From: an uncultured Chloroflexia bacterium
GTDB lineage: Bacteria; Chloroflexota; Dehalococcoidia; Dehalococcoidales; RBG-16-60-22
Assembly (NCBI GenBank): GCA_963727315.1
Contig: CAVSFE010000002.1
Span: 50,289 to 114,288 of the forward strand
Direction of reading: 5' to 3'
Length of the DNA: 64,000 nt
Positions within the stretch are counted from its first letter, which is position 1, and each line of letters opens with the position of its first letter. Shown one piece after another: positions 1 to 64,000 of the stretch. Below the pieces are notes generated by a model. That model was not told where the DNA came from. It worked only from the letters and a program-made list of their open reading frames with translations, and ran no database searches. The translations under genes and the position numbers were made by a program.

Positions 1-1758
1 CCTGACATCGTGTAGATCTGTCCAGGCCTGGTTCATCTGGTACTCTATCTTGACAGAGACCAGCGTATTCGTGTTTTGATTATAGATTGGGGTGATGCTG
101 AAACTATTGAGTTCCAGCCCGGGTACCTCGGGGGCCGCGGTTGGTGCTGGCGATGGGTTCGACGGGTTGACCTCGAGTACCCCCTCCAGACCGCCAATGC
201 TGATTCTGTGCTCTCCGGCGGTATTGGTGGTGAAGCTGAAGCTCGCCGTCATGCTGCTGCCTCCGTCGAGGATTACTTCTCGTGTTTCCAGAATGACATC
301 ATCCATAGATAGCGTTAGCGGATAAGTCCCTGCCAGATCGCCGGTATTTTTAATTAACACGCTGATATTGGCTTTCTCTCCGGTATTGATGGAACCCGGG
401 TCTATCTCGAGTTCGCTGAACGTGAAAGCCGCCGAGGCTGGCTGTTTCTTCACAACGAAGGTCGCTGCCAGACCCCCGATGCTGACCCGGTGTTCGCCGA
501 TAGTGTCCGGGACAATATTAAAAACAATCGTTTCGCTTTCACCGCCATTTAAAGTTATGGTCCTTTCTTGCACGACAGAGTTATCCAGCATCAGACTGGC
601 GAGATAAGTTCCGGTAAGGTCACCCTGGTTTCTTACCTCGATACTGGCAGTTACGGTCTCGCCGGTATTGACCTCATCCGGTGTTAAAACGAAATTCGTG
701 GTGATTAGACTGGCGGGACGGTTATGGGCCATAAGGGCATAGGTCGAAAGGTGATTTATCAGTATGGAAACAGTGCCGGCATCCGTATCGACAGTGCCGC
801 CCAGGTCCGTCCAGGTCATGGCAGCGGGGTCCCATAATGCAATATAGAGATTGTTTGCGGAAACATCGGACGGAAGCTCCGCATTGGAATATCTGAAAAC
901 AAGATTAGCCGACCCGTTAAAGGTAGCGCCACCCGGTTCAATCTCGTATAATTGACTGATCAATACAGAGCCGTAATTGGCGGCCCGATTTTCATCTATC
1001 GGTGCGATATTCAGGCTGGTCAATGCCCGGCCGTATTTGTTCCTGACGATAGTGCCTTTAGCTATACGAAGCTCTACCTGTAAATCGGTATCCGCAGCGA
1101 TTATATCGTCAAGCATCTGCCCGTCGTTATCAGTGAGTCCGCGTAGATTGGTGGTCCCGCCCGCTACGCCGCCTCCACCGCCGCCTCCACCGCCACCTAT
1201 ATCATTTCCTCCAGATGGAGGAGGGGCCGGGGTAGTAGCTGAAATATCAATGGTAACGTTAATAGCACTTACCGGAACGGACTGGCTGTCCACGTCCCCG
1301 ACGACAACGTTTGATAGCGTTAATGGACTGCTGCCCCCGGTGCTCCCGGCCGTCATCGTGATGACCGCGAATGTCCCCGCCTGGGCTACCGTCTGCCCGG
1401 GGCTGATAATCGCCCCAAAAACGCCAGTAACGGTACCGTCTACGTTATTTATCTCGCCACTATTGAAGTAGGTGCTGGCGCCGCTCTGGTTTAGCAAATT
1501 TCCTTCGGCGATACTTTCCATGGTGACTATAGCCGGGTTGAAGCTCAGGTCAAACTGTATACCGGCGATGGCGTTGTTGGGCACGACGCTGATGCCGATG
1601 GTGAACTGTTCTCCCGGGTCGATGGCACCGGCCGGGACTGAAACGCTGACCACAGCGTTACCTGAGGCGGTAGCTACGCCGGCGAGAAGCATCACCAGAG
1701 AAATGACCAGGAAGATAGTCAGCGTTCTCAAATATCTGGAAACATCTTTACTTCTCAT
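1..1758 (-). CDS. Secreted cohesin-domain surface protein with Pro/Gly linker and two CARDB/Ig-like repeats (3' end runs off window; absent from ORF track)
   Basis: Manual translation from ATG at 1758: MRSKDVSRYLRTLTIFLVISLVMLLAGVATASG (signal peptide), cohesin-like GEQFTIGISVVPNNAIAGIQFDLSFNP...EGNLLNQ, PAPPPSGG/poly-Gly linker, then repeats GETVTASIEVRNQGDLTG and GEKANISVLIKNTGDLAG; open to base 1. Confidence 0.85.
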   Translation of the reverse strand, partial: MRSKDVSRYLRTLTIFLVISLVMLLAGVATASGNAVVSVSVPAGAIDPGEQFTIGISVVPNNAIAGIQFDLSFNPAIVTMESIAEGNLLNQSGASTYFNSGEINNVDGTVTGVFGAIISPGQTVAQAGTFAVITMTAGSTGGSSPLTLSNVVVGDVDSQSVPVSAINVTIDISATTPAPPPSGGNDIGGGGGGGGGGVAGGTTNLRGLTDNDGQMLDDIIAADTDLQVELRIAKGTIVRNKYGRALTSLNIAPIDENRAANYGSVLISQLYEIEPGGATFNGSANLVFRYSNAELPSDVSANNLYIALWDPAAMTWTDLGGTVDTDAGTVSILINHLSTYALMAHNRPASLITTNFVLTPDEVNTGETVTASIEVRNQGDLTGTYLASLMLDNSVVQERTITLNGGESETIVFNIVPDTIGEHRVSIGGLAATFVVKKQPASAAFTFSELEIDPGSINTGEKANISVLIKNTGDLAGTYPLTLSMDDVILETREVILDGGSSMTASFSFTTNTAGEHRISIGGLEGVLEVNPSNPSPAPTAAPEVPGLELNSFSITPIYNQNTNTLVSVKIEYQMNQAWTDLHDVR

Positions 1759-1767
1759 TTTCGGTTC

Positions 1768-2727
1768 CTAACCCGTCCAGTTCTGTCCGATTAGAATGAC
1801 ATCAAGTACGTTAACCGTTCCATTTTCGTTGATATCTTCGGTAATCCATCCATTCGTGCCGGTCGCATTCCAGTGCTGGGTGACCGTTATTATGTCAAGT
1901 ACATTCACTTTTCCGTCGCCGTTGACATCCGTCTGGTAGACATTATTTACGGTTATGGTAATGTCCTCGGTATCATTCGCGCTGTTAGCGGATACTACGA
2001 AGTGCACGTTGTGATAGCTCCCTGCCTGACGGTAAGATGGCATCCAGGTGAATGTCTTCGTGGCGGGGTTAAAAGTTGCTCCGCTGGGCATACCGGAAGC
2101 TGAGTATGTCAAGGGGTCTCCGTCGGGGTCGTTAGCCGATACGGTGAAGGTAAGTGTTGTCCCTTCGTTGACCGTCTTATTGCCGATGTTGGCAAGTACT
2201 GGCGGTCGGTCCACATTAACGGTGCCGTTATTCACGGTTACAGGTACGGAATTGCCTGCCACGTCCCCGACGACTACATACGATAGCGTTAATGGGCAAC
2301 TGCCCCCGGCGCTCCCGGCCCTCATCGTGATGACCGCGAATGTCCCCGCCTGGGCTACCGTCTGCCCCGGACTTATTATCACCCCGAACACTCCGGTGAT
2401 GGTCCCGGCTATGTTATCTATCTGGCCGGCATTAAAGTAGGTGCTGGCGCCGCCCTGGTTCAGCAAATTTCCTTCCGTAACGTTGTCTACGGTGATAATA
2501 TTGGGATTATAACTCAGGTTAAATTGCATACCGGCGATGGCATTATTGGGCGTGACGTTTATGCCGATGGTGCACTGTTGCCCGGGGACAATGGCGCCGG
2601 CCGGGACTGAAACGCTGACAACGGCGTTGCCCGCGGCGTAGGCTAGACCGGGGAGAAGAATCACCAGAGAAATGACCAGAAAGATAGCCAGTGTTCTTAA
2701 ATATCTTAAGACATTTTTACTTCTCAT
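1768..2727 (-). CDS. Secreted cohesin + Ig/cadherin-like + dockerin protein (adaptor-scaffoldin-like)
   Basis: Signal peptide; cohesin-like AGMQFNLSYNP; Ig-like NEGTTLTFTVSANDPDGDPLTYSASGMPSGATF; C-terminal duplicated Ca-loop DVNGDGKVNVLD...DINENGTVNVLD. Confidence 0.85.
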   Translation of the reverse strand: MRSKNVLRYLRTLAIFLVISLVILLPGLAYAAGNAVVSVSVPAGAIVPGQQCTIGINVTPNNAIAGMQFNLSYNPNIITVDNVTEGNLLNQGGASTYFNAGQIDNIAGTITGVFGVIISPGQTVAQAGTFAVITMRAGSAGGSCPLTLSYVVVGDVAGNSVPVTVNNGTVNVDRPPVLANIGNKTVNEGTTLTFTVSANDPDGDPLTYSASGMPSGATFNPATKTFTWMPSYRQAGSYHNVHFVVSANSANDTEDITITVNNVYQTDVNGDGKVNVLDIITVTQHWNATGTNGWITEDINENGTVNVLDVILIGQNWTG

Positions 2728-2736
2728 TTTTCTCTC

Positions 2737-5457
2737 CTATACTGTCCAGTTCCGTACGACGGAAGCGATATCCAGTATGTTGATAATGCCGTCCTTATTG
2801 ACGTCTTCCGTAATCCAGCCATTCGCGCCGGTTTCACCCCAATGCTGGGCGATACTTATTATGTCAAGTATATTGACTATTCCATCACCGTTGATATCGG
2901 GATCTCCGATTGGCTGGTCGGAGGCTCCCGAACCGACTGGAACCAGCAGATACTTAGGGTCGTGCCAGACGAAGGGGGGTATCCCAACAAACCAGAAATA
3001 GTTGTAAGTATTGTTGTTGTTCAGCGTCAGTTTCCAAAGACCAGCTACAGGGTGGGTTATGGTGCTTTGCCCGGATGTGTTAAATAGGAAATTATGGTCT
3101 ACATTGTTAGGATCGGTGAGCCTACCGCTCATCGCCAGAATACCGTTACCTTGGAAGGTGAAATTGTCAGTTCCCGCAGGCACGTAGAAATACTGGACAT
3201 TGGCTCTATATTCCCAAGGCGCATTATAACCTACAGCATCACTCTCAACATTAAGAAGATTACCATGACCATCAGCAATTATTGAAGCAGGTCTATTGGG
3301 AACATCAATATAGACCTGTCTGTTATTTTCTGGCACGTTAGAAGTAGCATGGAGAATATAGTTGCCCGCGATGGTAGCCGTAAAGTTCACGGAAATCCAA
3401 TCCGTGACGCCATCATGGGAGTAAGTCCCGACGAGCATGTTGCCCGGGTCATACATTTGTAGATAGACATTCGGGGTCCCCTCGTATTCCACGGTCTTAA
3501 TTCTTATGGTGATGGTCTCGTTGCCGTTTGATGGTATAAGGATGTCGCGGTTGTTGCCAAAGAGCGGTGTAACGCTCGCTGTCACGTTGTCGCCGAGGGC
3601 CTGCAAGCTGATTGTCCTGGGGTTCACCCAGTCAAGACCCCAGCCGTCGCTGGCAAATTCTGTCACTCCCTCATTCAGCCAGTCCTCCGTCTCTCCCACA
3701 CTCGGCGCATTAAAGTCCTGAAGGGCATCGACTTGGCTCTTGGAATAACCCCTGCTATACAACTCTTCCCGCAGGGCATCCTCAACATAGTAATAGGCTA
3801 CCATATAGGTGTCTCGAATTTTACAGTTGAATGTGTAGAAGTCCTGAAGGTCAGAGTTGCTTAGATTATCAATCCCAATATTGTGCCATTTCCAAACATA
3901 ACGTGTGTAGTATTCCAGTTGCCTAATTCTTGCAAGAATAGCATTGTCACCAGCAGCTAGAGTCTCGGCAGACTGCAAATCTCTATACATCTTACCTAGA
4001 GAATCATTGTCGGTATTACGCTGCTCATACCAATGCTGCATGACCGTAGAAGCAGCCCCGAAAGCCTTGGTATAAAAGTCATCTAATAGGTCACTAATGC
4101 TGAGGCTTGAATCCCAATACAGTTTTGTAAGGAGGTAATACATGAGACCACCAGAACCACCCCAGCTGTCTGTACCTTCGCCAACAACAGAGACTATCCC
4201 CTTGTTGTAGCACCACTTGACGAAATTGAGGCAGTCCCAGCCTACTCCCATCATCTGACTGGTTGGAGCGTCCTCTTCGGGATACCACAGGTCTAGGTAG
4301 TCATAGACCCCGACTTTGACGCCCTTTCCAAGAAATTCATCCACCCTCTGGGTATCGGTGAGGTTGCTACAGTTGAAGCCGCGGGTTATAACGACGAAGA
4401 CATTGGGTTTGAGAGAGAATGATGGCACGGCAGATGAACCTTCATAGGCTAGGACGCCCACATATTTCCCGGGGTAATCCCCGCTTATGTTGTTGGCCAC
4501 ATAATTCACCAAGCCAAAAATGTTGTCGGTGATGTCCTGAACATCCGTCAATGGATAGAACCCGTCCATGCCGCCATCATTAGGAGATATTGGCACGACC
4601 GCAGCCCATAAGTCGTCGTTAAACTGATAACTCTTTCCTACTATGTTAGCTAAGTAATACCTTGCATAATCAACTGCCATAGCTCTTACACCAGCATTGC
4701 TACCGTCAAACTGCCAGTATGATATACCTCGTCCATTCTGCAAGAAATAACTAGGATGTGCATTATAGTAGGCTGTCTTTTGTTCGTCTGTCATCGAATA
4801 CCAACCGACGGCATGGTTAAGAATTTCACCGTAGCTATGGGATGTTGAGTAGGTCTCTGCTCCGTAGCCGCGATTATGCGTTATCCAGTTTTTAAAGGCA
4901 GTTGACCCGCCAGGGATATAAGTATCTTGCGGGCTCAAGCCTCCATATTGGCGCCAAGCGAAATCGGGTTCAACAATGATGTCTGTGCTTTCTAAAGAAG
5001 CCAAGCTATCAGGAACCACCGTCCAGGCGCTATTTTTAAAGAACCATCGCACACCAAGCTTTTCATCAAGCAGGTAATAAGCCCCCCATCTTACCGCTAT
5101 AGCCGTCTTGCCTGTAATTGTAATCCCATTACTATCAATAACAAGACGAAAAGCCTCATCGCCATGATTGGCCAACATGGCAGGATTAACCGTTAGATTG
5201 ATAGATGGGGGTGTTGGAGTAGATGTAACCACCGTCCATGAACGTCCCGACATTTTCTCTAGGTATGTCTCAAGCTCACTGGCTGCCGTTTCCAGGAAGG
5301 GATTATCAACGTCTTCTTGGGCAGGATTATAATAAATGGTATTGATGGCGTCCCAGCCCACCCCATTATCAGCTCTGGCAGTAGGAATTTTCATAAATGA
5401 TGGGCTAATTGTGAATAACATCATAAATATAATGAACAGACTGGCTATCTGCCTCAT
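2737..5457 (-). CDS. Secreted glycoside-hydrolase-like protein (GH20/GH67 N-terminal-like + DUF4838-like) with C-terminal dockerin
   Basis: Likely start ATG 5457 (AAGGAG RBS, signal peptide MRQIASLFIIFMMLF); AASELETYLEKMSG...EAFRL...GAYYLLDEKLGVRWF...PDFAWR; C-terminal DINGDGIVNILD...DVNKDGIINILD. Confidence 0.75.
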   Translation of the reverse strand: MRQIASLFIIFMMLFTISPSFMKIPTARADNGVGWDAINTIYYNPAQEDVDNPFLETAASELETYLEKMSGRSWTVVTSTPTPPSINLTVNPAMLANHGDEAFRLVIDSNGITITGKTAIAVRWGAYYLLDEKLGVRWFFKNSAWTVVPDSLASLESTDIIVEPDFAWRQYGGLSPQDTYIPGGSTAFKNWITHNRGYGAETYSTSHSYGEILNHAVGWYSMTDEQKTAYYNAHPSYFLQNGRGISYWQFDGSNAGVRAMAVDYARYYLANIVGKSYQFNDDLWAAVVPISPNDGGMDGFYPLTDVQDITDNIFGLVNYVANNISGDYPGKYVGVLAYEGSSAVPSFSLKPNVFVVITRGFNCSNLTDTQRVDEFLGKGVKVGVYDYLDLWYPEEDAPTSQMMGVGWDCLNFVKWCYNKGIVSVVGEGTDSWGGSGGLMYYLLTKLYWDSSLSISDLLDDFYTKAFGAASTVMQHWYEQRNTDNDSLGKMYRDLQSAETLAAGDNAILARIRQLEYYTRYVWKWHNIGIDNLSNSDLQDFYTFNCKIRDTYMVAYYYVEDALREELYSRGYSKSQVDALQDFNAPSVGETEDWLNEGVTEFASDGWGLDWVNPRTISLQALGDNVTASVTPLFGNNRDILIPSNGNETITIRIKTVEYEGTPNVYLQMYDPGNMLVGTYSHDGVTDWISVNFTATIAGNYILHATSNVPENNRQVYIDVPNRPASIIADGHGNLLNVESDAVGYNAPWEYRANVQYFYVPAGTDNFTFQGNGILAMSGRLTDPNNVDHNFLFNTSGQSTITHPVAGLWKLTLNNNNTYNYFWFVGIPPFVWHDPKYLLVPVGSGASDQPIGDPDINGDGIVNILDIISIAQHWGETGANGWITEDVNKDGIINILDIASVVRNWTV

Positions 5458-5835
5458 GAATAGCCATTCTCCTTGTAGGATCGTGTTTGATTTCACCTTT
5501 ATGGCTTGATTATCCTCGGGCATATGCTCCCTTTTAACAAAGTGAACTTCATACAATCAAATCCATCATTGACAAAGATCATGACGGAACCCATAAAACT
5601 AATATAACATCAGATGGAACTTAAAAAAATAGCCTATTGGTAACAGAGAAAGGAGTCATATCAAGATGCATTGTGTGCTAATTTGAGTTAGAATGGAGGA
5701 TGGTAAAGGCCTAATTAGATTGAGTAAGAAGAGAGGTATTTATGGTTATTCATATAGACGTTAGTCCTAGTTCTCTCTAATTACCGGGATAGTTTACCAT
5801 TAAAAATTTCTGCCGGATATAGTATATACTACGTT

Positions 5836-6228
5836 ATGAAAAAATTACAAATAAGAACCCTTTTATGGGTTTTATGGACGTTGATTCTCTTTGTTGTGTT
5901 ATTTTTGCCTATTAGGGAGAGTCTCATTCCCAAATGGGGAGGTTTCCCATACTGGGACAAAGTTATTCATTTCGGTCTTTTTGCCGTTACTGGTTTCGTC
6001 AGCGTTTTTGGAGCTAGCTTCCTCTCGTCGTTCGTAGCCAGACTACTGTTCGGGCTCGTCTTCGGTTTAGCGTTGGCGGCGGTAACGGAACTTGGGCAAT
6101 ATTTAATACCTTCTCGCGACCCTGACCTTTATGACTTTTTCGCTGACCTCGCTGGACTTTTTTTCGGCTTACTAGTTTATACTGTATTTTTCTTTTATAA
6201 TAAACTCCATTCCAGGCCGGGACTATAA
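5836..6228 (+). CDS. VanZ-family membrane protein
   Basis: DKVIHFGLFA and TELGQYLIPSR...DFFADLAG motifs; hydrophobic helices. Confidence 0.85.
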   Translation: MKKLQIRTLLWVLWTLILFVVLFLPIRESLIPKWGGFPYWDKVIHFGLFAVTGFVSVFGASFLSSFVARLLFGLVFGLALAAVTELGQYLIPSRDPDLYDFFADLAGLFFGLLVYTVFFFYNKLHSRPGL

Positions 6229-6329
6229 AATCTTCGCCGTTTCTATTACTTTAAGATAAATATTGATAATTGTTGATAATAAAATATTAGGGAAATGGTG
6301 AGAAAATCCCGGATAATAGATTGAATCAT

Positions 6330-6385
6330 TTCTAACCGTATGTTAACCTTGATTATACCCATTCCTAACGAGAAATACCTAGAAT
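6330..6385 (+). promoter_or_regulatory. Four 11-bp-period repeats plus -10 box upstream of the ACP operon
   Basis: TTCTAAC 6330, TGTTAAC 6341, ATTATAC 6352, TCCTAAC 6363, then 10 bp, then TAGAAT 6380-6385. Confidence 0.7.
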
Positions 6386-6481
6386 ACGATTGGGCGATAG
6401 TAAAATAATATCTTAATATTGACGCCGCCATTAGCGTTATCATGTGATATTATCAATAACAAGTAATCACTTAAAGAGAAC

Positions 6482-6739
6482 ATGGACACGAGAAGCCTGA
6501 TTAAGACTTTCGTCATTAATAATTTTCTAAAGGGAGATAAATCAAACAGTCTCCGTGACGATAGTCTCTTTATCGAGGAAGAAATTATCGACTCCGTGGG
6601 AGTTTTGGAGCTTGTAGCTTTCATTGAAGAAACATTTGATTTCAGAGTAGAGGATGAAGAATTGGTCCCGGAGAACCTTGATTCAATTGACAGATTGGTG
6701 ACTTATGTGGAGTCAAAATTGGCCGCTCTTGGGTCGTAA
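6482..6739 (+). CDS. Acyl/aminoacyl carrier protein
   Basis: Acidic 85 aa with IIDSVGVLELVAFIEETF phosphopantetheine site and ELVPENLDSI. Confidence 0.9.
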   Translation: MDTRSLIKTFVINNFLKGDKSNSLRDDSLFIEEEIIDSVGVLELVAFIEETFDFRVEDEELVPENLDSIDRLVTYVESKLAALGS

Positions 6740-6768
6740 TATTTTATTAGCTGTGCGATTCTTTTAAT

Positions 6769-8325
6769 ATGTTGCTTAATGAATTTTTAGAAAAAAGCGC
6801 CGATCTGTACCCTCATAAGGTAGCATTGGTCTGTCGTAACCAGAAACTCACATACGTTGAGATTAACAACGCGGCCAATTCTCTGAGTAACGCTTTGAAA
6901 GCTGAAGGTTTTCTGGGCCAAGACAGGGCCGTCGTATATCTTGACAATTCCTTAGAATCGGTTGTTTCTCTCTTCGGGATACTGAAATCTGGTGGTGTCT
7001 TCGTGATAGTTGATCCGCAGGTCAAGACAAAAAAACTGGAATACTTGTTGGAAAACTGCAAAGCTCGGGTGCTTATAACCGATACCGAACATTTTAGAAA
7101 CGTATCTGAAGTTGCATCAGGTTTACGCAATCTTAAAACTATTATCCTCACTGACTATGAAAAAGAGCCTACGATAAACGAACTGATTTTCGGGCCAAAG
7201 TTATTATCTTACCAGACGTTATTGGAGGAATTTCCTGCCACCCACACCATGCCGTCCTGTATCGATATTGATTTAGCAAGCCTGATATACACCTCCGGTT
7301 CCAGCGGCAATCCTAAAGGAGTGATGCTAACCCATCTGAACATGGTTTCAGCTGCCACTTCTATTATTCAATACCTGGAAAATACCAGTGATGATATTAT
7401 TCTCGATGCTCTGCCGCTGGCATTTGATTACGGCCTATACCAGGTACTTATGGCATTCAAGTTTGGCGGCACGGTAATTTTGGAAAAAGCTTTCGTCTAT
7501 CCGCAACAAATTCTTAATACTATAGTCAGCGAAAAGGTGACCGGTTGGCCGATTGTTCCGACAATTGCCGCAATTCTCGTAAAACTCAAGAACCTTGACA
7601 AACACGATTTTTCCAACCTGAGGTACATTACCAGCACCGGTCAGGCTCTACCGCCAGCACATAGCGCCTATCTGAGGAAGGCATTCCCTAGAGTTAGAAT
7701 ATTCTCCATGTATGGCTTGACTGAATGTAAGAGGGTTTCCTATTTGCCCCCAGGCGAAATGGAAAAAAGACCGGACTCCGTCGGGAAAGCTATACCCAAT
7801 ACGGAGGCTTATATTGTTGATGAAAATGGCGAAGACATAACGGAAGCAGGAAAACCTGGTGAGCTCGTCGTGAGGGGGGCCAATATCATGAAGGGCTATT
7901 GGGACCTCCCCGAAGAGACAGCGAAGGCCCTGCGCCCGGGACCCTATCCCGACGAGAAAGTCCTTTATACCGGCGACCTTTTTTATCAGGATAAAGAGGG
8001 TTATCTCTATTTCCTTGGTCGTAAAGACGATATCATCAAGACGGCTGGATACATGGTAAGCCCTAAAGAGGTGGAGAATGTTTTGTGCCAAAGGGAAGAT
8101 GTAGTTGAGTCCGCCGTGATCGGGATAGAGGATGAATTATTGGGGAAGGCAATAAAAGCCTACGTACATCTGGTTGATACATCTCAGGCCACCGAAGACG
8201 ACATCATTAAGTTCTGTTCAGAACATCTGGAAAACTATGCCGTGCCTAAAATCGTGGATTTTTGCCAGGCTCTGCCTAAGACAATTAATGGAAAAATCAT
8301 CAAGCGAGAATTGCCATTAAAATGA
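6769..8325 (+). CDS. AMP-dependent acyl/aminoacyl ligase (ANL superfamily)
   Basis: YTSGSSGNPKG, MYGLTE, YTGD, GRKDDIIK, LPKTINGKI motifs. Confidence 0.92.
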   Translation: MLLNEFLEKSADLYPHKVALVCRNQKLTYVEINNAANSLSNALKAEGFLGQDRAVVYLDNSLESVVSLFGILKSGGVFVIVDPQVKTKKLEYLLENCKARVLITDTEHFRNVSEVASGLRNLKTIILTDYEKEPTINELIFGPKLLSYQTLLEEFPATHTMPSCIDIDLASLIYTSGSSGNPKGVMLTHLNMVSAATSIIQYLENTSDDIILDALPLAFDYGLYQVLMAFKFGGTVILEKAFVYPQQILNTIVSEKVTGWPIVPTIAAILVKLKNLDKHDFSNLRYITSTGQALPPAHSAYLRKAFPRVRIFSMYGLTECKRVSYLPPGEMEKRPDSVGKAIPNTEAYIVDENGEDITEAGKPGELVVRGANIMKGYWDLPEETAKALRPGPYPDEKVLYTGDLFYQDKEGYLYFLGRKDDIIKTAGYMVSPKEVENVLCQREDVVESAVIGIEDELLGKAIKAYVHLVDTSQATEDDIIKFCSEHLENYAVPKIVDFCQALPKTINGKIIKRELPLK

Positions 8326-8339
8326 TGTAAGAAAGAAAA

Positions 8340-9314
8340 ATGGCGTTTCACAAAGATATCCTAAGGATTGATGTCGTTGCCGAAACAGACCGCATATGCA
8401 GCTTTATCCGGCAACAGGCTAGTGCTATGAAGCGCGTCGGAGCTGTAGTAGGTATCAGTGGCGGCGTTGACTCTGCGGTGGCGGTCGCACTTTGCGTTAA
8501 AGCGCTTGGCGGGAAGAACGTGCTGGGGCTGATCCTTCCAGAGAAAGAATCAAGCCCAGTGTCGGCAGAATACGCCTCGAGGTATGCTAAAAAATTGGGC
8601 ATAAATACTTTAATCATTAACATCACTACCACTCTTGATGGGTTAGGGACCTATCAAAACAGGGATGGGTTTATCCGTAGAGTCTTTCCTGAATATACCG
8701 GCCGTTATAAATCAAAAATCACTTTGCCCGCTAATTTGCTTTCGCGGGATGCTTTGAATGTTTTTATGCTGAGAATTGAAGACGACAAAGGTAATATCAG
8801 GTCCGCCCGCCTCGATAGCGGTAATACGCGCGGTATCGTCGCCGCCATGAATACTAAGCAGAGGACTAGGATGATACACCTTTACTTCCAGGCTGAGATG
8901 AATAATTATCTGGTCTGCGGTACCACCAACCGGTCGGAAAACGTCCAAGGATACTTTGTGAAGTACGGGGATGGCGGTGTGGATGTAGAGCCGCTAGTTC
9001 ACCTGTATAAAATGCAGGTTTACCAGCTTGCTCGTTATTTGGGAGTAATTATGGAGATTATTGATAGAGTGCCGACCCCAGATACTTATAGTTTAATGCA
9101 ATCTGATGAAGAGTTCTATTTCCGCATGCCTTATGAAAAACTTGACCTCCTGCTATATGCCTGGGAAAATAATATCCCTCTCGAAGAGGTATGCCAAGTT
9201 ATGAATCTAACGGACGAGCAGGTCAAGCGGGTTTTTAGAGATTTTAATTCCAAGGCTAACGCCACAAGGCATCTGCATACAATGCCACCGACGCTTAACC
9301 TGGTGACACCATAG
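8340..9314 (+). CDS. NH3-dependent NAD+ synthetase-like (NadE-family) protein
   Basis: GISGGVDS PP-loop, KQRTRM, GTTNRSE, GYFVKYGDG; embedded in ACP/ligase cassette so function may differ from NAD synthesis. Confidence 0.8.
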   Translation: MAFHKDILRIDVVAETDRICSFIRQQASAMKRVGAVVGISGGVDSAVAVALCVKALGGKNVLGLILPEKESSPVSAEYASRYAKKLGINTLIINITTTLDGLGTYQNRDGFIRRVFPEYTGRYKSKITLPANLLSRDALNVFMLRIEDDKGNIRSARLDSGNTRGIVAAMNTKQRTRMIHLYFQAEMNNYLVCGTTNRSENVQGYFVKYGDGGVDVEPLVHLYKMQVYQLARYLGVIMEIIDRVPTPDTYSLMQSDEEFYFRMPYEKLDLLLYAWENNIPLEEVCQVMNLTDEQVKRVFRDFNSKANATRHLHTMPPTLNLVTP

Positions 9315-9363
9315 AATAATCGCGATAATAAGTTGACCATAATATGAAACGAGGAGAGGCAGA

Positions 9364-10407
9364 TTGACACTTGATAAATTTGCGACAGCCTCGAAAATAT
9401 GTACCAGGTGCGCCCTACCCGCAACATACCCTGGCATTCGATTTAACGAAGAGGGCGTGTGTAATCAATGCCTGGACTTCAAGAAAGACGGGACTGATCG
9501 GGACAAACAGGCAGAATATCGGAAAAAGTTCGAGACGTTAATCAAAGAACTCAAGGGGAGTGGTACCTATGATGCACTTATGTGTTACAGTGGCGGCAAG
9601 GACAGCACCCACACGTTAAGTATCCTCAAAGAAAAATATGATTTGAATGTCCTGGCAGTATCTGTTGACAATGGGTTTTTATCAAATCAGGCATTCAAGA
9701 ACATTCAAACGGTCGTAGAAAAATTAGAGATAGACCATATCTTCTTCAAGCCGCGTTTTGACATGCTGGCGAAGATATTCTCCTATTGCTCCAAAGCCGA
9801 TATATACCCACCCAGGGCTTTAGAAAGGGCAAGCAGTATCTGTATCTCCTGTATGGCGATAGTGAAATATAGTACTTTACGTATCGCTCTGGAAAAGAAT
9901 ATCGCTTTTATTGTTTACGGCTGGTCTCCCGGCCAGGCGCCTATCACGTCATCTATCATTAAAAATAATCCAGGTATGGTTAAGATAATGCAGAAGTCGG
10001 TGTACGACCCCCTCTATCGAATCGTTGGCCCTGAGATAAAACCGTACTTTCTAGAGGATAAGCATTTTGAAGAAATGTACCGTTTCCCTTATTATATTCA
10101 CCCGCTGGCATTTCTGGGATACGACGAACCAGCCGTCTATCAGAACATCGCTCGCCTTGGATGGAAACCGCCTCGCGACACCGATGCGAATTCTACCAAT
10201 TGTCTTCTCAATTCCTTCGCTAACGCCTTACATAAAAAACGCCTGGGCTTTCATCCTTATGCCTTCGAACTGTCGAATTTGGTTCGCGAGGGGTATCTAG
10301 ACCGTGATACCGCTATAAACAGGCTTAATCAGCAGGAGAATCCCAAAAACGTGGACAAGGTCAGACAAAAACTAGCATTGACGATAGACTCCACCAAAAT
10401 ATATTAA
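9364..10407 (+). CDS. PP-loop ATPase, N-acetyl sugar amidotransferase-like
   Basis: CTRC...CNQC N-terminus, YSGGKDS PP-loop, CISC, STNC; TTG start with GAGGAG RBS. Confidence 0.75.
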   Translation: MTLDKFATASKICTRCALPATYPGIRFNEEGVCNQCLDFKKDGTDRDKQAEYRKKFETLIKELKGSGTYDALMCYSGGKDSTHTLSILKEKYDLNVLAVSVDNGFLSNQAFKNIQTVVEKLEIDHIFFKPRFDMLAKIFSYCSKADIYPPRALERASSICISCMAIVKYSTLRIALEKNIAFIVYGWSPGQAPITSSIIKNNPGMVKIMQKSVYDPLYRIVGPEIKPYFLEDKHFEEMYRFPYYIHPLAFLGYDEPAVYQNIARLGWKPPRDTDANSTNCLLNSFANALHKKRLGFHPYAFELSNLVREGYLDRDTAINRLNQQENPKNVDKVRQKLALTIDSTKIY

Positions 10408-10520
10408 TACATTACTATCGCCGCTGCCTTAAAGGTCGATAGTCTTGAAGTGTAATTAGAATAAAGACAAGGATGTAGCAGACATTATCTATAATATCCT
10501 CGGATAACTAAAGGAGAAAA

Positions 10521-11171
10521 ATGTTCTTTTTTACATGGATATTCACTTTCATACTCAAGGCTTCCAGGAAAGCTTCAAAGGTGGTCGTCCTGGCCGGGTA
10601 CGACCATAATACCATCTACAAATATTTCCGAAAACAGGGTGCGAAGATTGGAGAAGGCTGCGTTATCAGTACCAAGTCTCTCGGAAGCGAGCCATATTTG
10701 GTAAACCTTGGAAATCGCGTATGGATATCCGGAGATGTTGTCTTTCATACTCATGATGGCGGCGCGTGGGTTCTCAGGGATAACCGGCCAAGCCTTGATG
10801 TCTTTGGCCCCATTATCATCGAGGATAACTGCCTTATCGGGGTAGGTGCTCAGCTACTCCCCAACATACGCATCGGTAGGAATTCAATAGTTGGGCCCGG
10901 GTCAGTCGTTATCTCGGATATTCCTCCCTACAGTATTGTCATGGGGGTGCCTGCCAGACCTATCAGTTCGTTTGCTAAATATAAAGAAAAATGCCTTGCC
11001 CGGTGGGAGGTACAGAAACCCCCTGATTTGGATACAGAAAAGTTAGGCTGGGGCACATCAAAAAATGCTAAGAAAAAACTAAGAAAGCATCTCACTGAAC
11101 TATTTTTCAATCAAGCTAAAGTAGAAAAGGGGAATTCTGATAAGGAAATCCTACAGAACGGGAAGTCTTAA
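10521..11171 (+). CDS. Hexapeptide-repeat (LbH) sugar O-acyltransferase
   Basis: GAKIGEGC, THDGG, IIIEDNCLIG, GVPARPI. Confidence 0.88.
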   Translation: MFFFTWIFTFILKASRKASKVVVLAGYDHNTIYKYFRKQGAKIGEGCVISTKSLGSEPYLVNLGNRVWISGDVVFHTHDGGAWVLRDNRPSLDVFGPIIIEDNCLIGVGAQLLPNIRIGRNSIVGPGSVVISDIPPYSIVMGVPARPISSFAKYKEKCLARWEVQKPPDLDTEKLGWGTSKNAKKKLRKHLTELFFNQAKVEKGNSDKEILQNGKS

Positions 11172-11219
11172 AAATAACCTCGTATTTTTAATTAACCGTT
11201 CCATAAAAATTACAGTAGA

Positions 11220-12251
11220 ATGATTAATTATAGAATAAAATACCAAATTGTAATGACACTAATTACAATAGCCGATTGTATTAGGTTTTTTGATATCTAT
11301 GCCTTCTACAGAAGAAAAATTACTAAATCACAAGTGGCTATTATAACTTATCATCGTACAGGTCCCAAGAATGATAATTGGTCATTAGAACCAACTACGA
11401 CATATTTGTTTAAACAGCAAATGGAATATTTTTTGAAACATTATGAAATAATTTCATTAGCTGAATTAGCACGGCATTTACGTGAAGGCAAGAGCCTCCC
11501 CCAAAGGGCGGTGATAATCACTTTTGACGATGGTTATATAGATACTTACCTGTATGCATATCCATTTTTGAAGGAACATCATATTCCTGCAACTATTTTT
11601 CTTACCACCGGCCCTATAAATAATAACACTCTGTTCTGGTGGGATAAGGTTGGATATATCATACAACATGTGAAAATTGGAGAATATAATCTAAATGAAT
11701 TAGGGAACTTTTCATTATATTCTGATAATGATAGATCAAGAGTTCAAGCAGAAATAATTGAAGCGTTAAAATTAATAAACGAAGACAGAAAATGTTACTT
11801 AATTGACAAGTTATTTGATATTTCGGGCGTAGATATACCGTCTAACTTAACCAAAGGGCACATATTGTCATGGGATCAGGTAAAAGACATGAGTAATAAT
11901 GGCATCAGCTTCGGAGCTCACACCGTAAATCACCCTATCTTAACGAATATGCCGCTAAAGCAAGCAGAATGGGAAATTATCCAATCAAAAAGAGATATTG
12001 AAAATGTCCTGAATAAGGATGTGAATGCATTTTCATATCCGAATGGAGATTTTAATCTTAATTTAATTTCGATAGTTAAGGAAAGCGGCTTTGACCACGC
12101 CGTTTCTTTTGCTAAAGGAAAGTTCATTACTTTGAATGATAATATTTATGCATTAGTTAGATTTCCTCCACATGATAGTTTTAGTTTGTTTAAATTTGAC
12201 CAATGCGGTTTGTTAGGAGATTTACGTAAATTAGTAAATACAGGCAGGTAA
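11220..12251 (+). CDS. Polysaccharide deacetylase
   Basis: ITYHR, ITFDDGY, FGAHTVNHPIL, FSYPNG. Confidence 0.9.
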   Translation: MINYRIKYQIVMTLITIADCIRFFDIYAFYRRKITKSQVAIITYHRTGPKNDNWSLEPTTTYLFKQQMEYFLKHYEIISLAELARHLREGKSLPQRAVIITFDDGYIDTYLYAYPFLKEHHIPATIFLTTGPINNNTLFWWDKVGYIIQHVKIGEYNLNELGNFSLYSDNDRSRVQAEIIEALKLINEDRKCYLIDKLFDISGVDIPSNLTKGHILSWDQVKDMSNNGISFGAHTVNHPILTNMPLKQAEWEIIQSKRDIENVLNKDVNAFSYPNGDFNLNLISIVKESGFDHAVSFAKGKFITLNDNIYALVRFPPHDSFSLFKFDQCGLLGDLRKLVNTGR

Positions 12252-12253
12252 AC

Positions 12254-13333
12254 ATGGAAAAAACCTGGAAAATCAGAGCTTATAGAGATGGAGACGAGGA
12301 AGGAATACTGGAATTATGGAAATCAGTATATCCTGAAATGCACTTAGAAAGAAATAAATGGCTCAGTTGGTGGAACTGGCAGTATAATGAAAACCCGGCT
12401 GGGAAAGGCTGGATATGGCTGGCGGACGACGGGAATAAAATAGTGGGACAATATGCACTTATACCGGTACTGATGAAAGTTGGTACGGAATTGGTAGCTG
12501 GCTTTCAATCACTAGATACTATGACTCATCCTGAATATAGACATCAAGGTATTTTTTACACCTTGGCCCGTAAAACGTATGAAGAAGTCGCCAAGGATAA
12601 TGTACATATAGGATATGGGTTCTCAAATGATAATTCGTTTCCTGCATTCATAAAAAAACTAAATTGGCTGGAAATGCCGAATATGAAAGTCATGGTAAAA
12701 GCGTTTGATTGGCGGAATGCTATTAAGCTTAGAACAAAGAATAAGTTTTTACAGGTAGTCTTGGGAATTGGCGCTGACCTTATCTTTAATAAGACATTAT
12801 CATTAATGCAAAGAGGCCCCACCCAGCCTGACTTGAGCGTCAGTCAGGTTACTTATTTTGATGAGCGATTTGATGAATTATGGAATAATATTTGTAGACA
12901 GGCACCAATAATGAGAGTAAGGAATAAGGATTATCTTAATTGGAGATATCATGCGCCTGATAAAAATTTTATTATTTTTGCTGCGGAAAAAGACCTTAAA
13001 ATATATGGATACCTTGTAATGCAAAATACAATTAGACAGAATGCCAAAACGAGCATTATTTTTGATCTAGTCGCTCAATCAGAAGAAGTAATGCATTGTT
13101 TGGTATCTAGAGCATTAGAGGAATGCCAACAAAAAAATATGGACGTAATTATTTATTCATCGCTAACGAACAAGACTTATCGTAAGATATTAATAAAGAA
13201 CGGATTCATTTCCCTTCCGTTTATTAAGGGCGGACATTTCATAATTTACTCTGATTCATCATCTATTTCCAAAGACTTTCTCAGCAATTCTAAAAATTGG
13301 TTTATTAGCACGGGAGATTCAGACATTAACTAG
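12254..13333 (+). CDS. GNAT-family N-acyltransferase
   Basis: DTMTHPEYRHQGIF acyl-CoA motif; YLNWRY; two-domain length. Confidence 0.8.
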   Translation: MEKTWKIRAYRDGDEEGILELWKSVYPEMHLERNKWLSWWNWQYNENPAGKGWIWLADDGNKIVGQYALIPVLMKVGTELVAGFQSLDTMTHPEYRHQGIFYTLARKTYEEVAKDNVHIGYGFSNDNSFPAFIKKLNWLEMPNMKVMVKAFDWRNAIKLRTKNKFLQVVLGIGADLIFNKTLSLMQRGPTQPDLSVSQVTYFDERFDELWNNICRQAPIMRVRNKDYLNWRYHAPDKNFIIFAAEKDLKIYGYLVMQNTIRQNAKTSIIFDLVAQSEEVMHCLVSRALEECQQKNMDVIIYSSLTNKTYRKILIKNGFISLPFIKGGHFIIYSDSSSISKDFLSNSKNWFISTGDSDIN

Positions 13334-13425
13334 AAGCGTATTTGAAAAATTTCTTCATCTGACGATGGCGCTGATACAAGCACTGGCTAACCGTTGAATG
13401 CAAAGGCAGCACGTTATGAAGAATC

Positions 13426-14685
13426 GTGCTAAAGCAGTATATGATAAAAAGAAGAACTAACATGAATATTTGCCAGGTTTGTCTTTCTGATGGTTGGGCT
13501 GGTGCTGAGACCGTAGTTTATGAACTAGCTCGGCATCTTCGGGATAGAGGCGAGAGTGTCAGTATCGTTCTTAACCATGAGATCGTGAAATTTTACAGTG
13601 ACCTCAAAAATGTAAAGCTTTTTGATATTGGCTGTATATATCCCCCGGACTCCTGCATACCACATATAATCAGAAACAAACAAAAACGGGACTTTTTAAC
13701 CCAGTTCTTTCGCTTAGGTTACCGTTATCTTGACGAAATACTTCGTTACCGACACTACAAGAAGATAAAAAATGCGCTAATACAATTCATGCTTGAAAAC
13801 CACATTAGTATTGTCCATTCACACCTCGAAAATGCCGCCATTCTAGTTTCTACTCTTAATGGTCTTAAGATTCCAACAATAGTTACTGTCCACGGTGAGA
13901 CTGAGCTTAGAGGTGCCGCCCCTATCCACCCGCTGGTTAGGCCCCATATAAAATGGAAGATGAGAAAGTTTAGGCAGGCTCTGGTAAAAGCGAATCAGGT
14001 CATCGGGGTAAGTAATTTTATCATTGACGCTTGGGATAAACAGGCAGTAACGTTTAAAAACACACCAGTCGTGATTTACAATGGCATTAATGTCGCCGTA
14101 ATGAAAGATTATTCCTCTTTAAAAGTAGGTTTGAAAGGGAAATTCAACCTCGTTTTTCCAGGGGGGGCGAAGTGGACTAAAGGTGGTGATTTACTAATTG
14201 CCGCATTACCTAAAATAGCGCCGGAAATACCTGATTTCCACCTCTATATTGCCGGCAATGTACCGCAGCGCGATCTGCTTAAAAAGATGGTGCACGATTT
14301 AGGCTTGGAATCAAAGGTTACGTTTTCAGGCTTTCTTTTAAAAGAGGAATACCAGAAACTGCTTAATTCCGTTGATATATTTATTTTACCTTCGAGGACG
14401 GAGGGTTTTCCGGTATCGATTCTAGAGGCAATGGCTCTGGGTAAGCCGATAATCACAACTCGCCGGGGTGGTATTAATGAGATGGTCTGCGACGGCAGAA
14501 ATGGGATTCTGGTTGAGCCGAATCCCGAGCAGATTGCCGGTGCCATCTTATACCTCCATCGCAACGCGAATATCCGAAAGGAAATAAGCCAAAATAACCT
14601 AAAGGACGTAGCTAGATTTGATTGGAATCTTGCTATAGACAAGTATGTCGATATCTACCAGCAAGTACTTAAGAGAGATCAATAG
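13426..14685 (+). CDS. Glycosyltransferase family 4
   Basis: GAETVV N-terminal motif; PSRTEGFPVSILEAMALGKPII; true start may be 13441 or 13462. Confidence 0.92.
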   Translation: MLKQYMIKRRTNMNICQVCLSDGWAGAETVVYELARHLRDRGESVSIVLNHEIVKFYSDLKNVKLFDIGCIYPPDSCIPHIIRNKQKRDFLTQFFRLGYRYLDEILRYRHYKKIKNALIQFMLENHISIVHSHLENAAILVSTLNGLKIPTIVTVHGETELRGAAPIHPLVRPHIKWKMRKFRQALVKANQVIGVSNFIIDAWDKQAVTFKNTPVVIYNGINVAVMKDYSSLKVGLKGKFNLVFPGGAKWTKGGDLLIAALPKIAPEIPDFHLYIAGNVPQRDLLKKMVHDLGLESKVTFSGFLLKEEYQKLLNSVDIFILPSRTEGFPVSILEAMALGKPIITTRRGGINEMVCDGRNGILVEPNPEQIAGAILYLHRNANIRKEISQNNLKDVARFDWNLAIDKYVDIYQQVLKRDQ

Positions 14686-14780
14686 TAAAAATTTGGTATC
14701 GGGATAATTTTGTGAGTAACCTTATACTTTAGATAAATATATATTAAAGAATCCATCTCGCGGCACAAACACTAAAAAAT

Positions 14781-17279
14781 TTAATACTTCCTTTCCGCTA
14801 ACACGTTTTCTACATTTTCTTTCGGGTTCACCTCGTATAGTATAAAGCCTTCCACGTGTGCCCCTACGGATTCCAGGGCCTGCTTGCTTTCTCTCGCCAG
14901 ATCAATTCTCGAGACATCCGGTTTAAGGACTAAAAGTACGCTGTCAGCTTCTTTAGCCAGAATCTTGGTATCCGTCCATCCCATTACCGGGGCGCTGTCC
15001 ACGATGATAACGTCGTAGTCTTGCCGGTATTTCGCCAGCAGTGTCTTGAAACGAGGCGAAGAAAAAAGCTCCCTGGACTGAGCCGATGTAACCCCGGCTG
15101 GAAGGATATCAACGCCTTCGACCTTGGCTACATAGCTTTTCTCTTCGTCTCCGCGTGTCATTATCCCGGACAGACCCTCCGATTTAATCAGGCTGAATAG
15201 AGCAGCAATACTAGGATGGCGCAGGTTGCCGTCAATAAGCAAGACCTTCCGACCCTGCAAAGCCACCGCCCGCGCCAGGTTGGCAGCGACTATCGTTTTA
15301 CCCTCGCCCGCCACGGGGCTGGTGACCAAGAGCACTTTACCATGGGCGGAGTCCAGTCCCAGGTTGGTGCGTAACAGCCGAAAAGATTCCAGATACTGGG
15401 GTATTCCCTTATCAAGCACCGAAGGGCTAAGCCGGCTACCTTTCTTCACTACGGCGATGCTGGCAAGCAGGGGAAGCTCTATTTGGCTCTTCACCTGCGA
15501 TGCACTCCGCACGGTGCGGTCATAATACTGAAAGATGAGGATGCCTAATATGCTCAAGAGCAGACCGGCGATGATAGCCAGAATGACACTCTTATAGCGA
15601 GTAAAAAAACCGCCTGTAGCCGAAACCACCGATGTATCCACAATCCTGGTACTGCTGAAATCGCTCGATAGTAAGGCTATCTGGAGTTGCTGTCGCAAGG
15701 TATCCAGGGCATTATAGCTGGCTGTATCGCCTCCGCTTTGGGAAATGACAGCAATCGCATCTCCAAGCCCGCTGAGGGCGTTATTGGCCACATTCAATGA
15801 TTCCTGGACTCCCAGTAAATTCGTGCTTGTCTGAACATCGAGCCCGGCAGACTGTATTTCGTCGAGTTCGGATAAAAAGGAACTCAGTCTTATCTCTGCC
15901 GCGCGAGCATTTATTTCCATGACCAGAAGTTGTTCTTGAGTCAGGAGAACATCCGTATTGGGTGTCGAGGGCGTTTGCTTGAGCTGTGCTGCAATTTCCT
16001 GCAGGGTCGCGGTAAACTGAACTATCCGATCATTAAATTCCTTGAGTCTCCATTGCATAATCGTAGGTAATCTCGGCAATATCTGTTCTACCTCTGTCGT
16101 CGCGGTGTTCAGGCTGTCGATGAGCACTGAATTGTTCTGCATGATGCGTTGCAGCGCGTTGACGTCTGCTTCCTTTAGTTGCTCTTGCTGCGCCGTCGTT
16201 TCTTCCGCTGATATGACCGCCGACATGTACTGCGCTTGAATGTCATAGAGAGAGACTATTTGCTCCAGTATCACTCCCCCGAAAGCTGCCGCTACCTGTA
16301 GCTGCTTCACAGTTGTAATCAGTTCCTGGTTAACGATAGGGTCGGTTTCAGCTTGCTGTAAAGTTGTTACATAGGCAATCAGACTGTCCAGTTTCATCAT
16401 CAGTGCCCGTATGCGCACTTCAATTACAGCAATGACGGAGCTGCGCTCCGAGTAGTTGCCTACGGAGGATACCGGTTTCAGGCCCGTGATAAGGTCGTTA
16501 ATAGCGCTTCCTTCCGATGTCAGCTCACTCATCCAGCTACTGACGACACTCAGTTGTGAAGCCGTCAACATTGTACCGGCGTCTACTGGAGCTGGTTCGG
16601 CGGCTTCTCCTCCTCCTATCGGCTGCAGGCGTTGGGAAGCTGCTTCTAGTGCAGACAGAGTGATATCTATCTGGGCTGTTAGTTTTGGCACACTGGGGTT
16701 GATCGTGATATCAACGCCGCTTTTCTGCAATTCTTCCAGCCTCTGGTTGGTATCAACCAGCGCACTCTGGATCGTCGCTTCGGTGGTTTGCTTGACTTCG
16801 TTAATATAGGCTTCGGCTACGGCATTTGCCTGCTGCTGGGCCACGAGCGGGTCTGTAGAGGTCACTGTTAAATTCACCAGGTTCGTGCTTCCCACTTCCT
16901 CGATATCGATGGCGGACTGTAGCCGGCGTACTTCCACTTGGAGATAATCAGGATCAGCGGACTTTTCCGGTTCGAGTTTGGTGATGGCCTGCTCCAACAC
17001 ACCTTGACTTTTCATCACCTCGATCTGACTCCCGATGTCCTGGAGATAGGTCAATCCGAGCACTCCCTGAAGTCCCGAAGGCACCGCCGCAAGACTCTGC
17101 TCGGTGTTTCCCATTATGACCGTCGTTTTTGCTTTTTGAAGTGTGGGGTTTGCACCGTTAAGTGCCCAGGCTGTTCCTCCGGCCACCACGCATACCAGAA
17201 TGATTATCCATAGGTGCCGCCAGATACCCTTCAGTTGTTGTGTCAGGTTAGATTGTTGTTCCATAACAGTATTAGTCAA
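14781..17279 (-). CDS. Wzc-like polysaccharide co-polymerase / BY-kinase-domain protein
   Basis: Wzz-type N-terminal TM, long helical loop, second TM, ESFRLLRTNL, Walker A SPVAGEGKT, LLIDGNLRHP, IIVDSAP. Confidence 0.85.
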   Translation of the reverse strand: MTNTVMEQQSNLTQQLKGIWRHLWIIILVCVVAGGTAWALNGANPTLQKAKTTVIMGNTEQSLAAVPSGLQGVLGLTYLQDIGSQIEVMKSQGVLEQAITKLEPEKSADPDYLQVEVRRLQSAIDIEEVGSTNLVNLTVTSTDPLVAQQQANAVAEAYINEVKQTTEATIQSALVDTNQRLEELQKSGVDITINPSVPKLTAQIDITLSALEAASQRLQPIGGGEAAEPAPVDAGTMLTASQLSVVSSWMSELTSEGSAINDLITGLKPVSSVGNYSERSSVIAVIEVRIRALMMKLDSLIAYVTTLQQAETDPIVNQELITTVKQLQVAAAFGGVILEQIVSLYDIQAQYMSAVISAEETTAQQEQLKEADVNALQRIMQNNSVLIDSLNTATTEVEQILPRLPTIMQWRLKEFNDRIVQFTATLQEIAAQLKQTPSTPNTDVLLTQEQLLVMEINARAAEIRLSSFLSELDEIQSAGLDVQTSTNLLGVQESLNVANNALSGLGDAIAVISQSGGDTASYNALDTLRQQLQIALLSSDFSSTRIVDTSVVSATGGFFTRYKSVILAIIAGLLLSILGILIFQYYDRTVRSASQVKSQIELPLLASIAVVKKGSRLSPSVLDKGIPQYLESFRLLRTNLGLDSAHGKVLLVTSPVAGEGKTIVAANLARAVALQGRKVLLIDGNLRHPSIAALFSLIKSEGLSGIMTRGDEEKSYVAKVEGVDILPAGVTSAQSRELFSSPRFKTLLAKYRQDYDVIIVDSAPVMGWTDTKILAKEADSVLLVLKPDVSRIDLARESKQALESVGAHVEGFILYEVNPKENVENVLAERKY

Positions 17280-17309
17280 CCCGAAAAATACATATCGGCT
17301 GTACTTGTT

Positions 17310-17392
17310 ATTCTAGGGTAATCGTAGGCCAGAGTCAATAATCTAGACACCTCCCCAACCGTTTTCAAACGGAACTTTAACTACATTCTAAC
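17310..17392 (-). promoter_or_regulatory. Sigma70-like promoter of wzc-like gene with upstream four-repeat array
   Basis: Minus strand TTGACT (17338-17333)-17 bp-TAGAAT (17315-17310); plus-strand repeats CCCCAAC 17353, TTCAAAC 17364, CTTTAAC 17375, TTCTAAC 17386. Confidence 0.65.
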
Positions 17393-17505
17393 CGTTGGCC
17401 GAGACTATTTACTTCTTTCGCTCTAGCGCTCTCGATGTAAAGACTCGCCGGACATCCTCCGGGGTCCTAGAAAATCTAACTTGCGGGAACGTGTAGACTC
17501 GAATT

Positions 17506-17561
17506 TTCTAACCGTTTTCTGACTCGCCTCCGACATTGTTCTAACTAGATTGAATTATGAT
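17506..17561 (+). promoter_or_regulatory. Four 11-bp-period repeats plus -10 box upstream of REC/HD-GYP-like gene
   Basis: TTCTAAC 17506, TTCTGAC 17517, CTCCGAC 17528, TTCTAAC 17539, 10 bp, TATGAT 17556-17561; 39/40 identical to reverse complement of 30425-30464. Confidence 0.8.
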
Positions 17562-17613
17562 GTTGATAGTCGATTGTTCCCATCAATAGAATTTATCGCA
17601 CGAAAGATGCTTT

Positions 17614-18981
17614 ATGATTGCAAGGAGTACTGCGGCTCGAAAGGCAGGCAAAGTCCTTGTAGTCAACTATGACTATGAGATAAGCCGAATCCTCGAAGTA
17701 AATCTGGCCCACGCCAATCTTGAGGTAGTCCTGGCTGAAAGTGGCGCCGAAGCGCTGGAAATAATTCGCCGTGATAAAGCAGATATCATTATCGTCGACC
17801 AGGAGCTCCTTGATATGGAATCCAGTGATATTTTCCGCCATATCAAAGAGTTGTCCGGCGATATCCCCGTTATCCTTATCGGCAGCCCGTCGCAAAAAAT
17901 ATATACTCCCGCGAAAGCATATGAAATCGCCGTAAGCTATATTGCCAAGCCTTTCGACCCCCAGGAAGTGGTGGCACTAGTACAGGGACACCTGATGCAT
18001 AAAGAGCGAACGATGAATATCAATCCGCCAGCGGGACTGCCGGAACGGGCCCGGGTCAGCAAAGAAACCGCCGCTAAAAAATGGCGGAGCGGTCTGCCGG
18101 ATGTCGATTCTATCCAGACTGCGATGGAGATAAGCCGGAAGGAAGCAAGAGAAGCACTCAAGAGCGTTCAGCTCATCGTCGCCTCGCTTGTGGAGACCGT
18201 GCCGCCTGCGCTAAAGGATTCCTTCGACCGGCTCGCTGGCGACGTCCAGGAACTGGCGGTCCTCTGCAACCGTTCGCTTTATCTGGTCCACACCTTCAAC
18301 AGCCGGCTGGAGATGCAGCAGGAGCGGTTATTACAGCAGGAATCGGAGCAGCGGGCCACATCCGAGGCTGTCCTGACCATCTGCCGGCATATTACCAGGT
18401 CCATGAAGGTCGAACGTATTTTTGACCTGAAAAGCTCCAAACGGGTCGTTAAATATACCCTGGCCATAGCTAAAGAGTTAGGAATATCTGATGTTGAACA
18501 ACGGACACTCTATCATGCCGCCCTGATCAAAGATATCGCCTTGGCGTTTTCACCACTCGATATTATCGAACGAACAGCATTGATCGGTCACGAGATAGCC
18601 GTGGCGGTGAAAGAGCGCCTTAATCTCATGTGGAAGGCGCTGGCCGCCATTCCCTTTTTGGTGCCAGCCTGTAATTTACTTCTTTATCGATATGAAAGAT
18701 ACAATGGTACAGGCGGTACCTTTGGTCTCAAGGGTACCGATATCCCGCTGGGTTCGCGCATACTGGCGGTGGCTGACGCCTTCGATTCTCTTGCTTATAC
18801 CCGGTCGCTGGAGGAGGAAATAGCCTCAAGGCTGGCGGTACCGCAAATCACCGCAGAGTCAGGGTCGTCTTTTGACCCTCAGGTAGTCAATGCTTTATCA
18901 AAATTATGGAAGAGGAACGAGCTGGAGTTTGTCTTTACCGAAAACAAAGGAGAGATAGGACTTGGCAATGCCCAGGAATAA
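17614..18981 (+). CDS. Receiver-domain protein with degenerate HD-GYP domain
   Basis: REC fold (IIIVDQEL, YIAKPF); C-terminal IPLGSRILAVADAFD and FDPQVV, but HD and GYP motifs altered. Confidence 0.8.
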   Translation: MIARSTAARKAGKVLVVNYDYEISRILEVNLAHANLEVVLAESGAEALEIIRRDKADIIIVDQELLDMESSDIFRHIKELSGDIPVILIGSPSQKIYTPAKAYEIAVSYIAKPFDPQEVVALVQGHLMHKERTMNINPPAGLPERARVSKETAAKKWRSGLPDVDSIQTAMEISRKEAREALKSVQLIVASLVETVPPALKDSFDRLAGDVQELAVLCNRSLYLVHTFNSRLEMQQERLLQQESEQRATSEAVLTICRHITRSMKVERIFDLKSSKRVVKYTLAIAKELGISDVEQRTLYHAALIKDIALAFSPLDIIERTALIGHEIAVAVKERLNLMWKALAAIPFLVPACNLLLYRYERYNGTGGTFGLKGTDIPLGSRILAVADAFDSLAYTRSLEEEIASRLAVPQITAESGSSFDPQVVNALSKLWKRNELEFVFTENKGEIGLGNAQE

Positions 18982-19023
18982 AACTCGAGGAAGGAGCCGT
19001 CTTAAAAAGCCAGGCATCTTAAG

Positions 19024-19965
19024 ATGAGCAAAGTGATCGTTACCGGTGGCGCCGGGTTTATCGGTTCGCATATTGCCCAGGAGTTGGCCGGGCGGGATTA
19101 TCAGGTTATCATTATCGATAACCTCTCCACGGGCAGGCTTTCCAATATAGAGTCGGTCCTCGGCATGAAAAACATCGTGTTCGTTCGGGGAAGCATTGTA
19201 AATCTGCCCCTGCTGCGCAAGCTATTCTCGGGGGTAGATTATGTTTTTCATCAGGCGGCGGTGCCCAGCGTCCCCCGCAGCATCAAGAACCCCAGGGCCT
19301 CCCACGTTGCCAATACCACCGGCACCCTGAATGTGCTGCTGGCCGCCCGGGACAACGGCGTAAAAAAAGTCGTCTTCGCTTCATCATCGTCCGTCTATGG
19401 CGATACCCCTACCCTTCCCAAGGTCGAGGACATGACTCCCAATCCGGAATCGCCCTACGCGGTAAGCAAACTCGCCGCAGAGTATTACTGCCAGGTGTTC
19501 CAGAAAATTTACGGCTTGAATACCGTCTGCCTGAGGTACTTTAATGTTTATGGCCCGCGGCAGGACCCAAATTCTCCGTATGCCGCGGTTATCCCCCTGT
19601 TTATCAATAGTGCCATGGCCGGCAAATCACTGGTCATTTTCGGTAATGGCGAGCAGAGTCGAGATTTCACCTTCGTCCGGGATGTTGTCAAGGCTAATAT
19701 CCTGGCGGCGGAGGGCACGGCCACCGGCGTTTTCAATATCGGCAGCGGTATCAGGGTGACGATTAACCATCTGGCGGAGTTCGTCATCAGGTTGGTTGGA
19801 GATAATACGATAAAACCGGCGTACCGGGATGCCCGACCCGGCGACATTTTGCACAGCCTGGCTGATATCACCAGGGCCGGTACTTTCGGTTACCGTCCTA
19901 AATATAGCCTGGAGGAAGGGTTGCGGGAGGTCGTTAATTACCTGAGAGCGGAAAGAGGAGATTAA
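19024..19965 (+). CDS. NAD-dependent nucleotide-sugar 4-epimerase (WbpP/GalE-like SDR)
   Basis: TGGAGFIGS, HQAAVPSVPRS, YAVSK, LRYFNVYGPRQ. Confidence 0.92.
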   Translation: MSKVIVTGGAGFIGSHIAQELAGRDYQVIIIDNLSTGRLSNIESVLGMKNIVFVRGSIVNLPLLRKLFSGVDYVFHQAAVPSVPRSIKNPRASHVANTTGTLNVLLAARDNGVKKVVFASSSSVYGDTPTLPKVEDMTPNPESPYAVSKLAAEYYCQVFQKIYGLNTVCLRYFNVYGPRQDPNSPYAAVIPLFINSAMAGKSLVIFGNGEQSRDFTFVRDVVKANILAAEGTATGVFNIGSGIRVTINHLAEFVIRLVGDNTIKPAYRDARPGDILHSLADITRAGTFGYRPKYSLEEGLREVVNYLRAERGD

Positions 19966-21291
19966 ATGTCTGTCCACAAGCCAGCAAAAAACGCTGGTAA
20001 GAAAACCACCATTGAAGTAAAAAACAGGGTGGATAAAGCTACCGTGTGTATCGTCGGTCTGGGTTACGTCGGTCTGCCTTTAGTCGAGGCGTTCGCTAAA
20101 AGTCTGAAAGTAATCGGCTATGATATTAACACTAAGAGAGTAGCCAATCTCAGGCAAAAAAACGATAACCCCCGCATTACCTTTACTGCCGACCCCCGAA
20201 AAATTGCCGAAGCGGATTTCACGATTATATGCGTGCCCACTCCGGTGACAAAAATAAAGGAGCCGGACCTTTCCCCCGTCCAGGGCGCGGCCGTGACGGT
20301 CGGCCGGAACTTGAAAAGGGGTAGCGTGGTCATTCTGGAATCGACGGTCTACCCCGGCGTCACCGAAGAGGTCGTTATGCCCATTCTGGAAAAGGAGTCC
20401 GGCCTCAAGTGCGGCCGGGACTTCAAGGTAGCCTACGCCCCCGAGAGGGTCAATCCCGGCGATAAACAGCACACGATAGATAAAATCACCAAGGTCGTGT
20501 CCGGCATGGACGAGGAGACCAGCGAGCTAGTCGCCGAGCTTTACGGCAGGATAATCCCGAATATCTTCCGCGCCAAGGATATCCAGACTGCCGAGGCGGC
20601 CAAGGTTATTGAAAATATCCAGAGGGATCTGAACATCGCCCTGATGAACGAGCTGTCGCTCATTTTTGAGAAGCTCCACCTGGATACCAAGGACGTGCTG
20701 GATGCCGCTTCCACGAAATGGAACTTCCACCGCTATTCGCCGGGGCTGGTCGGCGGACACTGCATACCGGTTGACCCCTATTACCTGGTGCGCCGGGCCA
20801 GGGAGCTGGGCTATCATTCTCAGGTCATCTCGGCCGGCCGGGCCATTAACGACTCCATGGCGAAACATGTGGCTGAGATGACGGTCAAGGCCCTTAACGA
20901 GGTGGGCAAAGTCATCAAGGGGTCACGGGTCCTCATCATGGGGCTGACCTACAAGGAGAATGTCCCCGATACGCGGGAAACACCGCAGAAGCATGTCATC
21001 GAAGAGCTAAAGGAATACGGCATCGTGCCGCTGGGGTACGACCCTATTCTTGATATTACCGAAGCCGAAGAAGAATTTGAAATAAAGATGCTGGCGAGCC
21101 TGGAACAAAAAACCAAGTTTGATGCCGTCATTCTGGCCGTAGCCCACGATATCTTTAAAGACGGCCCCCGTGGGATTACTCTAGACAGGCTGGCAAAGGT
21201 CATGAACAGTCGGCCAGTGTTGATTGATATCCGCCGGCGCTTCGACGGTGCCCAGGCAATCAAGAAAGGCTTTTGTTACCGGACCTTGTAA
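19966..21291 (+). CDS. UDP-N-acetylhexosamine 6-dehydrogenase (WbpO/TviB-like)
   Basis: GLGYVG, ESTVYPG, PERVNPG, catalytic GGHCIPVDPYY. Confidence 0.9.
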   Translation: MSVHKPAKNAGKKTTIEVKNRVDKATVCIVGLGYVGLPLVEAFAKSLKVIGYDINTKRVANLRQKNDNPRITFTADPRKIAEADFTIICVPTPVTKIKEPDLSPVQGAAVTVGRNLKRGSVVILESTVYPGVTEEVVMPILEKESGLKCGRDFKVAYAPERVNPGDKQHTIDKITKVVSGMDEETSELVAELYGRIIPNIFRAKDIQTAEAAKVIENIQRDLNIALMNELSLIFEKLHLDTKDVLDAASTKWNFHRYSPGLVGGHCIPVDPYYLVRRARELGYHSQVISAGRAINDSMAKHVAEMTVKALNEVGKVIKGSRVLIMGLTYKENVPDTRETPQKHVIEELKEYGIVPLGYDPILDITEAEEEFEIKMLASLEQKTKFDAVILAVAHDIFKDGPRGITLDRLAKVMNSRPVLIDIRRRFDGAQAIKKGFCYRTL

Positions 21292-21338
21292 GGCGGAAAA
21301 AGGTCAACCGATTTTTGAAGAGGCCGGGGCTCTCTTTT

Positions 21339-22860
21339 TTAGGAGGCGCTCTGGCCTTTTAGTTTGAGGAAGACCTTGTTGTAGCTTTCGACTACCTTCC
21401 GGAAGTGGAAACCCGAGAGCGACAGCCCCAGCGATATGGGGAGTTTGCGGGGACGTTTCAGGAGGGTCGTGAATACCAGCCTCCAGAAATAACTCTTCCC
21501 TTTGTCCACGAATCCCAGGACCCAGAGGGCCCTCAAAAAACCAGTAACATGAGATAAACGCAGTTTCGATATCCCCGCCGTCTTCCGGGGCCGGTATTCC
21601 TTCAGGAAGGTGACGACACGCTCGTAATAGTGGCGCGGCGAGTAAATGGTGTCCAGCACGTTTTTATAGCCCGTCATGAGTGTTTCGTATTGCATCTTGG
21701 GCACGAAGTTCATCGAAAAATCGGTATTGTCCCCGGTGAAATTATTCAGTCAGCCGGTTTTCTTTCTTAAGCCGCTTGTAGAGTTTTGTCCCCTTGGGGG
21801 CATTGAGCAGGCCGACCATGGCCGTGACGATGCCGCTCTTTTGGATAAATTGTATCTGTTTGCTGAAAATTGAGGCCGGGTCGCTGTCGAAGCCGAGGAT
21901 AAAGCCACCCATTACCTCGAAGCCATGGTGCTGGATTGTCTTTACCGCGGCGGCCAGGTCGCGGTTCCTGTTTTGCACCTTATTACACTCCACCAGGCTG
22001 TCTTCATGCGGCGTTTCGATGCCGATAAAGACCCGGTTAAAACCCGCTTGAGCCATCAACTCCATCAGTTCCTCGTCGTCGGCCATATTGATAGATGCTT
22101 CCGTGAAGAACAGGAAAGGATACTTTTTCTCCTTTGACCATGCAATCATCGCCGGTAAGGTCTCGGCTTTTAGTTTCTTTTTATTGCCGATGAAATTATC
22201 ATCGACGATGAACAGACTGCCCCGCCAGCCGCGGCGGTACAGCGCATCCAGCTCGTCCATCATCTGCTGACTATCCTTGGTCCTGGGGCGGTGGCCGTTA
22301 AGCACGATAATATCGCAAAAGTCGCAGTCGAAGGGGCAGCCGCGGGAGTACTGCAAGCTCATCGCCGAGTAGTGATTCATATTGATGAGCGGCCACATCG
22401 GGATGGGCGTTCGACTGATGTCGGGTCGCTCATCGGACGAATAGACGCGTTGTGCGTGCCCTCTGGCCAGGTCGCTTAAAAACTGCGGGAGCGTGACTTC
22501 GGCCTCACCCAGCACGAAGTGGTCGACTCCTTCGAACTCTTCGCAGCCGGTGGTGAAAAGAGGGCCGCCAGCTACCACCCTGGTCTTCAATCGGTTACAG
22601 CGGGCGATGACTTCCCTAGCTGATTCCTTCTGCACAACCATCGCGCTGAGGAAGACGTAATCGGCCCATTTGATATTTTCGTCGCTCAGGGAGCTTACAT
22701 TTAAGTCCACCAGCCTTTTCTCCCATTCGTCGGGTAGCATGGCCGCCACCGTCAGTAACCCCAGCGGTGGGAAATTGGCTTTTTTAGAAACGAACTTCAG
22801 CGCGTGCCGGAAGCTCCAGAAGGTATCGGGGTACCGGGGATAGACAAATAGTATTTTCAT
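21339..22860 (-). CDS. B12-binding radical SAM protein (DUF4070-type C-terminus), split by a +1 insertion near 21750
   Basis: PPLGLLTVAA B12 domain, SRGCPFDCDFC; deleting one base gives continuous ENRLLNNFTGDNTDFSMNFVPK joining ORFs 21742-22860 and 21339-21713. Confidence 0.85.
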
Positions 22861-22944
22861 ATTACTTCTCCCTTGGTTTAACGGTTTTTATGGTTGTAAC
22901 GTTGGCACCGATTGGTTTATTAAAATGGCGCCCGTTATCTCGGG

Positions 22945-23328
22945 CTAACGCGCTTTGTTAATCAAGCTTAAGGCTTTTATCGTCTTCAGATAGTCATCTT
23001 TAATATCAAAATACACAGTGTCTTCGGCATGCTGGGTATCTCGGGGAAAACAATTAATAACTGATGCCTTTCTACCGGCCAGAACTTTAGCCTTGGCTTC
23101 TTCTACCCAGACCTTCCTCGTGGCTACCCAGAAATAATCCCTGTCTTCTTTATGGACCCAGGCGAAGACACCCATTTCACCAAGAATATCGGATTTAAAT
23201 TTGTTTAAATTATAGGTACGTTCATTGGCCTTAGAGTAGTGACAGCCGATGTCACCAGCCAGTTTTTTAACGAAGTCCTCGTCTTGCTCGTCGAATTCCA
23301 TTGTCCGTCTTGGTTTTTTTACTAGCAT
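22945..23328 (-). CDS. Hypothetical protein
   Basis: Open frame with plausible RBS before ATG 23328 (MLVKKPRR); no recognised motif. Confidence 0.55.
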   Translation of the reverse strand: MLVKKPRRTMEFDEQDEDFVKKLAGDIGCHYSKANERTYNLNKFKSDILGEMGVFAWVHKEDRDYFWVATRKVWVEEAKAKVLAGRKASVINCFPRDTQHAEDTVYFDIKDDYLKTIKALSLINKAR

Positions 23329-23421
23329 GAAGGACCCCCTTCCCGGTAAATCCCTTCTGGCGGAAATGTGCACGGACTGGATATCCGCCACCCCGTGCAC
23401 ATTTCACTAACGAGAGCAAAT

Positions 23422-23751
23422 TTATCGGCTTACTCTTACTTTACGGTAGCAATCGCTACAATAGACCGGCCTACCTTGACGGGGCTCGAAGGGTACTGAA
23501 GTTGACTTACCGCAATCGGCGCATACTGCCGGGTACATTTGGCGCCCGGGAGTGTAGCTGTTGTAGCTGCTATTTCCGTAGCTGTTACCACCGTTTCCAT
23601 AACGCTCTGCTTTCCTCGCCTGGCGGCATTCGGGGCAGCGCTTGGGCTGATTGGTATAGCCTCTTGACTGGAATTGCTCCTGTTCCGCGACACTGAAGAT
23701 AAAAGTCTTATTGCAATCGGAACATTCTAGGGTTTTTTCCTGAAAGCTCAT
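23422..23751 (-). CDS. Zinc-ribbon / CxxC-x17-CxxC domain protein
   Basis: CSDC...PKRCPECR and CADC...VPFEP...VYCSDCY; GAGGAGG RBS. Confidence 0.9.
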   Translation of the reverse strand: MSFQEKTLECSDCNKTFIFSVAEQEQFQSRGYTNQPKRCPECRQARKAERYGNGGNSYGNSSYNSYTPGRQMYPAVCADCGKSTSVPFEPRQGRPVYCSDCYRKVRVSR

Positions 23752-23864
23752 TGGATGGCCTCCTCTCTTAATAATTTAGTTAGAGCTTGGGTCATCCAAT
23801 ACTTGATGTGAATCTAAGGGGATTTCAAGAGTTTTGTATTAACCTAAACTGGAACTATGCTTTA

Positions 23865-23893
23865 ATGATACAATAAAGTTATTCTATTGTCAA
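23865..23893 (-). promoter_or_regulatory. Sigma70-like promoter of zinc-ribbon gene
   Basis: Minus strand TTGACA (23893-23888)-17 bp-TATCAT (23870-23865). Confidence 0.65.
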
Positions 23894-23924
23894 ATGAAGC
23901 CTCCCTAGTTAGGGAGGCTTCATT
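23893..23924. terminator. Strong hairpin, probable terminator of kinase-PqqD-peptide operon
   Basis: Perfect 15-bp inverted repeat AATGAAGCCTCCCTA-gt-TAGGGAGGCTTCATT. Confidence 0.7.
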
Positions 23925-24031
23925 GTTTCTATAAAAAATTCTCTCTTTTCTTCTATATTAGAAGAGAGCGAACATATTTTACTTTATCATTATTGGTATC
24001 CCTAATGCTTTACCCGTGCCCCTATCACAGC

Positions 24032-24127
24032 TTACTCTCTGAAGCCGCTGCCGTGGTTGCCACAGAGCACTTCGGCTTTAAGGATTTCGGACTTTACCGT
24101 AGGTTTCACATATGGTTCTTTTGCCAT
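24032..24127 (-). CDS. Putative RRE-dependent precursor peptide, 31 aa (MAKEPYVKPTVKSEILKAEVLCGNHGSGFRE)
   Basis: GGGGAGGT RBS 6 nt before ATG 24127; YxxP leader motif; directly downstream of PqqD gene; below ORF-track cutoff. Confidence 0.75.
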   Translation of the reverse strand: MAKEPYVKPTVKSEILKAEVLCGNHGSGFRE

Positions 24128-24184
24128 AACATTACCTCCCCGGACACATAATTATTGGATTTTGCCCGGTTCTTCGACCTTTCC

Positions 24185-24454
24185 TTAAATATATTTTATA
24201 ATGCCCGCCTTTGTCAAGTTCTCGATTGTCTCCCTCGTGTCCGCGCGGGCTTCCTCAAGAGAAACATCGAAGCGGTCAAAGAGACTCGCCGCTATCTCAT
24301 CGATGCTGCGTTTGCCATCGCACATTTCCCAGATAAGGGTAGCTGTTTTATTCAATATGTGCGTCGATAGCCCGTCGTCCTTGATGACCACGACTTCATC
24401 GCCGATGCGGCGCCAGATAATGTCTTCAGCCTTTATCATTTTATCCGCCATCAT
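24185..24454 (-). CDS. PqqD-family RiPP recognition element (RRE)
   Basis: WRRIGDEVVVI...LNKTATLIWEMCDGKRSIDEIAASLFDRFDVS...L...GII; likely start ATG 24454. Confidence 0.92.
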   Translation of the reverse strand: MMADKMIKAEDIIWRRIGDEVVVIKDDGLSTHILNKTATLIWEMCDGKRSIDEIAASLFDRFDVSLEEARADTRETIENLTKAGIIKYI

Positions 24455-24474
24455 CTCTACTCCCTGCCAGCCTT

Positions 24475-25449
24475 TCACTTTTCCAACTCTCCCACGACCT
24501 GCCAGAGTGACTTCTCGTCCAGATTAAACTCGAGTTCATAGACCGGGACGGCTTTGGTCACCTCGTCGCTGAATTCAGACATAATCAAAAGCACCGCCCG
24601 TTTATCTTTCTGGCCGATACAGGCCGGCGTTATAATCTGTCGCATGAATCTTAAATATGTCTCCGTCCTGTCCAGGTTACGCACCAGGGTCTCACTGCCT
24701 TTTTTAAGCAGGAAGATGCAGCGTAAAGGTGCCTTCAAGTACCGTCGCGAGGAGACTCTCCCGAGAAAAGGGGCGCTCTCCACGTTAAGGCCGTTTCCGT
24801 TCTGTTTGGGGCGAGAGACCAGCAACATTTCGTCGTTGATTACCTCTCCGTCGCGTTTCCGGCAAAGGCGGGCGATGGTCGTTTTACCGGCTTCACTGGG
24901 ACCGGCAAATAACAGCGCCTGTCCCGAGCGCAGGATGCCGCAGGCGTGGACTATCATGGCCGGGGGATGACCGTCGTATTTCATCTTACACGCCGAGTAA
25001 TAGGCCAGCGCTAACAGCTGATTAATGCGATTGCCCTCCATGTCCGGGTTGGCGAGGCCTCTTTCGCCGGTAATTTTAATGTAACCGCGCGTCAGGTCGT
25101 ACTTACCGGAGACCACCTGGCTCGTCGACCTGAACAAATTTTCCTCATGAACGTAGTTGTTATCAGGCAGGGCTGCATATAAATCGTCCGGGCTCAAGCG
25201 GTCGGTCCCTTCCAGCTCTATGGTAATATCGGCCGGTTCTTTTGTAAGGAAACCATGGCACAACCGTTTTAGCTTCATCAGCTCCTTATAGTCTTCGGCA
25301 TCCCGGCACTTGAAGGCGCAGCCAACGCTGCCCATCCGCAGGCTAAAAGCATTTTTAAAGGGCAGCGCCCCTTCTCGTGCTTGTTCCTGCGGACTGACCG
25401 TTGCTGTCAGCGTCCGCTCGCCAGCGTTATTAACTGACATATATTTCAC
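24475..25449 (-). CDS. HPr-kinase-related P-loop protein
   Basis: VHACGI...LFAGPSEAGKTT...INDEMLLV...PFLG...PVYELEF pattern typical of HprK-related kinases. Confidence 0.8.
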   Translation of the reverse strand: MKYMSVNNAGERTLTATVSPQEQAREGALPFKNAFSLRMGSVGCAFKCRDAEDYKELMKLKRLCHGFLTKEPADITIELEGTDRLSPDDLYAALPDNNYVHEENLFRSTSQVVSGKYDLTRGYIKITGERGLANPDMEGNRINQLLALAYYSACKMKYDGHPPAMIVHACGILRSGQALLFAGPSEAGKTTIARLCRKRDGEVINDEMLLVSRPKQNGNGLNVESAPFLGRVSSRRYLKAPLRCIFLLKKGSETLVRNLDRTETYLRFMRQIITPACIGQKDKRAVLLIMSEFSDEVTKAVPVYELEFNLDEKSLWQVVGELEK

Positions 25450-25469
25450 TCGCCAAGTATCCTGTTTTT

Positions 25470-25526
25470 ATCATAATATGGCTTTTGTTGGTTATTGGTA
25501 AACGAAGCGTTAGAAAGTGGTAGGAA
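25470..25526 (-). promoter_or_regulatory. Degenerate four-repeat array plus -10 upstream of kinase-PqqD-peptide operon
   Basis: Plus-strand GTTGGTT 25487, GTAAACG 25498, GTTAGAA 25509, GTAGGAA 25520 (11-bp period); minus-strand TATGAT 25475-25470, 11 bp from the last repeat. Confidence 0.55.
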
Positions 25527-25643
25527 TTAGCGGTTGCCTAAAATTTATCATTTATTTATACCAATCATAACAAAATTTGCGGGTTGTTTACTACCGTTTT
25601 TTTATGATGTTGCTTAGCAACATAGTTATAGAGGAGACAGGAT

Positions 25644-25913
25644 ATGTTACTTCGTGATGAGATAATGCCGATGCTGACCATAAAGGATGTCGCCCGTCTC
25701 TTGCACATCCACGTCAATACCGCCCGGCGCTGGAGCGACCAGGGCATATTGAAATCTTATCGTATTACCCGGCGTGGCGACCGCCGGTTCCGGCAGGAAG
25801 ATATCGCCCGTTTTCTGGCGGAATACAACGATTTCAATACCAAGAAAGAACCCGACCGGGAGACCACCCAGGGTTCCGCCAACGACAAGGGTAAGATAGT
25901 TATCGGGCACTAA
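25644..25913 (+). CDS. Small excisionase/MerR-like helix-turn-helix DNA-binding protein
   Basis: MLTIKDVARLLHIHVNTARRWSDQGILKSYRI...GDRRFRQEDI; GAGGAG RBS. Confidence 0.88.
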   Translation: MLLRDEIMPMLTIKDVARLLHIHVNTARRWSDQGILKSYRITRRGDRRFRQEDIARFLAEYNDFNTKKEPDRETTQGSANDKGKIVIGH

Positions 25914-25964
25914 AGACAGACAATCGTATACTACCCATTCTTTTTCCGTTCGTCCGTTTCGGCC

Positions 25965-26771
25965 CTAATACTGTATCAGACTGCCTTCCGCCTTGGCGCG
26001 CCTCAGAGCTTTTCTAAAAACGAGGAAGGCCAGAGGCGTTAACACCAGAGCGAATCCCAGCAGGATCAGGATATCGTTGCGAACTTCGAATATCGAGTAT
26101 CCCTTAAGCATGGCCAGTCTCATGGCATCCAGGGAGTAGGTCATCGGCAGGACATGGGATAACGGCGTGAGCCAGCCAGGGAGCACTGATATAGGATAGT
26201 ACACGCCAGCCAGGAGCGTTGATACCCCTCCGAATATCCAGGCAATCGGGTCGCCTTTTTTTACCACCAGCACAATGGCCGCCGAAAGGATGCCGATGCC
26301 GCTGAAGCTGGCCACGGACAGTATTAGGACGATGAAGGCCGTCAAGAAATTCGCCTGACTTATATTGAATCCGAAGACCAGTCCCCCGAAAAGAAAATAT
26401 GCCACCACGTTCAACGTGGTCAGCAAATAGTCCCACAACGACGATGAGAATAGTATAGCGCTCAACCGGGTCGGGCTGAGGAGCATAATCTCCAGCGTGC
26501 CGGTCATCTGACCGTCGCGGATGCTCGAGGCGAAGCTGGAGAGGGACAAACCCAGGTAACCGTTAAAAGCCAGGCCGATGAGGACAAAGGAGAAATAATC
26601 GCCCCCGTATTGCTCAAGCTGGGGCACCAGGGCGTTGCCGAAAAGCCGCGAGAGGAAATAGAAGGAAGCTACCCCGAAGAAGATGCCGAGTATCTCGAGC
26701 AAAAAGGCGATGCGATAGCTCAGCGCGATCGAAAAATCACGTTTTAAGAAAGCCGTCGCGGTAGACATCAC
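25965..26771 (-). CDS. ABC-2 type exporter permease
   Basis: Six hydrophobic segments; GTLEIMLLSP; GVYYPISVLPGWL...LPMTY. Confidence 0.9.
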   Translation of the reverse strand: MMSTATAFLKRDFSIALSYRIAFLLEILGIFFGVASFYFLSRLFGNALVPQLEQYGGDYFSFVLIGLAFNGYLGLSLSSFASSIRDGQMTGTLEIMLLSPTRLSAILFSSSLWDYLLTTLNVVAYFLFGGLVFGFNISQANFLTAFIVLILSVASFSGIGILSAAIVLVVKKGDPIAWIFGGVSTLLAGVYYPISVLPGWLTPLSHVLPMTYSLDAMRLAMLKGYSIFEVRNDILILLGFALVLTPLAFLVFRKALRRAKAEGSLIQY

Positions 26772-27778
26772 TCCTTTTCCTTCTGTCCGCTTTTCAGGGC
26801 ATTAGTGAATATTTCTTCGAGCGGCAGCTCTTTCAATTCACAGTTATATACCTCGGCGCCGTTGTTGATTATTATCTGCAGCAGGCGGGGCAGCACCTGC
26901 TCACGGTTGGTTATCTTCAGCTCCAGCGTCGGTCCCTCTTTGCCGTTCCTGGTCAGGGTGCAGCCGAGCACGCCTTCGACCTGTTCGAGCTGGGCGAGGA
27001 CGGCCTCGGGGAAATTCCTCACCTGCAGGCGGCATTCTTCGTGGGTCTGGAAGACGGAGCGCAGTTCTTTCACCGAACCGAGGGCAATTACCCGCCCGCG
27101 GTCCATGATTGCCAGTCGGTCACAGAGCTGTTCCGCCTCGGTGAGGTTGTGGGTGGCCAGCACTATCGTCTTTTTTTCGACCACCACCTTTTCCTTGAGG
27201 AAGGAACGGACCGACTGCGCGCTGACAGGGTCGAGGCTTCGGGTGGGTTCATCCACGAAAAGGACCTTCGGTTCACTGAGCAGGCCCCGGATAATCGCCA
27301 TTTTTTGCCGCATCCCGGTGGAGTAGTTCTGGAACCTGATGTCGGCTTCTTTGTCCAGCCCCACCACGTTTAACAGCTCATTAATATGCTGGCGACTCTG
27401 CTGCCGCGGAAGGTGATAAAGGGACGCGTAAAATTGCAGGTTCTCACGGCCGGTGAGGCGCCAGTAAAAACTCCTCTCCTCGGCGTTGATTAACCCGACT
27501 AGGTTTTTTACGGCCTGTTCTTTTTTCAGGATGTCGTTACCGTAGACGCTGGCTGTGCCTGAAGTGGGCAACACGAGACAGCATAGCAGTTTGATTAAAG
27601 TGGTCTTACCGGCGCCGTTAGGCCCCAGCAGGCCGAAAAATTCGCCCGGCTGTATATCCAGGGTCACTTTTTCTACAGCCGTGACCCATTGTTTCTTTCT
27701 GAAGGGTAACAGTTCGCGGTAGCCAGAGCTACGGGCGAATCTTTTCGTCAATTCGTTGGTACTGATGGCCGTGGTCAC
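26768..27778 (-). CDS. ABC exporter ATP-binding subunit
   Basis: GPNGAGKTT, YSTGMRQK, VDEPT; likely GTG start 27778 overlapping peptidase stop (GTGA). Confidence 0.92.
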   Translation of the reverse strand: MTTAISTNELTKRFARSSGYRELLPFRKKQWVTAVEKVTLDIQPGEFFGLLGPNGAGKTTLIKLLCCLVLPTSGTASVYGNDILKKEQAVKNLVGLINAEERSFYWRLTGRENLQFYASLYHLPRQQSRQHINELLNVVGLDKEADIRFQNYSTGMRQKMAIIRGLLSEPKVLFVDEPTRSLDPVSAQSVRSFLKEKVVVEKKTIVLATHNLTEAEQLCDRLAIMDRGRVIALGSVKELRSVFQTHEECRLQVRNFPEAVLAQLEQVEGVLGCTLTRNGKEGPTLELKITNREQVLPRLLQIIINNGAEVYNCELKELPLEEIFTNALKSGQKEKE

Positions 27779-28281
27779 TTTATCCGCCTCCCCCCACAAA
27801 GCCACCCGAGTCTATCGATATATCTTACTACCCTTATCTGGTTGGGATAACGGCCCCGAGCGAACCAGGCGGTCAGCCGGCCGTAAACGCGTCCTGACCA
27901 TCCATTGAGCTTTAGCTTTCTCTCGTTTTCCTCGATTAAAATGACCCGGCCCATGACCTGCGTGTCGTTTACCGGCGGGTCGATATTTTTCATAGCGTCG
28001 CCTTTGGTTATCAACACTTTACCGTCCTTCCGGCTGTTTATTTTTACCAGTCGGTGGGCCGTCAAAGAGCCGTCCGGCCGCCGATAGAAAATAATGTCCC
28101 CTATGCCCACCGAACGGCCGTTCCGCGCCTCGACAATTATTACATCCCCGTTTTTTATGAAGGGGTACATGCTGTTGCCGTGGGCCTGAAAGCGCAGCCG
28201 GGCGCCGCGGTCGAGCACTTCTTGGCTCAACTCTAGAAAATCCGCCTTGTCGGTATTCAATTCTTTGTCCGGCATTTTCAC
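27775..28281 (-). CDS. S24/S26-family (signal peptidase I-like) peptidase without N-terminal membrane anchor
   Basis: GNSMYPFIKNGD catalytic Ser, GDIIFY, AHRLV, ITKGD, VMGRV. Confidence 0.85.
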   Translation of the reverse strand: MKMPDKELNTDKADFLELSQEVLDRGARLRFQAHGNSMYPFIKNGDVIIVEARNGRSVGIGDIIFYRRPDGSLTAHRLVKINSRKDGKVLITKGDAMKNIDPPVNDTQVMGRVILIEENERKLKLNGWSGRVYGRLTAWFARGRYPNQIRVVRYIDRLGWLCGGRRIK

Positions 28282-28365
28282 TGGATATTAAAAAGGACAC
28301 GCGACTATTTGCTCAGGTTGGCCCGCGGAATTTCCTTGAGCCACTGAACGATTGTCCTATGGGAA

Positions 28366-28421
28366 AGTTTACCCGCTGCACGTTAGTTATCAGTAAACAA
28401 ATGGTGAGAATTTGGTTATAA
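28366..28421 (-). promoter_or_regulatory. Four-repeat array plus -10 upstream of peptidase-ABC operon
   Basis: Plus-strand GTTAGTT 28382, GTAAACA 28393, GTGAGAA 28404, GTTATAA 28415; minus-strand TAAACT 28371-28366, 10 bp from the last repeat. Confidence 0.6.
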
Positions 28422-28476
28422 CCGTTTGCCGGTTTGTCGCGGTAAATCTCAGTGAGTCCGCGCCTTTGCCTTGAGA

Positions 28477-28779
28477 TTAGCGAAGCCCACCACCCGGCCG
28501 GCCGTCAGCGTCTCTGTCTTCCCGCCGTCTTTCGCCCAGCCTCTGTATTTGCCTTATCAGTACGTAGATAGCGAATATGGTAATAAGGAGAGAGACAGCG
28601 ATTTCGATCCACAGGATAACGGAGTTGCCCTCGACGAAATAGACCGCTCCGTTTACGGCGATGAGAATCATCTGGATTAGCCACGCTATCGCCAGAGCAA
28701 TGAGTAGCATCTGGGCCGAAAGCACCGCTAACGCCGACTTCAGCCTACGGCGCATAAGCGGCTGGCTATCTTTTATCAT
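28477..28779 (-). CDS. Small two-TM hypothetical membrane protein
   Basis: Two hydrophobic helices and charged tail QRLGERRREDR; likely start ATG 28779. Confidence 0.65.
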   Translation of the reverse strand: MIKDSQPLMRRRLKSALAVLSAQMLLIALAIAWLIQMILIAVNGAVYFVEGNSVILWIEIAVSLLITIFAIYVLIRQIQRLGERRREDRDADGRPGGGLR

Positions 28780-28909
28780 AGAATACCTTAATATAGGATA
28801 ATACAACAGAATAGCATAAATTACAATATGTTCTATCTGTTTAAGGGAAAAATAACGAGGGTCTAACACCCCCTCTACCGCTCTGTTACCGGAAAATAGA
28901 CTTGAAAAT

Positions 28910-30268
28910 TTAAGTCAATAATACGTCGGGCGTTTTTTGTCCCGTAATCCGGTGGCCGATGCCGTCGTATAAAAATCCCGCCCGTATCATGTCTTCGGGA
29001 TTGTACAGATTGCGACTGTCCACCATGACCGGCCTTGTCATTAGAGAGGCTATCTTTCGTAAATTGAGTTCTTTAAACTCGTCCCATTCCGTGACCAGGA
29101 TCAGGGCGTCGCTGCCGCTGGCGACTTTGTAGGCGTCCTCGCAATACGTTACCCCGGGCATTATTCTGGCCGCCTCCTCCATGGCCACGGGGTCGTAGGC
29201 TTTAATCCGGCAGCCGTTTTCTTCGAGCAGCCTTACCACTTCGACGGAACGCGCCTCCAGCATATCGTTGGAGCCCGGTTTGAAGGCAAGCCCCAGTATG
29301 CCGATGGTCTTGTCCTGGAGCGAGCCCACCATCGAGCGTAGTTTCTCGACTACCAAACGCGGCTGGCGCTGGTTGACCCTCTGGACGGCGTGCATTAGCG
29401 GGAAAGGCACTCGATAGCTCTCCGCCATATATATGAGTCCCCGCACATCCTTGGGCAGGGAGCTGCCCCCCCACCCCAGTCCAGCGTCCATATCACCGTT
29501 ACCGTGGCGCGGCTCCAGACTGGCAATTTCGGCCACTTTCTTGACATCCGCGCCGCACTCGTCGCAAAGCAGCGCTATTTCGTTGATGAAACTGATCCTG
29601 GTGGCCTGCAACGTATTGGAAACGTACTTCGACATCTCCGCCGTTTTGTTGTCGCAGGTGATTAAGGGCGAGTTTAGACTGGCGTAGAGCCTCACCACCG
29701 CATCGATATCATTCTGGTCGGCACCCCCTACCACGACCCGGCTGGGGTTCATAAAATCGCTTACCGCCATGCCTTCCCTCAGAAATTCGGGATTGGAGAT
29801 TACCGCAAAATGATGCCCGTTCCGACTGTTCTGGGCGATTATCTCGGCGACCATGTCGGCCGTGCCCACCGGCACGGTGCTTTTCAGGACAACGATAAGC
29901 GGCCCGCTGGCGGTCTCGGCGATGCTCCGTGTCGCGTTGCGGACCCATTTTAAATCGGGTTTCCCGTTACGCCCTGAGGGCGTGCCCACGGCGATAAAGG
30001 CAAAGTCGGCGCCCCGCAACCCCCCGTTATAGCTGCCGGCGACATTGATATTGCCCTTGGCCCGGTTGCGTTTCCAGAGCTGGGGCAGGTCCGGCTCGTT
30101 GACAGGCAGGCGCCCGCTCTCCAGGGCGGATAGCTTTTTCGGGTCGATTTCTATCATCGTGACCTTGTTGCCGAGTTCCGCCAGACAGGCGGCGGTAACG
30201 AGGCACGCGTAGCCCGCCCCGACGATACCGATATGCTTCGTATCTTTGGGTGACATCATGGTCATCAT
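28910..30268 (-). CDS. UDP-glucose/GDP-mannose dehydrogenase-family protein with catalytic Cys replaced by Ser
   Basis: GAGYAC, FIAVGTP, KSTVPVGT, SNPEFLREG, GWGGSSLPKD (canonical GGSC), GLAFKP. Confidence 0.88.
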   Translation of the reverse strand: MMTMMSPKDTKHIGIVGAGYACLVTAACLAELGNKVTMIEIDPKKLSALESGRLPVNEPDLPQLWKRNRAKGNINVAGSYNGGLRGADFAFIAVGTPSGRNGKPDLKWVRNATRSIAETASGPLIVVLKSTVPVGTADMVAEIIAQNSRNGHHFAVISNPEFLREGMAVSDFMNPSRVVVGGADQNDIDAVVRLYASLNSPLITCDNKTAEMSKYVSNTLQATRISFINEIALLCDECGADVKKVAEIASLEPRHGNGDMDAGLGWGGSSLPKDVRGLIYMAESYRVPFPLMHAVQRVNQRQPRLVVEKLRSMVGSLQDKTIGILGLAFKPGSNDMLEARSVEVVRLLEENGCRIKAYDPVAMEEAARIMPGVTYCEDAYKVASGSDALILVTEWDEFKELNLRKIASLMTRPVMVDSRNLYNPEDMIRAGFLYDGIGHRITGQKTPDVLLT

Positions 30269-30272
30269 ATAT

Positions 30273-30328
30273 AATTTATGCTTCCCAGGTTAGTACCCAG
30301 TTAGACGAGCGTAAGGATTAGGTTAGAA
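30273..30328 (-). promoter_or_regulatory. Proximal four-repeat array plus -10 for ugd-like gene (possibly leaderless)
   Basis: Plus-strand GTTAGTA 30289, GTTAGAC 30300, GTAAGGA 30311, GTTAGAA 30322; minus-strand TAAATT 30278-30273, 10 bp from the last repeat. Confidence 0.65.
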
Positions 30329-30408
30329 TATGTCAAGTTCATCATCTTGCTGGTGGTTATAACAGCCTGAATTTCGTGACATTTGTCATCGATGTAATAT
30401 ACACATTT

Positions 30409-30464
30409 ATCATATTACGAATCTGTTAGAACAATGTCGGAGGTGAGTCAGAAAACGGTTAGAA
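30409..30464 (-). promoter_or_regulatory. Distal four-repeat array plus -10 for ugd-like gene
   Basis: Plus-strand GTTAGAA 30425, GTCGGAG 30436, GTCAGAA 30447, GTTAGAA 30458; minus-strand TATGAT 30414-30409, 10 bp from the last repeat. Confidence 0.8.
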
Positions 30465-30542
30465 TATCCGGATCATTGTCCGCCTGGGCCGGTGTGCCTT
30501 CGACTAACTCTGGCCAGCCCGCTAAAACTCCGAAATCGGCGG

Positions 30543-30626
30543 GTTAGAATAAAGTTAAAATTTCGTTAAAAAATGGTTAGAAACTGTCCGGCACTATTGA
30601 CTCTTGCTCCATGATTGTTCTATAAT
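30543..30626 (+). promoter_or_regulatory. Four-repeat array and sigma70-like promoter of the response regulator
   Basis: GTTAGAA 30543, GTTAAAA 30554, GTTAAAA 30565, GTTAGAA 30576; TTGACT 30597-18 bp-TATAAT 30621. Confidence 0.75.
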
Positions 30627-30803
30627 TCTCAACGCCCTGATCATGGTAAGAAATTAGTATAAAATTGGGGGGAAAAGGTAAGAAAAGTTACGTTGACTTT
30701 TATTAGCTGCCATATTATGCTTGAATATAGCTCTGACCCAAAAGTACCATGACTTTCGTTTTCCGGGTCTTCCCAGGGAGTCTAAAATAGGGCGAACTGA
30801 CGT

Positions 30804-31520
30804 ATGAGAGAGAAAATACTGCTCATCGAAGATGACATTGAATTTATTAACCTGACCCGGACATGGTTGCATAACGCAGGGTATGAGGTCTTCACCGCTG
30901 GAGACGGCGTCGAGGGCATGCGCCGTGTCTTCAGCAATCGCCCCGATATTGTTTTGCTGGATGCCAATATACCCAAAATGGATGGATGGGAAGTCTGCCG
31001 CCGCATACGGGATATGAGCGACATCCCTGTCCTGATGGTGACGGTCAACGGCCAGAAATCAGACAAGCTCAAAGGATTCACCATGGGCGCCGATGATTAT
31101 CTCGCCAAGCCCGTTGATTTTCACGAACTGATCGCCAGGGTCCAGGCTATCCTGCGACGCAGCCGGTCGGGCACGCACGATAATAAGTCCAGCACCTTCA
31201 ATAATGGCGATATCGAGGTTGATTGGGGCAGCCGCCAGGTCTGGGTCAGAGGACAGCGGGTTAAGCTCTCGCCCACCGAGTTTAAAATTATGTCCTGCCT
31301 CATCAAGAGCCGCGGCTGGATCGTCACCCACGAGCAACTCCTGGAGAAAGCCTGGGGCCCGAACTATATCGGAGATAAATCGTTCGTTAAATTATACATC
31401 AGGTATCTGCGCCAGAAGATTGAGCAGGACCCGCATAAACCGCAAATAATCATGACCGAGCGCGGCGTGGGCTACTATTTTGCCATGCAGAACGAGGAAT
31501 CCGGCAACTTGGGAGGTTAA
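30804..31520 (+). CDS. OmpR/PhoB-family DNA-binding response regulator
   Basis: IEDD, VLLDANIPKMDG, GADDYLAKP, LSPTEF, YIRYLRQKIE, TERGVGY. Confidence 0.95.
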   Translation: MREKILLIEDDIEFINLTRTWLHNAGYEVFTAGDGVEGMRRVFSNRPDIVLLDANIPKMDGWEVCRRIRDMSDIPVLMVTVNGQKSDKLKGFTMGADDYLAKPVDFHELIARVQAILRRSRSGTHDNKSSTFNNGDIEVDWGSRQVWVRGQRVKLSPTEFKIMSCLIKSRGWIVTHEQLLEKAWGPNYIGDKSFVKLYIRYLRQKIEQDPHKPQIIMTERGVGYYFAMQNEESGNLGG

Positions 31521-31524
31521 TTTG

Positions 31525-32445
31525 GTGCAAAAACGCGCCTTACCCCTGCATCAAATGGCAATCGACCGGTCTGCTGACCGGGAAGATATCTCGCTTAAAA
31601 TCCTCGCCGGGGCCGATAAAAACATGCCGGCATCGAGCCTGTTCCAAGATAAAGATAGACTGCCGGTAATGTATGATGCCGCCCCCGGCGCCCGGACGGC
31701 GAACCCGCCTAAAACAGACACTAATACCATTTCGATCATATGGCACGAGCTCATCTCGCCGCTGACAGTGATTAAGGGGTACGCTTCGACTCTCCTGCAA
31801 CTTAACGATGCCATCACCGAGAAACAAAAGGAGGAGTATCTGCGGGGCATAGATTCCGCCAGTAACAGGGTAATTCGACTGCTGGAAAACCTTCGCGATA
31901 TTACCCGGCTGGAGGAGACCGATGCCCTGACCATGCAGCGGATTCGCCCGCTCGACCTGCTGCGGCAGACGGCCTCGGAAATGCAGAACCAGACCAGGCA
32001 GCACATTATTAAAATCCTCCCCTGCCCGCGCCTCCCCCTGGTCACCGCCGACCCCGAAAAGCTCGAGATAGTCGTCAATAATCTCCTCGTTAATGCCATT
32101 AAATATTCGCCGCAGGGCGGTGATATCGAAATCGGGCTCAGTCTGGCCCGCAGCGGACCTGAGCTGAAAAGCATCTCCGAAGACGCGCCTCTATTAAGGC
32201 TGCCCTGCCTGGTCGTGAGCGTTGCCGATACCGGCATCGGCCTGCCTGAGGACGAGCTGGAGCAGATTTTCGAAAAGTTCTACCGGGTAAAAAACAGACT
32301 GTCGCAGGTCACCCCGGGGGCCGGCCTCGGCCTGTATATCTGCAGGATCATTATCGAGGCCCACGGCGGCCGTATCTGGGCCAGGAACAGGCTTTCGGGC
32401 GGCAGCGTCTTTAATTTCTCCCTGCCCCTGGAAAAGATGCCCTGA
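31525..32445 (+). CDS. Cytoplasmic histidine kinase (HisKA + HATPase)
   Basis: HELISPLTVIKGY H-box, NLLVNAIKYS, DTGIG, FEKFYRV, GAGLGL; no TM; start 31522 or 31525 after GGGAGG. Confidence 0.9.
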   Translation: MQKRALPLHQMAIDRSADREDISLKILAGADKNMPASSLFQDKDRLPVMYDAAPGARTANPPKTDTNTISIIWHELISPLTVIKGYASTLLQLNDAITEKQKEEYLRGIDSASNRVIRLLENLRDITRLEETDALTMQRIRPLDLLRQTASEMQNQTRQHIIKILPCPRLPLVTADPEKLEIVVNNLLVNAIKYSPQGGDIEIGLSLARSGPELKSISEDAPLLRLPCLVVSVADTGIGLPEDELEQIFEKFYRVKNRLSQVTPGAGLGLYICRIIIEAHGGRIWARNRLSGGSVFNFSLPLEKMP

Positions 32446-32470
32446 AAAGGCCCGGCCGGGCCATCGAATC

Positions 32471-33325
32471 TCACCCCCTGATAAACACCACCACGATAAT
32501 CAGGACGGCCAACAGCCAGCGATAATACACGAAGACATTGGTGGAGTTTTTCTGCAAATACCTCAATAGGAACCTGATACACAGATAGCCGCTCAGGGCC
32601 GCCGCAACAAAACCAATGACGTAGATGACCAGGTCGGACTGTGCTATCGTGCCAGCGGCCAGCTCGTTGCGGATGTCAAAAATGCTCTTTATGCCGGCGC
32701 CGAGGATTATCGGCGTGGACAGTAAGAAAGAAAAACGCGCCGCCGTTTCCCTTTGAAACCTCATAAATAGTCCCGCCGTGATGGTGCTCCCGGAGCGGGA
32801 TACGCCGGGGAAAATTGCCAGCGCCTGTGAAAGCCCGATAATTATGGCGTCCTTCAGCGATATCTGGTCGAGTCCCCGTATATGTCGGGTGACTCGCTCG
32901 GCCACGAACAGTGCGGCGCCCAGTAGTGCTATGACGATGGCCATCGCTGTCATCGCCCCGGTCGTATTCGGCACGCCGGGTTGATGGAACAGTTCCTCGA
33001 TTTTGCTTTCCGCCAGCCAGCCGGTGATGCCTCCAGGGATGGTTGCGATGACCAGCAGCCATGCCAGCCGCCGGTCATTGTCACTGCCGATTTTCCTCTG
33101 AATAATGCTGGCGATGCCCGCCCGGATCAGTCGCACCCAGTCCGACCAGAAAAACCCTAGCAGGGCGGCGAGCGTTCCCAGGTGCAGTGCCAGGTCGAAT
33201 TGGAGCCCCGGGTCGCTCCATCCGAAAAGCCAGGGAACGATAATAAGGTGGGCGGAACTCGATACCGGCATGAACTCGGTCAGGCCCTGTACCAAGCCGA
33301 GCACCACAGCTTGAATTATCGTCAC
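32471..33325 (-). CDS. uppP: Undecaprenyl-diphosphate phosphatase
   Basis: QGLTEFMPVSSSAH, PGVSRSGSTI, ARFSFLLS. Confidence 0.95.
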   Translation of the reverse strand: MTIIQAVVLGLVQGLTEFMPVSSSAHLIIVPWLFGWSDPGLQFDLALHLGTLAALLGFFWSDWVRLIRAGIASIIQRKIGSDNDRRLAWLLVIATIPGGITGWLAESKIEELFHQPGVPNTTGAMTAMAIVIALLGAALFVAERVTRHIRGLDQISLKDAIIIGLSQALAIFPGVSRSGSTITAGLFMRFQRETAARFSFLLSTPIILGAGIKSIFDIRNELAAGTIAQSDLVIYVIGFVAAALSGYLCIRFLLRYLQKNSTNVFVYYRWLLAVLIIVVVFIRG

Positions 33326-33377
33326 CGGTTCCCCAGCAGTCTCACCTCTCGACTAAAAAAGAGGCTATATTCAGAGC

Positions 33378-33590
33378 TTATCCGCCTGTGTTACGCAGTT
33401 TAATGTCCTTGGCGATAAACCCCTTGTCCCCCAGCCCTACCTTGTAGCTGACGCTCTGCCCCTTTTTCAGCGTTTGAAATTTGACTCCCTGCAGCTGGCT
33501 GTAGTGGAAGAATATGTCTGTGCCGCCGTCCCTGGAAACGAAACCGTAGCCTCGTTCACCGTCCAGTAGCCTGATGACCCCGTTTGTCAT
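33378..33590 (-). CDS. Cold-shock domain protein
   Basis: RGYGFV (RNP1), DIFFHYS (RNP2), GQSVSY. Confidence 0.9.
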   Translation of the reverse strand: MTNGVIRLLDGERGYGFVSRDGGTDIFFHYSQLQGVKFQTLKKGQSVSYKVGLGDKGFIAKDIKLRNTGG

Positions 33591-33606
33591 GACACTCTAT
33601 CCCCTC

Positions 33607-33629
33607 GGGGGCGGGCCGTCCCCGCCCCC
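33607..33629. other. GC-rich hairpin between small basic ORF and csp
   Basis: GGGGGCGGG-ccgtc-CCCGCCCCC. Confidence 0.5.
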
Positions 33630-33639
33630 CAAGCCTGAT

Positions 33640-33762
33640 CTACTTGCCCAGCGCCGATTCCTGCTTCTTCCTGATGGCGCGCCCGCCGTGGCCGTGCTTG
33701 ACGCCTTTAAAGGCCTCTTTATAGCTTTTTCGCTGTGACTGTTTTTCCGCTTTTCTTCCCAT
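33640..33762 (-). CDS. Unannotated 40-aa basic protein (MGRKAEKQSQRKSYKEAFKGVKHGHGGRAIRKKQESALGK)
   Basis: ATG 33762 with AAGGA RBS, TAG 33640; fills intergenic gap upstream of csp. Confidence 0.55.
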   Translation of the reverse strand: MGRKAEKQSQRKSYKEAFKGVKHGHGGRAIRKKQESALGK

Positions 33763-33842
33763 TTTTTTCCTTTTACAATCCCTTCTCCTGACTCCGCAGA
33801 TATATTACCATATTTCCCATGTCTGCCGATAATAGCGCCGTC

Positions 33843-34190
33843 CTACATGTACTCCAGCACGAGCTGCCAGTGGCGCCAGTCGAATTCGGCCATTTCCAGG
33901 ATGCTCTGCCTCACGGGCTCTTCGCGGGTCAGCAGATAAAAACTCACGTCGTTCTCGATATTTATCATCAATATGCCTTCATCCACCATATGCATTAAAG
34001 CCTTTTCAACCTCTGCTTTGCTGTTGCTGTCATCGATGGCATGGACGATGGCCAGTTTGCTGAACCGGCCGTTGGGGTGCGCCACGAAGAAGCGTAGCAA
34101 ATTCAGGCAGCAGCGGTTGGTGATTAGTTTTTTCACCAGTTGGCCCAGGCATGGCTGGGTGGTCTGTCGTGTTGTCTCTGTTAATGCCAT
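33843..34190 (-). CDS. Hypothetical protein, possible winged-helix fold
   Basis: AGGAG RBS, directly downstream of ftsZ; LNLLRFF...FSKLAIVHAI...VEKALMHMVDEGIL pattern. Confidence 0.65.
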   Translation of the reverse strand: MALTETTRQTTQPCLGQLVKKLITNRCCLNLLRFFVAHPNGRFSKLAIVHAIDDSNSKAEVEKALMHMVDEGILMINIENDVSFYLLTREEPVRQSILEMAEFDWRHWQLVLEYM

Positions 34191-34221
34191 GGGACTCCTT
34201 TCCCCGATTGTACTTCAATCG

Positions 34222-35319
34222 CTAGTTATAGGATTTATGTGCCGCGGCTGGTTTCTGGGTCGGGAAGGTTTTGCGCTGCCGCAGGTAAGAAGGCATATCC
34301 AGCTCATCGTCTTCGATGCCCTTAAGGAGCCTGGCCAGCTCTTTTTCATTGTTAGCGCTGTTCATGGCATCCCGGGTGACGAAGCCGGTGGCAATCAGGG
34401 TGAGCCGGACGTCATTGCCCATGTTAGCGTCGAGGACGACCCCGAAGATGACGTTGGCGTTGGGGTCGACCGCCTGCCGGATGACTTCGGCGGCGTTATT
34501 GACTTCATAGAGGGTCAGGTTGGCGCCCGATACGTTGAAAAGCACTCTCTTGGCGCCCTGCATGGAGACGTCGAGCAGCGGGCTGGCCAGCGCCTGCTTG
34601 GCGGCGTCGATGGCGCGGTTCTGCCCCGTCCCCCGCCCGATGGACATCCAGGCCGGCCCGGCGTCCTTCATGATGGTCTTTACGTCGGCAAAATCGAGGT
34701 TGATCAGTCCCGGTACGGTAATAACCTCGGCAATCGCCTGCACACCGTGATGCAGCACTTCGTCGGCCATGCTGAAAGCGCCGTCGACGCTCATTTTCTG
34801 GTCACACAGGTCGAGCAGTCGGTCGTTGGGTATTATTATTAATGTATCTACGTGGTCCATCAGGGCGTTGATGCCGTCCTCGGCCGTCTTGTTGCGGTGC
34901 GTCCCCTCGAAGCTGAAGGGCTTGGTGACCACGGCGATGGTCAGCGCCCCGGTCTGCTTGGCCATTTCCGCCACTACCGTAGCTGAACCTGTGCCGGTGC
35001 CTCCCCCCATCCCCGCGGTGATGAATATCATGTCCGCCCCGCTGACGGCGTCCCGGATGAGGTCACGACTTTCCTCGGCCGCTTTGTGGCCGATGTTATG
35101 GTCCCCGCCGGCGCCCAGGCCGCGGGTGAGTTTTTCACCGATCTGTATGCGCTGCATGGCTTCGGTGATTTCCAGGTGCTGGGCGTCCGTGTTCATAGCG
35201 ATGAACTCCACGCCGTGCAGCTGCTCGCGTACCATCCTGGTGATGGCATTGCACCCCGAACCTCCCAGGCCGATGACTTTGATCTTGGCCCCGCTGTTAA
35301 CCGAAGTTGATCTTGCCAT
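34222..35319 (-). CDS. ftsZ: Cell division protein FtsZ
   Basis: GLGAGG, AGMGGGTGTG, INLDFADV, C-terminal LDMPSYLR. Confidence 0.97.
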   Translation of the reverse strand: MARSTSVNSGAKIKVIGLGGSGCNAITRMVREQLHGVEFIAMNTDAQHLEITEAMQRIQIGEKLTRGLGAGGDHNIGHKAAEESRDLIRDAVSGADMIFITAGMGGGTGTGSATVVAEMAKQTGALTIAVVTKPFSFEGTHRNKTAEDGINALMDHVDTLIIIPNDRLLDLCDQKMSVDGAFSMADEVLHHGVQAIAEVITVPGLINLDFADVKTIMKDAGPAWMSIGRGTGQNRAIDAAKQALASPLLDVSMQGAKRVLFNVSGANLTLYEVNNAAEVIRQAVDPNANVIFGVVLDANMGNDVRLTLIATGFVTRDAMNSANNEKELARLLKGIEDDELDMPSYLRQRKTFPTQKPAAAHKSYN

Positions 35320-35368
35320 ATTTGTCCTCCATACTATCTTAATATTATTAATAAATAGTGAAGCGCTT

Positions 35369-36583
35369 TTAGCGGAAGAGCTTGAACATCCGGGTCAGCA
35401 GGCGGCGCAGGTTGCCGTCTTTAGCCGCGGGGGCCGTCGATGCCGTGCCCTGGTTTCTCAGTCTCCACAGGAGCAGGCCGACGCCCGTGGCGTAGGCCGG
35501 GTTGTCCAGAGCATCCGAGACCCCGGGCAGGCTGATGGGCCGTCCCAGTCTTACCGGCATCCTGATGGTTTTTTCTCCCAGTTCGGCGATGCCGGTCAGA
35601 TTGGCGCCACCGCCCGTGATGACCAGCCCCGCCGGTATCAGCTTGCGGTAGTCCTGCTGCGGGAGTTCCAGGACAATCAGCCGTAGCATTTCCTCGATGC
35701 GCACGCGGATGATGTCGGAAAGGTCCTGGTAGGAAATGCTGTGGCCGTCTCCGGTGAGAGATACATCTTTAGGGATGCTTGTCTCATCCTGGGGCGTTAC
35801 GTCGCCATATTTCTTTTTCATTTCCTCGGCCAGCTCGAAGGTTATCCCCAGGCCGACCGATATATCACGCGTTACCTGGTATCCGGCCACCGGCAGTACC
35901 GAGGTATGATAGATGGTATTGTCCTTGAACATGGCCAGGTCGGTCGTGCCGCCGCCCATGTCCGCCAGCAGGACGCCGTCCTGTTTCTCTTCCGGCGTCA
36001 GCACCGCCTCGGCGCTGGCCAGCGGTTCCATGACGAGGTCGTCCACGTCCACGCCGATGCTGCGGATGCACTTGGTGAGGTTCTGGATGGACGTGATGGC
36101 CGCCGTGATGATGTGTGTCTCGACGTCCAGGCGGAAGCCGTGCATCCCGATGGGGTTCTTGACCCCGCTCTGCCCGTCAATGGTATACTCGCGCGGGATA
36201 ACGTGAAGCAGCCTCTGCTCCGCCGGCACCTTGATGGCGCGGGCGACGTCGAGGACGCGCTTGAGGTCGTCGGTGTGTACCACCTGGTTGTTACGCGTGA
36301 TGGCGATTGAGCCGCGGTTATTTACCGATGATATATGCCGGCCCGTTACGCCGACATAGGCTGATTCCAGCCGCCGGCCCGCCATCTGCTCGGCCAGCCT
36401 TACCGATTTCCTTATCGATTCCCTGGCCTCGTTGATGTTGACCACCAGTCCTTTATGCAGTCCGTGCGACATCGTCACGCCGACGCCCAGCACGCGGAGA
36501 TTCTCCCTGTCCTGGATATCCGCCATAATGGTGCATACCTTGGTCGTGCCGACATCGATGGCTGCAATCCTGTCCTTTTTCAT
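35369..36583 (-). CDS. ftsA: Cell division protein FtsA
   Basis: IDVGTTKV, GLHKGLVVNI, DMGGGTTD, TGGGANL, YATGVGLL, C-terminal amphipathic helix. Confidence 0.96.
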   Translation of the reverse strand: MKKDRIAAIDVGTTKVCTIMADIQDRENLRVLGVGVTMSHGLHKGLVVNINEARESIRKSVRLAEQMAGRRLESAYVGVTGRHISSVNNRGSIAITRNNQVVHTDDLKRVLDVARAIKVPAEQRLLHVIPREYTIDGQSGVKNPIGMHGFRLDVETHIITAAITSIQNLTKCIRSIGVDVDDLVMEPLASAEAVLTPEEKQDGVLLADMGGGTTDLAMFKDNTIYHTSVLPVAGYQVTRDISVGLGITFELAEEMKKKYGDVTPQDETSIPKDVSLTGDGHSISYQDLSDIIRVRIEEMLRLIVLELPQQDYRKLIPAGLVITGGGANLTGIAELGEKTIRMPVRLGRPISLPGVSDALDNPAYATGVGLLLWRLRNQGTASTAPAAKDGNLRRLLTRMFKLFR

Positions 36584-36658
36584 TTCATCCTCCTTGGCCC
36601 CCCGATGTATCGGGGGACTTATCCGACAGGTTATTTCCTATATTTATATAGACTTTTT

Positions 36659-36871
36659 TTATTTTCTCTGGTCGCGATAGCGGATGTTCCACTTGTTGCA
36701 CAGGGAGCTGAGGTGCTCGCGGAATTCCGGATTGCCGAAGCGGTGCAGCTCGGCGAGGAAGCCGTGCAGCAGCTCGCCGCCGGTCATGTTCGGCGCCGGC
36801 TCTTCCGGTCCGGGCAGGTTGATGTACACGATTTCTGTCATGAGCTTCTGGTACTCGATTGGGGTCCCCAT
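36659..36871 (-). CDS. Small hypothetical protein upstream of ftsA
   Basis: GGAGG RBS; compact 70-aa ORF co-oriented with ftsA. Confidence 0.7.
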   Translation of the reverse strand: MGTPIEYQKLMTEIVYINLPGPEEPAPNMTGGELLHGFLAELHRFGNPEFREHLSSLCNKWNIRYRDQRK

Positions 36872-37079
36872 TTTTTCTTTGCCTCCTTTTTATTTTTTCG
36901 CCATTTAGCTTGGTTTGTTCGAGAAAACTGTATTATGGTATAACGTTCCACAAGCAAGCTACAATTTTTGTCCTTTCTATTTCTTTCATGTCCTGAAAAA
37001 ATTCCATAAATTTTTAGAACACCTTGTAACTGCCCTATTTTTGGCATATAATGGTGGAAACAAGCCGAGGATATATGCC

Positions 37080-37772
37080 GTGACCAACGAAAAGGGACGC
37101 AAACATTTACCGCCTTATGTTTCTTACCGCACTTTCCGCAATTTTATCGACCGACTCCAGCAGCGCCTGCCGTCGCGTATCGACCGCTCTTACTGGGGCG
37201 ATATCCTCTCCGGGAGCACCGGCACCCAGCTTATGGCTGCCCTGCGTTTCCTGGGCCTGATTGACGCCAACGGAAAGCCCACCGAGCAGCTCAAACCACT
37301 GGTCCTGGCCAGGGGAGAGCCCCGTGCGCAGCTCCTCAGGAGCGTTACCTCCCAGGCTTATAGCTTCGTGCTGAAAAGCTCCCTGGACATCGAGAGCGCC
37401 ACCTACTCCCAGCTCGAGGAGGTCTTCCACGACGCCTTTCAGCTTACCGACGACGTCAGCCGCAAGTGCGTGAAATTCTTTATCGCCCTGTCCGGGGATG
37501 CCGGCCTGCCCATATCGCCTTTCATCACCAGGCGCACCCGTGCCGCGCATGCCGCTGCCGGCACTAAAACGTTGGTGAAAAAAGGCGCTGGGAGGACAAA
37601 ACGGAATGGACTAATTCCACAAGTGGTGGATGAAATTCCAGATAACAACTCGTGGCACAGCAAACTCCTCGATAAGTTCCCCAGTTTCGACCCGTCCTGG
37701 AACGATGCTATCAAGACGAAGTGGTTCGCTGCCTTCGATGAGTTGCTGAAAAGAGGACTGATCCGGGGATAA
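37080..37772 (+). CDS. DUF5343-like hypothetical protein
   Basis: PPYVSYRTF...PSRIDRSYW...ALRFLGLID; tail LLDKFPSFDPSW...KWF; likely GTG start 37080. Confidence 0.7.
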   Translation: MTNEKGRKHLPPYVSYRTFRNFIDRLQQRLPSRIDRSYWGDILSGSTGTQLMAALRFLGLIDANGKPTEQLKPLVLARGEPRAQLLRSVTSQAYSFVLKSSLDIESATYSQLEEVFHDAFQLTDDVSRKCVKFFIALSGDAGLPISPFITRRTRAAHAAAGTKTLVKKGAGRTKRNGLIPQVVDEIPDNNSWHSKLLDKFPSFDPSWNDAIKTKWFAAFDELLKRGLIRG

Positions 37773-37812
37773 AAAACCCCCGGCTTTTAGATGCTCTTAA
37801 GATTCCCGCCGA

Positions 37813-38445
37813 CTAAATATTGAGGTTTTTCGCGAAGTTCTCCGGCGTGGTCATACCGCCGGAGACGATCATTTTTACCGCGTCTTCAACGGATATATCC
37901 GTCCGTACCACATCTTTTTCTTTAACCACCTGGAAGAAGCCCGACCACGGTGTCGGCGATGTGGGAATGAGGACGTTGAAATATTTTTCCCCGCTTTCCG
38001 TGATTATTTCCTTCGTGACAAAACCTACCGTCCACATCTCTTTACGGGGAAATTCCACCAGCACCACCTGCATGAAGCCGGCTTTATCCGGCGCGGCCAC
38101 TGTCTGCATGATTTGCCGGATTCCGTCATAAAGAACCCGGAAAACAGGTACTCTCATCATTACTGAGTTGCTGAATTTCATCAGCCTCCTGCCGATGAAG
38201 TTTCTCGTTATCACGCCTATCAGGTAAATGAGCACTACCGCTACCCCGAACCCCACCCCCCGGATATCGTGCCCCGCAATTTGCCTGATAATCGGCTGTA
38301 AAATGTGGTCGATGCCGTTAAAGACCCATATCAGTATTAAGATGCTGGCGGCTACCGGCACCACGACGATTAACCCCGCCACGAACTGTGCCCTGATTTT
38401 CCTTGCCCATCCTCCCTTGGATGTCTTCTTGCCTTCCATACTCAC
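37813..38445 (-). CDS. DUF502 membrane protein
   Basis: Two TMs; VVLVEFPR; IPTSPTPWSG; AVKMIVSGG. Confidence 0.88.
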   Translation of the reverse strand: MSMEGKKTSKGGWARKIRAQFVAGLIVVVPVAASILILIWVFNGIDHILQPIIRQIAGHDIRGVGFGVAVVLIYLIGVITRNFIGRRLMKFSNSVMMRVPVFRVLYDGIRQIMQTVAAPDKAGFMQVVLVEFPRKEMWTVGFVTKEIITESGEKYFNVLIPTSPTPWSGFFQVVKEKDVVRTDISVEDAVKMIVSGGMTTPENFAKNLNI

Positions 38446-39392
38446 TCCTCCCCGCTGACTTCTTTTTCAGGTTCAGGATGTACCTTGCGTCTTACCAGCG
38501 ATGCCAGCGCTGCGATAGCTAAAATGCCTATTACGACCCCGAGCGATATTGTTACCGGCATCTTATAAAAATCGGAAATTATCATCTTCACCCCGAGAAA
38601 AGCCAGGATCGTGGCCAGCCCGTAGCTAAGATAGTAGAATTTCTCGATAACGCCCGCCAAGGCGAAATATAACGACCGCAGCCCCATCACGGCGAAGATA
38701 TTCGATGTGTAAACGATGAACGGGTCCTGCGTTATCGAAAGGACGGCCGGCACGGAGTCCATCGCGAAGATGATATCCGTTGTCTCGATGACTACCAGCA
38801 CCATCAGGAGCGGCGTTGCCAGCCGCCGCCTTCTCCCTTTCACCAGGAAATGTTGCCCGTGGTATCTTTTCGTGAGCGGCACGAACCGGCGGAAAAGCCG
38901 GAGGACGGGGTTCTTTTCCGGCCGTATTTCTCCTTCTCCCTTGTTGAAAGCCAGCCTGACGGCGGTATAGACCAGAAAGGCTCCGAAGATATAGATTATC
39001 CAGTGAAGTCTCGTCAGCAGGGTCAGCCCGGTCACGATGAAGATGCCGCGCATGAAAACGGCCCCCAGAATCCCCCAAAAAAGTACGCGATGCTGGTAGG
39101 CTGCCGGGACGCTGAAATAGGTGAATATCAGCAGGAAAACGAAAAGATTGTCCACGCTGAGCGATTCCTCGACCAGGTAGCCGGTGAGGAAGTTCAGCGC
39201 TTTCTCGTGCCCCACCAGCACGTATACGCCGAGGTCGAACAGCAGCGCCAGGCAGATCCACACGGCGCTCCAGATGAGAGCTTCCCTGACTTTTACAGCA
39301 TGGGCTGTGCGGTGGAAGACCCCCAGGTCGAGGACCAGCATCGCCGGTACCACCAAGCCGAAAACAACCCACAGTATTTCTTCACCGGACAT
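38442..39392 (-). CDS. TerC/Alx-family metal homeostasis membrane protein
   Basis: EESLSVDNLFVF, IETTDIIFAMDSVPA, SNIFAVMGLRSLYF. Confidence 0.93.
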   Translation of the reverse strand: MSGEEILWVVFGLVVPAMLVLDLGVFHRTAHAVKVREALIWSAVWICLALLFDLGVYVLVGHEKALNFLTGYLVEESLSVDNLFVFLLIFTYFSVPAAYQHRVLFWGILGAVFMRGIFIVTGLTLLTRLHWIIYIFGAFLVYTAVRLAFNKGEGEIRPEKNPVLRLFRRFVPLTKRYHGQHFLVKGRRRRLATPLLMVLVVIETTDIIFAMDSVPAVLSITQDPFIVYTSNIFAVMGLRSLYFALAGVIEKFYYLSYGLATILAFLGVKMIISDFYKMPVTISLGVVIGILAIAALASLVRRKVHPEPEKEVSGEE

Positions 39393-39743
39393 CGGTAATT
39401 ACCTTTTCTTCTTTTATTTTAAGGGGGACACAGTGAATTATACCATTATTGGCCGATTTTGTCGGTGACGCCTATAAATATAATAGGTAATATTATTGAC
39501 ACCGAATTACCGTTTGATGTATTATTTTTGATGGAATTATTTCATGCATAGATTATGCATGTTTGATAAAGGTTAATTTCGATTCTTATTTTACCTAGGC
39601 TGCTTAATTTCCCGGTGAAAATGGGACAACCGGATTTTTTTCCCTTTGGCTCAAAGCCCCTTGACGTTTCCAAAAATGAGGTATATATTTGTTATTGTCA
39701 ATCGGTAATTAATTAGTCAGCACAGCGAAGGAGGGTATCTGTC

Positions 39744-41405
39744 ATGGTTGATAAAAATATTAAAGTAGCCGAGAAACCGCCGGCTAAAGCCAAAATAATG
39801 AGCAAGCCGCTCCCCCAGATTCTCGATGAGATGGATGATAACATCCGGGCAGCGGCCGAAGCAGCTAGGAAAGCCGAAGAAGCCGCCAGGCTTGCCAGAC
39901 AGGCCGCCATCGATGCCCACAAGGCATCGACTGAGGCAGAAAAGCGGGCTGAAGAAGCGCGCCAGGCAGGGCAGATGGCCGCCGAAAAGGCCACCAAGGC
40001 CGCCGCGGAAGCCGCCGCCAAGGCCGAGGAGACCGCTCGCGCCGCCAGGTTAGCCGCCGAGCAAGCCGGGCGTAAATCCGAAGAAGCCGGGCGCAAAGCC
40101 GAAGAGGCCGGTGCCTCCACCCAGGCCGCCTTGGCCGCCTTCCGCAAAGCCTCTGAGGAAGCCGCTAAAAAAGCTCAGGACGCCGCCGCCGCCGCTAGGG
40201 CCGCCGCCGAGGCCGCCGCTAAGTCGGCTCAGAAAGCGGCCGCGGACGCCACTAAAAAATCTGAAGATGCCGCCCGCCTAGCCCAGGAAGCCGGCGAAGC
40301 GGCTACCCTCGCCTCCCGGGAAGCCGCTAGAAAAGCTGAGGAAGCCGCCGCCGCGGCCAGGGCCGCTGCCGATAAGGCCATGAAGGCCGCTATGGAAGCC
40401 GCCGAGGAAGCTACCCGAAAAATGGAAGAACTGGATATGGCTGCCAAGGCCGCCGCCGCTGCCGCTGAAAAAGCCGCCGAAGAAGCCGCCGCCCGCGCTC
40501 AGGGCCTGGCCGTTCAGGCCACCCAGGCCGTCCAGGAAGCCATCGAGAGCGCTAATAATGCCGGCAAACAGGCGGACGATGACGCCAAAGAAGCCAAGTC
40601 CGCCCGCGCCGAATTGGGTAAATCGATGACGGCGGAAACCGCCATAAAAACCGAACAGGCCGGACGCAAGGCCAAGCGCTCTGCCTCCGCCGCTTACCAG
40701 GCCGCCGATGCCGTGCAAATCAGGGCTCAGGCGGCTGATATCGCCGGTGATGAAGCCATTGAAGCCGCCGCCAAGGTAACCGGTCGACTCGCCCAGAGAG
40801 TCGAAGAGGCTGGTCGCGAAGCTAAAGAGGCCGCCGCAGCCGGCCTTCAGGTTGCCGACAAGACCCGCAAGAAAGCCGGTCTGGCTGATATCGCCGGTGA
40901 CGAGGCCATTGAAGCCGCCTCCCAGACCTTGCACGAACTGGTCAAGCGGGCTGAAGACATGGCTAAAGCCGCCGAGGCTGCGGCTACTGCGGCGAGGAAA
41001 GCCTCCCGTGAGGCTGAGACTTCCGCCGAGGCCGCCTCGAAAGCCGCCGGTGCCGAAGCCACCCGGAGGGCGGAAGAAGCCAAACGAGCCGCCGAAGAAG
41101 CCGCCAGGCGGGCTGAAGAGGTATCCCGCGCCGCGCGCGCCGCCGCCGAGGAAGCCAGAAGGGCCACCGAGGCCGCCGCCGCCAGGGCAGAACAGGTTGC
41201 CAAGCAGGCTGTAGCCGCCGCCGAGGCCGCCGGCAGGGCCGCCGAGGAAGCCGGCATCAAGGCCGCCGCCGCGATACCCACCGCCCTGGTAAGGAAAGTG
41301 CTCGGCTCCTGGCAGTTTATCCTTTTCCTGATTATCGCTATGCTGGCCGCCGTTTTTGGCTCCGTAGCCATCAGTGTCGGCTTATCTGCTTTACGACCGT
41401 ATTAG
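39744..41405 (+). CDS. Ala/Glu/Lys-rich long helical (coiled-coil) protein with C-terminal TM anchor
   Basis: GGAGG RBS; about 500 aa AAEEAARK-type sequence; terminal FILFLIIAMLAAVFGSVAISVGL; no signal peptide. Confidence 0.8.
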   Translation: MVDKNIKVAEKPPAKAKIMSKPLPQILDEMDDNIRAAAEAARKAEEAARLARQAAIDAHKASTEAEKRAEEARQAGQMAAEKATKAAAEAAAKAEETARAARLAAEQAGRKSEEAGRKAEEAGASTQAALAAFRKASEEAAKKAQDAAAAARAAAEAAAKSAQKAAADATKKSEDAARLAQEAGEAATLASREAARKAEEAAAAARAAADKAMKAAMEAAEEATRKMEELDMAAKAAAAAAEKAAEEAAARAQGLAVQATQAVQEAIESANNAGKQADDDAKEAKSARAELGKSMTAETAIKTEQAGRKAKRSASAAYQAADAVQIRAQAADIAGDEAIEAAAKVTGRLAQRVEEAGREAKEAAAAGLQVADKTRKKAGLADIAGDEAIEAASQTLHELVKRAEDMAKAAEAAATAARKASREAETSAEAASKAAGAEATRRAEEAKRAAEEAARRAEEVSRAARAAAEEARRATEAAAARAEQVAKQAVAAAEAAGRAAEEAGIKAAAAIPTALVRKVLGSWQFILFLIIAMLAAVFGSVAISVGLSALRPY

Positions 41406-41534
41406 AAAAAATAAAATAGAGAATATAGGAAATTCCGAGGAAGCCGGTCAGGATTTGGCCTCCCGGCCATACTAGTTAATTTGGCTTATGGTATAATGAA
41501 AATAGAGAACACTAAAGTGTGAGGAGATAGAAAT

Positions 41535-41963
41535 ATGATAAAAGATCCTAAAAAACCAGCGGGTGCGCCTGAGGCTGCCAAAGAGGCACCGCAACCTAAG
41601 ATTATGACCAAGCCCCTCCCCGAAATTCTTGATGAGCTTGAGAATTATATTAAACGGGTCGAGGAGGCTGTCAGGCTGGCACAGGGTGCCGCCAAAGATT
41701 CCAGGGCCGCCGCCGACATGGCCAAGGAGGCCGGCGAAAAAGCCGCCGAGGCCGCTAAGAAGGCCGCCGACGCCGCCGTTGCCAAGGTCAGGGAAGAGGC
41801 CGCCCGGGCCGCCGATGCCCTGCGCGACCGCATCAACGATGTCGACGAAAAGCTGGATAACCTCGAGGACAGGGTTAAACAGGAAGCTATCGCCGTCGAT
41901 GATGCCTTCCTGGCTTCAAAGGAACGGCATATCGAGATGTCGCCCTTCTATCAGCATAAATAG
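41535..41963 (+). CDS. Short soluble coiled-coil paralog of upstream protein
   Basis: Shares KIM[ST]KPLP[QE]ILDE[ML] motif; GAGGAG RBS; TATAAT at about 41492. Confidence 0.8.
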   Translation: MIKDPKKPAGAPEAAKEAPQPKIMTKPLPEILDELENYIKRVEEAVRLAQGAAKDSRAAADMAKEAGEKAAEAAKKAADAAVAKVREEAARAADALRDRINDVDEKLDNLEDRVKQEAIAVDDAFLASKERHIEMSPFYQHK

Positions 41964-42197
41964 CTTTATCGTTGGCCTGGTAAATATCGCCTGCCATCGG
42001 TCTTTTACGAGGACTTTTGGTGCTGATATATCATTAAGCGGAGCGACGGCCTTTTTAAGCATCTTTCGCTTGAGATAATAGCATATTTGTGCCATGATAT
42101 ACTCATGCCACAATTCAGGCAGGAAAGCTGTTTTTAGCCAGGGATAGCTTCCCTGCCTTCTTGTTGGCGGCGCCTTTTTCAGTGGAAAAGGAGCGAG

Positions 42198-43094
42198 TTG
42201 AGGGGATTCAAAGTCTGGTTTCTGGAGACCCGCCCCCAGTTCCTGACGCTATCCGTGGCGCTGGCTTTCCTCGGTACGGCTATCGCCTGGTACGATGGCT
42301 ATTTCAACATCTGGCTTGCCCTGCTGGCCGGTATCGGGCTGGTGCTCACCCATGCCAGCGTTAATATCATTAATGACTATTTCGATTTCCGCAGCGGCAT
42401 CGACCTTGCCACCCGGCGTACCCCCTTCAGCGGCGGGAGCGGTATTCTCCCCGCCGGACTGCTCACCCCCCGGCAGGTGCTCTGGCTGGGCACCATCATG
42501 CTCCTGCTGGCGGTGCCCATCGGAATTTTTTTCGTGGTCATCCGCGGCTGGCAGTTGCTGCCACTGCTGGTCGTGGCAGCCTTCTTTATCGTGATGTACA
42601 GTCCGGTCATTCTCAAACGCCCGTGGCCGGAGTGGGCAGCCGGCGCTGGTCTCGGCGCCCTGCCTGTGCTGGGGATGTATTTCGCCCAGGTCGGTGCTTA
42701 CACTTCGACCGTCACGGTGGCCTGTATCCCCTCCGCTTTTCTGGTCCATAACCTGCTGCTGCTTAACGAACTGCCCGACGCTGAGGCCGATACCCTGGCG
42801 AGCCGCCGGACCCTGCCTATCGCTATCGGCAAGAAAGGGGCCGCTATCTTTTACTCGGTCGTGGCCATCGCCGTTTATATCTGGATAATCGCCTGGGTAG
42901 CCGCGCGGTTCATGCCTGTCTGGACATTGTTGGCGCTATTGTCTCTACCGCTTACCGTCCGGGCGATTAACGGCGCCTTGCATTATGACAACCCTTCCCG
43001 ACTTATCCCGGGCATGGCGGCTAACGTCATGTCGGTGCTCTTGATTCAGTTATTGGTCGGCCTCGGCTATATTCTGGCCCGTGCCCTGGCTTAA
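42198..43094 (+). CDS. menA: MenA-like prenyltransferase (UbiA superfamily)
   Basis: ETRPQFL, NIINDYFDFRSGID, FSGGSG, NELPDAEAD...RRTL. Confidence 0.8.
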   Translation: MRGFKVWFLETRPQFLTLSVALAFLGTAIAWYDGYFNIWLALLAGIGLVLTHASVNIINDYFDFRSGIDLATRRTPFSGGSGILPAGLLTPRQVLWLGTIMLLLAVPIGIFFVVIRGWQLLPLLVVAAFFIVMYSPVILKRPWPEWAAGAGLGALPVLGMYFAQVGAYTSTVTVACIPSAFLVHNLLLLNELPDAEADTLASRRTLPIAIGKKGAAIFYSVVAIAVYIWIIAWVAARFMPVWTLLALLSLPLTVRAINGALHYDNPSRLIPGMAANVMSVLLIQLLVGLGYILARALA

Positions 43095-43809
43095 GCTATG
43101 GAAACTCCCTGCGCCTCTCCACAGCATGTTCACGGCGGTTCCCCCGCGCTACGACCTCATCAATCGCATCATCACTTTAGGTCAGGACCGGCGCTGGCGG
43201 CGCCGGGCGGCGCTGACCTGCTTGGACACAAGGCCGCAGCGTGTCCTCGATTTAGGCTGCGGCACCGGCGACCTCACGATAAATCTTGCCCGATTGGCGA
43301 AGAAAGATACCGAAATCATCGGGCTGGACTACAGTCTGCCGATGCTGTCGCGGGCGTGGCAGAAAGCCGTCAGGGCAGTCGTCGCCGATAAAGTTACGTT
43401 TATCCATGGGGAAGCGGCGCATCTGCCTTTCCCCGGCGCGTATTTCGACGCCGCGGCTATATCTTTTGCCTTCCGCAACCTGACTTATAAAAATCCGCTC
43501 GGGCCTCTTCACCTCGCCGAAGTTATACGTGTCTTAAGACCGGGCGGTCGATATATTATCGTGGAATCGAGCCAGCCGGAAAATCGGATTGTGAAGGCGT
43601 TTTTTCATCTTTACCTGCGGGCTTTCGTCAGGCCGGTCGGCACCCTGCTCTCCGGCAATCGGGGTGCCTACCGTTATCTGGCGGAATCGGCGGCGCGTTT
43701 TTATTCTCCGCGGGAAGTCCGGGAGATGCTGCTGGCGGCCGGCTTTCGTGATGTGACTTATCGTCCCTTGCTTTTCGGGGCTGCTGGTATCCATGTGGCT
43801 ATAAAATGA
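43081..43809 (+). CDS. menG: Demethylmenaquinone methyltransferase UbiE/MenG
   Basis: YDLINRIITLGQDRRWR, LDLGCGTGD, FAFRN, AYRYLAES; true start probably ATG 43098 if one C of 43107-43109 is an error. Confidence 0.88.
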   Translation: MPWLKLWKLPAPLHSMFTAVPPRYDLINRIITLGQDRRWRRRAALTCLDTRPQRVLDLGCGTGDLTINLARLAKKDTEIIGLDYSLPMLSRAWQKAVRAVVADKVTFIHGEAAHLPFPGAYFDAAAISFAFRNLTYKNPLGPLHLAEVIRVLRPGGRYIIVESSQPENRIVKAFFHLYLRAFVRPVGTLLSGNRGAYRYLAESAARFYSPREVREMLLAAGFRDVTYRPLLFGAAGIHVAIK

Positions 43810-43818
43810 AGCCTTGTT

Positions 43819-45066
43819 TTAAATCTGCTTCTCGATGTACTCTTCCCTAAGCCCGTTCAGCGCCGCGAAGAACTCCCGCATCATGACGCTCACCGGGTAC
43901 ATTCCTTTTTCGGTGACGCGCAATATTCCGTCCCCTGCCACCAGCCCCAACGACCTGAAAAAAGCGAGCTCCATTCTCAGCTTTTCGCCGATGTCCCCCC
44001 CGAAGCGCTGTTTAAAGGCCGCCCTGTCCAGCTTCATGCCGAAAAGCTTGGTCAGCAGGTAGTAGCGCTGGTTCTCTTTCGGCGAAAGCTGTCGCCACCC
44101 CGCGATGGGAAAGCGTCCAGCGCCGGTCAATTCGTGGTATCGGTCGAGGGAAAAGGTGTTGACGAGGAATCTGCCGCCGATGATGCTGACGGAACCCGAG
44201 CCCATGCCGATATAGTCGTCCGACTCTATGATATACTCGTCGATCATCCGTTCTCCGCGCGAGAAGCACCAGGCCGTCGAGGCGTTATAGCCGCCGCGGT
44301 AAAGCTCGGATAGAATGACGTCGTAAAATTGCCTTTCTCGGGAGTTGTCCACCCGGTTGAAGCGGCGCTCCAGCGCGTCCTTTTTATGGGGAGAAGCCAT
44401 GAGCGGATAAAACGTCGCCTGGTCGATGCCCAGTTGCTTGAAAGCCGCCACGTCTGCTTTAAACTGCTCGATGCTCTGCCCCGGGAAGTTAAAGACGAAG
44501 TCGACGTTCAATGTATCAAATTGCCCCTCCGCCCTGAGCAAGCGGCTCTTTACCTCGTCTGCCGGTCCGTTGACCCGCCCCATTGTTTTAAGTACTTTTT
44601 CGTCGAAGCTCTGTACCCCGATGGACAGGCGGTTAATCCCTGCCTGCTTTAGCAGCCTGATGTTGTCCTCGGTTAGTTCGCGCGGCGTGGTCTCCAGGGA
44701 CATCTCGCGGACATCGGAATGCCGGCGCAGGTGCTCGATAAACTTTAGCAGCTCGTCCATGAGCACCGTGGGCGTTCCCCCGCCGAAATAAACGCTGGAA
44801 AACTTAAAACCTCCCTGGATATATAGTTCCAACTCCTTTTTTATATCGGTGAAGTAGCGGCGCGCCAATTCTTCTTGAAAAAGGTAGCGGTTGAAGCAGC
44901 AGAACGGGCAGAGCGCCCGGCAGAACGGTATATGCACGTAGAGCGCTATACCGCCCTCTTTGCCCCTTCCCTCCCCTTGTATCACCGACTCTTCGAAGGT
45001 GTTGTTCAGTCGGCGGAACTTACGCCCCTCGCGCCGCGTGATGCGGCTTACGATTTCCGGTATCAT
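43819..45066 (-). CDS. HemN-like class C radical SAM protein, probable menaquinone C-methyltransferase (MenK/MqnK-like)
   Basis: LYVHIPFCRALCPFC, YFGGGTP, RLSIGVQSF, QATFYPLM; convergent with menA-menG. Confidence 0.7.
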   Translation of the reverse strand: MIPEIVSRITRREGRKFRRLNNTFEESVIQGEGRGKEGGIALYVHIPFCRALCPFCCFNRYLFQEELARRYFTDIKKELELYIQGGFKFSSVYFGGGTPTVLMDELLKFIEHLRRHSDVREMSLETTPRELTEDNIRLLKQAGINRLSIGVQSFDEKVLKTMGRVNGPADEVKSRLLRAEGQFDTLNVDFVFNFPGQSIEQFKADVAAFKQLGIDQATFYPLMASPHKKDALERRFNRVDNSRERQFYDVILSELYRGGYNASTAWCFSRGERMIDEYIIESDDYIGMGSGSVSIIGGRFLVNTFSLDRYHELTGAGRFPIAGWRQLSPKENQRYYLLTKLFGMKLDRAAFKQRFGGDIGEKLRMELAFFRSLGLVAGDGILRVTEKGMYPVSVMMREFFAALNGLREEYIEKQI

Positions 45067-45077
45067 CTGCGGTCCCG

Positions 45078-46310
45078 TTAGTCCAGCTTTTTGATCAGTT
45101 CATCCTGACTCGTTATCCCGGCCGCGCTGTCGAGGAAGTCTTTGAGAGAAGCGCTCTGTTCCCTCAGCTGGCTGAGTTCAGCCCCGATAGGGCTGGACGA
45201 GGTGGGGGTATCGGCGTAGGTGCCGTGGAAAGCGAAGTAGGCCTGGTTCAACTTTCGGATATAGTAGCCGTTTTCCGCCAGGTACTGCCGCTTCTGCTCC
45301 ATGAACGCCTCGGCCTGGTCGATTTCCCCCTGGGCCAGGTAGTTGTCCACCGCGACTCTGATTTCTCTCATTTCCTTGTTGAAGTCGAAGGCAGGTTGGC
45401 TGGTCGGGGGCGATGGACTCTGCCCGGTTTCAGGAGGCGCGTATTTTTGATATATTTCGTCGCCGATTTCCTTGCCGATGATGTCCGCCACGGTCTCGTT
45501 AATGGTGGCGATGTCATTGTCCGGGCGGATGCCGGCTTCGTCCAGGACATATCTGAATCCCAGCGGCGTGAAGGCGAGGTACTGGTGTATCCACTCGTGC
45601 ACGGCGGTCTCGACGGTGAATTGCAGACTGGTATCGTTGAGAATGTAGCTGGGGTAGGTCGATAGCCCACCCAGTCCCTCCACTACCGATGAAACGCCCA
45701 GCTTATCGACCTCGTCCTCGATTTTTTCCATATCTTCCAGGCTCATTTCCGGCAAGAGCTGTACTTCTTTGATGTTTTCTATCATGTCCCGGGGCGATAT
45801 GATAAGCAGGTTTGGCGGGTTCCCGAGGTGTATCTTTACCGGCGGAAAGCCCACCTTTATTTTTATGTACCGGTCTAATGGGTTGTAGATGCCCTGTTGC
45901 GAAAGCGCTTCTCTTACCTGTCCTTCCAGCGCTTTCTCGGTGGCCGCCCGCCGCGCCGCATTCTGTTGTCGCAGTTCATCGAGCTCGTTTTGCACATGAT
46001 TGATGTCGCCGGCGGAATAGTTGCCCGTGCTCATCGCGTTCACCGTATATTCCAGGGCTCCTATTTTTGCCGCGTTGTTGAAATAGTTGAGGATTTCCTT
46101 GGTCGCGTTATCTGTTTTATCCCCGCCCGTGAAAAAATCCCCGATTTCCCCGGTGAGCGTTTGAAATTCCCATTTCGCGAGCTGGAAGCGATAGGGCTTG
46201 GTGATTTCTCCCACCTGGCGGTCAAATTCACTGCTTCCCACGCAGCCGGATAACAGCGTGAAAAGAATTAACAGGGTTATGAAGAGCAGCCCGATTTTAT
46301 ATCTATACAT
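45078..46310 (-). CDS. Putative lipoprotein with HExxH zinc-peptidase motif
   Basis: Lipobox LSGC; AVHEWIHQY...TINETVA; LNQAYFAFHGTY. Confidence 0.7.
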   Translation of the reverse strand: MYRYKIGLLFITLLILFTLLSGCVGSSEFDRQVGEITKPYRFQLAKWEFQTLTGEIGDFFTGGDKTDNATKEILNYFNNAAKIGALEYTVNAMSTGNYSAGDINHVQNELDELRQQNAARRAATEKALEGQVREALSQQGIYNPLDRYIKIKVGFPPVKIHLGNPPNLLIISPRDMIENIKEVQLLPEMSLEDMEKIEDEVDKLGVSSVVEGLGGLSTYPSYILNDTSLQFTVETAVHEWIHQYLAFTPLGFRYVLDEAGIRPDNDIATINETVADIIGKEIGDEIYQKYAPPETGQSPSPPTSQPAFDFNKEMREIRVAVDNYLAQGEIDQAEAFMEQKRQYLAENGYYIRKLNQAYFAFHGTYADTPTSSSPIGAELSQLREQSASLKDFLDSAAGITSQDELIKKLD

Positions 46311-46338
46311 TTGATAGCACTTGGTAATTGTCTTTTGG

Positions 46339-47115
46339 CTATTGGTTTTTTCTCCTGGTCCCTTTCACCTTCTCCACTATCCTGGCTAACGTCTCCCCCG
46401 TCTTCTCCCCGATGACCACGTCGGCGATATGGTCGAAGGGCGTTTCCCCGATGTTCATGATGACCAGCCTGGCGCCGCTGCGTTTGGCGATAACCGGCAT
46501 CTGCGCCGCCGGATAGACCACCAGCGACGACCCCGCCGCCAGGAACAGGTCGCACCCCGCCGACCTTTCTTCGGCTTCGCGGGTCTCTCTTTCCGGCATC
46601 GCCTGACCGTAAGCCACCGTCGCCGGCTTGAGAATTCCGTGGCATTTGCCGCAGCGGGGCACTTTTTCCCCGGCGAGCATTTTTTCGTGGGCGTAGTCGC
46701 GGGGGTAGCGCTGCCGGCAGTCGAGGCAGTCCACCCAGTGCATCGTGCCATGCAGTTCCAGCACCTTTTCGTCAGGCGTGCCGGACTTCTGCTGGAGGCC
46801 GTCGGTGTTCTGCGTGATGACGCAGTCCAGCTTGCCCATTCCGTGGAGTTCGGTGACGGCGTAATGGCCGGCGTTGGGTTCGGCGGTCTTTACCGTCTCC
46901 CAGAACATCCTGTGCACCTGCCAGTATTTCTCTCTGATTTCTTCGCTCCTGAGGAAGTTCGGCAGGTTTAGCTCGCTGGGGTCGAACTTGCTCCAGACCC
47001 CCTGCGGCCCCCGGAAATCGGGCACGCCGGACTCCGTGCTGAAGCCCGCCCCCGTGAACACGACGACCTTTTTCGCTTCGATAATCATGCCGGCAACGGC
47101 TTCGATATTGTCCAT
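46339..47115 (-). CDS. cobB: NAD-dependent protein deacylase (sirtuin)
   Basis: TGAGFSTESGVPDFRG, TQNTDGL, LHG, CxxC...CxxC, GSSLVVYPAA. Confidence 0.92.
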   Translation of the reverse strand: MDNIEAVAGMIIEAKKVVVFTGAGFSTESGVPDFRGPQGVWSKFDPSELNLPNFLRSEEIREKYWQVHRMFWETVKTAEPNAGHYAVTELHGMGKLDCVITQNTDGLQQKSGTPDEKVLELHGTMHWVDCLDCRQRYPRDYAHEKMLAGEKVPRCGKCHGILKPATVAYGQAMPERETREAEERSAGCDLFLAAGSSLVVYPAAQMPVIAKRSGARLVIMNIGETPFDHIADVVIGEKTGETLARIVEKVKGTRRKNQ

Positions 47116-47139
47116 TATATTCCTCTTATTATAGAGTCG

Positions 47140-47338
47140 ATTCGTTTTACGTTTTTTTATTTTGGATTTTGAAGCTGATTCGCTTTATTTTATAGCTGAT
47201 ATTCGTTTTTCTATTTATGTTAAATAAGCTTCAAAATCAGGGTTATTCGTTTTTCTATTTATGTTAAATCAGCTTTAAAATCCGGGTATTCGTTTCACGA
47301 TTTAAGGCATTCGTTTTGAGATTTATGTTAAGTCAGCT
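47140..47338. repeat. AT-rich degenerate direct repeats
   Basis: 43-nt unit at 47201 and 47245 (40/43 identical), partial copies at 47288 and 47309, ATTCG(T/C)TT cores also at 47140 and 47178. Confidence 0.8.
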
Positions 47339-47514
47339 AATAACGTTGCGAATCATGGGTCGCTGCGCGCTCCGCAAGGAGTTAAAGGGTGAGAGATGCT
47401 CGCGCGAAGCTCAACCATGTTTCGCCACCGAATCGTCTTATATAATAATAAGGGAATCGGGGGATAGAAGGAAGGGGATTCTGTCATTAAAAAACGAAAG
47501 ACGGTACTAATCAC

Positions 47515-48159
47515 TTACTTCCTCACCACCGCCCTCGCCAGGTCCCACGCATACTCGTAGAGGTGCAGCCCTTTGCTCATGGCTGCCAGCTCTCCGTCCT
47601 CCACGCCTATCTCGCTGGCCATATATTCTTTCAGAAGCTGGATGGCCGCCAGGTTCGAAGGAAAGCCTGCCCACAGGTCCCACGACCGGAAATAAACGAT
47701 GAAGTTCAGGCGGCCGTGGCGGATTCTGGTATCTATCATCCTCAGACACGGCGGGTCGGGCAGGAATATCGATTTCTCGTTGCCCACGTCCATGTACGCC
47801 TGATTGGTGTTATAGCCGTCCTCCTTGTACATCCTGATGACCTCGGCGATTTGTTTTTCCAGGTATTGCCCGTAGGTATATTGTTCGCCCTTCTTTTTAT
47901 GTGAAGTCATCAGGTACGGCAGGTAGCTCTCGACGTATTCCATGGTGCTGGGCGGCGGCACGCCCTGGGGCACGTCCGGTATCAGCGGCCGCGTCCCGGG
48001 ATACGCCACTTTTACGACGACGAGGTCCAGCTCTTGGCGCTTCTGCCCGGCGTAGCTCCCCCGGTCGATTTTATATTCGTATCCCTCGTCGAGCGTCTGG
48101 CGCAGGCAGACGAACCACGCCTCGGCCAGGTCTCTCGCCTCGATGACGGATATCTTCAT
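47515..48159 (-). CDS. thyA: Thymidylate synthase, short archaeal-like type
   Basis: YTYG, DPPCL, FRSWDLWAGFPSN, LHLY; start ATG 48159 overlapping upstream stop (ATGA). Confidence 0.85.
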   Translation of the reverse strand: MKISVIEARDLAEAWFVCLRQTLDEGYEYKIDRGSYAGQKRQELDLVVVKVAYPGTRPLIPDVPQGVPPPSTMEYVESYLPYLMTSHKKKGEQYTYGQYLEKQIAEVIRMYKEDGYNTNQAYMDVGNEKSIFLPDPPCLRMIDTRIRHGRLNFIVYFRSWDLWAGFPSNLAAIQLLKEYMASEIGVEDGELAAMSKGLHLYEYAWDLARAVVRK

Positions 48160-48860
48160 CGGCGGCCTCTGACTAAAGCGAAGAACCTGTCCTGGTATTC
48201 CTCGAAGGCGCCCCACCGGTTCAGTTCCGCCTCGAGTTCGTGGGCTCTGAGCTCCCCCCGGGCGACCTGCGCGAACATCTCCTCGATGACCTGCCTCGCC
48301 CCGATGGGTATGCCCCCGTGGCTCATCCCGAGGAGCCCCCTCGAACCAAGCTGCGCGATATTGCTCGGGGCGGACCGACTGCTCACTTCGTAGATGAATT
48401 TCAGCAGCGACACGTCCCAGAGGTCGTCCTGCCCCTTGATTATCGATATCAGCGGGTCGCCCTTTTTATCGATGTCGGCGTTAAGCTTGTCCACCACCGC
48501 CGGCCACCTGTCGGAGACGATGTTAAGGCCCTTGGGCTCATTTTTATAGGTATAGAATAGACCCGGGGCGTTGGGACCGTGCATCCGCAACAGTGTCTCG
48601 AAATACCGCCGGGCGTCGTAGCTGAACCCTTCGATATGGGTGAGGTAATACGGCGTGACGATTTTCGGCCTCTCGGCGATGACCCTGCCCTCCCGGATGA
48701 CCGTTTCGTCAGTCTCATTGGTTATCTCCGAGTAAATCGGCTCGGTGATGAGGTAGTAATAGATATTGGTGATGCCGAACGTGGCCAGGTGCTGCCGGGG
48801 ATGCCTTAATATCTCCGTGTGGCGGGCCGCATTTTCAATCCTTTCGCTATCGATGTCCAT
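48156..48860 (-). CDS. Hypothetical protein
   Basis: Likely start ATG 48860 (MDIDSERI); translationally coupled to thyA. Confidence 0.75.
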   Translation of the reverse strand: MDIDSERIENAARHTEILRHPRQHLATFGITNIYYYLITEPIYSEITNETDETVIREGRVIAERPKIVTPYYLTHIEGFSYDARRYFETLLRMHGPNAPGLFYTYKNEPKGLNIVSDRWPAVVDKLNADIDKKGDPLISIIKGQDDLWDVSLLKFIYEVSSRSAPSNIAQLGSRGLLGMSHGGIPIGARQVIEEMFAQVARGELRAHELEAELNRWGAFEEYQDRFFALVRGRR

Positions 48861-48868
48861 GGCTCTCT

Positions 48869-49459
48869 TTAGTTGATGACCGCCAGTTCCCGCTTGTATT
48901 CGTCGAGCAACGTCAGGTACTGCGCTTCCATCTGGGCCTGGAGCCTCTGCCATTCCTCCAGGAACTGGGGTTGTTTTTCTACATCGATGTTCACCCGCGC
49001 ATCGACTCCTGTTTTTTGCCTGATAGCCTGCTGCACTTTTTCTTCGAACTCAGCCTTTAAAGATTCGTAGGCCTGTTTCTTTTGCTTGGCACCTTCCTGG
49101 ATATAGTGGTCGAGGACATGCCTCATCCGGCTGAAAACATTCTCCACGGCGACCTTATCGTTCTTCAATGCTTTGATGCCGTCCATCGACTTTTTATTGG
49201 TCCGCCGGGCGGCTTCGTTCCGGGGCAGGCTGATGTTCCTTAGAAGAATATCGTTGACGCTGGCGATAACAAATCGCTTCGCTTTATCGTCATACTTTTT
49301 AACCTCATTGATGAGGTTGGTGTCCTCTTTGAGATACAGGGCGGCCAGCTTTTCCCCCTCCGGCCCGTATTTCCACTTAAGTCGCTCCTGTTCGGTGGGT
49401 TCGCCTATCTTCTCCAGCTTCTCTCTGGCTATCTCGGCGGCGCTTTTTATCTCGCCCAT
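48869..49459 (-). CDS. Hypothetical helical protein
   Basis: Likely start ATG 49459 (MGEIKSAAEIAREK) with GGAGG RBS. Confidence 0.75.
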   Translation of the reverse strand: MGEIKSAAEIAREKLEKIGEPTEQERLKWKYGPEGEKLAALYLKEDTNLINEVKKYDDKAKRFVIASVNDILLRNISLPRNEAARRTNKKSMDGIKALKNDKVAVENVFSRMRHVLDHYIQEGAKQKKQAYESLKAEFEEKVQQAIRQKTGVDARVNIDVEKQPQFLEEWQRLQAQMEAQYLTLLDEYKRELAVIN

Positions 49460-49577
49460 TTCAGACCTCCGAATTTGAAAACCACCCTTTTTCAGCTTCA
49501 GTAATATTATACTATATCTTGCAGTATGCAAAAAGGCATTGTATTATTAGTCAAATCACTCGGGATTTCTATTAAAA

Positions 49578-49988
49578 ATGGAAAACGAATTGATTAAACG
49601 TAAAAAGTGGTTACGGCGGGCCGGTCTGATTGCCGGTATTGCTGGAATAATAGAAATAATAATCTGGGGATTGTACCGTTTTGAGGGCGGGCCAAGCTGG
49701 ATTGCCTTAATCCCATCCAGTATATTTGATATCCCACTTATAGCCGGTTTGATTGTTAGCTGGAAGTGGCCATTTATTGGTGGTCTCTATTTGATTGGGA
49801 TGGCCGTAGTAATATTTATCGCGGTTATAGTGATATATTTTGGGAGACCAGTGGTTAATTCAACTACAGAGCTATTTATGTATGCCATTACTCTCTTCTC
49901 AGCGATAGGTCTGCCGCACCTGCTGCCGGGGATACTTTTTACTCTGTCTTCAAAACGGAGCAGCCAAAACAGTCAGCCAACATTATAA
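49578..49988 (+). CDS. Hypothetical four-TM membrane protein
   Basis: Hydrophobic helices; SWKWPFIGG. Confidence 0.65.
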   Translation: MENELIKRKKWLRRAGLIAGIAGIIEIIIWGLYRFEGGPSWIALIPSSIFDIPLIAGLIVSWKWPFIGGLYLIGMAVVIFIAVIVIYFGRPVVNSTTELFMYAITLFSAIGLPHLLPGILFTLSSKRSSQNSQPTL

Positions 49989-50009
49989 TTGGAATTAACT
50001 GATTATTAT

Positions 50010-50309
50010 CTATTCTCCGCCGCCGAACGGGGGGTATTTGTCCGTTAAATAGCCCATGTAAGCAAGCACCCTATTCCACCATCTTATATACCCCACCGTA
50101 AGATCGAACATACCTTTTGGGTATTTACCTGTAAAGAGAATAACCCAAAAAGCGAAGAATTGTACCACTGACACAACTATCCCATAAAGCCAGAGACAAA
50201 TTCCGTGTGGAAATCCCACATACAACCACCCGAAGAATACCTTAAGTAGCAGCAGGCCGCGAGAGAGTTTTTCAGGATATTCAACCTTGTAAGTAACCGG
50301 ATGACTCAT
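50010..50309 (-). CDS. DUF4389-like membrane protein
   Basis: YPEKLSRG, ILFTGKYPKGMFD, RVLAY...LTDKYPPF. Confidence 0.85.
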   Translation of the reverse strand: MSHPVTYKVEYPEKLSRGLLLLKVFFGWLYVGFPHGICLWLYGIVVSVVQFFAFWVILFTGKYPKGMFDLTVGYIRWWNRVLAYMGYLTDKYPPFGGGE

Positions 50310-50417
50310 TTTGAATCACCTCCATATTGTATAGTACGGTGATTCTACTTCCAATCTGTAACAAATGTCAAGATGCGTGCTTTAATATTTACAAACATCT
50401 ATTGAAAGATCGCTTGT

Positions 50418-52005
50418 CTATTTCCTCGATTTCACCAGCCACCACTCCAGCCCATCCGCCAGGGCCAGCCAGCTTGCTTCGATGATATTAGTCGAGCCGC
50501 CCACCGTCCGCCATTCTTTGTCCCCGTCGCTGGACTCTATAAGCACGCGCACCTGCGACTCCGTGCCGGTGCTTTCTTCGAGTATGCGTACCTTGTAGTC
50601 CACCAGTTTGACCTTCTCCAGGCTGGGGTAGTACTGCAGGAGCGCCTTGCGTAAAGCCAGGTCGAGCGCGTTGACGGGGCCGTCGCCCTCGGCCGCCGTG
50701 TGTATTATTTCCCCACCCACTTTTACCTTGACCATCGCCTCGGAAATCATTTCTTCGGCTGTCTTTTCTCGTCGAAGGCCGGCGCTTGGATTCCACCACT
50801 ACCATGAAATCGACCAGCTCAAAGGGCGGTTTATAGTCCGGCCTGGCCCGGTGGAGCAGCAGTTCGAAAGACGCCTCGGCGTTATCGTACTGGAAGCCGC
50901 GGCTTTCCAGCTGTTTGACCCGCGCCAACAGCTCTTTGACTTCTTTGTCCGTCGTCATTAAGTCTATTCCCAGCTCTTTCGCTTTGGTAACGATATTTCG
51001 CTTACCGGACTGGTCGGACACGACCGTTCTCTGGCGGTTGCCCACTTTCGCCGGTTCGATGTGCTGGTAGGCGTCCGGCCACTTGATAATCCCGTCCATG
51101 TGGTAGCCGGCTTTGTGGCTGAAGGCGCTGGCGCCGACGTAAGGCGAAAAAGGGTCGGGCACGAGATTCGCCAGCTCGCTGATATAGCGAGAGACTTCGG
51201 TTAATATGCCCAGTTGTGCGTCGCTGACGCAGTCGATGCCCATTTTCAGTTTTAAAGCGGGGATGATGCTGCACAGGTTGGCGTTCCCGCAACGCTCCCC
51301 GTAGCCGTTGATGGTGCCCTGCACCTGAGTGGCCCCGGCTTTTACCGCCGCCAGCGTGTTGGCGACCGCCAGGCCGCCGTCGTTATGGCAGTGAATTCCC
51401 AGCGGCACGTTTGTCTTTTTTCCGGCCGCCTCAACTGCCCGGGATATTTCCTCGGGTAGCGCGCCGCCGTTGGTATCGCAGAGGACCAGGCAGTCGACGC
51501 CGGACTCCGCCGCTACTTCCAAGGTCTTCAGAGAGTATTCGGGGTTGCTTTTAAAGCCGTCAAAGAAGTGCTCGACGTCCCAGAATACCGTCATCCCGTT
51601 TTTCTTCAGATAGCTTATGGAATCGGCGATCATCTTCAGATTTTCTTCCGGGGTCGTCATCAGTACGTGTCTGACCTGCAGTTCTGAGCCCTTGCCGACG
51701 ATGGTCGCGATTTTTGCCCCCGACCTTACCAGCATGACGATGTTGTCGTCCAGTTCGACCTTGGTATTGGCCCGGCGCGTGCTGCCGAAAACAGCTATCC
51801 GCGCGTTCTTGAGCTTCAGTTCCCGCAGTCGCTCGTAGAACTGGGCGTCTTTGGGATTCGAGCCCGGCCAGCCGCCTTCGATGTAGTGGATGCCCAGCTC
51901 GTCCAGCTTCCGGGCGATATGCAGCTTGTCCACCACGGAAAAGGATATCCCTTCGCTCTGCGCCCCGTCACGCAACGTAGTATCGTATAGTTTAACCGGT
52001 GCCAA
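50418..52005 (-). CDS. cimA: Citramalate synthase (apparent +1 frameshift at 50764-50767)
   Basis: [38 protein letters not shown]; C-terminal GDGPVNALD...DYKVRI in second frame; TTG start 52005 with GGGAGG RBS. Confidence 0.9.
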
Positions 52006-52007
52006 TT

Positions 52008-53103
52008 CTACCCTCCCGCCTTCGCTGGCGATGACATCGCCCATCTCTTTCGTCCCCACCCTGTTTTTGCCTTCACTCATTATATCATAGGTACGATAGC
52101 CATCATTCAGCGCGTCCTCGACGGCTTTTTCGACCGCCCCCGCCTCTTTTTCCAGCCCCAGAGAGTAGCGCAGCATCATGGCCACGCTTAATATCGTGGC
52201 GATGGGATTGACGTCGTTCTTACCGGCATGGCGCGGCGCGCTGCCGTGAATCGGCTCATAGAGGCCGAATATCCTGGCGCCGGACTGCGGCACTCCGGCC
52301 AGGCTTGCCGAGGGCAGCATGCCCATCGAGCCGGCCAGCATCGAAGCCTCGTCGGTCAGGATATCCCCGAAGGTGTTTTCCGTGACCAGGGTATCCAGGT
52401 ATTTCGGGTTCTGGATAATCCTCATGGAACAGGCGTCCACGAGCATGTGCTCCAGTGTCACGTCCGGGTAGTCCTTCGCTACCTCTATCGCCACCTGCCG
52501 CCAGAGCCGGGATGATTCCAGCACGTTGGCTTTATCCACCGAGATGAGCTTTTTCTGGCGGCGCCTGGCCAGCTCGAAGCCGACCCTGACGATGCGCTCG
52601 ATTTCCTGCTCCGAATACAGCATGGAGTCGACGGCTTTCCGTCCTTTCTCCGTTTGCCAGCGTTTCTTGGGCTGGCCGAAATAAAGCCCGCCGGTGAGCT
52701 CGCGGACAAAGACGAAGTCGACCCCTTTAATGACCTCAGGCTTGAGGTTGGTGGAGTCCACCAGCACGGGATAGACATGCACCGGCCGCAGGTTGGCGAA
52801 CAGTTTCAAACTCTTACGCAGCTCCAGCAGTCCATCCTCGGGCCGGACTTTGGCCAGGGGGTCGTCCCACTTTGGGCCGCCCACCGCCCCGAGCAGCACG
52901 GCATCGGCCTTTTGGCAGAGTCGCACCGTCTCTTTCGAAACGGCCGCGCCCTCGGTATCTATCGCCGCCCCGCCCACCAAACGGCGGTTGAGGTTAAACA
53001 CATGCCCGTATTTCCTGCCGATTGCCTGCAATACTTTGACGCCTTCGTCGATGACCTCCGGGCCGACGCCGTCTCCGGGTAAAACTATCAGGTTAAAGTT
53101 CAC
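52008..53103 (-). CDS. leuB: 3-isopropylmalate dehydrogenase (appears fused to cimA by a +1 insertion near 52026)
   Basis: [51 protein letters not shown]; removing one base gives ...IAAKAGG-stop at 52008. Confidence 0.92.
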
Positions 53104-53605
53104 TCAAATCCTCCTGGCAAGTCGCTTCTTGGTATATTCGATAAGTCCGCCGGCGGAAATCAGCTCCGACATGAATTCGGGATAAGGCCTGGCGGTAAAA
53201 GTCTTCCGCTTTGGTCACGTTTTTGATTTTGCCTTTAGAGAGGTCAACTTCAAGGACGTCACCGGTATCGGTATTATCTATGGCCTCGGGACATTCAAGG
53301 AGCGGCAGGCCGATGTCGATGGCGTTGCGGAAGAAGATGCGGGCGAAGCTGGCGGCGATGACGCAGGAGATCCCGGCCGCCTTGATAGCCAGCGGGGCAT
53401 GTTCGCGGGACGAGCCGCAGCCAAAGTTGGTCGTGGCCATGATGATATCGCCGGGCTTTACCTTCTTAAGGAATTCGGCGTCGATGTCCTCCATGCAATG
53501 CCTGGCCAGCTCTGCCGGCTCGGATAGATTGAGGTAGCGGGCGGGTATGATGACGTCCGTATTGATATCGGCGCCGTATTTAAAGACCTTGCCTTTTAGC
53601 TTCAT
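53104..53605 (-). CDS. leuD: 3-isopropylmalate dehydratase small subunit (apparent +1 frameshift at 53210-53212)
   Basis: [29 protein letters not shown]; corrected tail [18 protein letters not shown]. Confidence 0.92.
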
Positions 53606-53624
53606 ATTTTAACCTCACCCCCTG

Positions 53625-53680
53625 CCCCCTCTCCTTGAAAGGAGAGGGGGAGGATTTTTAAGAGGGGCTTCGCCCCTCTT
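53625..53680. repeat. REP-like double hairpin in leuC-leuD spacer
   Basis: CCCCCTCTCCT-tgaa-AGGAGAGGGGG and AAGAGGGGC-ttc-GCCCCTCTT. Confidence 0.65.
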
Positions 53681-53695
53681 GGACGCCATTATTAT

Positions 53696-54949
53696 CTATT
53701 TCATCACCTCGTCCGGGTGGACTATTTTACCGGCGGCGGCGCTGGCGGCGGCCACGGCCGGGTTCGCCAGGTAGACCTCCGACTTCGCGCTGCCCATGCG
53801 CCCGACGAAGTTGCGGTTGGTGGTGGAGATGCAGCGCTCGCCTTCCGCCAGTACGCCCATGTGCCCGCCCAGGCAGGGCCCGCAGGTCGGCGTGCTCACG
53901 ACCGCCCCCGCTTTGATAAATAACTCTATCAGCCCCTCGGCCAGGGCGTCGAGGTAGACCTGCTGCGTCCCGGGGATGATGATGCACCTCACGCCGGGGT
54001 GGACCTTGTGTCTTTTAAATATCAGCGCTGCCAGCCGCAGGTCCTCGATGCGGCCATTGGTGCAGCTGCCGATGACCGCCTGGTCGATGGCAACATCGCC
54101 TACCTGGCTGACCGGTCTGGCATTTTCCGGCGAATGCGGCATTGCGACCTGCGGCTCGATGGTCGAAACGTCATACTCAATCACTCTGGCATAAACGGCG
54201 TCGGGGTCCGGCTCATAGACCAGGTAGTCGCGCTTGGCTCTGGACTTTATGTAAAGCTGGGTTTTATTGTCGACGTGGAAAAGTCCGGCCTTGCCGCCGG
54301 CCTCGATGGCCATGTTAGCCATGGTAAACCGCCCGTCCATGGACAAAGCTTCAACAGCCTCGCCAGCGAACTCCATCGCCGCGTACAGAGCTCCGTCAAC
54401 CCCTATATTGCCTATCGTGTAAAGAATCAGGTCCTTGCCCCCCACCCACTTTCCCAGCGCGCCGTGATAGACGAACTTGATGGTCGGCGGCACCTTCATC
54501 CAGATGTCGCCGGTAGCCATCGCCGCGGCGATATCCGTCGAGCCCATGCCGGTGGCGAAAGCCCCCACCGCGCCATAGGTGCAGGTATGGGAGTCCGCCC
54601 CGATGACCACATCGCCGGGGAGCACCAGGCCCTGCTCCGGAATCAAGACGTGCTCGATGCCCATCTGCCCGACCTCAAAGTAACGTATCCCCTGCTCGCG
54701 GCAGAAGTCCCGCATCAGCCTCGCCTGCTCGGCGGAGAGGATATCCTTATTCGGCACGAAATGGTCGGGCACCATGACGATTTTCGCGGGGTCGAAGACC
54801 TTCACGCCGAGCCGCCGGAACTCCCGTATGGCGATGGGCGCCGTGATATCGTTGGACACGATCAGGTCGACCCGGGCGTTAATAAACTCGCCGGGGGCCA
54901 CTTCTTTTTTATCGGCATGGGCCGCCAGTATTTTTTCAGCTAAGTTCAA
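53696..54949 (-). CDS. leuC: 3-isopropylmalate dehydratase large subunit
   Basis: [35 protein letters not shown]. Confidence 0.95.
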
Positions 54950-54976
54950 TTCAATTCTCCATCAATATTATGACCA

Positions 54977-55384
54977 CTATTGACTCGGTCGGTGAATGTG
55001 AGGGAGCATCAGTATCACCAGCGATATCGCCGTGGCAACCGGCGAAACGATATAAAGTCCGGCCCCGGCGGCCATACCTATGCCCGCCACCGCCCAGATG
55101 GTGGCGGCGGAAGTGAGACCGATAACAGGGCCGCCGGTCTGGTGCAGGATAACCCCGGCACCGATAAAGCCAATGCCGGTAGCGATGCCGGCCGCGATAC
55201 GGGCGGGGTCGCTGCCGGAGAAGCCGTAAATAGATATGACGGTAAACAAAGCCGAACCCAGGCAAATAAGCATGTTCGTCCTCAGGCCGGCCTCTTTACC
55301 CGACATCTCCCGCTGGAAACCGATGACCCCCCCAAGAAAGGCGGCCAGGAGCAGACGCAGACTTATTTCCAGGTCTACATTCAT
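54977..55384 (-). CDS. MgtC/SapB-family membrane protein
   Basis: [36 protein letters not shown]. Confidence 0.9.
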
Positions 55385-56917
55385 TTAACCACCCCGCTTT
55401 TACGGGCGTTCAGGAGGCGATTGAGGGCGTTAATATACGCCTTGGCGCTGGAGACGATAATATCGGTGTCCGCGCCGCGGCCGGTATAGGTAACGCCATC
55501 GCTCTCTATCCTGATGAGCACCTCGCCGATGGCGTCGATGCCCTCGGTGACCGATTTCACGGTGAACTCGGTGAGGTTATTGGGCACCTTGACGCACAGG
55601 TTTATCGCCTTGTAGACGGCATCCACCGGGCCGGTGCCCAGTGCCGCGCCTTCGATAAGCGTCTTCCCGCCGGGACCGACGAGCCTGACGCCCGCCATGG
55701 GCAGGCCCTGGTCGCCGCAGGTCACCTGAAGGCGGTCAAGGTGGTACTCCTCGGAGACGGTGCGCTGCTCCTCGGCCACCAGCGACTCGATATCCCGGTC
55801 GGTGATGTCTTTCTTCTTGTCCGCCAGCTCCTTAAAGGCGGTGAAGGCCCGGTTCAGGTCGTCTTCCTTGAGGTTATAGCCCAGCTCGGACAATCTCTGC
55901 TTGAAGGCGTGCCGCCCGCTCAGTTTACCCAGCACCAGGCTGCTCGAAGGAACGCCGACCGTCCGGGGGTCGATTATCTCGTAGGTGATGGGCTTCTTAA
56001 TAACGCCGTCCTGGTGTATCCCAGATTCGTGCGCGAAGGCGTTAGCGCCCACGATAGCCTTATTGGCCTGCACGAGGAAGCCGGTCAAATCGCTGACCAG
56101 CCGGCTGGCGCGATAAATCTGCGTGGTATCGATGCCGGTCGTCAGGTTAAAGAAATCGGCGCGGGTCTTAATCGCCATGACGATTTCTTCCAGCGAGGCG
56201 TTGCCCGCCCTTTCACCGATGCCGTTGATGGTGCACTCCGCCTGACGGGCGCCGCACCGGATGGCCTCCAGGGCTGTTAGCCACGGCCAGGCCGAGGTCG
56301 TTGTGGCAGTGAACGCTCACCACGGCTTTAGCGATGTTTTTCACGTTCTGGAAAATGCCCCGAATGAGTCCGCCGAACTCGCCGGGGATGGCATAGCCGA
56401 CCGTATCCGGGATATTGACGGTGGACGCGCCGGCATCGATGACCCCTTCCAGAATCTGGTAAAGATAGGCCGGCTCGGTGCGGCTGGCGTCCATCGGGGA
56501 GAACTCAATATCGGAGGTATACTGCCTGGCCCTGGCGACCGAATCGCACGCCATTTTCAGGACTTCCTCACGGGTCTTCTTGAGCTGGTGCACCAGGTGG
56601 ATATCCGAGGCCGAGAGGAAGATATGGATGCGAGAGCGGGCGGCTTCCTTGACCGCCTCCCAGGCGCGGTCGATGGCGTTAATATTCGCGTGGGTCAGCG
56701 CGCAGACAGTCGAGTTTTTTATTTCGTGGGAAATAAGGGTGACCGCTTCGAAATCGCCGGGGCTGCTGGCCGGAAAGCCCGCCTCGATAACATCAACGCC
56801 GAGCTTTTCCAGTTGGCGCGCGATTTCCAGCTTTTCCTGAACGTTGAGAGTGCCCCCCGCCGCCTGCTCCCCGTCCCTTAGTGTGGTGTCAAAGATGATA
56901 ACCCTGTCCATATTCAT
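55381..56917 (-). CDS. leuA: 2-isopropylmalate synthase (apparent +1 frameshift at 56271-56273)
   Basis: [22 protein letters not shown]; corrected [27 protein letters not shown]; [10 protein letters not shown]; GTGPVDA. Confidence 0.93.
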
Positions 56918-56927
56918 GTTCCTCCCT

Positions 56928-57076
56928 GGAGAATTAATTCTGGATAAAAACGCCGGTCCCCCTCTCTACCTGATTAGAGAGGGGCGGATAAGGATGAGGT
57001 TAATTCTCCGCGGATAAGAACATCTATGGTACGACATGGTTAGCTACATTATATATGGTTTTAGAGTGATTGTCTA
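56928..57076 (-). promoter_or_regulatory. leuA promoter and candidate Ile/Leu leader-peptide attenuator
   Basis: TAGACA (57076-57071)-17 bp-TATAAT (57053-57048); uORF 57037-56966 MSYHRCSYPRRINLILIRPSLIR; 10-bp hairpin CCCCTCTCTA/TAGAGAGGGG; outer 10-bp IR next to SD. Confidence 0.5.
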
Positions 57077-57132
57077 GAGGGGCAGCTTTTATACCTTACC
57101 CCTTGCCCCCGGCGAAAGATGAATCGAAATAC

Positions 57133-57633
57133 TCAGATGCCGTATTTCCGCTTAAGGGCTTCGATCATTCTTAGATGCATGGGGTAATGCGAGCTGGTAT
57201 TGGAGGTGATGTAGCTAACCAGTTTTTGAGTGCCGGTCCAGGCAAATTTACCGCGGGTAAAGATATCTTCTTCCGGTATGGAGGCGACCAACGCCAGGAT
57301 GCATTCATACGAGTTTTTAAAGCCCGCCAGAACATCCTCAAGGCTACGGTTCTTATTAGCCTCATAAATGCCGCGATTTACTTCAGCCAGGACGCCCGCC
57401 TGGCGGAAATCCGGCTTACCCACTTTGCCGCCCTTAAGCCCGGCCTGATACCACCCCACAAAAGTATCTTCCCAGGCAGAGACATGCGCTAATATGTCCT
57501 TGACGGACCAGGCGCCGGGCCTGGGTGACCTGACCATATCGGCAGCCGCAAGACCTTTGAGTGAGTCTTCCAGGCGTTGACACTCCACCCGGATACCTTC
57601 CAGAAGCTGAACCTTAGTGGCGGGCCTATTCAT
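57133..57633 (-). CDS. DinB/ClbS/DfsB-family four-helix bundle protein
   Basis: WSVKDILAHVSAWE...NTSSHYPMH. Confidence 0.85.
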   Translation of the reverse strand: MNRPATKVQLLEGIRVECQRLEDSLKGLAAADMVRSPRPGAWSVKDILAHVSAWEDTFVGWYQAGLKGGKVGKPDFRQAGVLAEVNRGIYEANKNRSLEDVLAGFKNSYECILALVASIPEEDIFTRGKFAWTGTQKLVSYITSNTSSHYPMHLRMIEALKRKYGI

Positions 57634-57653
57634 GCTTCACTAATTCCAGAAAA

Positions 57654-58754
57654 TTAGTTGGATTGCCGCCCGGCTGTGCCCCTGGCGGTCTTGATATTGG
57701 CTTTTTCCGCCTCTTTGGGACGCAGAGAGCGGGTGGCCTTGCCGGCCTGCCACATCTCCGAGTTCCCCATTACCGCTAACTCTTTGCCCAGAAGCTGTTT
57801 GTAGTCCGGCCGACCACAAGCGCGGATAACGCGGCGGGTCTCGATGCCGGCCGCCACCCTCTCGTAAAGCTCTTTAAAGACCGGCATGACCGCCTTCTTG
57901 AACTTCGGTTTCCAATCGAGGGCGCCGCGCTGGGCGGTGGCGGAGCAGTTGGCGTACATCCAGTCCATGCCGTTCTCGGCGACGAGCCTTATCAGGCTCT
58001 CGGTAAGCTCTTCGACGGTCTCATTAAACGCCTCGCTGGGACTGTGCCCATGCTTTCTTAAAGTATCGTACTGGGCTTCCATGATACCGGCTAAAGCGCC
58101 CATCAGCACGCCCCGCTCCCCGACCAGGTCGGAAAAGACCTCATTTTCAAAAGTGGTGGGGAAGAGATAGCCGGAGCCGATGGCGATACCGAGCGCCAGG
58201 CAGCGCTCCTTAGCCCGGCCGGTGGCGTCCTGAAAGATGGCGTAGCTGGCATTGATGCCCGCCCCGGAGAGGAAGTTGCGACGCAGCGAGGTGCCCGAGC
58301 CCTTGGGCGCGACCATGATGACATCGATGCCCTTCGGCGGTATGATTTTGGTCTGGTCTTTATAGACAATCGAGAAGCCGTGCGAGAAATAGAGGGCTTT
58401 GCCTTTCGTTAAATGCTTTTTTATCGTGGACCAGATTAGCTTCTGGGCGGCGTCCGTCACCAGCATCTCGATAATCGTGCCGCGCCTGGCCGCTTCCTCA
58501 ATTTCGAACAGGTCTTTGCCGGCCACCCAGCCGTCCTTTTCCGCCCGCTTCCAATCTTCCGGGAACTGGCGGCTCTGCCCGATAATGACTTTAAAGCCGT
58601 TGTCCTTCATGTTCAGCGATTGCCCCGGCCCCTGGACGCCATAGCCGATGACCGCGATTAGTTCGTTCTTTAGTACTTTGCGGGCTTTCTCCATCGGGAA
58701 CTCGCTCCGCATGACGACCTCTTCCTTGACGCCGCCGAAATCGATAAGCGCCAT
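57654..58754 (-). CDS. ilvC: Ketol-acid reductoisomerase
   Basis: IGYGVQGPGQ, YFSHGF, VAPKGSG, SDLVGERGVLMG, CSATAQRGA; start ATG 58754. Confidence 0.95.
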   Translation of the reverse strand: MALIDFGGVKEEVVMRSEFPMEKARKVLKNELIAVIGYGVQGPGQSLNMKDNGFKVIIGQSRQFPEDWKRAEKDGWVAGKDLFEIEEAARRGTIIEMLVTDAAQKLIWSTIKKHLTKGKALYFSHGFSIVYKDQTKIIPPKGIDVIMVAPKGSGTSLRRNFLSGAGINASYAIFQDATGRAKERCLALGIAIGSGYLFPTTFENEVFSDLVGERGVLMGALAGIMEAQYDTLRKHGHSPSEAFNETVEELTESLIRLVAENGMDWMYANCSATAQRGALDWKPKFKKAVMPVFKELYERVAAGIETRRVIRACGRPDYKQLLGKELAVMGNSEMWQAGKATRSLRPKEAEKANIKTARGTAGRQSN

Positions 58755-58777
58755 ATTTATCACTTCCTTCCTTATTA

Positions 58778-59311
58778 TTATTTAGTCCGGCCTCTGGCCG
58801 ACTTTTCTTCTGCCGACGGGACACCGATATTGCCGCGAATCATCGCGACGCGTCCGGTGCGGGCTATCTCCTTGACGCCGAAGGCGCGCAGCAGCTTCAG
58901 CATGGAGTCGATTTTATCTTCGTCCCCGGTAATCTCGATAGTCAATGAGTCCGAGGAGACATCGACGATATTGGCGCGGAAAATGTCCGCAATTTCCAGA
59001 ATCTCGGAGCGGGTGGCCGAGGTGGCTTTTACCTTCACCATCGCCAGCTCGCGCACGGTAATCTTATCGCCGGAGATATCGGACACCCGGACAACGTCGA
59101 TGAGTTTGTCGAGCTGCTTGCGCACCTGCTCCACCATGGCGGTCGTCCCGTTGACGACGATGGTCACCCGCGACAGGCCCTCTTCTTCGCTGTGGCCGAC
59201 GGCGATGCTATCGATGTTAAACCCACGCCGCCGGAAAAGACTCACCATGCGATTGAGGACGCCCGGTTTATCCCGGACGATAGCAACTAGGGTGTGCTTC
59301 GTCGTGGCCAT
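58778..59311 (-). CDS. ilvN: Acetolactate synthase small subunit
   Basis: DKPGVLNR...FRRRGFNIDSI, KQLDKLIDV, EIARTG. Confidence 0.95.
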   Translation of the reverse strand: MATTKHTLVAIVRDKPGVLNRMVSLFRRRGFNIDSIAVGHSEEEGLSRVTIVVNGTTAMVEQVRKQLDKLIDVVRVSDISGDKITVRELAMVKVKATSATRSEILEIADIFRANIVDVSSDSLTIEITGDEDKIDSMLKLLRAFGVKEIARTGRVAMIRGNIGVPSAEEKSARGRTK

Positions 59312-60999
59312 GCCGACACCTCTTTCTTCGGATGTTCCAGGAATTCAGCATTGGACGCGCCGGGGGGCACGATCGGGTACACGTTTTCCTCGGGCTCTAC
59401 CTTAAAATCTATCAGGAAAGGCCCCTGGCTATCCATAGCCTGCTGAATGGCGTTGTCTACCTCTTCACGCTGGGTAACGCGGAGGGCGGGGATACAGTAA
59501 GCCTCGGCGACCTTCACGAAATCCGGGCAGGAAAGCGGCGTGGCGACGTACCTCTTATTGTAAAAGAGCTCCTGCCACTGCCTTACCATGCCCAGGTAGC
59601 CGTTATTCATTATCCCTATCTTGACGGCGATTTTGTCCTGGACGAGGGTCGCCAGCTCCTGGATGGTCATTTGAAAGCTGCCGTCCCCGTCGACCAGCCA
59701 GACGGTCTTGTCGGGCCGGCCGACCTTGGCGCCCATCGCGGCCGGCAGCCCGAAGCCCATCGTGCCCAGGCCGCCGGACGAGATAAAACTGCCCGGCTCA
59801 CGGAAGATATAGTGCTGGGCGGTCCACATCTGGTGCTGCCCTACTCCGGTCACGACGATCGCCTCGCCGCGCGTGGCTTGGTAGAGCTGCTGGATGATAT
59901 ACTGGGGCAGCAGTTCGGGCCCTTCCCTGACTTCCAGCATCGGGTGCTGTTTGCGCCACTCTTCGAGCTGCTGTAGCCACTCGACGTGCAGCCGGGTATC
60001 AACCATCTTATGTAAAGCCTGGAGCACGACCTTGACATCGCCGACGATGGGCACGTCGACGCGGACGTTCTTGCCTATTTCCGCCGGGTCCAGGTCCACG
60101 TGGATAATTTTGGCGTGGGGGGCGAAAGCGCTTATCTTGCCCGTCACCCTGTCGTCGAACCTCATGCCCACGGCAATCAGCAGGTCGGTGTTATCGATAG
60201 CTTTGTTGGCGTAGCCGGAGCCGTGCATGCCGGCCATGCCGTAGCTCAGCACGTGGTTCTCCGGAAAGCAGCCGATGCCCAGCAGAGTGGTGACGACCGG
60301 GAGCTGGGCGGCCTCGGCGAACTTTTTCAGATCCTCGCTGGCGCCGGATATTATCACGCCGCGCCCGGCGATAATCAGGGGGCGGTGGGACTCGTTGATG
60401 AGCTTGGCGGCGCTCTTGAGCTGCGTCGGGTGGCCTTTGGTGGGTATCTTATAGCCGGCCAGCTTTACCTCGCCGGGCGGGATTTCGTATTCCGCCTGCT
60501 CCAGCTGGACATCGCGCGGAAGGTCGATGAGGACCGGGCCAGGCCGACCGGTGCGGGCGATGTAAAAAGACTCTTTAAAGACCTCCGCGAGGTCGGCGGT
60601 GTCCGTCACCAGATAGCTATGTTTCGTAATCGGCAGCGTGATGCCGGTGATGTCGATCTCCTGGAAGGCGTCCTTGCCGATGAAAGGCGTGGCGACCTGA
60701 CCGGTCAGGGCTACTATCGGGACGGAGTCCATGTAAGCATTAGCGATGCCGGTCACCAGGTTGGTGGCGCCGGGGCCGGAGGTGGCCATGCAGACGCCGA
60801 CCTTGCCGGTCGCGCGGGCGTAGCCGTCGGCTGCGTGGGCGGCGCCCTGCTCATGACGCACCAGGATGTGCCGCAGCTGCGGGTACTGGGGCAGGGTATC
60901 GTAAAAGGGCAATAGCACACCGCCGGGGAAGCCGAACATGACGTCGACGCCCTCGGCGAGAAGGCTTTCACAAATTATCTGGGCACCTGTTTTTTTCAT
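59287..60999 (-). CDS. ilvB: Acetolactate synthase large subunit
   Basis: RHEQGA, TSGPGATN, DAFQE, RFDDRVTG, GDGSFQM...NNGYLGMVRQWQ. Confidence 0.96.
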   Translation of the reverse strand: MKKTGAQIICESLLAEGVDVMFGFPGGVLLPFYDTLPQYPQLRHILVRHEQGAAHAADGYARATGKVGVCMATSGPGATNLVTGIANAYMDSVPIVALTGQVATPFIGKDAFQEIDITGITLPITKHSYLVTDTADLAEVFKESFYIARTGRPGPVLIDLPRDVQLEQAEYEIPPGEVKLAGYKIPTKGHPTQLKSAAKLINESHRPLIIAGRGVIISGASEDLKKFAEAAQLPVVTTLLGIGCFPENHVLSYGMAGMHGSGYANKAIDNTDLLIAVGMRFDDRVTGKISAFAPHAKIIHVDLDPAEIGKNVRVDVPIVGDVKVVLQALHKMVDTRLHVEWLQQLEEWRKQHPMLEVREGPELLPQYIIQQLYQATRGEAIVVTGVGQHQMWTAQHYIFREPGSFISSGGLGTMGFGLPAAMGAKVGRPDKTVWLVDGDGSFQMTIQELATLVQDKIAVKIGIMNNGYLGMVRQWQELFYNKRYVATPLSCPDFVKVAEAYCIPALRVTQREEVDNAIQQAMDSQGPFLIDFKVEPEENVYPIVPPGASNAEFLEHPKKEVSAWPRRSTP

Positions 61000-61012
61000 A
61001 TCTTCCCCCTAT

Positions 61013-62668
61013 TCAATGTTCGAAGACCGCGCCGGTGCTGGCCGAAGACACCTTCTCGACATAGCGGCTCAGGTAACCCGACTTTATCCGCGACCGGAAA
61101 GCCGGCAGCTTCGCCAGGCGGTCTTTAATTTCTTTATCAGAAAGCTCGACATTCAGTTTATTGCCCGGAATGTCAATATTAATGATGTCCCCTTCTTTTA
61201 CGGCGGCGATGGGACCGCGGGCGGCGGCTTCCGGGGACACGTGACCGATAGACGCACCGCGGGTAGCTCCGGAGAAGCGGCCATCGGTAATCAGCGCCAC
61301 CTCTTTATCCAGTCCGAGGCCGGTAATCAAAGATGTCGGCGTGAGCATCTCGCGCATGCCCGGGCCGCCTTTAGGTCCCTCGTAGCGGATGACCAGCACG
61401 TCGCCGGGCTTGATTTTCTTGTCCATGATGGCCCTGGTGACCTCTTCCTCGGAGTCGAAGACACGGGCGGGGCCGCGGTGCACCATCATCTCCGAGGCGA
61501 CGGCCGCTTTCTTGACCACCGCGCCCTCCGGCGCCAGGTTGCCGAAAAGCAGCGCCAGGCCGCCAGTGGCCGCATGGGCGTTCTTCACCGGGCGGATGAC
61601 CTCTTTGTCCAGTGTTTTTACTCCGGCGAGATTTTCCCCGAGCGTTTTGCCGGTTACGGTAGACGATTTGAGCCTTAATAGCTCCTTCAGTTCGCCCATG
61701 ACGGCCGGAATGCCCCCCGCCCTATCGAGGTCCTCAATGTGATGGGGGCCGACGGGGCGGAGCGAGCATATATACGGAGTGCGTTTACTGATTTCATTGA
61801 CTGTCGCCAGATTAAACTCGATTCCGGCCTCTCTGGCGATAGCCATGAGGTGCAGCACCGAGTTGCTGCTGCCGCCCAGGGCCATATCCACCGTAAAGGC
61901 GTTGAAAATGGCGTCGGACGTAATAATCTCGCGCGGGCGGGTATCGTTCGCCAATAGCCGGAGCACCTGCTCGCCGGCCTGACGCGCCAGGGCCCGGCGT
62001 CGGGCGTCGACGGCGGGAATGGTGCCGTTGCCCGGCAGTCCCATGCCCAACGCCTCGGTCAGGCAGTTCATCGTGTTAGCGGTGAACATGCCGGCGCAAC
62101 TGCCGCAGCCGGGACAGGCCAGCCGCTCTAAACGCGCCAGCTCCGCTTCCGACATATTGCCGGCGGATACCGCGCCGACGGCTTCGAAGACGTTATTAAG
62201 GTCGACTTTTTTCCCGTCGAGGTGTCCCGCCAGCATGGGGCCGCCGCTGACAAAGATGGCGGGGAGGTTCAAACGTACCGCGGCCATCAGCATGCCGGGG
62301 ACTATCTTATCGCAGTTAGGAATAAATACCAGGGCATCGAAGGCATGCGCCTCCGCCATGATTTCTACGGAGTCGGCGATGAGTTCGCGACTGGGCAGGC
62401 TGTATTTCATGCCGGCGTGGTTCATGGCGATGCCGTCGCAGACGGCGATGGTGTTGAACTCGAAGGGAATGCCCCCGGCGGCGCGCACGCCTTCTTTTAC
62501 CGCGGCCGCGATTTCGCGCAGGTGGACGTGGCCGGGCACGACCTCGGTAAAGCTGTTGACGATGCCGATGAGCGGCTTATCGAGGTCCTCGGGAGAGCAG
62601 CCCAGGGCGTAGAGCAGCGAGCGGTGCGGCGCCCTTTCGATCCCTTTCTTCACAGCGTCACTTTTCAT
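61013..62668 (-). CDS. ilvD: Dihydroxy-acid dehydratase
   Basis: [44 protein letters not shown]. Confidence 0.96.
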
Positions 62669-62694
62669 TTGCGTGCCTCTTAAAAAGCGCTACT

Positions 62695-62786
62695 AAAAAA
62701 ATAACCGTCTCTCAAGACGGACCGGGGAAAGATTTTTAAGACAGAAGCCCGTATCTAAAGATAACATGGGGGGAGGTTATTGTCAA
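62695..62786 (-). promoter_or_regulatory. ilvD promoter followed by intrinsic terminator within the leader
   Basis: TTGACA (62786-62781)-17 bp-TGn-TATCTT (62763-62758); CCGTCT-tgag-AGACGG then TTATTTTTT (62720-62695). Confidence 0.6.
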
Positions 62787-62801
62787 GCTATCTGGACTCT
62801 A

Positions 62802-63662
62802 TTACGCGGTTTGCCACCGCCAGGTCTTTCCTTTCCGGACGACGCGTCCGAGCCCCGGGAACGGAAAGTGGAACGCCATTATCAGGGCTTTACCGGCGGA
62901 GGACAGCAGTTTTCGGCGTGTGAGAACCAGCGAATCGGGGAAAACGTCGAAGACGGAAAACCACTCCGGCATCTCTAGGTGGACGGGATGTAGAACGACG
63001 TCCGAGATACACAGCAGCCGCTCGTTTTTTGAAGAAACGGCCAGGGCCATCAGCCCGGGGGTGTGCCCCGGCGCCGGTATCGCCTGCATGCCGGGGACGA
63101 TTTCAGCTTCACCGCCGACCAGCTGCAGCCGGTCTTTAAGCGGCAGGAGGTTCCGTCGGGCGGTGCCCACCAGTATTTCCCTGGAATGCTCATCGATCTT
63201 TTGCTCCGCTTGGGCGGAGGTCCAGAAGTCCCACTCGTCCCTGGAAATAACGTAGCGTGCCTTGGGGAAGGCTGGCTTACCGTCGGCGGTCGTGTTGCCG
63301 CCGAGATGGTCGGGGTGACCGTGCGTATTGACGACCGTATCGATATCGCCGGGGGCGATGCCGGCCGCGCGGAGATTGGCAATAAGCTTACCCGTAGTGG
63401 TCGCCAGGCTGCCCGCCCCCGTGTCCACGAGCACCAGATGCTTATCTGTCCTGACTACCAGGCAGGTGTACGGACTTACCCATTCCGTCCATGGCGTCGG
63501 CAAATTATATCGCTGCCGCACTGAGGCCAGCGATTCCGGTGAAGCATTAGCGAAAAGCATGACTTCGGGAGGGGGGAACTGGGGCGGGGTATAGGTATGA
63601 GAACCGTCACTGACGGCGAGGCACTCGAAATCACCGATTTTGAAGCGATAGTGATTTTCCAT
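62802..63662 (-). CDS. Metallo-beta-lactamase-fold hydrolase
   Basis: LVDTG, THGHPDHLGG, APGHTPG, FHFPFPG. Confidence 0.9.
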   Translation of the reverse strand: MENHYRFKIGDFECLAVSDGSHTYTPPQFPPPEVMLFANASPESLASVRQRYNLPTPWTEWVSPYTCLVVRTDKHLVLVDTGAGSLATTTGKLIANLRAAGIAPGDIDTVVNTHGHPDHLGGNTTADGKPAFPKARYVISRDEWDFWTSAQAEQKIDEHSREILVGTARRNLLPLKDRLQLVGGEAEIVPGMQAIPAPGHTPGLMALAVSSKNERLLCISDVVLHPVHLEMPEWFSVFDVFPDSLVLTRRKLLSSAGKALIMAFHFPFPGLGRVVRKGKTWRWQTA

Positions 63663-63672
63663 AGAAGCCTCC

Positions 63673-64000
63673 TTACTTACATTGCTCGTCCTCGATTTCC
63701 TTTATCTTATTAATGCGGACAATGTGCCGGCCGCCCTCGAATTCCGTCGCCAGGAAGTCCTCGACGATAGCCTTAACTTTGATGTCAATCTCCTCCGCGG
63801 CCAGACAGCAAATCTGGGCGTCGTTATGAAGGCGGGCGCGGTGGGCGGTAAAGATATCATAGCACTGGGCGGCGCGGATGCCCCGCACCTTATTGGCGGC
63901 GATGCACATGCCGATACCGGTGCCGCAGATCAGGATGCCCCCGTCATATTCGCCCCGGACGATAGCCTCCGCCACCTGCACGGCGATATCCGGATAATCG
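63673..64000 (-). CDS. rpiB: Ribose-5-phosphate isomerase B (5' part outside window)
   Basis: DYPDIA at window edge, ICGTGIGMCIAANK, HNDAQ, FEGGRH. Confidence 0.93.
   Translation of the reverse strand, partial: DYPDIAVQVAEAIVRGEYDGGILICGTGIGMCIAANKVRGIRAAQCYDIFTAHRARLHNDAQICCLAAEEIDIKVKAIVEDFLATEFEGGRHIVRINKIKEIEDEQCK

Follow-up and report, generated by a model that had tools for sequence, protein, structure and literature searches.

A phased four-repeat promoter array in a surface-polysaccharide island of an uncultured Dehalococcoidales bacterium

The stretch of DNA analysed here (the window, 64,000 nucleotides) comes from an uncultured Dehalococcoidales bacterium whose genome assembly is 1.95 Mb long, 92.6% complete and 55.7% G+C. 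The beginning of the window belongs to a surface-polysaccharide island of ~56 kb (Table 1). Its right-hand 33 kb fall inside the window, the left end being located ~23 kb upstream of the window and the right end at 33.3 kb. A preliminary description had placed the system at 1..32445; the genes are indeed present there, but the island is larger, with ~23 kb more upstream. Gene identities are based on Pfam and NCBIfam models, and operons were delimited from the output of a simple ORF finder labelled by BLAST, without a gene caller.

Table 1. Genes and promoter arrays of the island portion contained in the window
Feature	Coordinates	Strand	Remarks
Cohesin scaffold protein	1..1758	-	full gene 696 aa; 3' end 332 nt before window
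Cohesin, Ig and dockerin adaptor protein	1768..2727	-	Pfam
GH20b/DUF4838 enzyme with C-terminal dockerin	2737..5556	-	Pfam; dockerin matches cellulosomal dockerin chain
VanZ-like membrane protein	5836..6228	+	Pfam; no array upstream
Four-unit array, TTCTAAC orientation	6330..6370	+	heads ACP operon; -10-like TAGAAT 6380-6385; orthologous array in G005
Acyl carrier protein (ACP)	6482..6739	+	Pfam, NCBIfam
AMP-forming ligase	6769..8325	+	resembles exosortase-A-associated ligase TIGR03098, below cut-off (490 vs 592 bits)
NadE-like amide synthetase	8340..9314	+	NF002048, above cut-off
WbuX-like N-acetyl-sugar amidotransferase	9364..10407	+	NCBIfam, below cut-off
Hexapeptide acetyltransferase, polysaccharide deacetylase, GNAT, GT4 glycosyltransferase	10521..14685	+	same operon direction; Pfam, NCBIfam
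wzc, Wzc-type chain-length regulator and tyrosine autokinase	14781..17279	-	TIGR01007 above cut-off
Distal four-unit array	17353..17393	+	no -10 at fixed offset
Proximal four-unit array (17506-17546) and TATGAT (17556-17561)	17506..17561	+	heads response-regulator/HD-GYP operon
Response regulator with HD-GYP domain, candidate c-di-GMP phosphodiesterase	17614..18981	+	Pfam, NCBIfam
TviC-like epimerase and TviB-like UDP-N-acetylglucosamine 6-dehydrogenase	19024..21291	+	NCBIfam
B12-binding radical-SAM gene with DUF4070	21339..22860	-	split by single frameshift near 21746
151-aa protein of no assigned family and treble-clef zinc-finger protein	22945..23751	-	Pfam; no array
31-aa precursor-like peptide	24035..24127	-	GGAGG ribosome-binding site, hairpin downstream; homologs in relatives
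PqqD-family peptide-recognition protein	24185..24478	-	start overlaps upstream gene's stop by 4 nt
ScmC-family (PF27840) P-loop protein	24475..25449	-	PEPCK/HPr-kinase-like predicted fold
Four-unit array (25486-25526) and TATGAT (25470-25475)	25470..25526	-	heads ScmC-PqqD-peptide operon
BldC/excisionase-like helix-turn-helix protein	25644..25913	+	divergent from cassette; Pfam, NCBIfam
ABC-2 permease and DrrA-like ATPase	25965..27805	-	Pfam, NCBIfam
S24/S26 peptidase	27775..28281	-	archaeal-type signal peptidase I model above cut-off; membrane segment not evident
Four-unit array (28381-28421) and TAAACT (28366-28371)	28366..28421	-	heads peptidase-ABC operon
Small membrane protein, no known family	28477..28869	-	adjoins cohesin scaffold gene in G005, L022
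UDP-glucose 6-dehydrogenase	28910..30268	-	NCBIfam
Four-unit array (30288-30328) and TAAATT (30273-30278)	30273..30328	-	weight-matrix scan
Four-unit array (30424-30464) and TATGAT (30409-30414)	30409..30464	-	form conserved across genera beside regulator
Distal four-unit array, strongest (46.6 bits)	30542..30582	-	no -10 at fixed offset
OmpR/PhoB-family response regulator, candidate array-binding factor	30804..31520	+	Pfam, NCBIfam
Histidine kinase (HisKA and HATPase)	31480..32445	+	no membrane domain or recognised sensor domain
Undecaprenyl-diphosphate phosphatase (UppP)	32471..33325	-	right edge of island; no array

The exopolysaccharide genes, the ACP/ligase/amide-synthetase cassette and the OmpR-type pair announced in the preliminary description are confirmed by Pfam and NCBIfam models. 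Its "three degenerate enzymes", on the other hand, could not be identified: a single broken gene was found, that of the B12-binding radical-SAM protein, the orthologs of which are intact single ORFs of 505-506 residues. The polysaccharide would be produced with a Wzx flippase, a priming sugar-phosphate transferase, the Wzc-type tyrosine kinase and many sugar-modifying enzymes. The ACP-linked AMP-ligase, an AsnB-type amidotransferase, GT4 transferases, the tyrosine autokinase and the deacetylase resemble models associated with exosortase in XrtA/PEP-CTERM exopolysaccharide loci, but all these matches stay below cut-off, and no exosortase (PF09721) was found in the 92.6%-complete genome.

The cohesin scaffold protein harbors a signal peptide, a cohesin, CARDB/Ig domains and a C-terminal membrane helix. 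As in cellulosome-type assemblies, an anchored scaffold, a cohesin-dockerin adaptor and a dockerin-bearing, glycosidase-like enzyme are predicted from the genes. The set is, however, minimal and closed, since the two cohesins and two dockerins of the whole genome all lie in this operon; the host belongs to the Dehalococcoidales, the operon is embedded in a polysaccharide island, and the enzyme is of the GH20b/DUF4838 type and not a cellulase.

The peptide cassette had been read as an RRE, a kinase, a peptidase and an ABC transporter next to a small peptide, and this composition stands: a PqqD-family protein, a ScmC-family P-loop protein, an S24/S26 peptidase, an ABC-2 pair and a 31-residue ORF. 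The precursor displays a conserved 21-residue leader (YxxP) followed by a short core. Over 10 sequences, residues M1, K3, E4, Y6, P9, S13, E14, L16, L21, G26 and S27 are invariant, while the cores are variable and contain Gly, Trp or Cys. The modelled ScmC-family protein (pLDDT 84) finds its best Foldseek matches in ATP-PEPCK and HPr kinase. A predicted complex between PqqD and the peptide scores 0.57, against 0.02 for the best of three controls, with contacts agreeing at 98% or more between runs and a partner pLDDT of at least 60. Among solved complexes, 116 of 157 attain the mark used in this test, as against 2 of 215 mismatches; passes at 0.60 or under comprise only 18 of the 157 solved complexes but both passing mismatches. 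As leader-PqqD complexes have already been solved, the pass may also reflect likeness to them. The model suggests, weakly, that the PqqD-family protein binds the peptide. The chemistry of the cassette is putative: PqqD would hold the leader, the kinase-like ScmC-family protein would modify the precursor together with the single NTP_transf_5 protein of the island, the soluble peptidase would cut off the leader, and the ABC-2 pump would export the product.

Two known peptide systems share parts of this layout. In SynChlorMet (SCM) clusters, ScmC accompanies the PqqD-like ScmD and two radical-SAM/SPASM proteins (TIGR04248-04251), and here too a ScmC-family protein adjoins a PqqD-family one; in other genera of the family, the cassette adds a radical-SAM/SPASM maturase and precursors with Cys-rich cores. 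In contrast, no SPASM gene was found in the cassette or island of the window, both proteins score far below the ScmC and ScmD equivalog cut-offs (21.7/125 and 28.4/100 bits), and the present cassette adds a peptidase, an ABC-2 exporter and an NTP_transf_5 partner under a polysaccharide regulon. It looks reduced, having no SPASM maturase, a core of 10 residues and a frameshifted B12 radical-SAM neighbour. With the pseudomycoidin lasso system, it shares a kinase of HPr-kinase/PEPCK fold, a PqqD-type leader binder, an uncharacterised nucleotidyltransferase, an ABC exporter and the YxxP leader. The nucleotidyltransferase of that system, PsmN, is presumably a PF14907 member. In contrast to lasso systems, no lasso cyclase is found here, the island AsnB scoring best as a glutamine amidotransferase, and no B2 protease (PF13471) was found in the source genome. 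The pseudomycoidin report describes the PsmK (HPr-kinase-like)/PsmN (NTP-transferase) pair as phosphorylating the C-terminal serine and then adding a hexose (PMC6993621), and a Butyrivibrio study lists GT2, EpsH and WalR-type regulators in lasso clusters (PMC7533575).

The promoters of the island carry a common element. The motif GGTTAGAA occurs in seven exact copies in the window against 1.8 expected, and none of 100 shuffles contains as many as seven. All seven copies are intergenic, in three regions, and when read in register they belong to arrays of four 11-bp units; the repeat array of 11-bp period noticed earlier is therefore real and consists of four direct repeats nGTTAGAAnnn. A four-unit weight matrix was trained on six window arrays, so that nine of the 15 arrays that it finds genome-wide at spacing 11 (>20 bits) are independent of its training; the same scan at control spacings of 8, 9, 10 and 12 to 16 yields 1, 0, 0, 2, 0, 0, 0 and 0 arrays. 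Eleven of the 15 are located in the island, within C2:29470-80870 (51 kb, 2.6% of the genome), and the motif is far denser here than in the rest of the genome. Among the intergenic regions of the island, 8 of 22 score 22-47 bits, control spacings reaching at most 15.8. The window arrays start at 6330, 17353, 17506, 25486, 28381, 30288, 30424 and 30542, the weakest being the two peptide-cassette promoters, 25486 (22.0 bits) and 28381 (23.4 bits). The preliminary description had given the array to most promoters between 6.3 and 30.6 kb; the arrays head the polysaccharide, ACP/ligase, HD-GYP and UDP-glucose dehydrogenase operons and, in the peptide cassette, each of its two operons. Array sequences vary among promoters and yet are kept at each orthologous promoter across genera.

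All 15 arrays have their downstream ORF on the strand to which they point, and those near wzc are oriented away from it. A -10-like TAnnnT begins exactly 9 nt past the array in 10 of the 15 genomic arrays and in 32 of 44 arrays at the loci of relatives, where no other offset exceeds six; none is seen at this or an adjacent offset for 17353, 30542 and C2:653305. Ending 9 nt before the -10-like hexamer, the repeats take the place of a -35 box. The operators of PhoB (pho boxes) and of WalR/YycF are built alike: two or four direct repeats of ~7 bp recur every 11 bp, stand in for the -35 box ~10 bp ahead of the -10, and are recognised by a winged-helix response regulator whose gene lies close by. 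To our knowledge, the GTTAGAA repeat matches no described consensus. Compared with PhoB and WalR, the regulator at 30804 is below every NCBIfam equivalog cut-off (best RpaB, MtrA and YycF, ~195 bits vs 300-340), it would control a polysaccharide island together with a peptide cassette, and its kinase has neither sensor nor membrane domain.

The distribution of the element points to this regulator. GTTAGAA-N26-GTTAGAA is present in 11 of 24 genomes of the same family, whereas the 16 genomes sampled from the order's other families have none. At 9 of 11 loci this array, the strongest in the relatives, abuts an ortholog of the regulator (68-93% identity) and is aimed at the UDP-glucose dehydrogenase or HD-GYP gene. 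Five of the six other matching genomes in a 200-genome sample of the class fall in one further family, in which a variant array is found ~80 bp from a kinase/OmpR operon at 3/3 loci. Judged by these neighbourhoods, the array is most likely the operator to which the OmpR-type protein encoded at 30804 binds, in a PhoB-box-like arrangement. With a profile trained on arrays of the window and its relatives, 9 of 10 matches in G005 lie inside the syntenic island, and 8 of 11 in G058, a genome outside the training set, on the contig carrying both the regulator and ScmC. The HD-GYP gene is the first after the arrays in G010, G011, G014 and G019, and is preceded by an array also in G058. We infer both the binding protein and the direction of regulation: the cytoplasmic kinase would phosphorylate the regulator, which would bind the four repeats as two tandem dimers and, in the manner of PhoB on its own boxes, recruit RNA polymerase. 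Autoregulation is not evident, as every array between the UDP-glucose dehydrogenase and regulator genes points away from the latter.

Another candidate reader is the BldC/excisionase-like protein, whose molecules would occupy the four repeats in a head-to-tail row while the OmpR-type regulator acts elsewhere or indirectly. Streptomyces BldC forms cooperative head-to-tail multimers on runs of direct repeats, and the BldC-like gene is divergent from ScmC across the array-bearing region in the window, L019, L021, L022, G005 and G008. Its close orthologs (at least 73% identity) are present in 10 of the 41 genomes of the family, nine of which also have the regulator ortholog, so the two are inseparable by presence inside the family. 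This reading is nonetheless improbable: the strongest and most numerous arrays adjoin the OmpR gene, BldC-like paralogs occur in 32 of 41 genomes mostly without arrays, and in the second family, where the kinase/OmpR pair stands at the array, none of five genomes has a BldC-like ortholog above 37% identity. It is more improbable still, and already disfavoured, that the repeats are relics of duplicated promoter DNA or an effect of A+T-rich composition. The proximal array at 17506..17561 shares 84% identity with the copy at 30409-30470, and the copies at 17500-17561, 30409-30470 and C3:184317 are at least 84% alike over ~60 nt, spacers included, as duplication would give; but the signal depends on a spacing of 11 bp, the distance to the -10 is constant, the AC positions recurring at each 11-bp step show no variation among 40 aligned arrays, and the arrays differ from promoter to promoter while each is conserved across genera. 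A reversed control pattern gives one match in 41 genomes and matches in 5 of 201.

With the regulator at 30804 as the likely reader, the whole is best explained, and probably, as a regulator-driven island in which polysaccharide operons and the peptide cassette are under its arrays and the cohesin trio is excluded. The regulon would comprise the polysaccharide genes, the UDP-glucose dehydrogenase, the HD-GYP response regulator (probable c-di-GMP turnover), a genus-specific ACP/ligase block for sugar decoration, surface Ig-domain proteins and the cassette. The preliminary description had proposed a single regulon including the cohesin-dockerin scaffold, in which the exported peptide may act as a signal or a glycan carrier. 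A common phased element of fixed geometry, at the same promoters in relatives, speaks in part for one regulon; the cohesin operon, VanZ and the zinc-finger/unknown/B12 radical-SAM genes are unarrayed, the latter having no array upstream in the intergenic scan of the island. Membership of the cohesin genes, upstream of which no array had been noticed before either, is not upheld: the region 5557-5835, between their operon and VanZ, scores 5.3 bits, within the range of the control spacings (at most 7.1), and five cohesin loci of other genera (74 kb) contain neither arrays nor homologs of island genes. The trio would be a self-contained, membrane-anchored enzyme tether, inside the island yet not wired to its arrays.

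It is also conceivable, though rather unlikely, that independent modules under a general envelope regulator have been assembled into a mosaic island, the cassette peptide being an ordinary secreted antimicrobial or signal with no chemical link to the polysaccharide, and the cohesin and ACP blocks passengers that arrived through gene transfer. This overlaps with the regulator-driven island, for it accepts shared regulation and disputes functional coupling only. Synteny in relatives, proposed earlier as a check, gives a divided answer. A conserved core is formed by the regulator pair, the arrays and the HD-GYP, UDP-glucose dehydrogenase and polysaccharide genes. The ACP cassette, in contrast, is confined to one genus, orthologs of its ligase being found in 2 of 41 sampled family genomes (G000 and G005), and its G+C content is 37-44%, against 55.7% genome-wide; cohesin is present in 7 of 41 genomes; and the peptide cassette is absent from the island locus in G004 and G006, of the same genus, and lies unlinked on other contigs in G007, G010, G011, G014, G019 and G020. 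Modules are thus in part found independently in relatives, an outcome that the preliminary description had named as contrary to its own proposal. Arrays also precede a lipid kinase gene and a CobA gene outside the island, and the SPASM-bearing cassettes of other genera are like known peptide natural products. Against the mosaic, the cassette retains arrays at every location, even on contigs other than that of the regulator: they are found upstream of its operons in L019, L020, L022, G005, G007, G008, G011 and G013, on the ScmC side (25486) in all of these but G013 and on the peptidase side (28381) in L019/G003, L022 and G013. It also tracks the regulator, ScmC-like genes occurring in 10 of 11 genomes with a regulator ortholog and 2 of 30 without, counts that overstate independence since the genomes are kin; the ScmC matches of G014 and G019 show no more than 31% identity. 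The sole NTP_transf_5 gene of the genome ends the priming-transferase operon, while in relatives this family sits within the cassette, and in L023 a ScmC homolog is located between wzc and VanZ.

The source genome comprises 1.95 Mb in four contigs with 55.7% G+C, and the gene list of the preliminary description is borne out by Pfam and NCBIfam. The island starts outside the window, on its upstream side, ends on the right with UppP, and spans ~56 kb in total. It displays features of a Wzx/Wzy-type locus: a Wzx flippase (Polysacc_synt_3) and a polyprenyl-phosphate priming transferase (Bac_transf), both located upstream of the window, and a chain-length regulator with tyrosine kinase, which scores 127.5 against a cut-off of 108 on the TIGR01007 tyrosine autokinase model. 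The 445-aa ORF following AsnB, checked as a possible Wzy polymerase, has no Pfam or NCBIfam match. Rfam (gathering thresholds) and tRNA scans over the window returned no matches.

Features of the island and of related loci (window coordinates unless a contig or locus is named; the window is G000:C2:50289-114288, where G000 is the source genome; L003, L020 and L024 are extracted loci)
Feature	Position	Strand	Remarks
Upstream part of the island	C2:27035-50288		CARDB surface protein, methyltransferase, GT2, epimerases, GT4s; Wzx flippase, AsnB-type amidotransferase, GT4-Bac_transf priming transferase; DegT aminotransferase, NTP_transf_5 protein
Two cohesin proteins, two dockerin proteins		minus	Pfam, NCBIfam
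Cohesin scaffold	operon 1-5556		signal peptide, C-terminal membrane helix
Cohesin-Ig-dockerin adaptor	operon 1-5556		
GH20b/DUF4838 enzyme with dockerin	operon 1-5556		
wzc, UDP-glucose dehydrogenase, PqqD/P-loop/ABC/peptidase cassette		minus	Pfam, NCBIfam
ACP, AMP-ligase, NadE-like, WbuX-like, then sugar-modifying enzymes		plus	Pfam, NCBIfam
Response regulator with HD-GYP, then TviC/TviB-like genes		plus	Pfam, NCBIfam
Low-G+C stretch	4000-14000		DUF4838-dockerin gene, VanZ, ACP/ligase block
TTGATAA repeats	6253-6285		three repeats, 10-bp period
B12-binding radical-SAM/DUF4070 gene, frameshift	21700-21760		ORFs of 372 and 124 aa
BldC-like protein	25644		
Small membrane protein	28477-28869		
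OmpR-type regulator, followed by kinase	30804-31520 (regulator)	plus	Pfam, NCBIfam
UppP	32471-33325		right end of the island
62% G+C stretch	39744-41800		GCC-GCC-GAR-type repeats
Low-complexity ORF	39744-41405	plus	Ala/Glu/Lys-rich protein
ORF next to the 44-bp repeat	46339-47115	minus	
44-bp tandem repeat	47140-47350		2.2 copies at 92%, plus a degenerate third
Near-copy of the UDP-glucose dehydrogenase promoter	G000:C3:184317-184560		L003:3318-3561
PMT_2-family (GT-C) glycosyltransferase	L024:16911-18785		relative G005
Poly-Gly precursor genes	L020:1402-3159		relative G010, contig C134

The repeat array reported earlier in the island's promoters is real. The window contains seven copies of the word GGTTAGAA, where 1.8 would be expected and none of 100 shuffles reaches 7; all seven are intergenic, within three regions, and the whole genome has 22. 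Read in register, each site consists of four 11-bp units, the outer ones being nearest to GGTTAGAA. A weight matrix trained on six window arrays (four-unit score, threshold >20 bits) finds 15 arrays in the genome at spacing 11, nine of them outside the training set, as compared to 1, 0, 0, 2, 0, 0, 0 and 0 at the control spacings 8, 9, 10 and 12-16. Eleven of the 15 fall between C2:29470 and C2:80870. Among the 22 intergenic regions of the island, eight score 22-47 bits, and these are the ones with operon starts; control spacings do not exceed 15.8 bits.

Their geometry identifies the arrays as predicted promoter parts. Read as TTCTAAC, all 15 have the downstream ORF on the strand to which they point. 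In 10 of them the array is followed, at an offset of exactly 9 nt, by the start of a TAnnnT motif, and in two more at 10 nt; the 9-nt offset recurs in 32 of 44 arrays of relatives' loci, any other offset occurring six times at most. Alignment of 40 arrays yields the consensus TTCTAACC-nn-TTTCTAAC...TTCTAAC-n10-TATnAT, with the AC at the end of every unit fully or almost invariant, in 11-bp steps. The proximal repeat could be taken for a sigma-70 -35 box, a reading rejected because only 11 nt separate its TTCTAA from the -10 element. The repeat instead sits in the -35 position, as an activator site does. PhoB pho boxes show the same geometry, and WalR sites also have an 11-bp direct-repeat period. 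A riboswitch or leader RNA is rejected as well, the conserved block lying mostly upstream of the -10. Directly upstream of the ACP-operon array, the three TTGATAA repeats may form a second binding site.

In the source genome, arrays head the CARDB protein gene, the operons running from Wzx to AsnB, from the priming transferase to NTP_transf_5 and from ACP to GT4, the HD-GYP/TviC/TviB operon, the ScmC-PqqD-peptide and peptidase-ABC units, and UDP-glucose dehydrogenase. The four arrays found elsewhere precede genes for a 915-aa multi-Ig protein, a YegS-type lipid kinase and CobA, and a 41-aa hydrophobic ORF. The last is a promoter copy: the near-copy of the UDP-glucose dehydrogenase promoter outside the island spans the array, TATGAT and ~30 nt downstream. 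In relatives, a profile built from sequence only gives 10 matches in G005, a genome of the same genus (9 within its syntenic island), 11 in G058, which lay outside training (8 on the contig that carries regulator and ScmC together), and 9 in G008 (5 on such a contig). There, arrays precede UDP-glucose dehydrogenase, HD-GYP, priming transferase, glycosyltransferase, epimerase and ABC exporter genes. The predicted shared regulon is composed of polysaccharide synthesis, sugar decoration, c-di-GMP turnover and the peptide cassette, with the neighbouring OmpR-type pair as its probable controller. The earlier proposal of a single regulon is borne out in part: these modules share the array, the cohesin genes have none, and the island is a mosaic. 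As a kind of system, this would be a polysaccharide locus under two-component control whose operator resembles that of PhoB; its novelty lies in the sequence of the operator, in the conservation of this element throughout the clade and in the ScmC/PqqD peptide cassette under the same regulation.

The favoured reader of the array is the OmpR-type regulator, with Response_reg (98 bits) and Trans_reg_C (82 bits) domains above cut-off. A HisKA + HATPase_c kinase gene overlaps its 3' end; this kinase possesses neither membrane nor sensor domain, and the pair is kept in relatives. Of 24 genomes sampled within the family, 11 contain the pattern GTTAGAA-N26-GTTAGAA, versus 0 of 16 from the order's other families, a reversed control pattern giving one match in the same sample. 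In 9 of the 11 loci the array abuts an ortholog of the regulator (68-93% identity), pointing at UDP-glucose dehydrogenase or the HD-GYP response regulator. Orthologs are present in 11 of 41 family genomes (at least 69% identity, paralogs reaching at most 48%), and the exact pattern in 8 of these 11 versus 3 of the 30 others. Among 200 further genomes of the class, it occurs in six, five of them from one other Dehalococcoidia family, and the control in five. A rival binder is the BldC-like protein encoded within the island, whose presence pattern within the family almost equals that of the regulator, making the two inseparable there. In the second family, each of three loci has a variant array ~80 bp away from a kinase/OmpR operon, and a BldC-like ortholog was not found in the family's five genomes. 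Binding by the OmpR-type regulator is therefore the reading we infer. The variant array (loci L055, L056 and L057, from genomes G228, G211 and G116) reads GTTAGAA-taa-CGCTnGAG...TTAGAA...CGTTAGAA; it adjoins genes for a 516-aa kinase and an OmpR-type regulator, and points at an unannotated gene of ~540 aa.

Synteny among relatives, the named ones being uncultured Dehalococcoidales/Dehalococcoidaceae MAGs, bears out part of the proposed integration. G005 harbors the entire island in the same order, including the cohesin trio and the ACP block, and its arrays sit at the corresponding promoters. The core retained in other genera consists of the kinase-regulator pair, arrays, HD-GYP, UDP-glucose dehydrogenase and polysaccharide genes. 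Other modules are less constant. The ACP block looks like a recent addition that gained an array, because an ortholog of its ligase is found in only 2 of 41 genomes and its G+C is 37-44%. The peptide cassette is absent from the island locus in the relatives G004 and G006, and several genera have it on other contigs; it keeps its arrays nonetheless. It follows the regulator in 10 of 11 genomes with the ortholog versus 2 of 30 without, counts that are indicative only, given the kinship of the genomes and the weakness of two matches. Of note, G+C is 37-44% across the whole low-G+C stretch of the window, versus 55.7% for the genome, which suggests recent acquisition.

The peptide cassette is organized around a 31-aa precursor ORF, whose family shows an invariant leader (M1 K3 E4 Y6 P9 S13 E14 L16 L21), then G26 S27, followed by hypervariable, Gly/Trp/Cys-rich cores (n=10 homologs). 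NCBIfam has no family for any of the precursor peptides. The adjacent PqqD scores 57 bits in Pfam. A PqqD-peptide complex test gave weak support, with a score of 0.57 (best control 0.02), agreement of contacts between runs of at least 98% and partner pLDDT of at least 60; 116 of 157 solved complexes pass this mark, as do 2 of 215 mismatches, and the range up to 0.60 contains only 18 of the 157, plus both mismatches that passed. Similarity to leader-PqqD complexes already solved may account for the pass. PF27840 (ScmC) is precomputed on 120 of 120 listed homologs of the P-loop protein, including the window's own, and the Atlas also names it ScmC; on the NCBIfam equivalog TIGR04249 it reaches only 21.7 of 125 bits. 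Its model (pLDDT 84) best matches ATP-PEPCK (E 3e-8, TM 0.4-0.5), HPr kinase being matched too, and searches of PDB sequences give P-loop-level matches only. The peptidase is above cut-off on the archaeal-type signal peptidase I model, with no membrane segment seen. In other genera, a radical-SAM/SPASM maturase lies between PqqD and precursors ending NPSxGxCC. None stands between PqqD and peptide in the window's cassette, and tblastn with the maturase of the relative G011 gives only two distant matches in the source genome (24-28% identity), far from the island. The window's lineage has the shortest precursor core, no maturase and a frameshifted B12-rSAM gene nearby, and its copy of the cassette may be decaying. 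That gene, intact in G003, G005 and G006, carries one frameshift here, which could be a pseudogene mutation or an assembly error; over 21200-25600, the contigs of four DNA runs gave short pieces from relatives only, one of which, of low depth (2.7x), lacks one base at 21748, next to the frameshift. Downstream of ScmC-PqqD in the relative G010, a DUF362/ferredoxin-domain gene stands between two precursor genes whose poly-Gly cores are very long.

Among known systems, the cassette resembles SynChlorMet by its ScmC-family protein and, in other genera, by the SPASM layout with the maturase after PqqD; it differs in that the two radical-SAM/SPASM maturases are missing from the window's copy. A lasso-peptide cluster is rejected, since neither a cyclase nor a B2 protease turned up: the source genome gave no PF13471 match, and the single Asn-synthase-like gene identified within the island reaches 275 bits versus a lasso cyclase cut-off of 525, and passes as AsnB. 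An exosortase (XrtA/PEP-CTERM) system is likewise rejected, a search of the 92.6%-complete genome for PF09721 (EpsH/XrtA) having returned nothing. The closest precedent in function is the HPr-kinase/NTP-transferase pair of pseudomycoidin, which phosphorylates and then hexosylates that peptide (PMC6993621). The genome's single NTP_transf_5 gene lies in an array-headed operon, and relatives carry NTP_transf_5 inside the cassette; no useful solved relative of NTP_transf_5 was found. Owing to this precedent and placement, the idea of the preliminary description that the peptide may be a glycan carrier is kept as a minority reading. A more specific version strikes us as improbable: the product of ScmC, PqqD, NTP_transf_5, peptidase and ABC exporter would be not an antibiotic but an exported peptide, phosphorylated then glycosylated at the invariant Gly-Ser after the leader, and acting as a primer, an anchor or a cap for the island's polysaccharide, so that the matrix of these Dehalococcoidales would be a ribosomal-peptide-glycan conjugate under one OmpR-type switch with c-di-GMP turnover. 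Literature searches, with subscription journals and supplements outside their scope, returned no paper joining PqqD, HPr kinase and exopolysaccharide, nor radical SAM, PqqD, HPr kinase and SPASM; SynChlorMet/ScmC terms gave unrelated uses only, among the matches listed.

The cohesin-dockerin operon contains all cohesin (two) and dockerin (two) domains of the genome (Pfam Cohesin, Dockerin_1, above cut-off), with cohesin and type-I dockerin on separate partner proteins, and is predicted to be a closed, minimal tether. Its proposed membership in the regulon is not supported: the promoter region scores 5.3 bits, equal to controls, the G005 operon has no array there either, and five cohesin loci from other genera (74 kb in total) show neither array nor island homologs. 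That the enzyme might trim the polysaccharide is only a guess, from its family; no useful solved relative of DUF4838 was found, and no paper joining Dehalococcoidia, cohesin and dockerin was found within the same literature scope. In G005, the PMT_2-family glycosyltransferase gene adjoins the cohesin scaffold gene, as does a homolog of the small membrane protein, which again follows a cohesin gene in another extracted locus, L022.

To our knowledge, almost nothing is known of envelope regulation in wetland/peat Dehalococcoidales, which are uncultured. A precise putative operator (four GTTAGAA repeats, 9 nt, -10) with a candidate regulator makes the regulon readable directly from genomes in at least two families, and the analysis speaks against counting the cohesin-dockerin genes, however tempting, as part of it. 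It also places the uncharacterised ScmC family (PF27840), with PqqD and a hypervariable precursor, under the predicted switch of polysaccharide synthesis, and the long-standing question of the ScmC cassette's function therefore becomes approachable. The HPr-kinase/NTP-transferase precedent hints at the chemistry to look for, and the small size of the kinase-like protein, of PqqD and of the peptide suits in vitro assays.

Beyond UppP, the low-complexity ORF is encoded by the repeats of the 62% G+C stretch. Further on, the 44-bp tandem repeat is intergenic, lies upstream of a minus-strand ORF and has every unit opening with ATTCGTTTT; it may be another operator array.

Follow-up and report, generated by a model that had tools for sequence, protein, structure and literature searches.

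The window, i.e., the whole 64,000-nt stretch of DNA that was analysed, belongs to the 1.95-Mb genome of an uncultured Dehalococcoidales bacterium (Chloroflexota). Arrays of short direct repeats, located in gaps between long open reading frames, are found ahead of the operons in an island of about 55 kb that encodes polysaccharide and surface-protein functions, and also ahead of a few genes outside it. The eight arrays reported in the initial annotation were all present at the positions it had given, each with four TTCTAAC-like 7-mers at an 11-bp period. As it had also proposed, six of them precede a -10 hexamer without a -35 (type A; all six hexamers were found, with a 10-11-bp gap), and the other two lie in reverse orientation by a TTGACT promoter, with TTGACT 14 bp away on the opposite strand (type B; 17333-17338, minus, and 30597-30602, plus). 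The features of the locus are listed below, with array scores from a PWM trained on 51 arrays, all of them from other genomes.

6330-6369, plus strand: type A array of four units (34.5 bits), with the -10 TAGAAT at 6380-6385
6482-14685: operon behind the 6330 array, coding for ACP, AMP-ligase, amidotransferase-like protein, hexapeptide transferase, deacetylase, GNAT and GT4
14781-17279, minus strand: gene of the promoter by the 17353 array, a Wzz/P-loop chain-length protein (Pfam Wzz and AAA_31)
17310-17338, minus strand: promoter by the 17353 array, TTGACT at 17333-17338, N17, TAGAAT at 17310-17315
17353-17392, plus strand: inverted type B array (30.5 bits), 14 bp upstream of TTGACT
17506-17545, plus strand: type A array of the best-conserved type, TTCTAACCGTTTTCTGACT..CTCCGACATTGTTCTAAC (49.9 bits), with the -10 TATGAT at 17556-17561
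17614-18981: REC plus degenerate HD-GYP-like protein, driven by the 17506 array and followed by an epimerase and a UDP-sugar dehydrogenase
24185-25449: genes driven by the 25487 array, an HprK-like kinase (24475-25449) and a PqqD/RRE protein (24185-24478), with a treble-clef zinc-finger protein and a B12 radical-SAM cassette as further genes
25487-25526, minus strand: the weakest type A array (19/28 consensus matches; 21.3 bits), with the -10 TATGAT at 25470-25475 (minus) after an 11-bp gap
25965-28281: genes driven by the 28382 array, a SipW/archaeal-type signal peptidase I (27775-28281) and an ABC-2 transporter (25965-27805)
28382-28421, minus strand: type A array (29.3 bits), with the -10 TAAACT at 28366-28371 (minus)
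28910-30268: UDP-glucose dehydrogenase gene (ugd, by Pfam), driven by the 30289 array
30289-30328, minus strand: type A array (40.1 bits), with the -10 TAAATT at 30273-30278 (minus)
30425-30464, minus strand: type A array, a near-copy of 17506-17545 (50.8 bits), with the -10 TATGAT at 30409-30414 (minus)
30543-30582, minus strand: inverted type B array (49.6 bits), 14 bp upstream of the TTGACT of P1
30597-30626, plus strand: P1, distal promoter of the regulator, TTGACT at 30597-30602, N18, TATAAT at 30621-30626
30661-30721, plus strand: conserved block AAAATTGGGGGGAAAAGGTAAGAAAAGT (30661-30688) abutting P2, the proximal promoter of the regulator, TTGACT at 30693-30698, N17, TATGCT at 30716-30721
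30804-31520, plus strand: OmpR/PhoB-family response regulator of 238 aa, the proposed array binder
31480-32445, plus strand: cognate histidine kinase (Pfam HisKA and HATPase_c only)

The repeat unit consists of 7 bp (consensus TTCTAAC, often TTCTAACC) followed by a 4-bp A/T-leaning spacer. Four units are the norm, and 5-7 units were observed at G000:C2:35417-35500 and in the relative's locus L005. The enrichment of this motif over background, which the initial annotation had left to be verified, was confirmed. In the whole 1.95-Mb genome, 21 positions had at least 21/28 consensus matches at period 11, and none was found in ten order-3 Markov genomes; the same count was 0 at periods 8, 9, 10, 12, 13, 14 and 21, and 1 at period 22. 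When up to 2 mismatches were allowed, TTCTAAC-N9-AC-N9-AC-N4-TTCTAAC gave 11 genome matches versus 0 in the reversed genome. The PWM placed all eight arrays among its top 14 genome matches, with 16 positions at or above 20 bits versus 0 in the reversed control. At least 7 more arrays lie beyond the window, 3 of them within the 21 kb just upstream, and a third copy of the 17506/30425 array is located at G000:C3:184317.

The position of the arrays relative to the promoter elements was analyzed with 65 distinct arrays. A TAnnnT hexamer was found at an offset of 10 bp after the array in 37 of them and at 11 bp in 9, and every remaining offset between 0 and 33 accounted for 0 to 9 arrays. Hence, 46 of the 65 are of type A and end 10-11 bp ahead of a TAnnnT -10. 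Columns that had played no part in array selection carried signal as well: C at unit position 8 (54/65), A/T in the spacer (positions 10-11), and TAnnAT further on, at positions 51-56. The -35 window of the type A promoters falls inside the array, where its consensus is about ACCTTA, unlike TTGACA, and no TG extension was observed. This architecture, in which tandem repeats of 11-bp period stand in place of the -35, about 10 bp ahead of the -10, is pho-box-like (class II OmpR/PhoB). The type B arrays (13/65) are inverted, lie 13-16 bp upstream of a good TTGAC -35 and have no -10 after the array; 11 of these 13, scored by GTCAA 13-16 bp from the array, come from the loci of relatives.

At ugd, the ATG ATG starts 4-7 nt past the -10 of the 30289 array, and TAAATT-N5-ATG, i.e., a -10 placed 5 nt ahead of the ATG, is also present at ugd in L003 and L005. 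The mRNA from this promoter is probably leaderless; the distance from the -10 to the ATG agrees with such a transcript and lends support to the -10 assignment at this site. The 30425 array belongs to an upstream tandem promoter, which would read through the 30289 array into ugd.

The regulon is coherent, comprises at least 15 promoters, and covers polysaccharide, secretion and surface-protein genes, i.e., an extracellular matrix or envelope set. Its members are the polysaccharide biosynthesis and export island (about 55 kb), the SipW-type signal peptidase with the ABC exporter, a RiPP-like cassette, two large secreted Ig-repeat/CARDB proteins, a lipid kinase, and the conserved REC plus degenerate HD-GYP-like partner. 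The arrays of the initial annotation stood, but the range it had given for the regulon proved too narrow for an island of this size plus the genes outside it.

The protein encoded at 30804 has a receiver domain at its N-terminus (Pfam Response_reg, 98.3 bits against a cut-off of 30.2; E 3.9e-28) and a winged-helix domain at its C-terminus (Trans_reg_C, 82.3 bits against a cut-off of 26.2; E 2.7e-23), and its best PDB relatives are PhoP, RpaA, KdpE and MtrA, with E values around 1e-45 to 1e-47. The receiver residues for phosphorylation, namely the acidic pair (D10/D11), the acceptor Asp (D53), the Thr/Ser (T80) and the Lys (K102), are present in the translation and show little or no variation in the alignment. 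Among 14 orthologues of 72-93% identity the DNA-recognition region hardly varies, and two paralogues differ from it there. The protein was rejected as a PhoB orthologue (TIGR02154, 171.7 bits versus a cut-off of 296.2), and it reached none of the NCBIfam equivalogs, the best being RpaB (196.5 versus 330). A separate Pho system is present, with PhoU at G000:C2:708306-708869 and another OmpR-type regulator at C2:700910. No array of at least 14 bits was found in the PhoU region, and PhoU is about 627 kb away, so that no link between the arrays and pst/phoU was observed. In each of the 15 loci reaching far enough, the kinase gene comes after the regulator gene. In the 31480-32445 product no sensor, PAS or membrane segment was detected, the maximum 19-aa hydropathy (1.42) lying inside the ATPase domain; translation probably begins further in, at an ATG near 31558.

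The block AAAATTGGGGGGAAAAGGTAAGAAAAGT is the most conserved non-coding block of the P2 region. Its spacing is 10 bp, not 11, and the array model does not account for it. It was detected in aligned position in 10 of 17 upstream regions by regex, most of the others showing it by eye, and a second copy is located upstream of another regulator gene (G000:C2:448025). This block is possibly a second operator.

In 11 of 11 orthologous loci, the regulator orthologue has arrays upstream that point away from the gene, and in genome G076 they adjoin both of its two orthologues. The orthologous arrays recur in several genera of the family: G005 carries the orthologue of the 6330 array with diverged spacers, L013 that of the 28382 array, and the 40-mer type of the 17506 array is placed divergently from the regulator gene in relatives. 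When the family was surveyed (orthologues called at E no higher than 1e-90), the pattern was found in 23 of 23 relatives with the orthologue (107 matches) and in 14 of 86 without it (27 matches), counts to be read with the relatives as non-independent samples and with a search pattern derived from this genome. Several of those 14 genomes are incomplete, and some have visibly different repeat types. The reversed control gave 5 matches in 110 genomes, and among 16 genomes of other families in the order one had a single match and none had the orthologue.

The motif, its enrichment, geometry, conservation and co-occurrence with the regulator were observed, whereas the binder, the sign of regulation, the stoichiometry and the signal are inferred. 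The sequence data make it likely that the arrays are operators of the 30804-31520 regulator, which would receive its phosphate from the soluble kinase of the next gene downstream and would act in a PhoB-like manner. This protein is favoured as the binder by its REC plus Trans_reg_C family, which suits such sites, by the arrays next to its gene, by the co-occurrence in the family and by its conserved recognition region. The four half-sites of an array would accommodate two regulator dimers, arranged head to tail along the same face of the helix. At type A promoters the array would replace the missing -35, the bound regulator recruiting RNA polymerase by PhoB-like class II activation. At type B sites, the inverted array would modulate an already complete promoter, examples being that of the Wzz/chain-length gene and P1 of the regulator itself, and the latter would lead to autoregulation.

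The arrays might instead be bound by the HTH_17 (MerR/excisionase-like) protein encoded at 25644-25913, the response regulator then controlling something else. This gene is located inside the island, divergent from the 25487 array; its orthologues (63-89% identity) occur in G003-G008, G010, G011, G014, G019 and G020, all of which bear arrays; and its paralogues adjoin paralogous regulator genes, e.g., C1:44617 by C1:43393 in G000. Among the 13 genomes of the first set that have the regulator, 11 had a close orthologue; none of the other genomes had one, nor did any array-free genome, and co-occurrence alone does not discriminate between the two proteins because their phyletic patterns are nearly equal. 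However, four 11-bp direct repeats abutting a -10 are a layout documented for OmpR/PhoB regulators, as far as the available text of PMC3479208 and PMC4971064 goes, and we found no evidence of HTH_17 proteins using such a layout. Furthermore, only distant HTH_17 matches (E 1e-12 to 1e-14) were obtained in G001, G024 and G013, which are 81-86% complete and have 5, 5 and 6 arrays, respectively. The regulator gene has arrays beside it in every case, but the HTH_17 gene of G004, G007, G014 and G020 lies on a different contig. We therefore regard binding by HTH_17 as very unlikely.

The regulator gave 36 matches in a whole-genome search, so that another OmpR-family paralogue, e.g., that at G000:C2:447190-447882, could bind or cross-regulate the arrays. 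The promoters of the latter gene and of 30804 have a GGGAAAAGKTA block in common, and the half-site family TTnTAAC overlaps the TTGTAAC x4 and TTCTAACGCAATTCTAAC arrays of genomes that lack the orthologue. This explanation seems unlikely, since the next-best paralogues are at most 48% identical, the two that were aligned differ in the recognition helix, and array presence tracks the 30804 orthologue in the family survey, with arrays abutting its gene in every orthologous locus examined. It is also improbable that the regulator binds arrays serving mainly as repressor operators that occlude the promoter. Such a role would agree with the overlap of the arrays with the -35 region, a position from which a protein on the DNA is also able to obstruct polymerase, and with the strong-looking promoters adjoined by the type B sites (TTGACT-N17-TAGAAT and TTGACT-N18-TATAAT). 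However, the type A promoters, having neither a -35-like hexamer nor a TG extension, should be weak without an activator, and the fixed 10-11-bp gap to the -10 is the geometry of PhoB-type activation in the part of PMC4971064 that describes it.

The REC/HD-GYP operon of the initial annotation was confirmed, but the HD-GYP identity of its first product was not, given that the HD and GYP motifs are both absent. The 17614-18981 protein matches Pfam HD_5 (E 6.7e-22). It was rejected as a c-di-GMP phosphodiesterase on comparison with the canonical HD-GYP proteins of L080, L083 and L089, since it carries IKDIAL..RYERYNGTGGTF in place of IHDIGK..HHERxDGxGYP, and its orthologues aligned in the loci of 10 relatives also lack HD and GYP. 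A possible, though doubtful, extension of the two-component model is a lineage-specific three-protein switch made up of the sensorless kinase, the OmpR-type regulator and this conserved, catalytically dead REC/HD-GYP-like partner, whose promoter has the best-conserved array and which is the ancestral divergent neighbour of the regulator. In such a switch it would be the degenerate HD-GYP protein, serving as nucleotide receptor or phosphate sink, and not the kinase that takes in the signal. Binding by the regulator would require a dimer of dimers on a four-unit array, and array orientation would set the two promoter classes. The second conserved operator, common to another regulator gene, would link the system into a regulator cascade which, if this is true, controls the whole extracellular matrix of these wetland Dehalococcoidales.

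It is the motif and the regulon that are new, and not the kind of mechanism. At pstS, two pho boxes in tandem make up four repeats, and the core binding region of Bacillus subtilis PhoP has four TT(A/T/C)ACA repeats. In the available text of PMC4971064, the PhoB site is built of two direct repeats of 7 bp with 4 bp of A/T-rich sequence after each, and is usually placed near the -10, replacing the -35. The 11-bp period, the 7+4 repeats and the -35 replacement are thus shared with Escherichia coli PhoB as described there, and the REC plus winged-helix pair is common to both regulators, but here the half-site is TTCTAAC(C), the targets are polysaccharide and surface-protein genes, and the kinase has no membrane or PAS part. 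The portion of PMC3479208 available describes 11-nt direct repeats for Streptomyces PhoP, two at minimum and up to six, and a variable number of tandem 11-nt direct repeats is to that extent common to Streptomyces coelicolor PhoP and the present system. Half-site, regulon and lineage differ here from those of Streptomyces and B. subtilis PhoP, and there is no link to phosphate genes.

Gene control in this Dehalococcoidales lineage is almost wholly obscure because the lineage has no genetics. The locus offers a complete regulatory unit, in which a defined operator and two promoter layouts come together with a candidate regulator-kinase pair and a coherent regulon, and which is amenable to work with purified protein and synthetic DNA alone. 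In addition, the motif can be used for annotating matrix or envelope genes in related metagenome-assembled genomes. In B. subtilis, the matrix regulon comprises the eps operon and tapA-sipW-tasA and is controlled by the SinR/SlrR repressors. Exopolysaccharide genes, a SipW-type signal peptidase and a TasA/camelysin-family protein are found here too, whereas an OmpR-type activator is proposed in place of the repressors and the TasA-like gene is array-free. This TasA/camelysin-family protein (Peptidase_M73) is encoded elsewhere in the genome.

All eight arrays that the initial annotation had placed in the window were confirmed: each consists of four TTCTAAC-like 7-mers whose starts lie 11 bp apart once the arrays are oriented alike (the array at 17506-17545, for instance, reads TTCTAACCGTT TTCTGACTCGC CTCCGACATTG TTCTAAC). 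The six that were said to precede a -10 hexamer do so with a gap of 10 bp, except at 25487, where it is 11 bp. The other two had been described as reverse arrays by TTGACT promoters, and there TTGACT is indeed found 14 bp off on the opposite strand, with no -10 on the array side. The arrays and the genes discussed with them are:

6330: array, -10 hexamer TAGAAT
17353: reverse array; promoter TTGACT-N17-TAGAAT of the Wzz/chain-length gene (14781-17279, minus strand)
17506: array, -10 hexamer TATGAT
25487: array, -10 hexamer TATGAT
28382: array, -10 hexamer TAAACT
30289: array, -10 hexamer TAAATT
30425: array, -10 hexamer TATGAT
30543: reverse array; promoter TTGACT-N18-TATAAT of the regulator gene at 30804
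25644-25913: gene of a small HTH_17 protein
28910-30268, minus strand: ugd, UDP-glucose dehydrogenase gene
30804-31520, plus strand: gene of an OmpR/PhoB-family response regulator
31480-32445: adjoining histidine kinase gene

The enrichment of the motif was analyzed in G000, the genome holding the window (1.95 Mb, 4 contigs, 55.7% G+C). When matches to (TTCTAAC-N4)x4 were scored at each position of both strands, 21 positions had at least 21/28 matches at period 11; the same count was 0 at periods 8, 9, 10, 12, 13, 14 and 21 and 1 at period 22, and it was also 0 in ten order-3 Markov genomes. A looser pattern, comprising the outer units and the AC of the inner units with at most 2 mismatches, gave 11 matches versus 0 in the reversed genome. 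In addition, a 42-column matrix was trained on 51 arrays, all taken from loci of other genomes, so that this test is free of circularity; 16 positions of G000, representing 15 distinct arrays, scored at least 20 bits versus 0 in the reversed control, and all eight window arrays were within the top 14 (21.3-50.8 bits). The period, pattern and matrix tests all show a genome-wide excess over background. Four weak matrix matches (C2:989048, C2:33744, C3:2717 and C2:603046; 15.7-16.9 bits) were not counted, because they overlap with the control range (2 control matches of at least 16 bits), and C2:312173, which fits the pattern and not the matrix, was left out. Eleven of the matrix matches cluster at 29,471-80,870 of contig C2, a stretch made up of the window's initial 30.6 kb and the 21 kb that precede it. 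The arrays are not one duplicated promoter cassette, since near-copies were found only at 17506, 30425 and C3:184317, and the rest share the units, not the spacers. These three near-identical array and TATGAT promoters lie at window 17506-17561, window 30409-30464 and G000:C3:184317-184372 (locus L098, 3018-3075), and the copies at 30425 and C3:184317 also have a leader of ~30 nt in common (TATGATAAAnGTGTATATTnnATCGAT).

The geometry of the promoters was then derived from 65 distinct arrays with at least 21/28 matches (14 from G000 and 51 from loci of relatives). Columns that had not been used in the selection still carried signal: a C follows each outer unit in 54/65 arrays, and the last two spacer positions lean towards A/T. 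Exactly 10 bp past the array a TAnnAT was observed, with the T in 44, the A in 46 and the final T in 41 of the 65 arrays, and the histogram of TAnnnT offsets was sharp (37 arrays at offset 10 and 9 at offset 11, with 0 to 9 at each of the other offsets from 0 to 33). Two mutually exclusive types could be distinguished, to neither of which 6/65 arrays belong. In type A (46/65) the -10 is located 9-11 bp past the array and GTCAA is found upstream in none, and in type B (13/65) there is no -10 and GTCAA, the reverse of TTGAC, lies 13-16 bp upstream. A class II promoter past the type B arrays was rejected, as all 13 lacked a TAnnnT at offset 9-11. The -35 window of type A coincides with unit 3 and its spacer, and its consensus in the 65-array set shows no likeness to TTGACA at this window and no TG extension. 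At ugd, ATG ATG lies 4-7 nt past the -10 TAAATT (window 30263-30278, minus strand), which leaves no room for a ribosome-binding site in between, and TAAATT-N5-ATG was also found in two relatives; the ugd transcript is probably a leaderless mRNA, and the short distance provides independent support for the -10 assignment. The 21 sequencing runs listed for window 25000-33000 were all DNA contigs, with no RNA run among them.

According to excerpts from PMC4971064, the pho box of Escherichia coli PhoB is made of 7-bp repeats with a 4-bp A/T-rich spacer and is located near the -10, where it replaces the -35; the arrays have the same repeat and spacer layout and the same -35-replacing position. They also resemble the multi-unit sites of Streptomyces PhoP, which comprise 2-6 units of 11 nt in the corresponding part of PMC3479208. 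The 30804 protein is not a PhoB orthologue, as it scored 171.7 bits against a PhoB model cut-off of 296.2 and reached no equivalog model, and PhoU is encoded ~627 kb away, beside another regulator and without arrays. The PhoB-like layout, the score below the cut-off and the distant PhoU point to a family member in its own right, specific to this lineage, that would work in a PhoB/PhoP-like manner and control a matrix or envelope regulon. Among the titles and abstracts listed, no prior description of a TTCTAAC binding site for a response regulator was found, and no paper was found on Dehalococcoidia, exopolysaccharide and two-component systems together. The arrays and their genes represent a new regulon and a new operator, both of a well-known kind, and not a new mechanism.

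Pfam and NCBIfam scans revealed a polysaccharide and surface island of ~55 kb whose transcription units start with arrays. The genes under the arrays are:

Island, upstream of the window: 776-aa CARDB protein
Island, upstream of the window: Wzx-type flippase, two GT4 enzymes, AsnB-like enzyme
Island, upstream of the window: GT4 and Bac_transf priming transferase, DegT, epimerase
Island, in the window: ACP / AMP-ligase / deacetylase / GNAT / GT4 operon
Island, in the window: Wzz and P-loop protein
Island, in the window: REC and HD_5 protein, epimerase, UDP-sugar dehydrogenase
Island, in the window: HprK-like kinase, PqqD (RRE) protein, zinc-finger protein, B12 radical-SAM cassette
Island, in the window: SipW-type signal peptidase and ABC-2 exporter
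Island, in the window: UDP-glucose dehydrogenase
Island, in the window: the regulator-kinase pair (30804, 31480) itself
Outside the island: 915-aa secreted Ig-repeat protein, its array conserved in four relatives (G001, G002, G004, G005)
Outside the island: DAGK/YegS-type lipid kinase
Outside the island: third 17506-type promoter (C3:184317), ahead of only a small hydrophobic ORF (~37-41 residues)
Outside the island, weaker: cobalamin adenosyltransferase / FBPase pair
Outside the island: two sites of 17-20 bits, C2:653305 subtype

The RiPP-like cassette under an array promoter (21339-25449, minus strand) encodes a kinase with a weak HprK-related/ScmC-like match, a PqqD RRE protein, a B12-binding radical-SAM enzyme, a DUF4070 protein and a treble-clef zinc-finger protein (CxxC-x17-CxxC); a precursor peptide could not be identified in it. 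An undecaprenyl-diphosphatase gene (BacA/UppP; 32471-33325, minus strand) lies directly after the kinase gene with no array of its own, in keeping with the polysaccharide theme.

The initial annotation took the arrays for an OmpR/PhoB-type regulon motif, and layout, adjacency and co-occurrence support this regulator-operator reading within the limits of computational evidence. In the 30804 protein, a receiver domain with intact phosphorylation residues is combined with a Trans_reg_C winged helix, and the 31480 kinase consists of HisKA and HATPase_c only, without a hydrophobic or sensor segment. Orthologues of the regulator (67-93% identity; next-best relatives at most 48%) are limited to part of one family. 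Arrays pointing away from the regulator gene were found upstream of it in 11/11 orthologous loci, and the kinase gene follows it in all 15 loci with sufficient downstream sequence. As divergent neighbour, the regulator gene has a REC and HD_5 gene in 10 loci (in one of them, L076, only as a weak match of 30%), ugd in 5, and neither in locus L023. Among 109 relatives of the family, the array pattern was present in 23/23 with an orthologue (107 matches) and in 14/86 without (27 matches), with 5 matches of the reversed control pattern in 110 genomes; these counts serve as a description rather than as a test statistic, since the genomes are related and the pattern was derived from G000. Among the 14 genomes that have the pattern only, an orthologue fragment of 123 aa was found in G013, G002, G102 and G124 are 61-74% complete, and G114 (93% complete) has the pattern with no orthologue detected; others bear visibly different repeats (TTGTAAC x4, or TTCTAACGCAATTCTAAC..TCTAGCG). 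In other families of the order, a single match was found in 1/16 genomes.

Co-occurrence does not separate the regulator from the HTH_17 protein at 25644, whose phyletic pattern is almost the same. Binding of the arrays by this protein is unlikely, because the layout is the one documented for OmpR/PhoB proteins, and because it is the regulator gene that the arrays adjoin in every case, the HTH_17 gene often being located on a different contig. It is possible that a paralogous regulator binds the arrays; the DNA-recognition region of the regulator is near-invariant across 14 orthologues and different in two paralogues. A repressor role of the arrays is likewise possible. The model with the 30804 regulator as binder is easily testable with protein and DNA alone, and the regulon is useful for annotating this uncultured lineage.

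HTH_17 genes adjoin the closest regulator paralogue (44-46% identity) in many family genomes (e.g., G000:C1:43393-44760), which suggests a recurrent pairing of the two. Orthologue-free genomes carry TTCTAACGCAATTCTAACGTT..TCTAGCG..TTCTAAT and TTGTAAC x4 arrays, also with an 11-bp period (G016:C28:17679, G021:C107:3203, G103:C88:3484, G081:C287:2320; G015:C19:14782, G057:C135:26097), which are probably operators of related regulators. The single-contig genome G076 has two orthologues (92% and 84% identity; C1:279536-280765 and 1675850-1676957), each with arrays 230-480 bp upstream, and 14 pattern matches genome-wide. A whole-genome search of G000 gave 36 matches to an OmpR-type regulator, a high number of two-component regulators for 1.95 Mb.

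The protein encoded at 17614-18981, which had been called HD-GYP, contains neither the HD nor the GYP motif: it reads IKDIAL..RYERYNGTGGTF, the aligned residues being KD and RYE..GGTF, and canonical proteins from unrelated loci read IHDIGK..HHERxDGxGYP. Orthologues aligned from 10 relatives' loci likewise have neither motif, so that a c-di-GMP phosphodiesterase role is not to be assumed; the domain is conserved and probably non-catalytic. The receiver of the protein has N-Y-D instead of the usual acidic pair.

A non-coding conserved block with 10-bp internal spacing (30661-30688) borders on a second promoter of the regulator gene, which is conserved as well; the block reads AAAATTGGKGGGAAAAGGTAGGAAAAGT and lies directly upstream of TTGAC-N17-TAnnCT (window 30661-30721). 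This spacing is at odds with the 11-bp period of the arrays, and the array model leaves the block unaccounted for. An Rfam search of the complete window at gathering thresholds gave no match, nor did a search of 30200-30900 at E of at most 1, so neither the conserved leader nor the block ahead of the regulator gene is a known RNA family. A second copy of the block was found at G000:C2:448025 (locus L129, ~3990-4060, minus strand); it lies upstream of a different OmpR-type regulator pair, and this pair is followed by the gene of a TasA/camelysin-like secreted protein.

Follow-up and report, generated by a model that had tools for sequence, protein, structure and literature searches.

A gene of 31 codons at positions 24032 to 24127 on the minus strand of the 64,000-nucleotide stretch of DNA analyzed here (the window) most probably encodes an LppA-like precursor of a lasso-related system for peptide maturation, of the LPP type and without a cyclase, in a Dehalococcoidales-like bacterium, a reading to which we assign a probability of roughly 0.75. 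The linear polyphosphorylated peptides (LPP) of the lppA-K-B-S-D-N locus of Paenibacillus alginolyticus DSM5050 (Popov et al., Nat Commun 2026;17:6633, PMC13381572) were first characterized in Bacilli in 2026 and are described in the available part of that paper as restricted to Bacillota, although its supplementary lists of homologues may include others. The precursor gene itself is real, conserved, under selection at the protein level, and always linked to the enzymes described below. A literature search found nothing on a Dehalococcoidales-like precursor family, and a term search of the accessible text of the RRE-Finder paper and of a 2025 RRE paper returned no mention of kinases, HPr, S24, signal peptidases, or Chloroflexota.

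The gene runs from ATG to TAA, encodes MAKEPYVKPTVKSEILKAEVLCGNHGSGFRE, and was predicted by the gene caller in the protein collection (entry P0053). A Shine-Dalgarno sequence, GGGGAGGT, read directly from the DNA at 24134 to 24141 on the minus strand, lies 6 nt upstream of the ATG, in agreement with the strong ribosome-binding site of the original prediction, and the gene upstream is, as had been proposed, that of a PqqD-type RRE (24185 to 24478, minus strand). A promoter-like site, TTGACA-18-TATATT (24188 to 24217, minus strand; a consensus match only, at 11 of 12 positions), falls within the 3′ end of the PqqD gene and could give rise to a separate transcript for the precursor. The same two hexamers are present at locus L053, the closest among the relatives fetched, and the 5.2-kb region contains 12 such sites compared with 4.8 ± 2.2 in shuffled sequences. 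Downstream of the precursor gene, the last of its unit, a hairpin was found as predicted (23893 to 23924, no strand assigned), although its perfect stem measures 14 bp rather than 15 bp, with a 4-nt loop; it starts 108 nt past the stop codon, and its energy of -25 kcal/mol (z -6.66) was equalled by none of 200 shuffles. On the peptide strand the hairpin is followed by UUU only, so that, strong as it is, it falls short of a textbook intrinsic terminator.

A small ORF was looked for beside homologous PqqD genes, and a peptide with the same leader follows them at 11 of the 14 genome loci that were extended and at 20 of 27 loci from metagenomes. A profile built from 13 family peptides finds a single match in the window's own genome, the ORF at 24032 to 24127 (E 4.4e-13), and matches 75 proteins at E ≤ 0.01 in a collection of 5.8 billion proteins. 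None of these 75 bears any name but 'hypothetical protein' or contains a Pfam domain, so that in these genomes short precursor genes go without family annotation. Among 34 distinct leader DNAs the differences per site at codon positions 1, 2, and 3 are 0.258, 0.174, and 0.524, and synonymous codon differences amount to 48% in the frame of the ORF compared with 10–11% in the other sense frames and 5–34% in the antisense frames. These statistics show that purifying selection acts in the precursor frame. DNA identity with L053 is 82% in the leader and 79% in the PqqD gene but falls to 53% over the ∼55 nt that follow GSG, as would fit a hypervariable cassette. Of 61 related genomes, 14 have the kinase-like gene of the operon; it occurs in 13 of the 36 from the same family and in none of the 24 from other families of the order.

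The peptide comprises a leader (residues 1–21) containing the motif Y6-x-x-P9-x-V11, a junction G26-S27-G28, and then the tail FRE, and some 96 precursors define a clean architecture of leader, junction, and variable tail. In the 13-peptide alignment M1, K3, Y6, P9, E14, and L21 are invariant and E4, G26, and S27 nearly so; residue 11 is V, I, L, or M across the family peptides seen, and the family leader consensus is M.KEPY.KPE.KSE.LE.EAL...GS[PG]. Of the 93 parsed peptides, 91 have Ser or Thr after the junction Gly (89 with GS, 2 with GT). Since LppK, the HprK-like kinase of the LPP system, phosphorylates a conserved Ser just past the cut (core Ser3) according to the available text (PMC13381572), the earlier proposal of the single core Ser as a candidate kinase target holds up, and Ser27 is likely to be that target. 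The two family members with a junction Thr count against an LPP-type reading, as the S3T variant of the LPP precursor is reported in the same text not to be phosphorylated by LppK. L21 is the final invariant residue of the leader, and the distance from the Tyr to L21 is 15 residues, the same as from the Tyr to the cut in LppA (Y-16 to T-1; PMC13381572, in part). The proposal that the leader ends near VL/C would fit this spacing. The residues at -3 to -1, E/G-A/V-L in the window family compared with F-E-T in the described LPP leaders, differ, however, making the cut site in the window peptide a guess.

At 31 aa the window peptide is the shortest among the 96 family peptides. Its tail after the junction Ser has 4 residues, compared with 4–51 in the family and 6, 6, and 12 in the next shortest of the 93 parsed peptides, so that the caution originally attached to the C-terminus was apt. 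The hypervariable tails of relatives have 6–51 residues, with much Gly, Trp, and Cys among them. With only GFRE after the Ser, the window copy would be a minimal precursor that has every conserved recognition element and scant variable cargo. Alternatively, it may be a truncated allele, that is, a genuine family member whose variable core was lost by nonsense mutation, frameshift, or cassette replacement, leaving leader and junction without functional cargo in an otherwise intact operon in which decay may have begun. We take this alternative seriously, at odds somewhat short of even. In addition to the brevity of the tail, it is favored by the finding that all eight database peptides that share the clade-specific leader of the window copy, ..KPTVK[ST]E[IV]LKAEVL.., have 14–20 residues after the Ser, and by the window copy being the sole precursor copy in the genome. 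Between GSG and the conserved block that comes next downstream lie 55 nt, similar to the 59 nt in L053, and a former core could thus remain behind the stop codon; read-through of the TAA adds 9 codons ending in ..VKH, and the +2 frame is open for 18 codons further, although open frames of ∼20 codons are not rare by chance. Very short tails nevertheless do occur, as in locus L067, where a longer precursor stands in tandem with two of 31 aa whose tails have 6 residues, and the five other cluster genes in the window are all full length relative to their homologues. Comparison of the window variable region with those of six relatives gave no alignable signal, and the regions of relatives do not align among themselves either, so that no specific mutation is demonstrable. 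Being below the length range of 35–200 aa given for LppA in the available text (PMC13381572) and the shortest of its family, the window copy may yield nothing useful.

The early stop might also reflect an assembly or sequencing error, the true ORF being longer and interrupted by an indel or miscall, but this appears very improbable. Indels in the window had been suspected in the original prediction, the genome is assembled in 4 contigs, which at a guess may mean long-read data, and the one public sequencing run found (word share 0.06) represents relatives, with none of 77 pieces at least 99% alike and with positions 23952 to 24171 uncovered. Indels in long-read data concentrate in homopolymers, yet the codons between GSG and the TAA (TTC AGA GAG) include no homopolymer longer than 2, and the adjoining genes show no frameshift. 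The apparently split B12-rSAM gene at 21339 to 22860 is split identically in two genomes of the same genus and is therefore not an error. The B12-rSAM ORF at 21742 to 22860 was also considered as a tailoring enzyme and rejected, being syntenic only within the genus and present at 2 of 14 other loci searched.

The discrete RRE encoded upstream (97 aa from the listed GTG) resembles LppB and the lasso B1 proteins. It matches PF05402 with an E-value of 2.2e-15 (57 bits, cut-off 23.4), and its profile matches the solved structures of TbiB1 (5v1u, 3e-7), TfuB1 (6jx3, 4.4e-5), LppB (9x8z, 9.2e-4), and PbaB1 (9x90, 6.4e-3). Residues N43 and D80 do not vary among the 12 members compared and, with an 18-residue chain offset allowed for, align with N33 and D70 of LppB in 9x8z_B, the residues by which Pro and Tyr of the leader are held in crystal structure 9x8z as described in the part of the paper available (PMC13381572). 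Together with the invariance of Y6 and P9, this alignment supports the original description of the ORF as a precursor-type YxxP peptide behind an RRE.

The next gene (24475 to 25449, minus strand) encodes an HprK-related, ScmC-like P-loop protein with the Walker A sequence GPSEAGKTT, an LppK-like candidate kinase; its database form starts 3 codons later and has 321 aa, and its two closest relatives, P0077 and P0078, are 87–88% identical. The Walker A motif is kept, and residues H168, K189, T191, D206, and E207 are invariant, in the 12 members compared. Within this family 11 members are matched by ScmC, 10 by HprK_rel_B, and 8 by HprK_rel_A (best E-values 2.3e-7, 5.3e-6, and 6.8e-8, respectively), all below the cut-offs, and the window protein itself scores 21.7 bits against ScmC, for which the cut-off is 125. 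The family profile also matches an HprK-like protein from Bacillota (L052) at 5e-13, and that protein matches Pfam Hpr_kinase_C (PF07475) at 4.2e-4. The window protein gave no match to PF07475; for this domain the window's genome contains only an unrelated weak match, and 151 Chloroflexota genomes contain none at E ≤ 1e-15. Searches of PDB sequences with the protein and with its profile returned generic P-loop and ABC proteins and no HPr kinase. All 120 listed relatives carry a precomputed PF27840 assignment, a family mentioned in no paper found. The assignment of the P-loop protein as a kinase is thus a remote one.

This remoteness, with the lack of a Pfam Hpr_kinase_C match, is consistent with a different chemistry of the same operon, in which the P-loop protein would be an ATP-dependent chaperone or scaffold, or an activator of another group, and G-S-[P/G] would be a recognition site for the protease or the exporter and not a phospho-site. 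The N-terminal half of the protein (∼160 aa) is family-specific, and related cassettes pair the P-loop protein with rSAM/SPASM enzymes. We nevertheless consider the different chemistry unlikely, as every one of the 12 members retains the Walker A motif together with the invariant His, Asp, and Glu, the junction hydroxyl residue is retained as described above, and LppK and the paeninodin kinases, which resemble HprK equally remotely, are Ser kinases according to the available parts of the two reports (PMC13381572, PMC8498205).

Farther upstream lie an HTH_17/MerR-type regulator (25644 to 25913, plus strand), divergent from the unit of kinase-like, RRE, and precursor genes and kept at the same place in relatives with 63–97% identity; an ABC-2 type permease (25965 to 26771, minus strand; PF01061, 2e-16); and a DrrA-like ABC transporter ATPase (26768 to 27805, minus strand; TIGR01188, 2e-76, below cut-off), the two transporter genes being syntenic in relatives. 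The last of these genes (27775 to 28281, minus strand) encodes an LppS-like protease of the SipW/archaeal signal peptidase type (TIGR02228 and PF00717) that passes the TIGR02228 cut-off (61 bits, cut-off 51.85). All 13 homologues compared share identical SM.P, HR, and GD columns, which contain the catalytic Ser, His, and Asp (S37, H76, D95). The Ser lies 39 residues from the His, the distance also given for S29 and H68 of LppS. Inspection of the sequence by eye revealed no N-terminal hydrophobic anchor, suggesting that the peptidase is soluble. The peptidase and RRE genes lie within one 4.2-kb cluster, and the neighbors of the cluster include glycosyltransferase, deacetylase, UDP-sugar dehydrogenase, and chain-length-regulator-like genes. 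An rSAM/SPASM enzyme gene is inserted after the RRE gene in relatives L024, L028, L029, and L075–L077. The operon contains no NTP-transferase gene; the only PF14907 gene of the genome is located ∼25 kb away, outside the window, whereas in relative L029 a PF14907 gene adjoins the permease gene.

For an LPP-type system, homology to the solved B1 and LppB complexes suggests that the RRE would bind the leader through Y6-x-x-P9-x-V11. By analogy with LppK, the P-loop protein would phosphorylate Ser27 of the G-S-[P/G] junction, possibly repeatedly. With the RRE as its guide, the soluble peptidase of the SipW type would then remove the leader, with the likeliest cut, judged from the Tyr-to-cut spacing of LppA, after L21, leaving CGNHGSGFRE; the synteny of the transporter genes suggests export of the product by the ABC-2 pump.

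The family would provide a second, sequence-diverse set of substrates for probing kinase recognition and the peptidase cut site, and for asking whether phospho-Ser is the final product or serves as a handle for further decoration; for such experiments the window copy, with almost no tail, would be a natural minimal substrate. A more far-reaching proposal, which we consider doubtful, is that the Dehalococcoidales family forms a separate branch defined by the kinase and the SipW-type peptidase, in which the phosphorylated junction is the handle, the tail of 4–51 residues is dispensable or exchangeable, and the window copy is a working minimal phosphopeptide. If so, the product of 7–10 residues could be a signal, or a unit joined to the neighboring polysaccharide pathway, and the window gene would not be a dead allele.

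Among known systems, lasso peptides share with the window cluster, at the level of sequence, a YxxPxL-type leader motif and a B1-type RRE. The original conclusion that the product is not a lasso agrees with the absence of the B2 protease family (PF13471) from the window's genome, which is 92.6% complete and gave 0 matches, and of the cyclase (PF00733) from the 10 ORFs scanned around the cluster, the best PF00733 match being a 645-aa AsnB-like ORF ∼33 kb away, outside the window. A conserved Thr at -2 or an acidic ring position is found neither in the 13-peptide alignment nor in the 93 parsed peptides; the terminal Glu of the window peptide has no counterpart in homologues, and the same applies to the 'ring-sized distance' from Gly to Glu noted originally. 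The paeninodin-type lasso kinases PadeK and ThcoK are HPr-kinase homologues (PMC8498205). As far as the accessible part of that report describes it, this type resembles the window system in its leader motif, its B1-type RRE (best solved matches TbiB1 and TfuB1), and its remote HprK-like kinase, which there acts on the linear precursor and here is a candidate. It differs in having the cyclase, the B2 protease, and the conserved Thr at -2 that the window operon lacks, and in placing the conserved Ser at the C-terminus; in the window family the conserved Ser is at the junction, and only a minority of the peptides end in Ser. Distant HprK-like loci with Ser-terminated small ORFs were also considered as lasso clusters, and this was rejected for locus L044, where a PqqD gene is accompanied by three genes for rSAM/SPASM enzymes and by a protein that combines a SipW-like domain with an NTP_transf_5 match below threshold.

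The SynChlorMet (SCM) cassette provides, with ScmC (TIGR04249), the best-scoring curated model for the window P-loop protein, and ScmD (TIGR04248) is among the matches of the window RRE (28.4 bits, cut-off 100). Both scores are far below the curated cut-offs, placing the window cluster outside the SCM cassette, and the operon, unlike SCM with ScmE and ScmF (TIGR04250/04251), contains no rSAM/SPASM gene. We know of no precursor assigned to the SCM cassette so far. SipW, the ER/archaeal-type signal peptidase I of Bacillus subtilis, belongs to the same family as the window peptidase as judged by TIGR02228, although the match to the SipW model NF046067 (1.5e-8) is below cut-off and the window protein appears by eye to be without the membrane anchor. 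Encoded with an RRE and a precursor, and with LppS as a precedent in the text available, the window enzyme would be a cytoplasmic leader peptidase and not a secretion enzyme.

LPP is the closest comparison. The products of lppA-K-B-S-D-N are Ser3-polyphosphorylated, SpI-cleaved linear peptides whose leader cleavage requires the RRE, and the locus sits among polysaccharide genes (PMC13381572). Compared with LPP as described in the available part of that paper, the window system differs in its host (Dehalococcoidales-like, Chloroflexota, instead of Bacillota), in its exporter (a two-gene ABC-2 permease and DrrA-like ATPase instead of the MsbA-like pump LppD), in the NTP-transferase (LppN, a core gene of LPP that the window operon lacks and some relatives have), and in its conserved divergent HTH regulator. 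The leader consensus of the window family does not contain the VLxHQxIxFET of the LPP leader, YxxPxVLxHQxIxFETxxS; the distance from Tyr to Ser is 19–21 residues compared with 18 in LPP, and the junction Ser would be core residue 5–6 instead of 3. The short, Gly/Trp/Cys-rich tails of the window family, and the rSAM/SPASM enzyme added in some of its sub-families, also distinguish it from LPP. Common to both are a precursor that carries a YxxPxV motif in its N-terminal part, conserves a Ser close to the junction of leader and core, and varies at its C-terminus; a discrete RRE with the Asn and Asp that contact Pro and Tyr in LppB, here from alignment; an HprK-like P-loop protein, which in the window is a remote match below the cut-offs; a soluble leader peptidase resembling SipW/archaeal-type signal peptidases, together with an exporter; the lack of a macrolactam cyclase and of a B2 protease; and surroundings of polysaccharide biosynthesis. 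The LPP-like logic of a YxxP leader, an RRE, an HprK-like enzyme, and a SipW-type peptidase would thus extend to uncultured Dehalococcoidales-like bacteria.

The small ORF at 24032-24127(-) comprises 31 codons from ATG to TAA, read directly as the product MAKEPYVKPTVKSEILKAEVLCGNHGSGFRE, and is preceded on the same strand by the Shine-Dalgarno sequence GGGGAGGT (24134-24141(-)), 6 nt 5' of the ATG. From upstream to downstream, the same-strand genes encode a SipW/archaeal-type signal-peptidase-like protein (27775-28281(-); TIGR02228 at 61 bits, above cut-off, and PF00717), an ABC ATPase (26768-27805(-)), an ABC-2 permease (25965-26771(-)), a P-loop, kinase-like protein of 324 aa (24475-25449(-)), a PqqD-type RRE (24185-24478(-); PF05402, 2.2e-15), and the small ORF. 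A divergent HTH_17/MerR-type gene (25644-25913(+)) separates the exporter genes from the kinase-like gene; it occupies the same place in 14 related loci at 63-97% identity and is likely the regulator of the cluster. The promoter-like sequence TTGACA-18-TATATT (24217-24188(-), 11/12), a consensus match only, lies within the 3' end of the upstream PqqD gene, in a region where the promoter scan returned 12 sites against 4.8 ± 2.2 in shuffles. A perfect hairpin (23893-23924; −25 kcal/mol, z −6.66) begins 108 nt past the stop codon; its stem counts 14 bp rather than the 15 bp originally reported, and on the strand of the small ORF it is trailed by UUU only. Directly past the hairpin lies a 109-aa gene (23422-23751(-)) with two treble-clef CxxC zinc-finger domains (zf_Tbcl and zf_Tbcl_2), its own promoter-like site, and no synteny in relatives. 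Polysaccharide-type genes flank the cluster, namely two UDP-sugar dehydrogenases, a GT4 glycosyltransferase, a polysaccharide deacetylase, and a chain-length-regulator-like P-loop protein. Elsewhere in the window, two large ORFs (1768-5556(-)) bear dockerin domains, one together with a cohesin and Ig-like domains, the other with DUF4838, so that a small Dehalococcoidales-like genome carries docking parts of the cellulosome type.

The small ORF encodes protein and is under purifying selection. Among 34 distinct leader DNAs, codon positions 1, 2, and 3 show 0.258, 0.174, and 0.524 differences per site, respectively, and 3300 of 6932 codon differences (48%) are synonymous in the frame of the small ORF, compared with 10-11% in the other sense frames and 5-34% in antisense. 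Relatives of the P-loop protein occur in 14 of 61 related genomes including the window's own (13 of the 36 from the same family and none of the 24 from the order's other families). The original prediction of a precursor-like peptide was borne out by a short-ORF check beside homologous PqqD genes in 14 longer genome stretches around these relatives, 11 of which have, after the PqqD homologue, a small ORF that shares the N-terminus, with 12 peptides in total. The misses are a locus with a run of N at that spot (L021) and two distant paralogous clusters whose kinases are 26-27% identical (L033, L034). Scanning metagenomes with the P-loop protein yielded 27 further loci, 20 with a precursor-type peptide; in six of the others (L057, L064, L069, L075-L077) the DNA stops before the place of the peptide gene, and L068 has no PqqD gene after the kinase-like gene. 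A 13-peptide profile matched 75 proteins of 31-84 aa at E ≤ 0.01 in a collection of 5.8 billion, none with a Pfam domain and at most named 'hypothetical protein'; since the small ORF is itself among them (P0053), some gene caller does predict it. The profile finds exactly one copy in the window's genome (E 4.4e-13), and NCBIfam models matched none of seven family peptides.

In the 13-peptide alignment M1, K3, Y6, P9, E14, and L21 are invariant and E4, G26, and S27 nearly so. Of 96 distinct peptides pooled from database matches and loci, 93 were taken by the motif parser, the other three having R for K3 or a missing N-terminus. In 91 of the 93, Gly-Ser or Gly-Thr occurs 0-7 residues past L21 (GSP 43, GSG 37, other GS 9, GT 2, none 2), and the sequence past this junction is hypervariable and rich in Gly, Trp, and Cys. 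The DNA of the closest relative among the fetched loci (L053, kinase 82% identical) matches the window at 69 of 84 nt in the leader, 216 of 273 nt in the PqqD gene, and 31 of 59 nt over roughly 55 nt past GSG, with similarity regained further downstream. An rSAM/SPASM gene follows the RRE gene in one sub-family (L024, L028, L029, L075-L077); the precursor is seen in the first three of these loci, where that gene lies between RRE and precursor. The accessory enzyme accompanies a particular tail class, since all three visible precursors share a tail ending in ..PS[FC]G[FV]CC... In another locus (L023:1728-2942(+)) a DUF362 plus 4Fe-4S ferredoxin protein (Npun_F2552 family, below cut-off) lies between two Gly-rich precursor genes.

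Tail lengths past the conserved Ser/Thr among the 93 peptides are 4 (the window's GFRE), then 6 and 6, then 12 up to 51, and the window peptide is the shortest of the 96 pooled. That the window copy is a working minimal precursor remains one of three readings. A recently truncated allele is another, suggested by the extreme shortness of the peptide, its single copy in the genome, and the ~45 nt of unexplained sequence from the stop codon to the next conserved block; all eight database peptides with the window's clade-specific leader continue 14-20 residues past the Ser. Against truncation, the other five cluster genes are all intact, and the two 6-residue tails occur in a single metagenome locus (L067:2137-2545(+)), where three tandem precursor genes of 31, 31, and 39 aa follow one RRE gene and the 31-aa products end in PATFPG and PVNIPP past Gly-Ser. 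The third reading, that an assembly error made the early stop, is unlikely because no homopolymer precedes the stop codon. The nearby B12-binding radical SAM gene (21339-22860(-)), in two ORFs of 372 and 124 aa with ~30 nt between them, may have been the source of the indel errors originally suspected here; however, the same two-piece layout is found at 73-92% identity in two same-genus genomes (L021, L022), so that the split is a conserved feature rather than an indel error. The only public run found represents relatives of the window DNA and leaves 23952-24171 without coverage.

The best solved relatives of the RRE profile are TbiB1 (5v1u, 3e-7), TfuB1 (6jx3, 4.4e-5), LppB, the RRE of linear polyphosphorylated peptide (LPP) systems (9x8z_B, 9.2e-4), and PbaB1 (9x90_B, 6.4e-3). 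N43 and D80 are invariant in 12 of 12 family members and, given an 18-residue chain offset, fall on LppB N33 and D70 in the printed alignment to 9x8z_B; the former is described as holding the leader's kink at Pro in place and the latter as hydrogen-bonding its Tyr (Popov et al., Nat Commun 17:6633, 2026, PMC13381572). The SM.P, HR, and GD columns of the peptidase family are conserved in all 13 homologues, and the S37-to-H76 spacing of 39 in the window protein equals that from S29 to H68 reported for the LPP peptidase LppS (PMC13381572); read by eye, the sequence has no apparent N-terminal anchor. Comparing the P-loop protein with a Pfam copy that lacks PF27840.1, an accession precomputed for all 120 of its listed relatives, gave no match, and the only curated models it matches specifically are ScmC (1.1e-4) and HprK-related kinase B (2.4e-3). 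The P-loop family keeps GPS..GKTT with H168, D206, and E207 invariant, and matches ScmC (11/12), HprK_rel_B (10/12), and HprK_rel_A (8/12), all below cut-off. The family profile also matches HprK-like proteins of Bacillota and other phyla in the C-terminal half only, one of which (L052) reaches Pfam Hpr_kinase_C at 4.2e-4. These remote similarities make a kinase assignment plausible.

Onto what is directly observed, namely the gene, its conservation, its linkage to the enzymes, and its conserved residues, homology and analogy allow a maturation path to be drawn. The RRE would bind Y6, P9, and V11 of the leader and present it, the kinase-like enzyme would phosphorylate Ser27, the SipW-like peptidase would cut the leader off, and the ABC-2 pump would export the product; the original choice of the Ser as candidate kinase target fits this path and the retention of the junction. 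The favored cut would follow L21, releasing CGNHGSGFRE with Ser at core position 6, because L21 is the last invariant residue and because the Tyr-to-cut distance of 15 residues equals that from Y-16 to T-1 in the LPP precursor LppA (PMC13381572), in agreement with the leader end originally placed near VL/C. An LPP-style cut two residues before the Ser, giving HGSGFRE, is less likely because residues 22-25 are unconserved.

Named relatives of the kinase-like protein include one from an 'uncultured Dehalococcoidaceae bacterium' (L036, 50% identical) and one from a 'Dehalococcoidales bacterium' (P0175). In an even sample of the phylum, the kinase profile reaches E ≤ 1e-10 in 15 of 301 genomes; near-full-length matches are confined to the window's genome and one other of the same class, the rest covering the P-loop half only. 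Five small ORFs beside HprK-like genes in distant loci (L039, L044, L048, L051, L083), chosen by motif and adjacency, all have a [KR]-P-[YW]-x-x-P-x-[VI] leader and Ser as the last residue, and the leader in L048 (Myxococcales), KKPYVKPEVKS, is near-identical to the Dehalococcoidales leader. At L044:3052-9284(+), in Nitrospiraceae, PqqD and a precursor accompany three rSAM/SPASM ORFs, an HprK-like gene, and a 636-aa protein in which a SipW-like domain is joined by an NTP_transf_5 match below threshold. The putative module of kinase, RRE, and SipW-like protein is therefore much wider than Bacillota.

The Y-x-x-P-x-[V/I/L/M] motif of the leader is the RRE-binding motif of the lasso type. The system is not a lasso one, and the original judgment to that effect stands: the window's genome, with exactly one PqqD gene, has no member of the transglutaminase-like B2 family, the operon lacks an Asn-synthetase-like gene (an AsnB-like ORF ~33 kb away comes nearest), and a conserved Thr at −2 or ring-forming acidic residue is absent from the 13-peptide alignment and the 93 parsed peptides. 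The LPP class, as described by Popov et al. (PMC13381572), was defined in Bacillota, in loci located in capsular-polysaccharide regions, and has precursors of 35-200 aa whose N-terminal motif YxxPxVLxHQxIxFETxxS is conserved and whose C-termini vary. In B. subtilis the kinase LppK adds 1-4 phosphates to core Ser3, and LppS cleaves after T-1, with LppB required and unphosphorylated precursor a poor substrate (PMC13381572). The main text of that paper, supplementary tables aside, mentions neither Chloroflexi, radical SAM, nor ABC-2, and no description of the window's peptide family was found in the searchable literature. Compared with LPP as presented there, the window's family differs in host phylum, in exporter (an ABC-2 permease with an ABC ATPase), in the absence of the NTP-transferase LppN from the operon, in leader consensus, in its Gly/Trp/Cys-rich tail chemistry, and in its optional rSAM enzymes. 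This kind of system has been known since 2026, and the Dehalococcoidales-like family is a variant that differs from LPP rather than a new principle; it builds on a discovery made very recently and supplies a natural minimal substrate.
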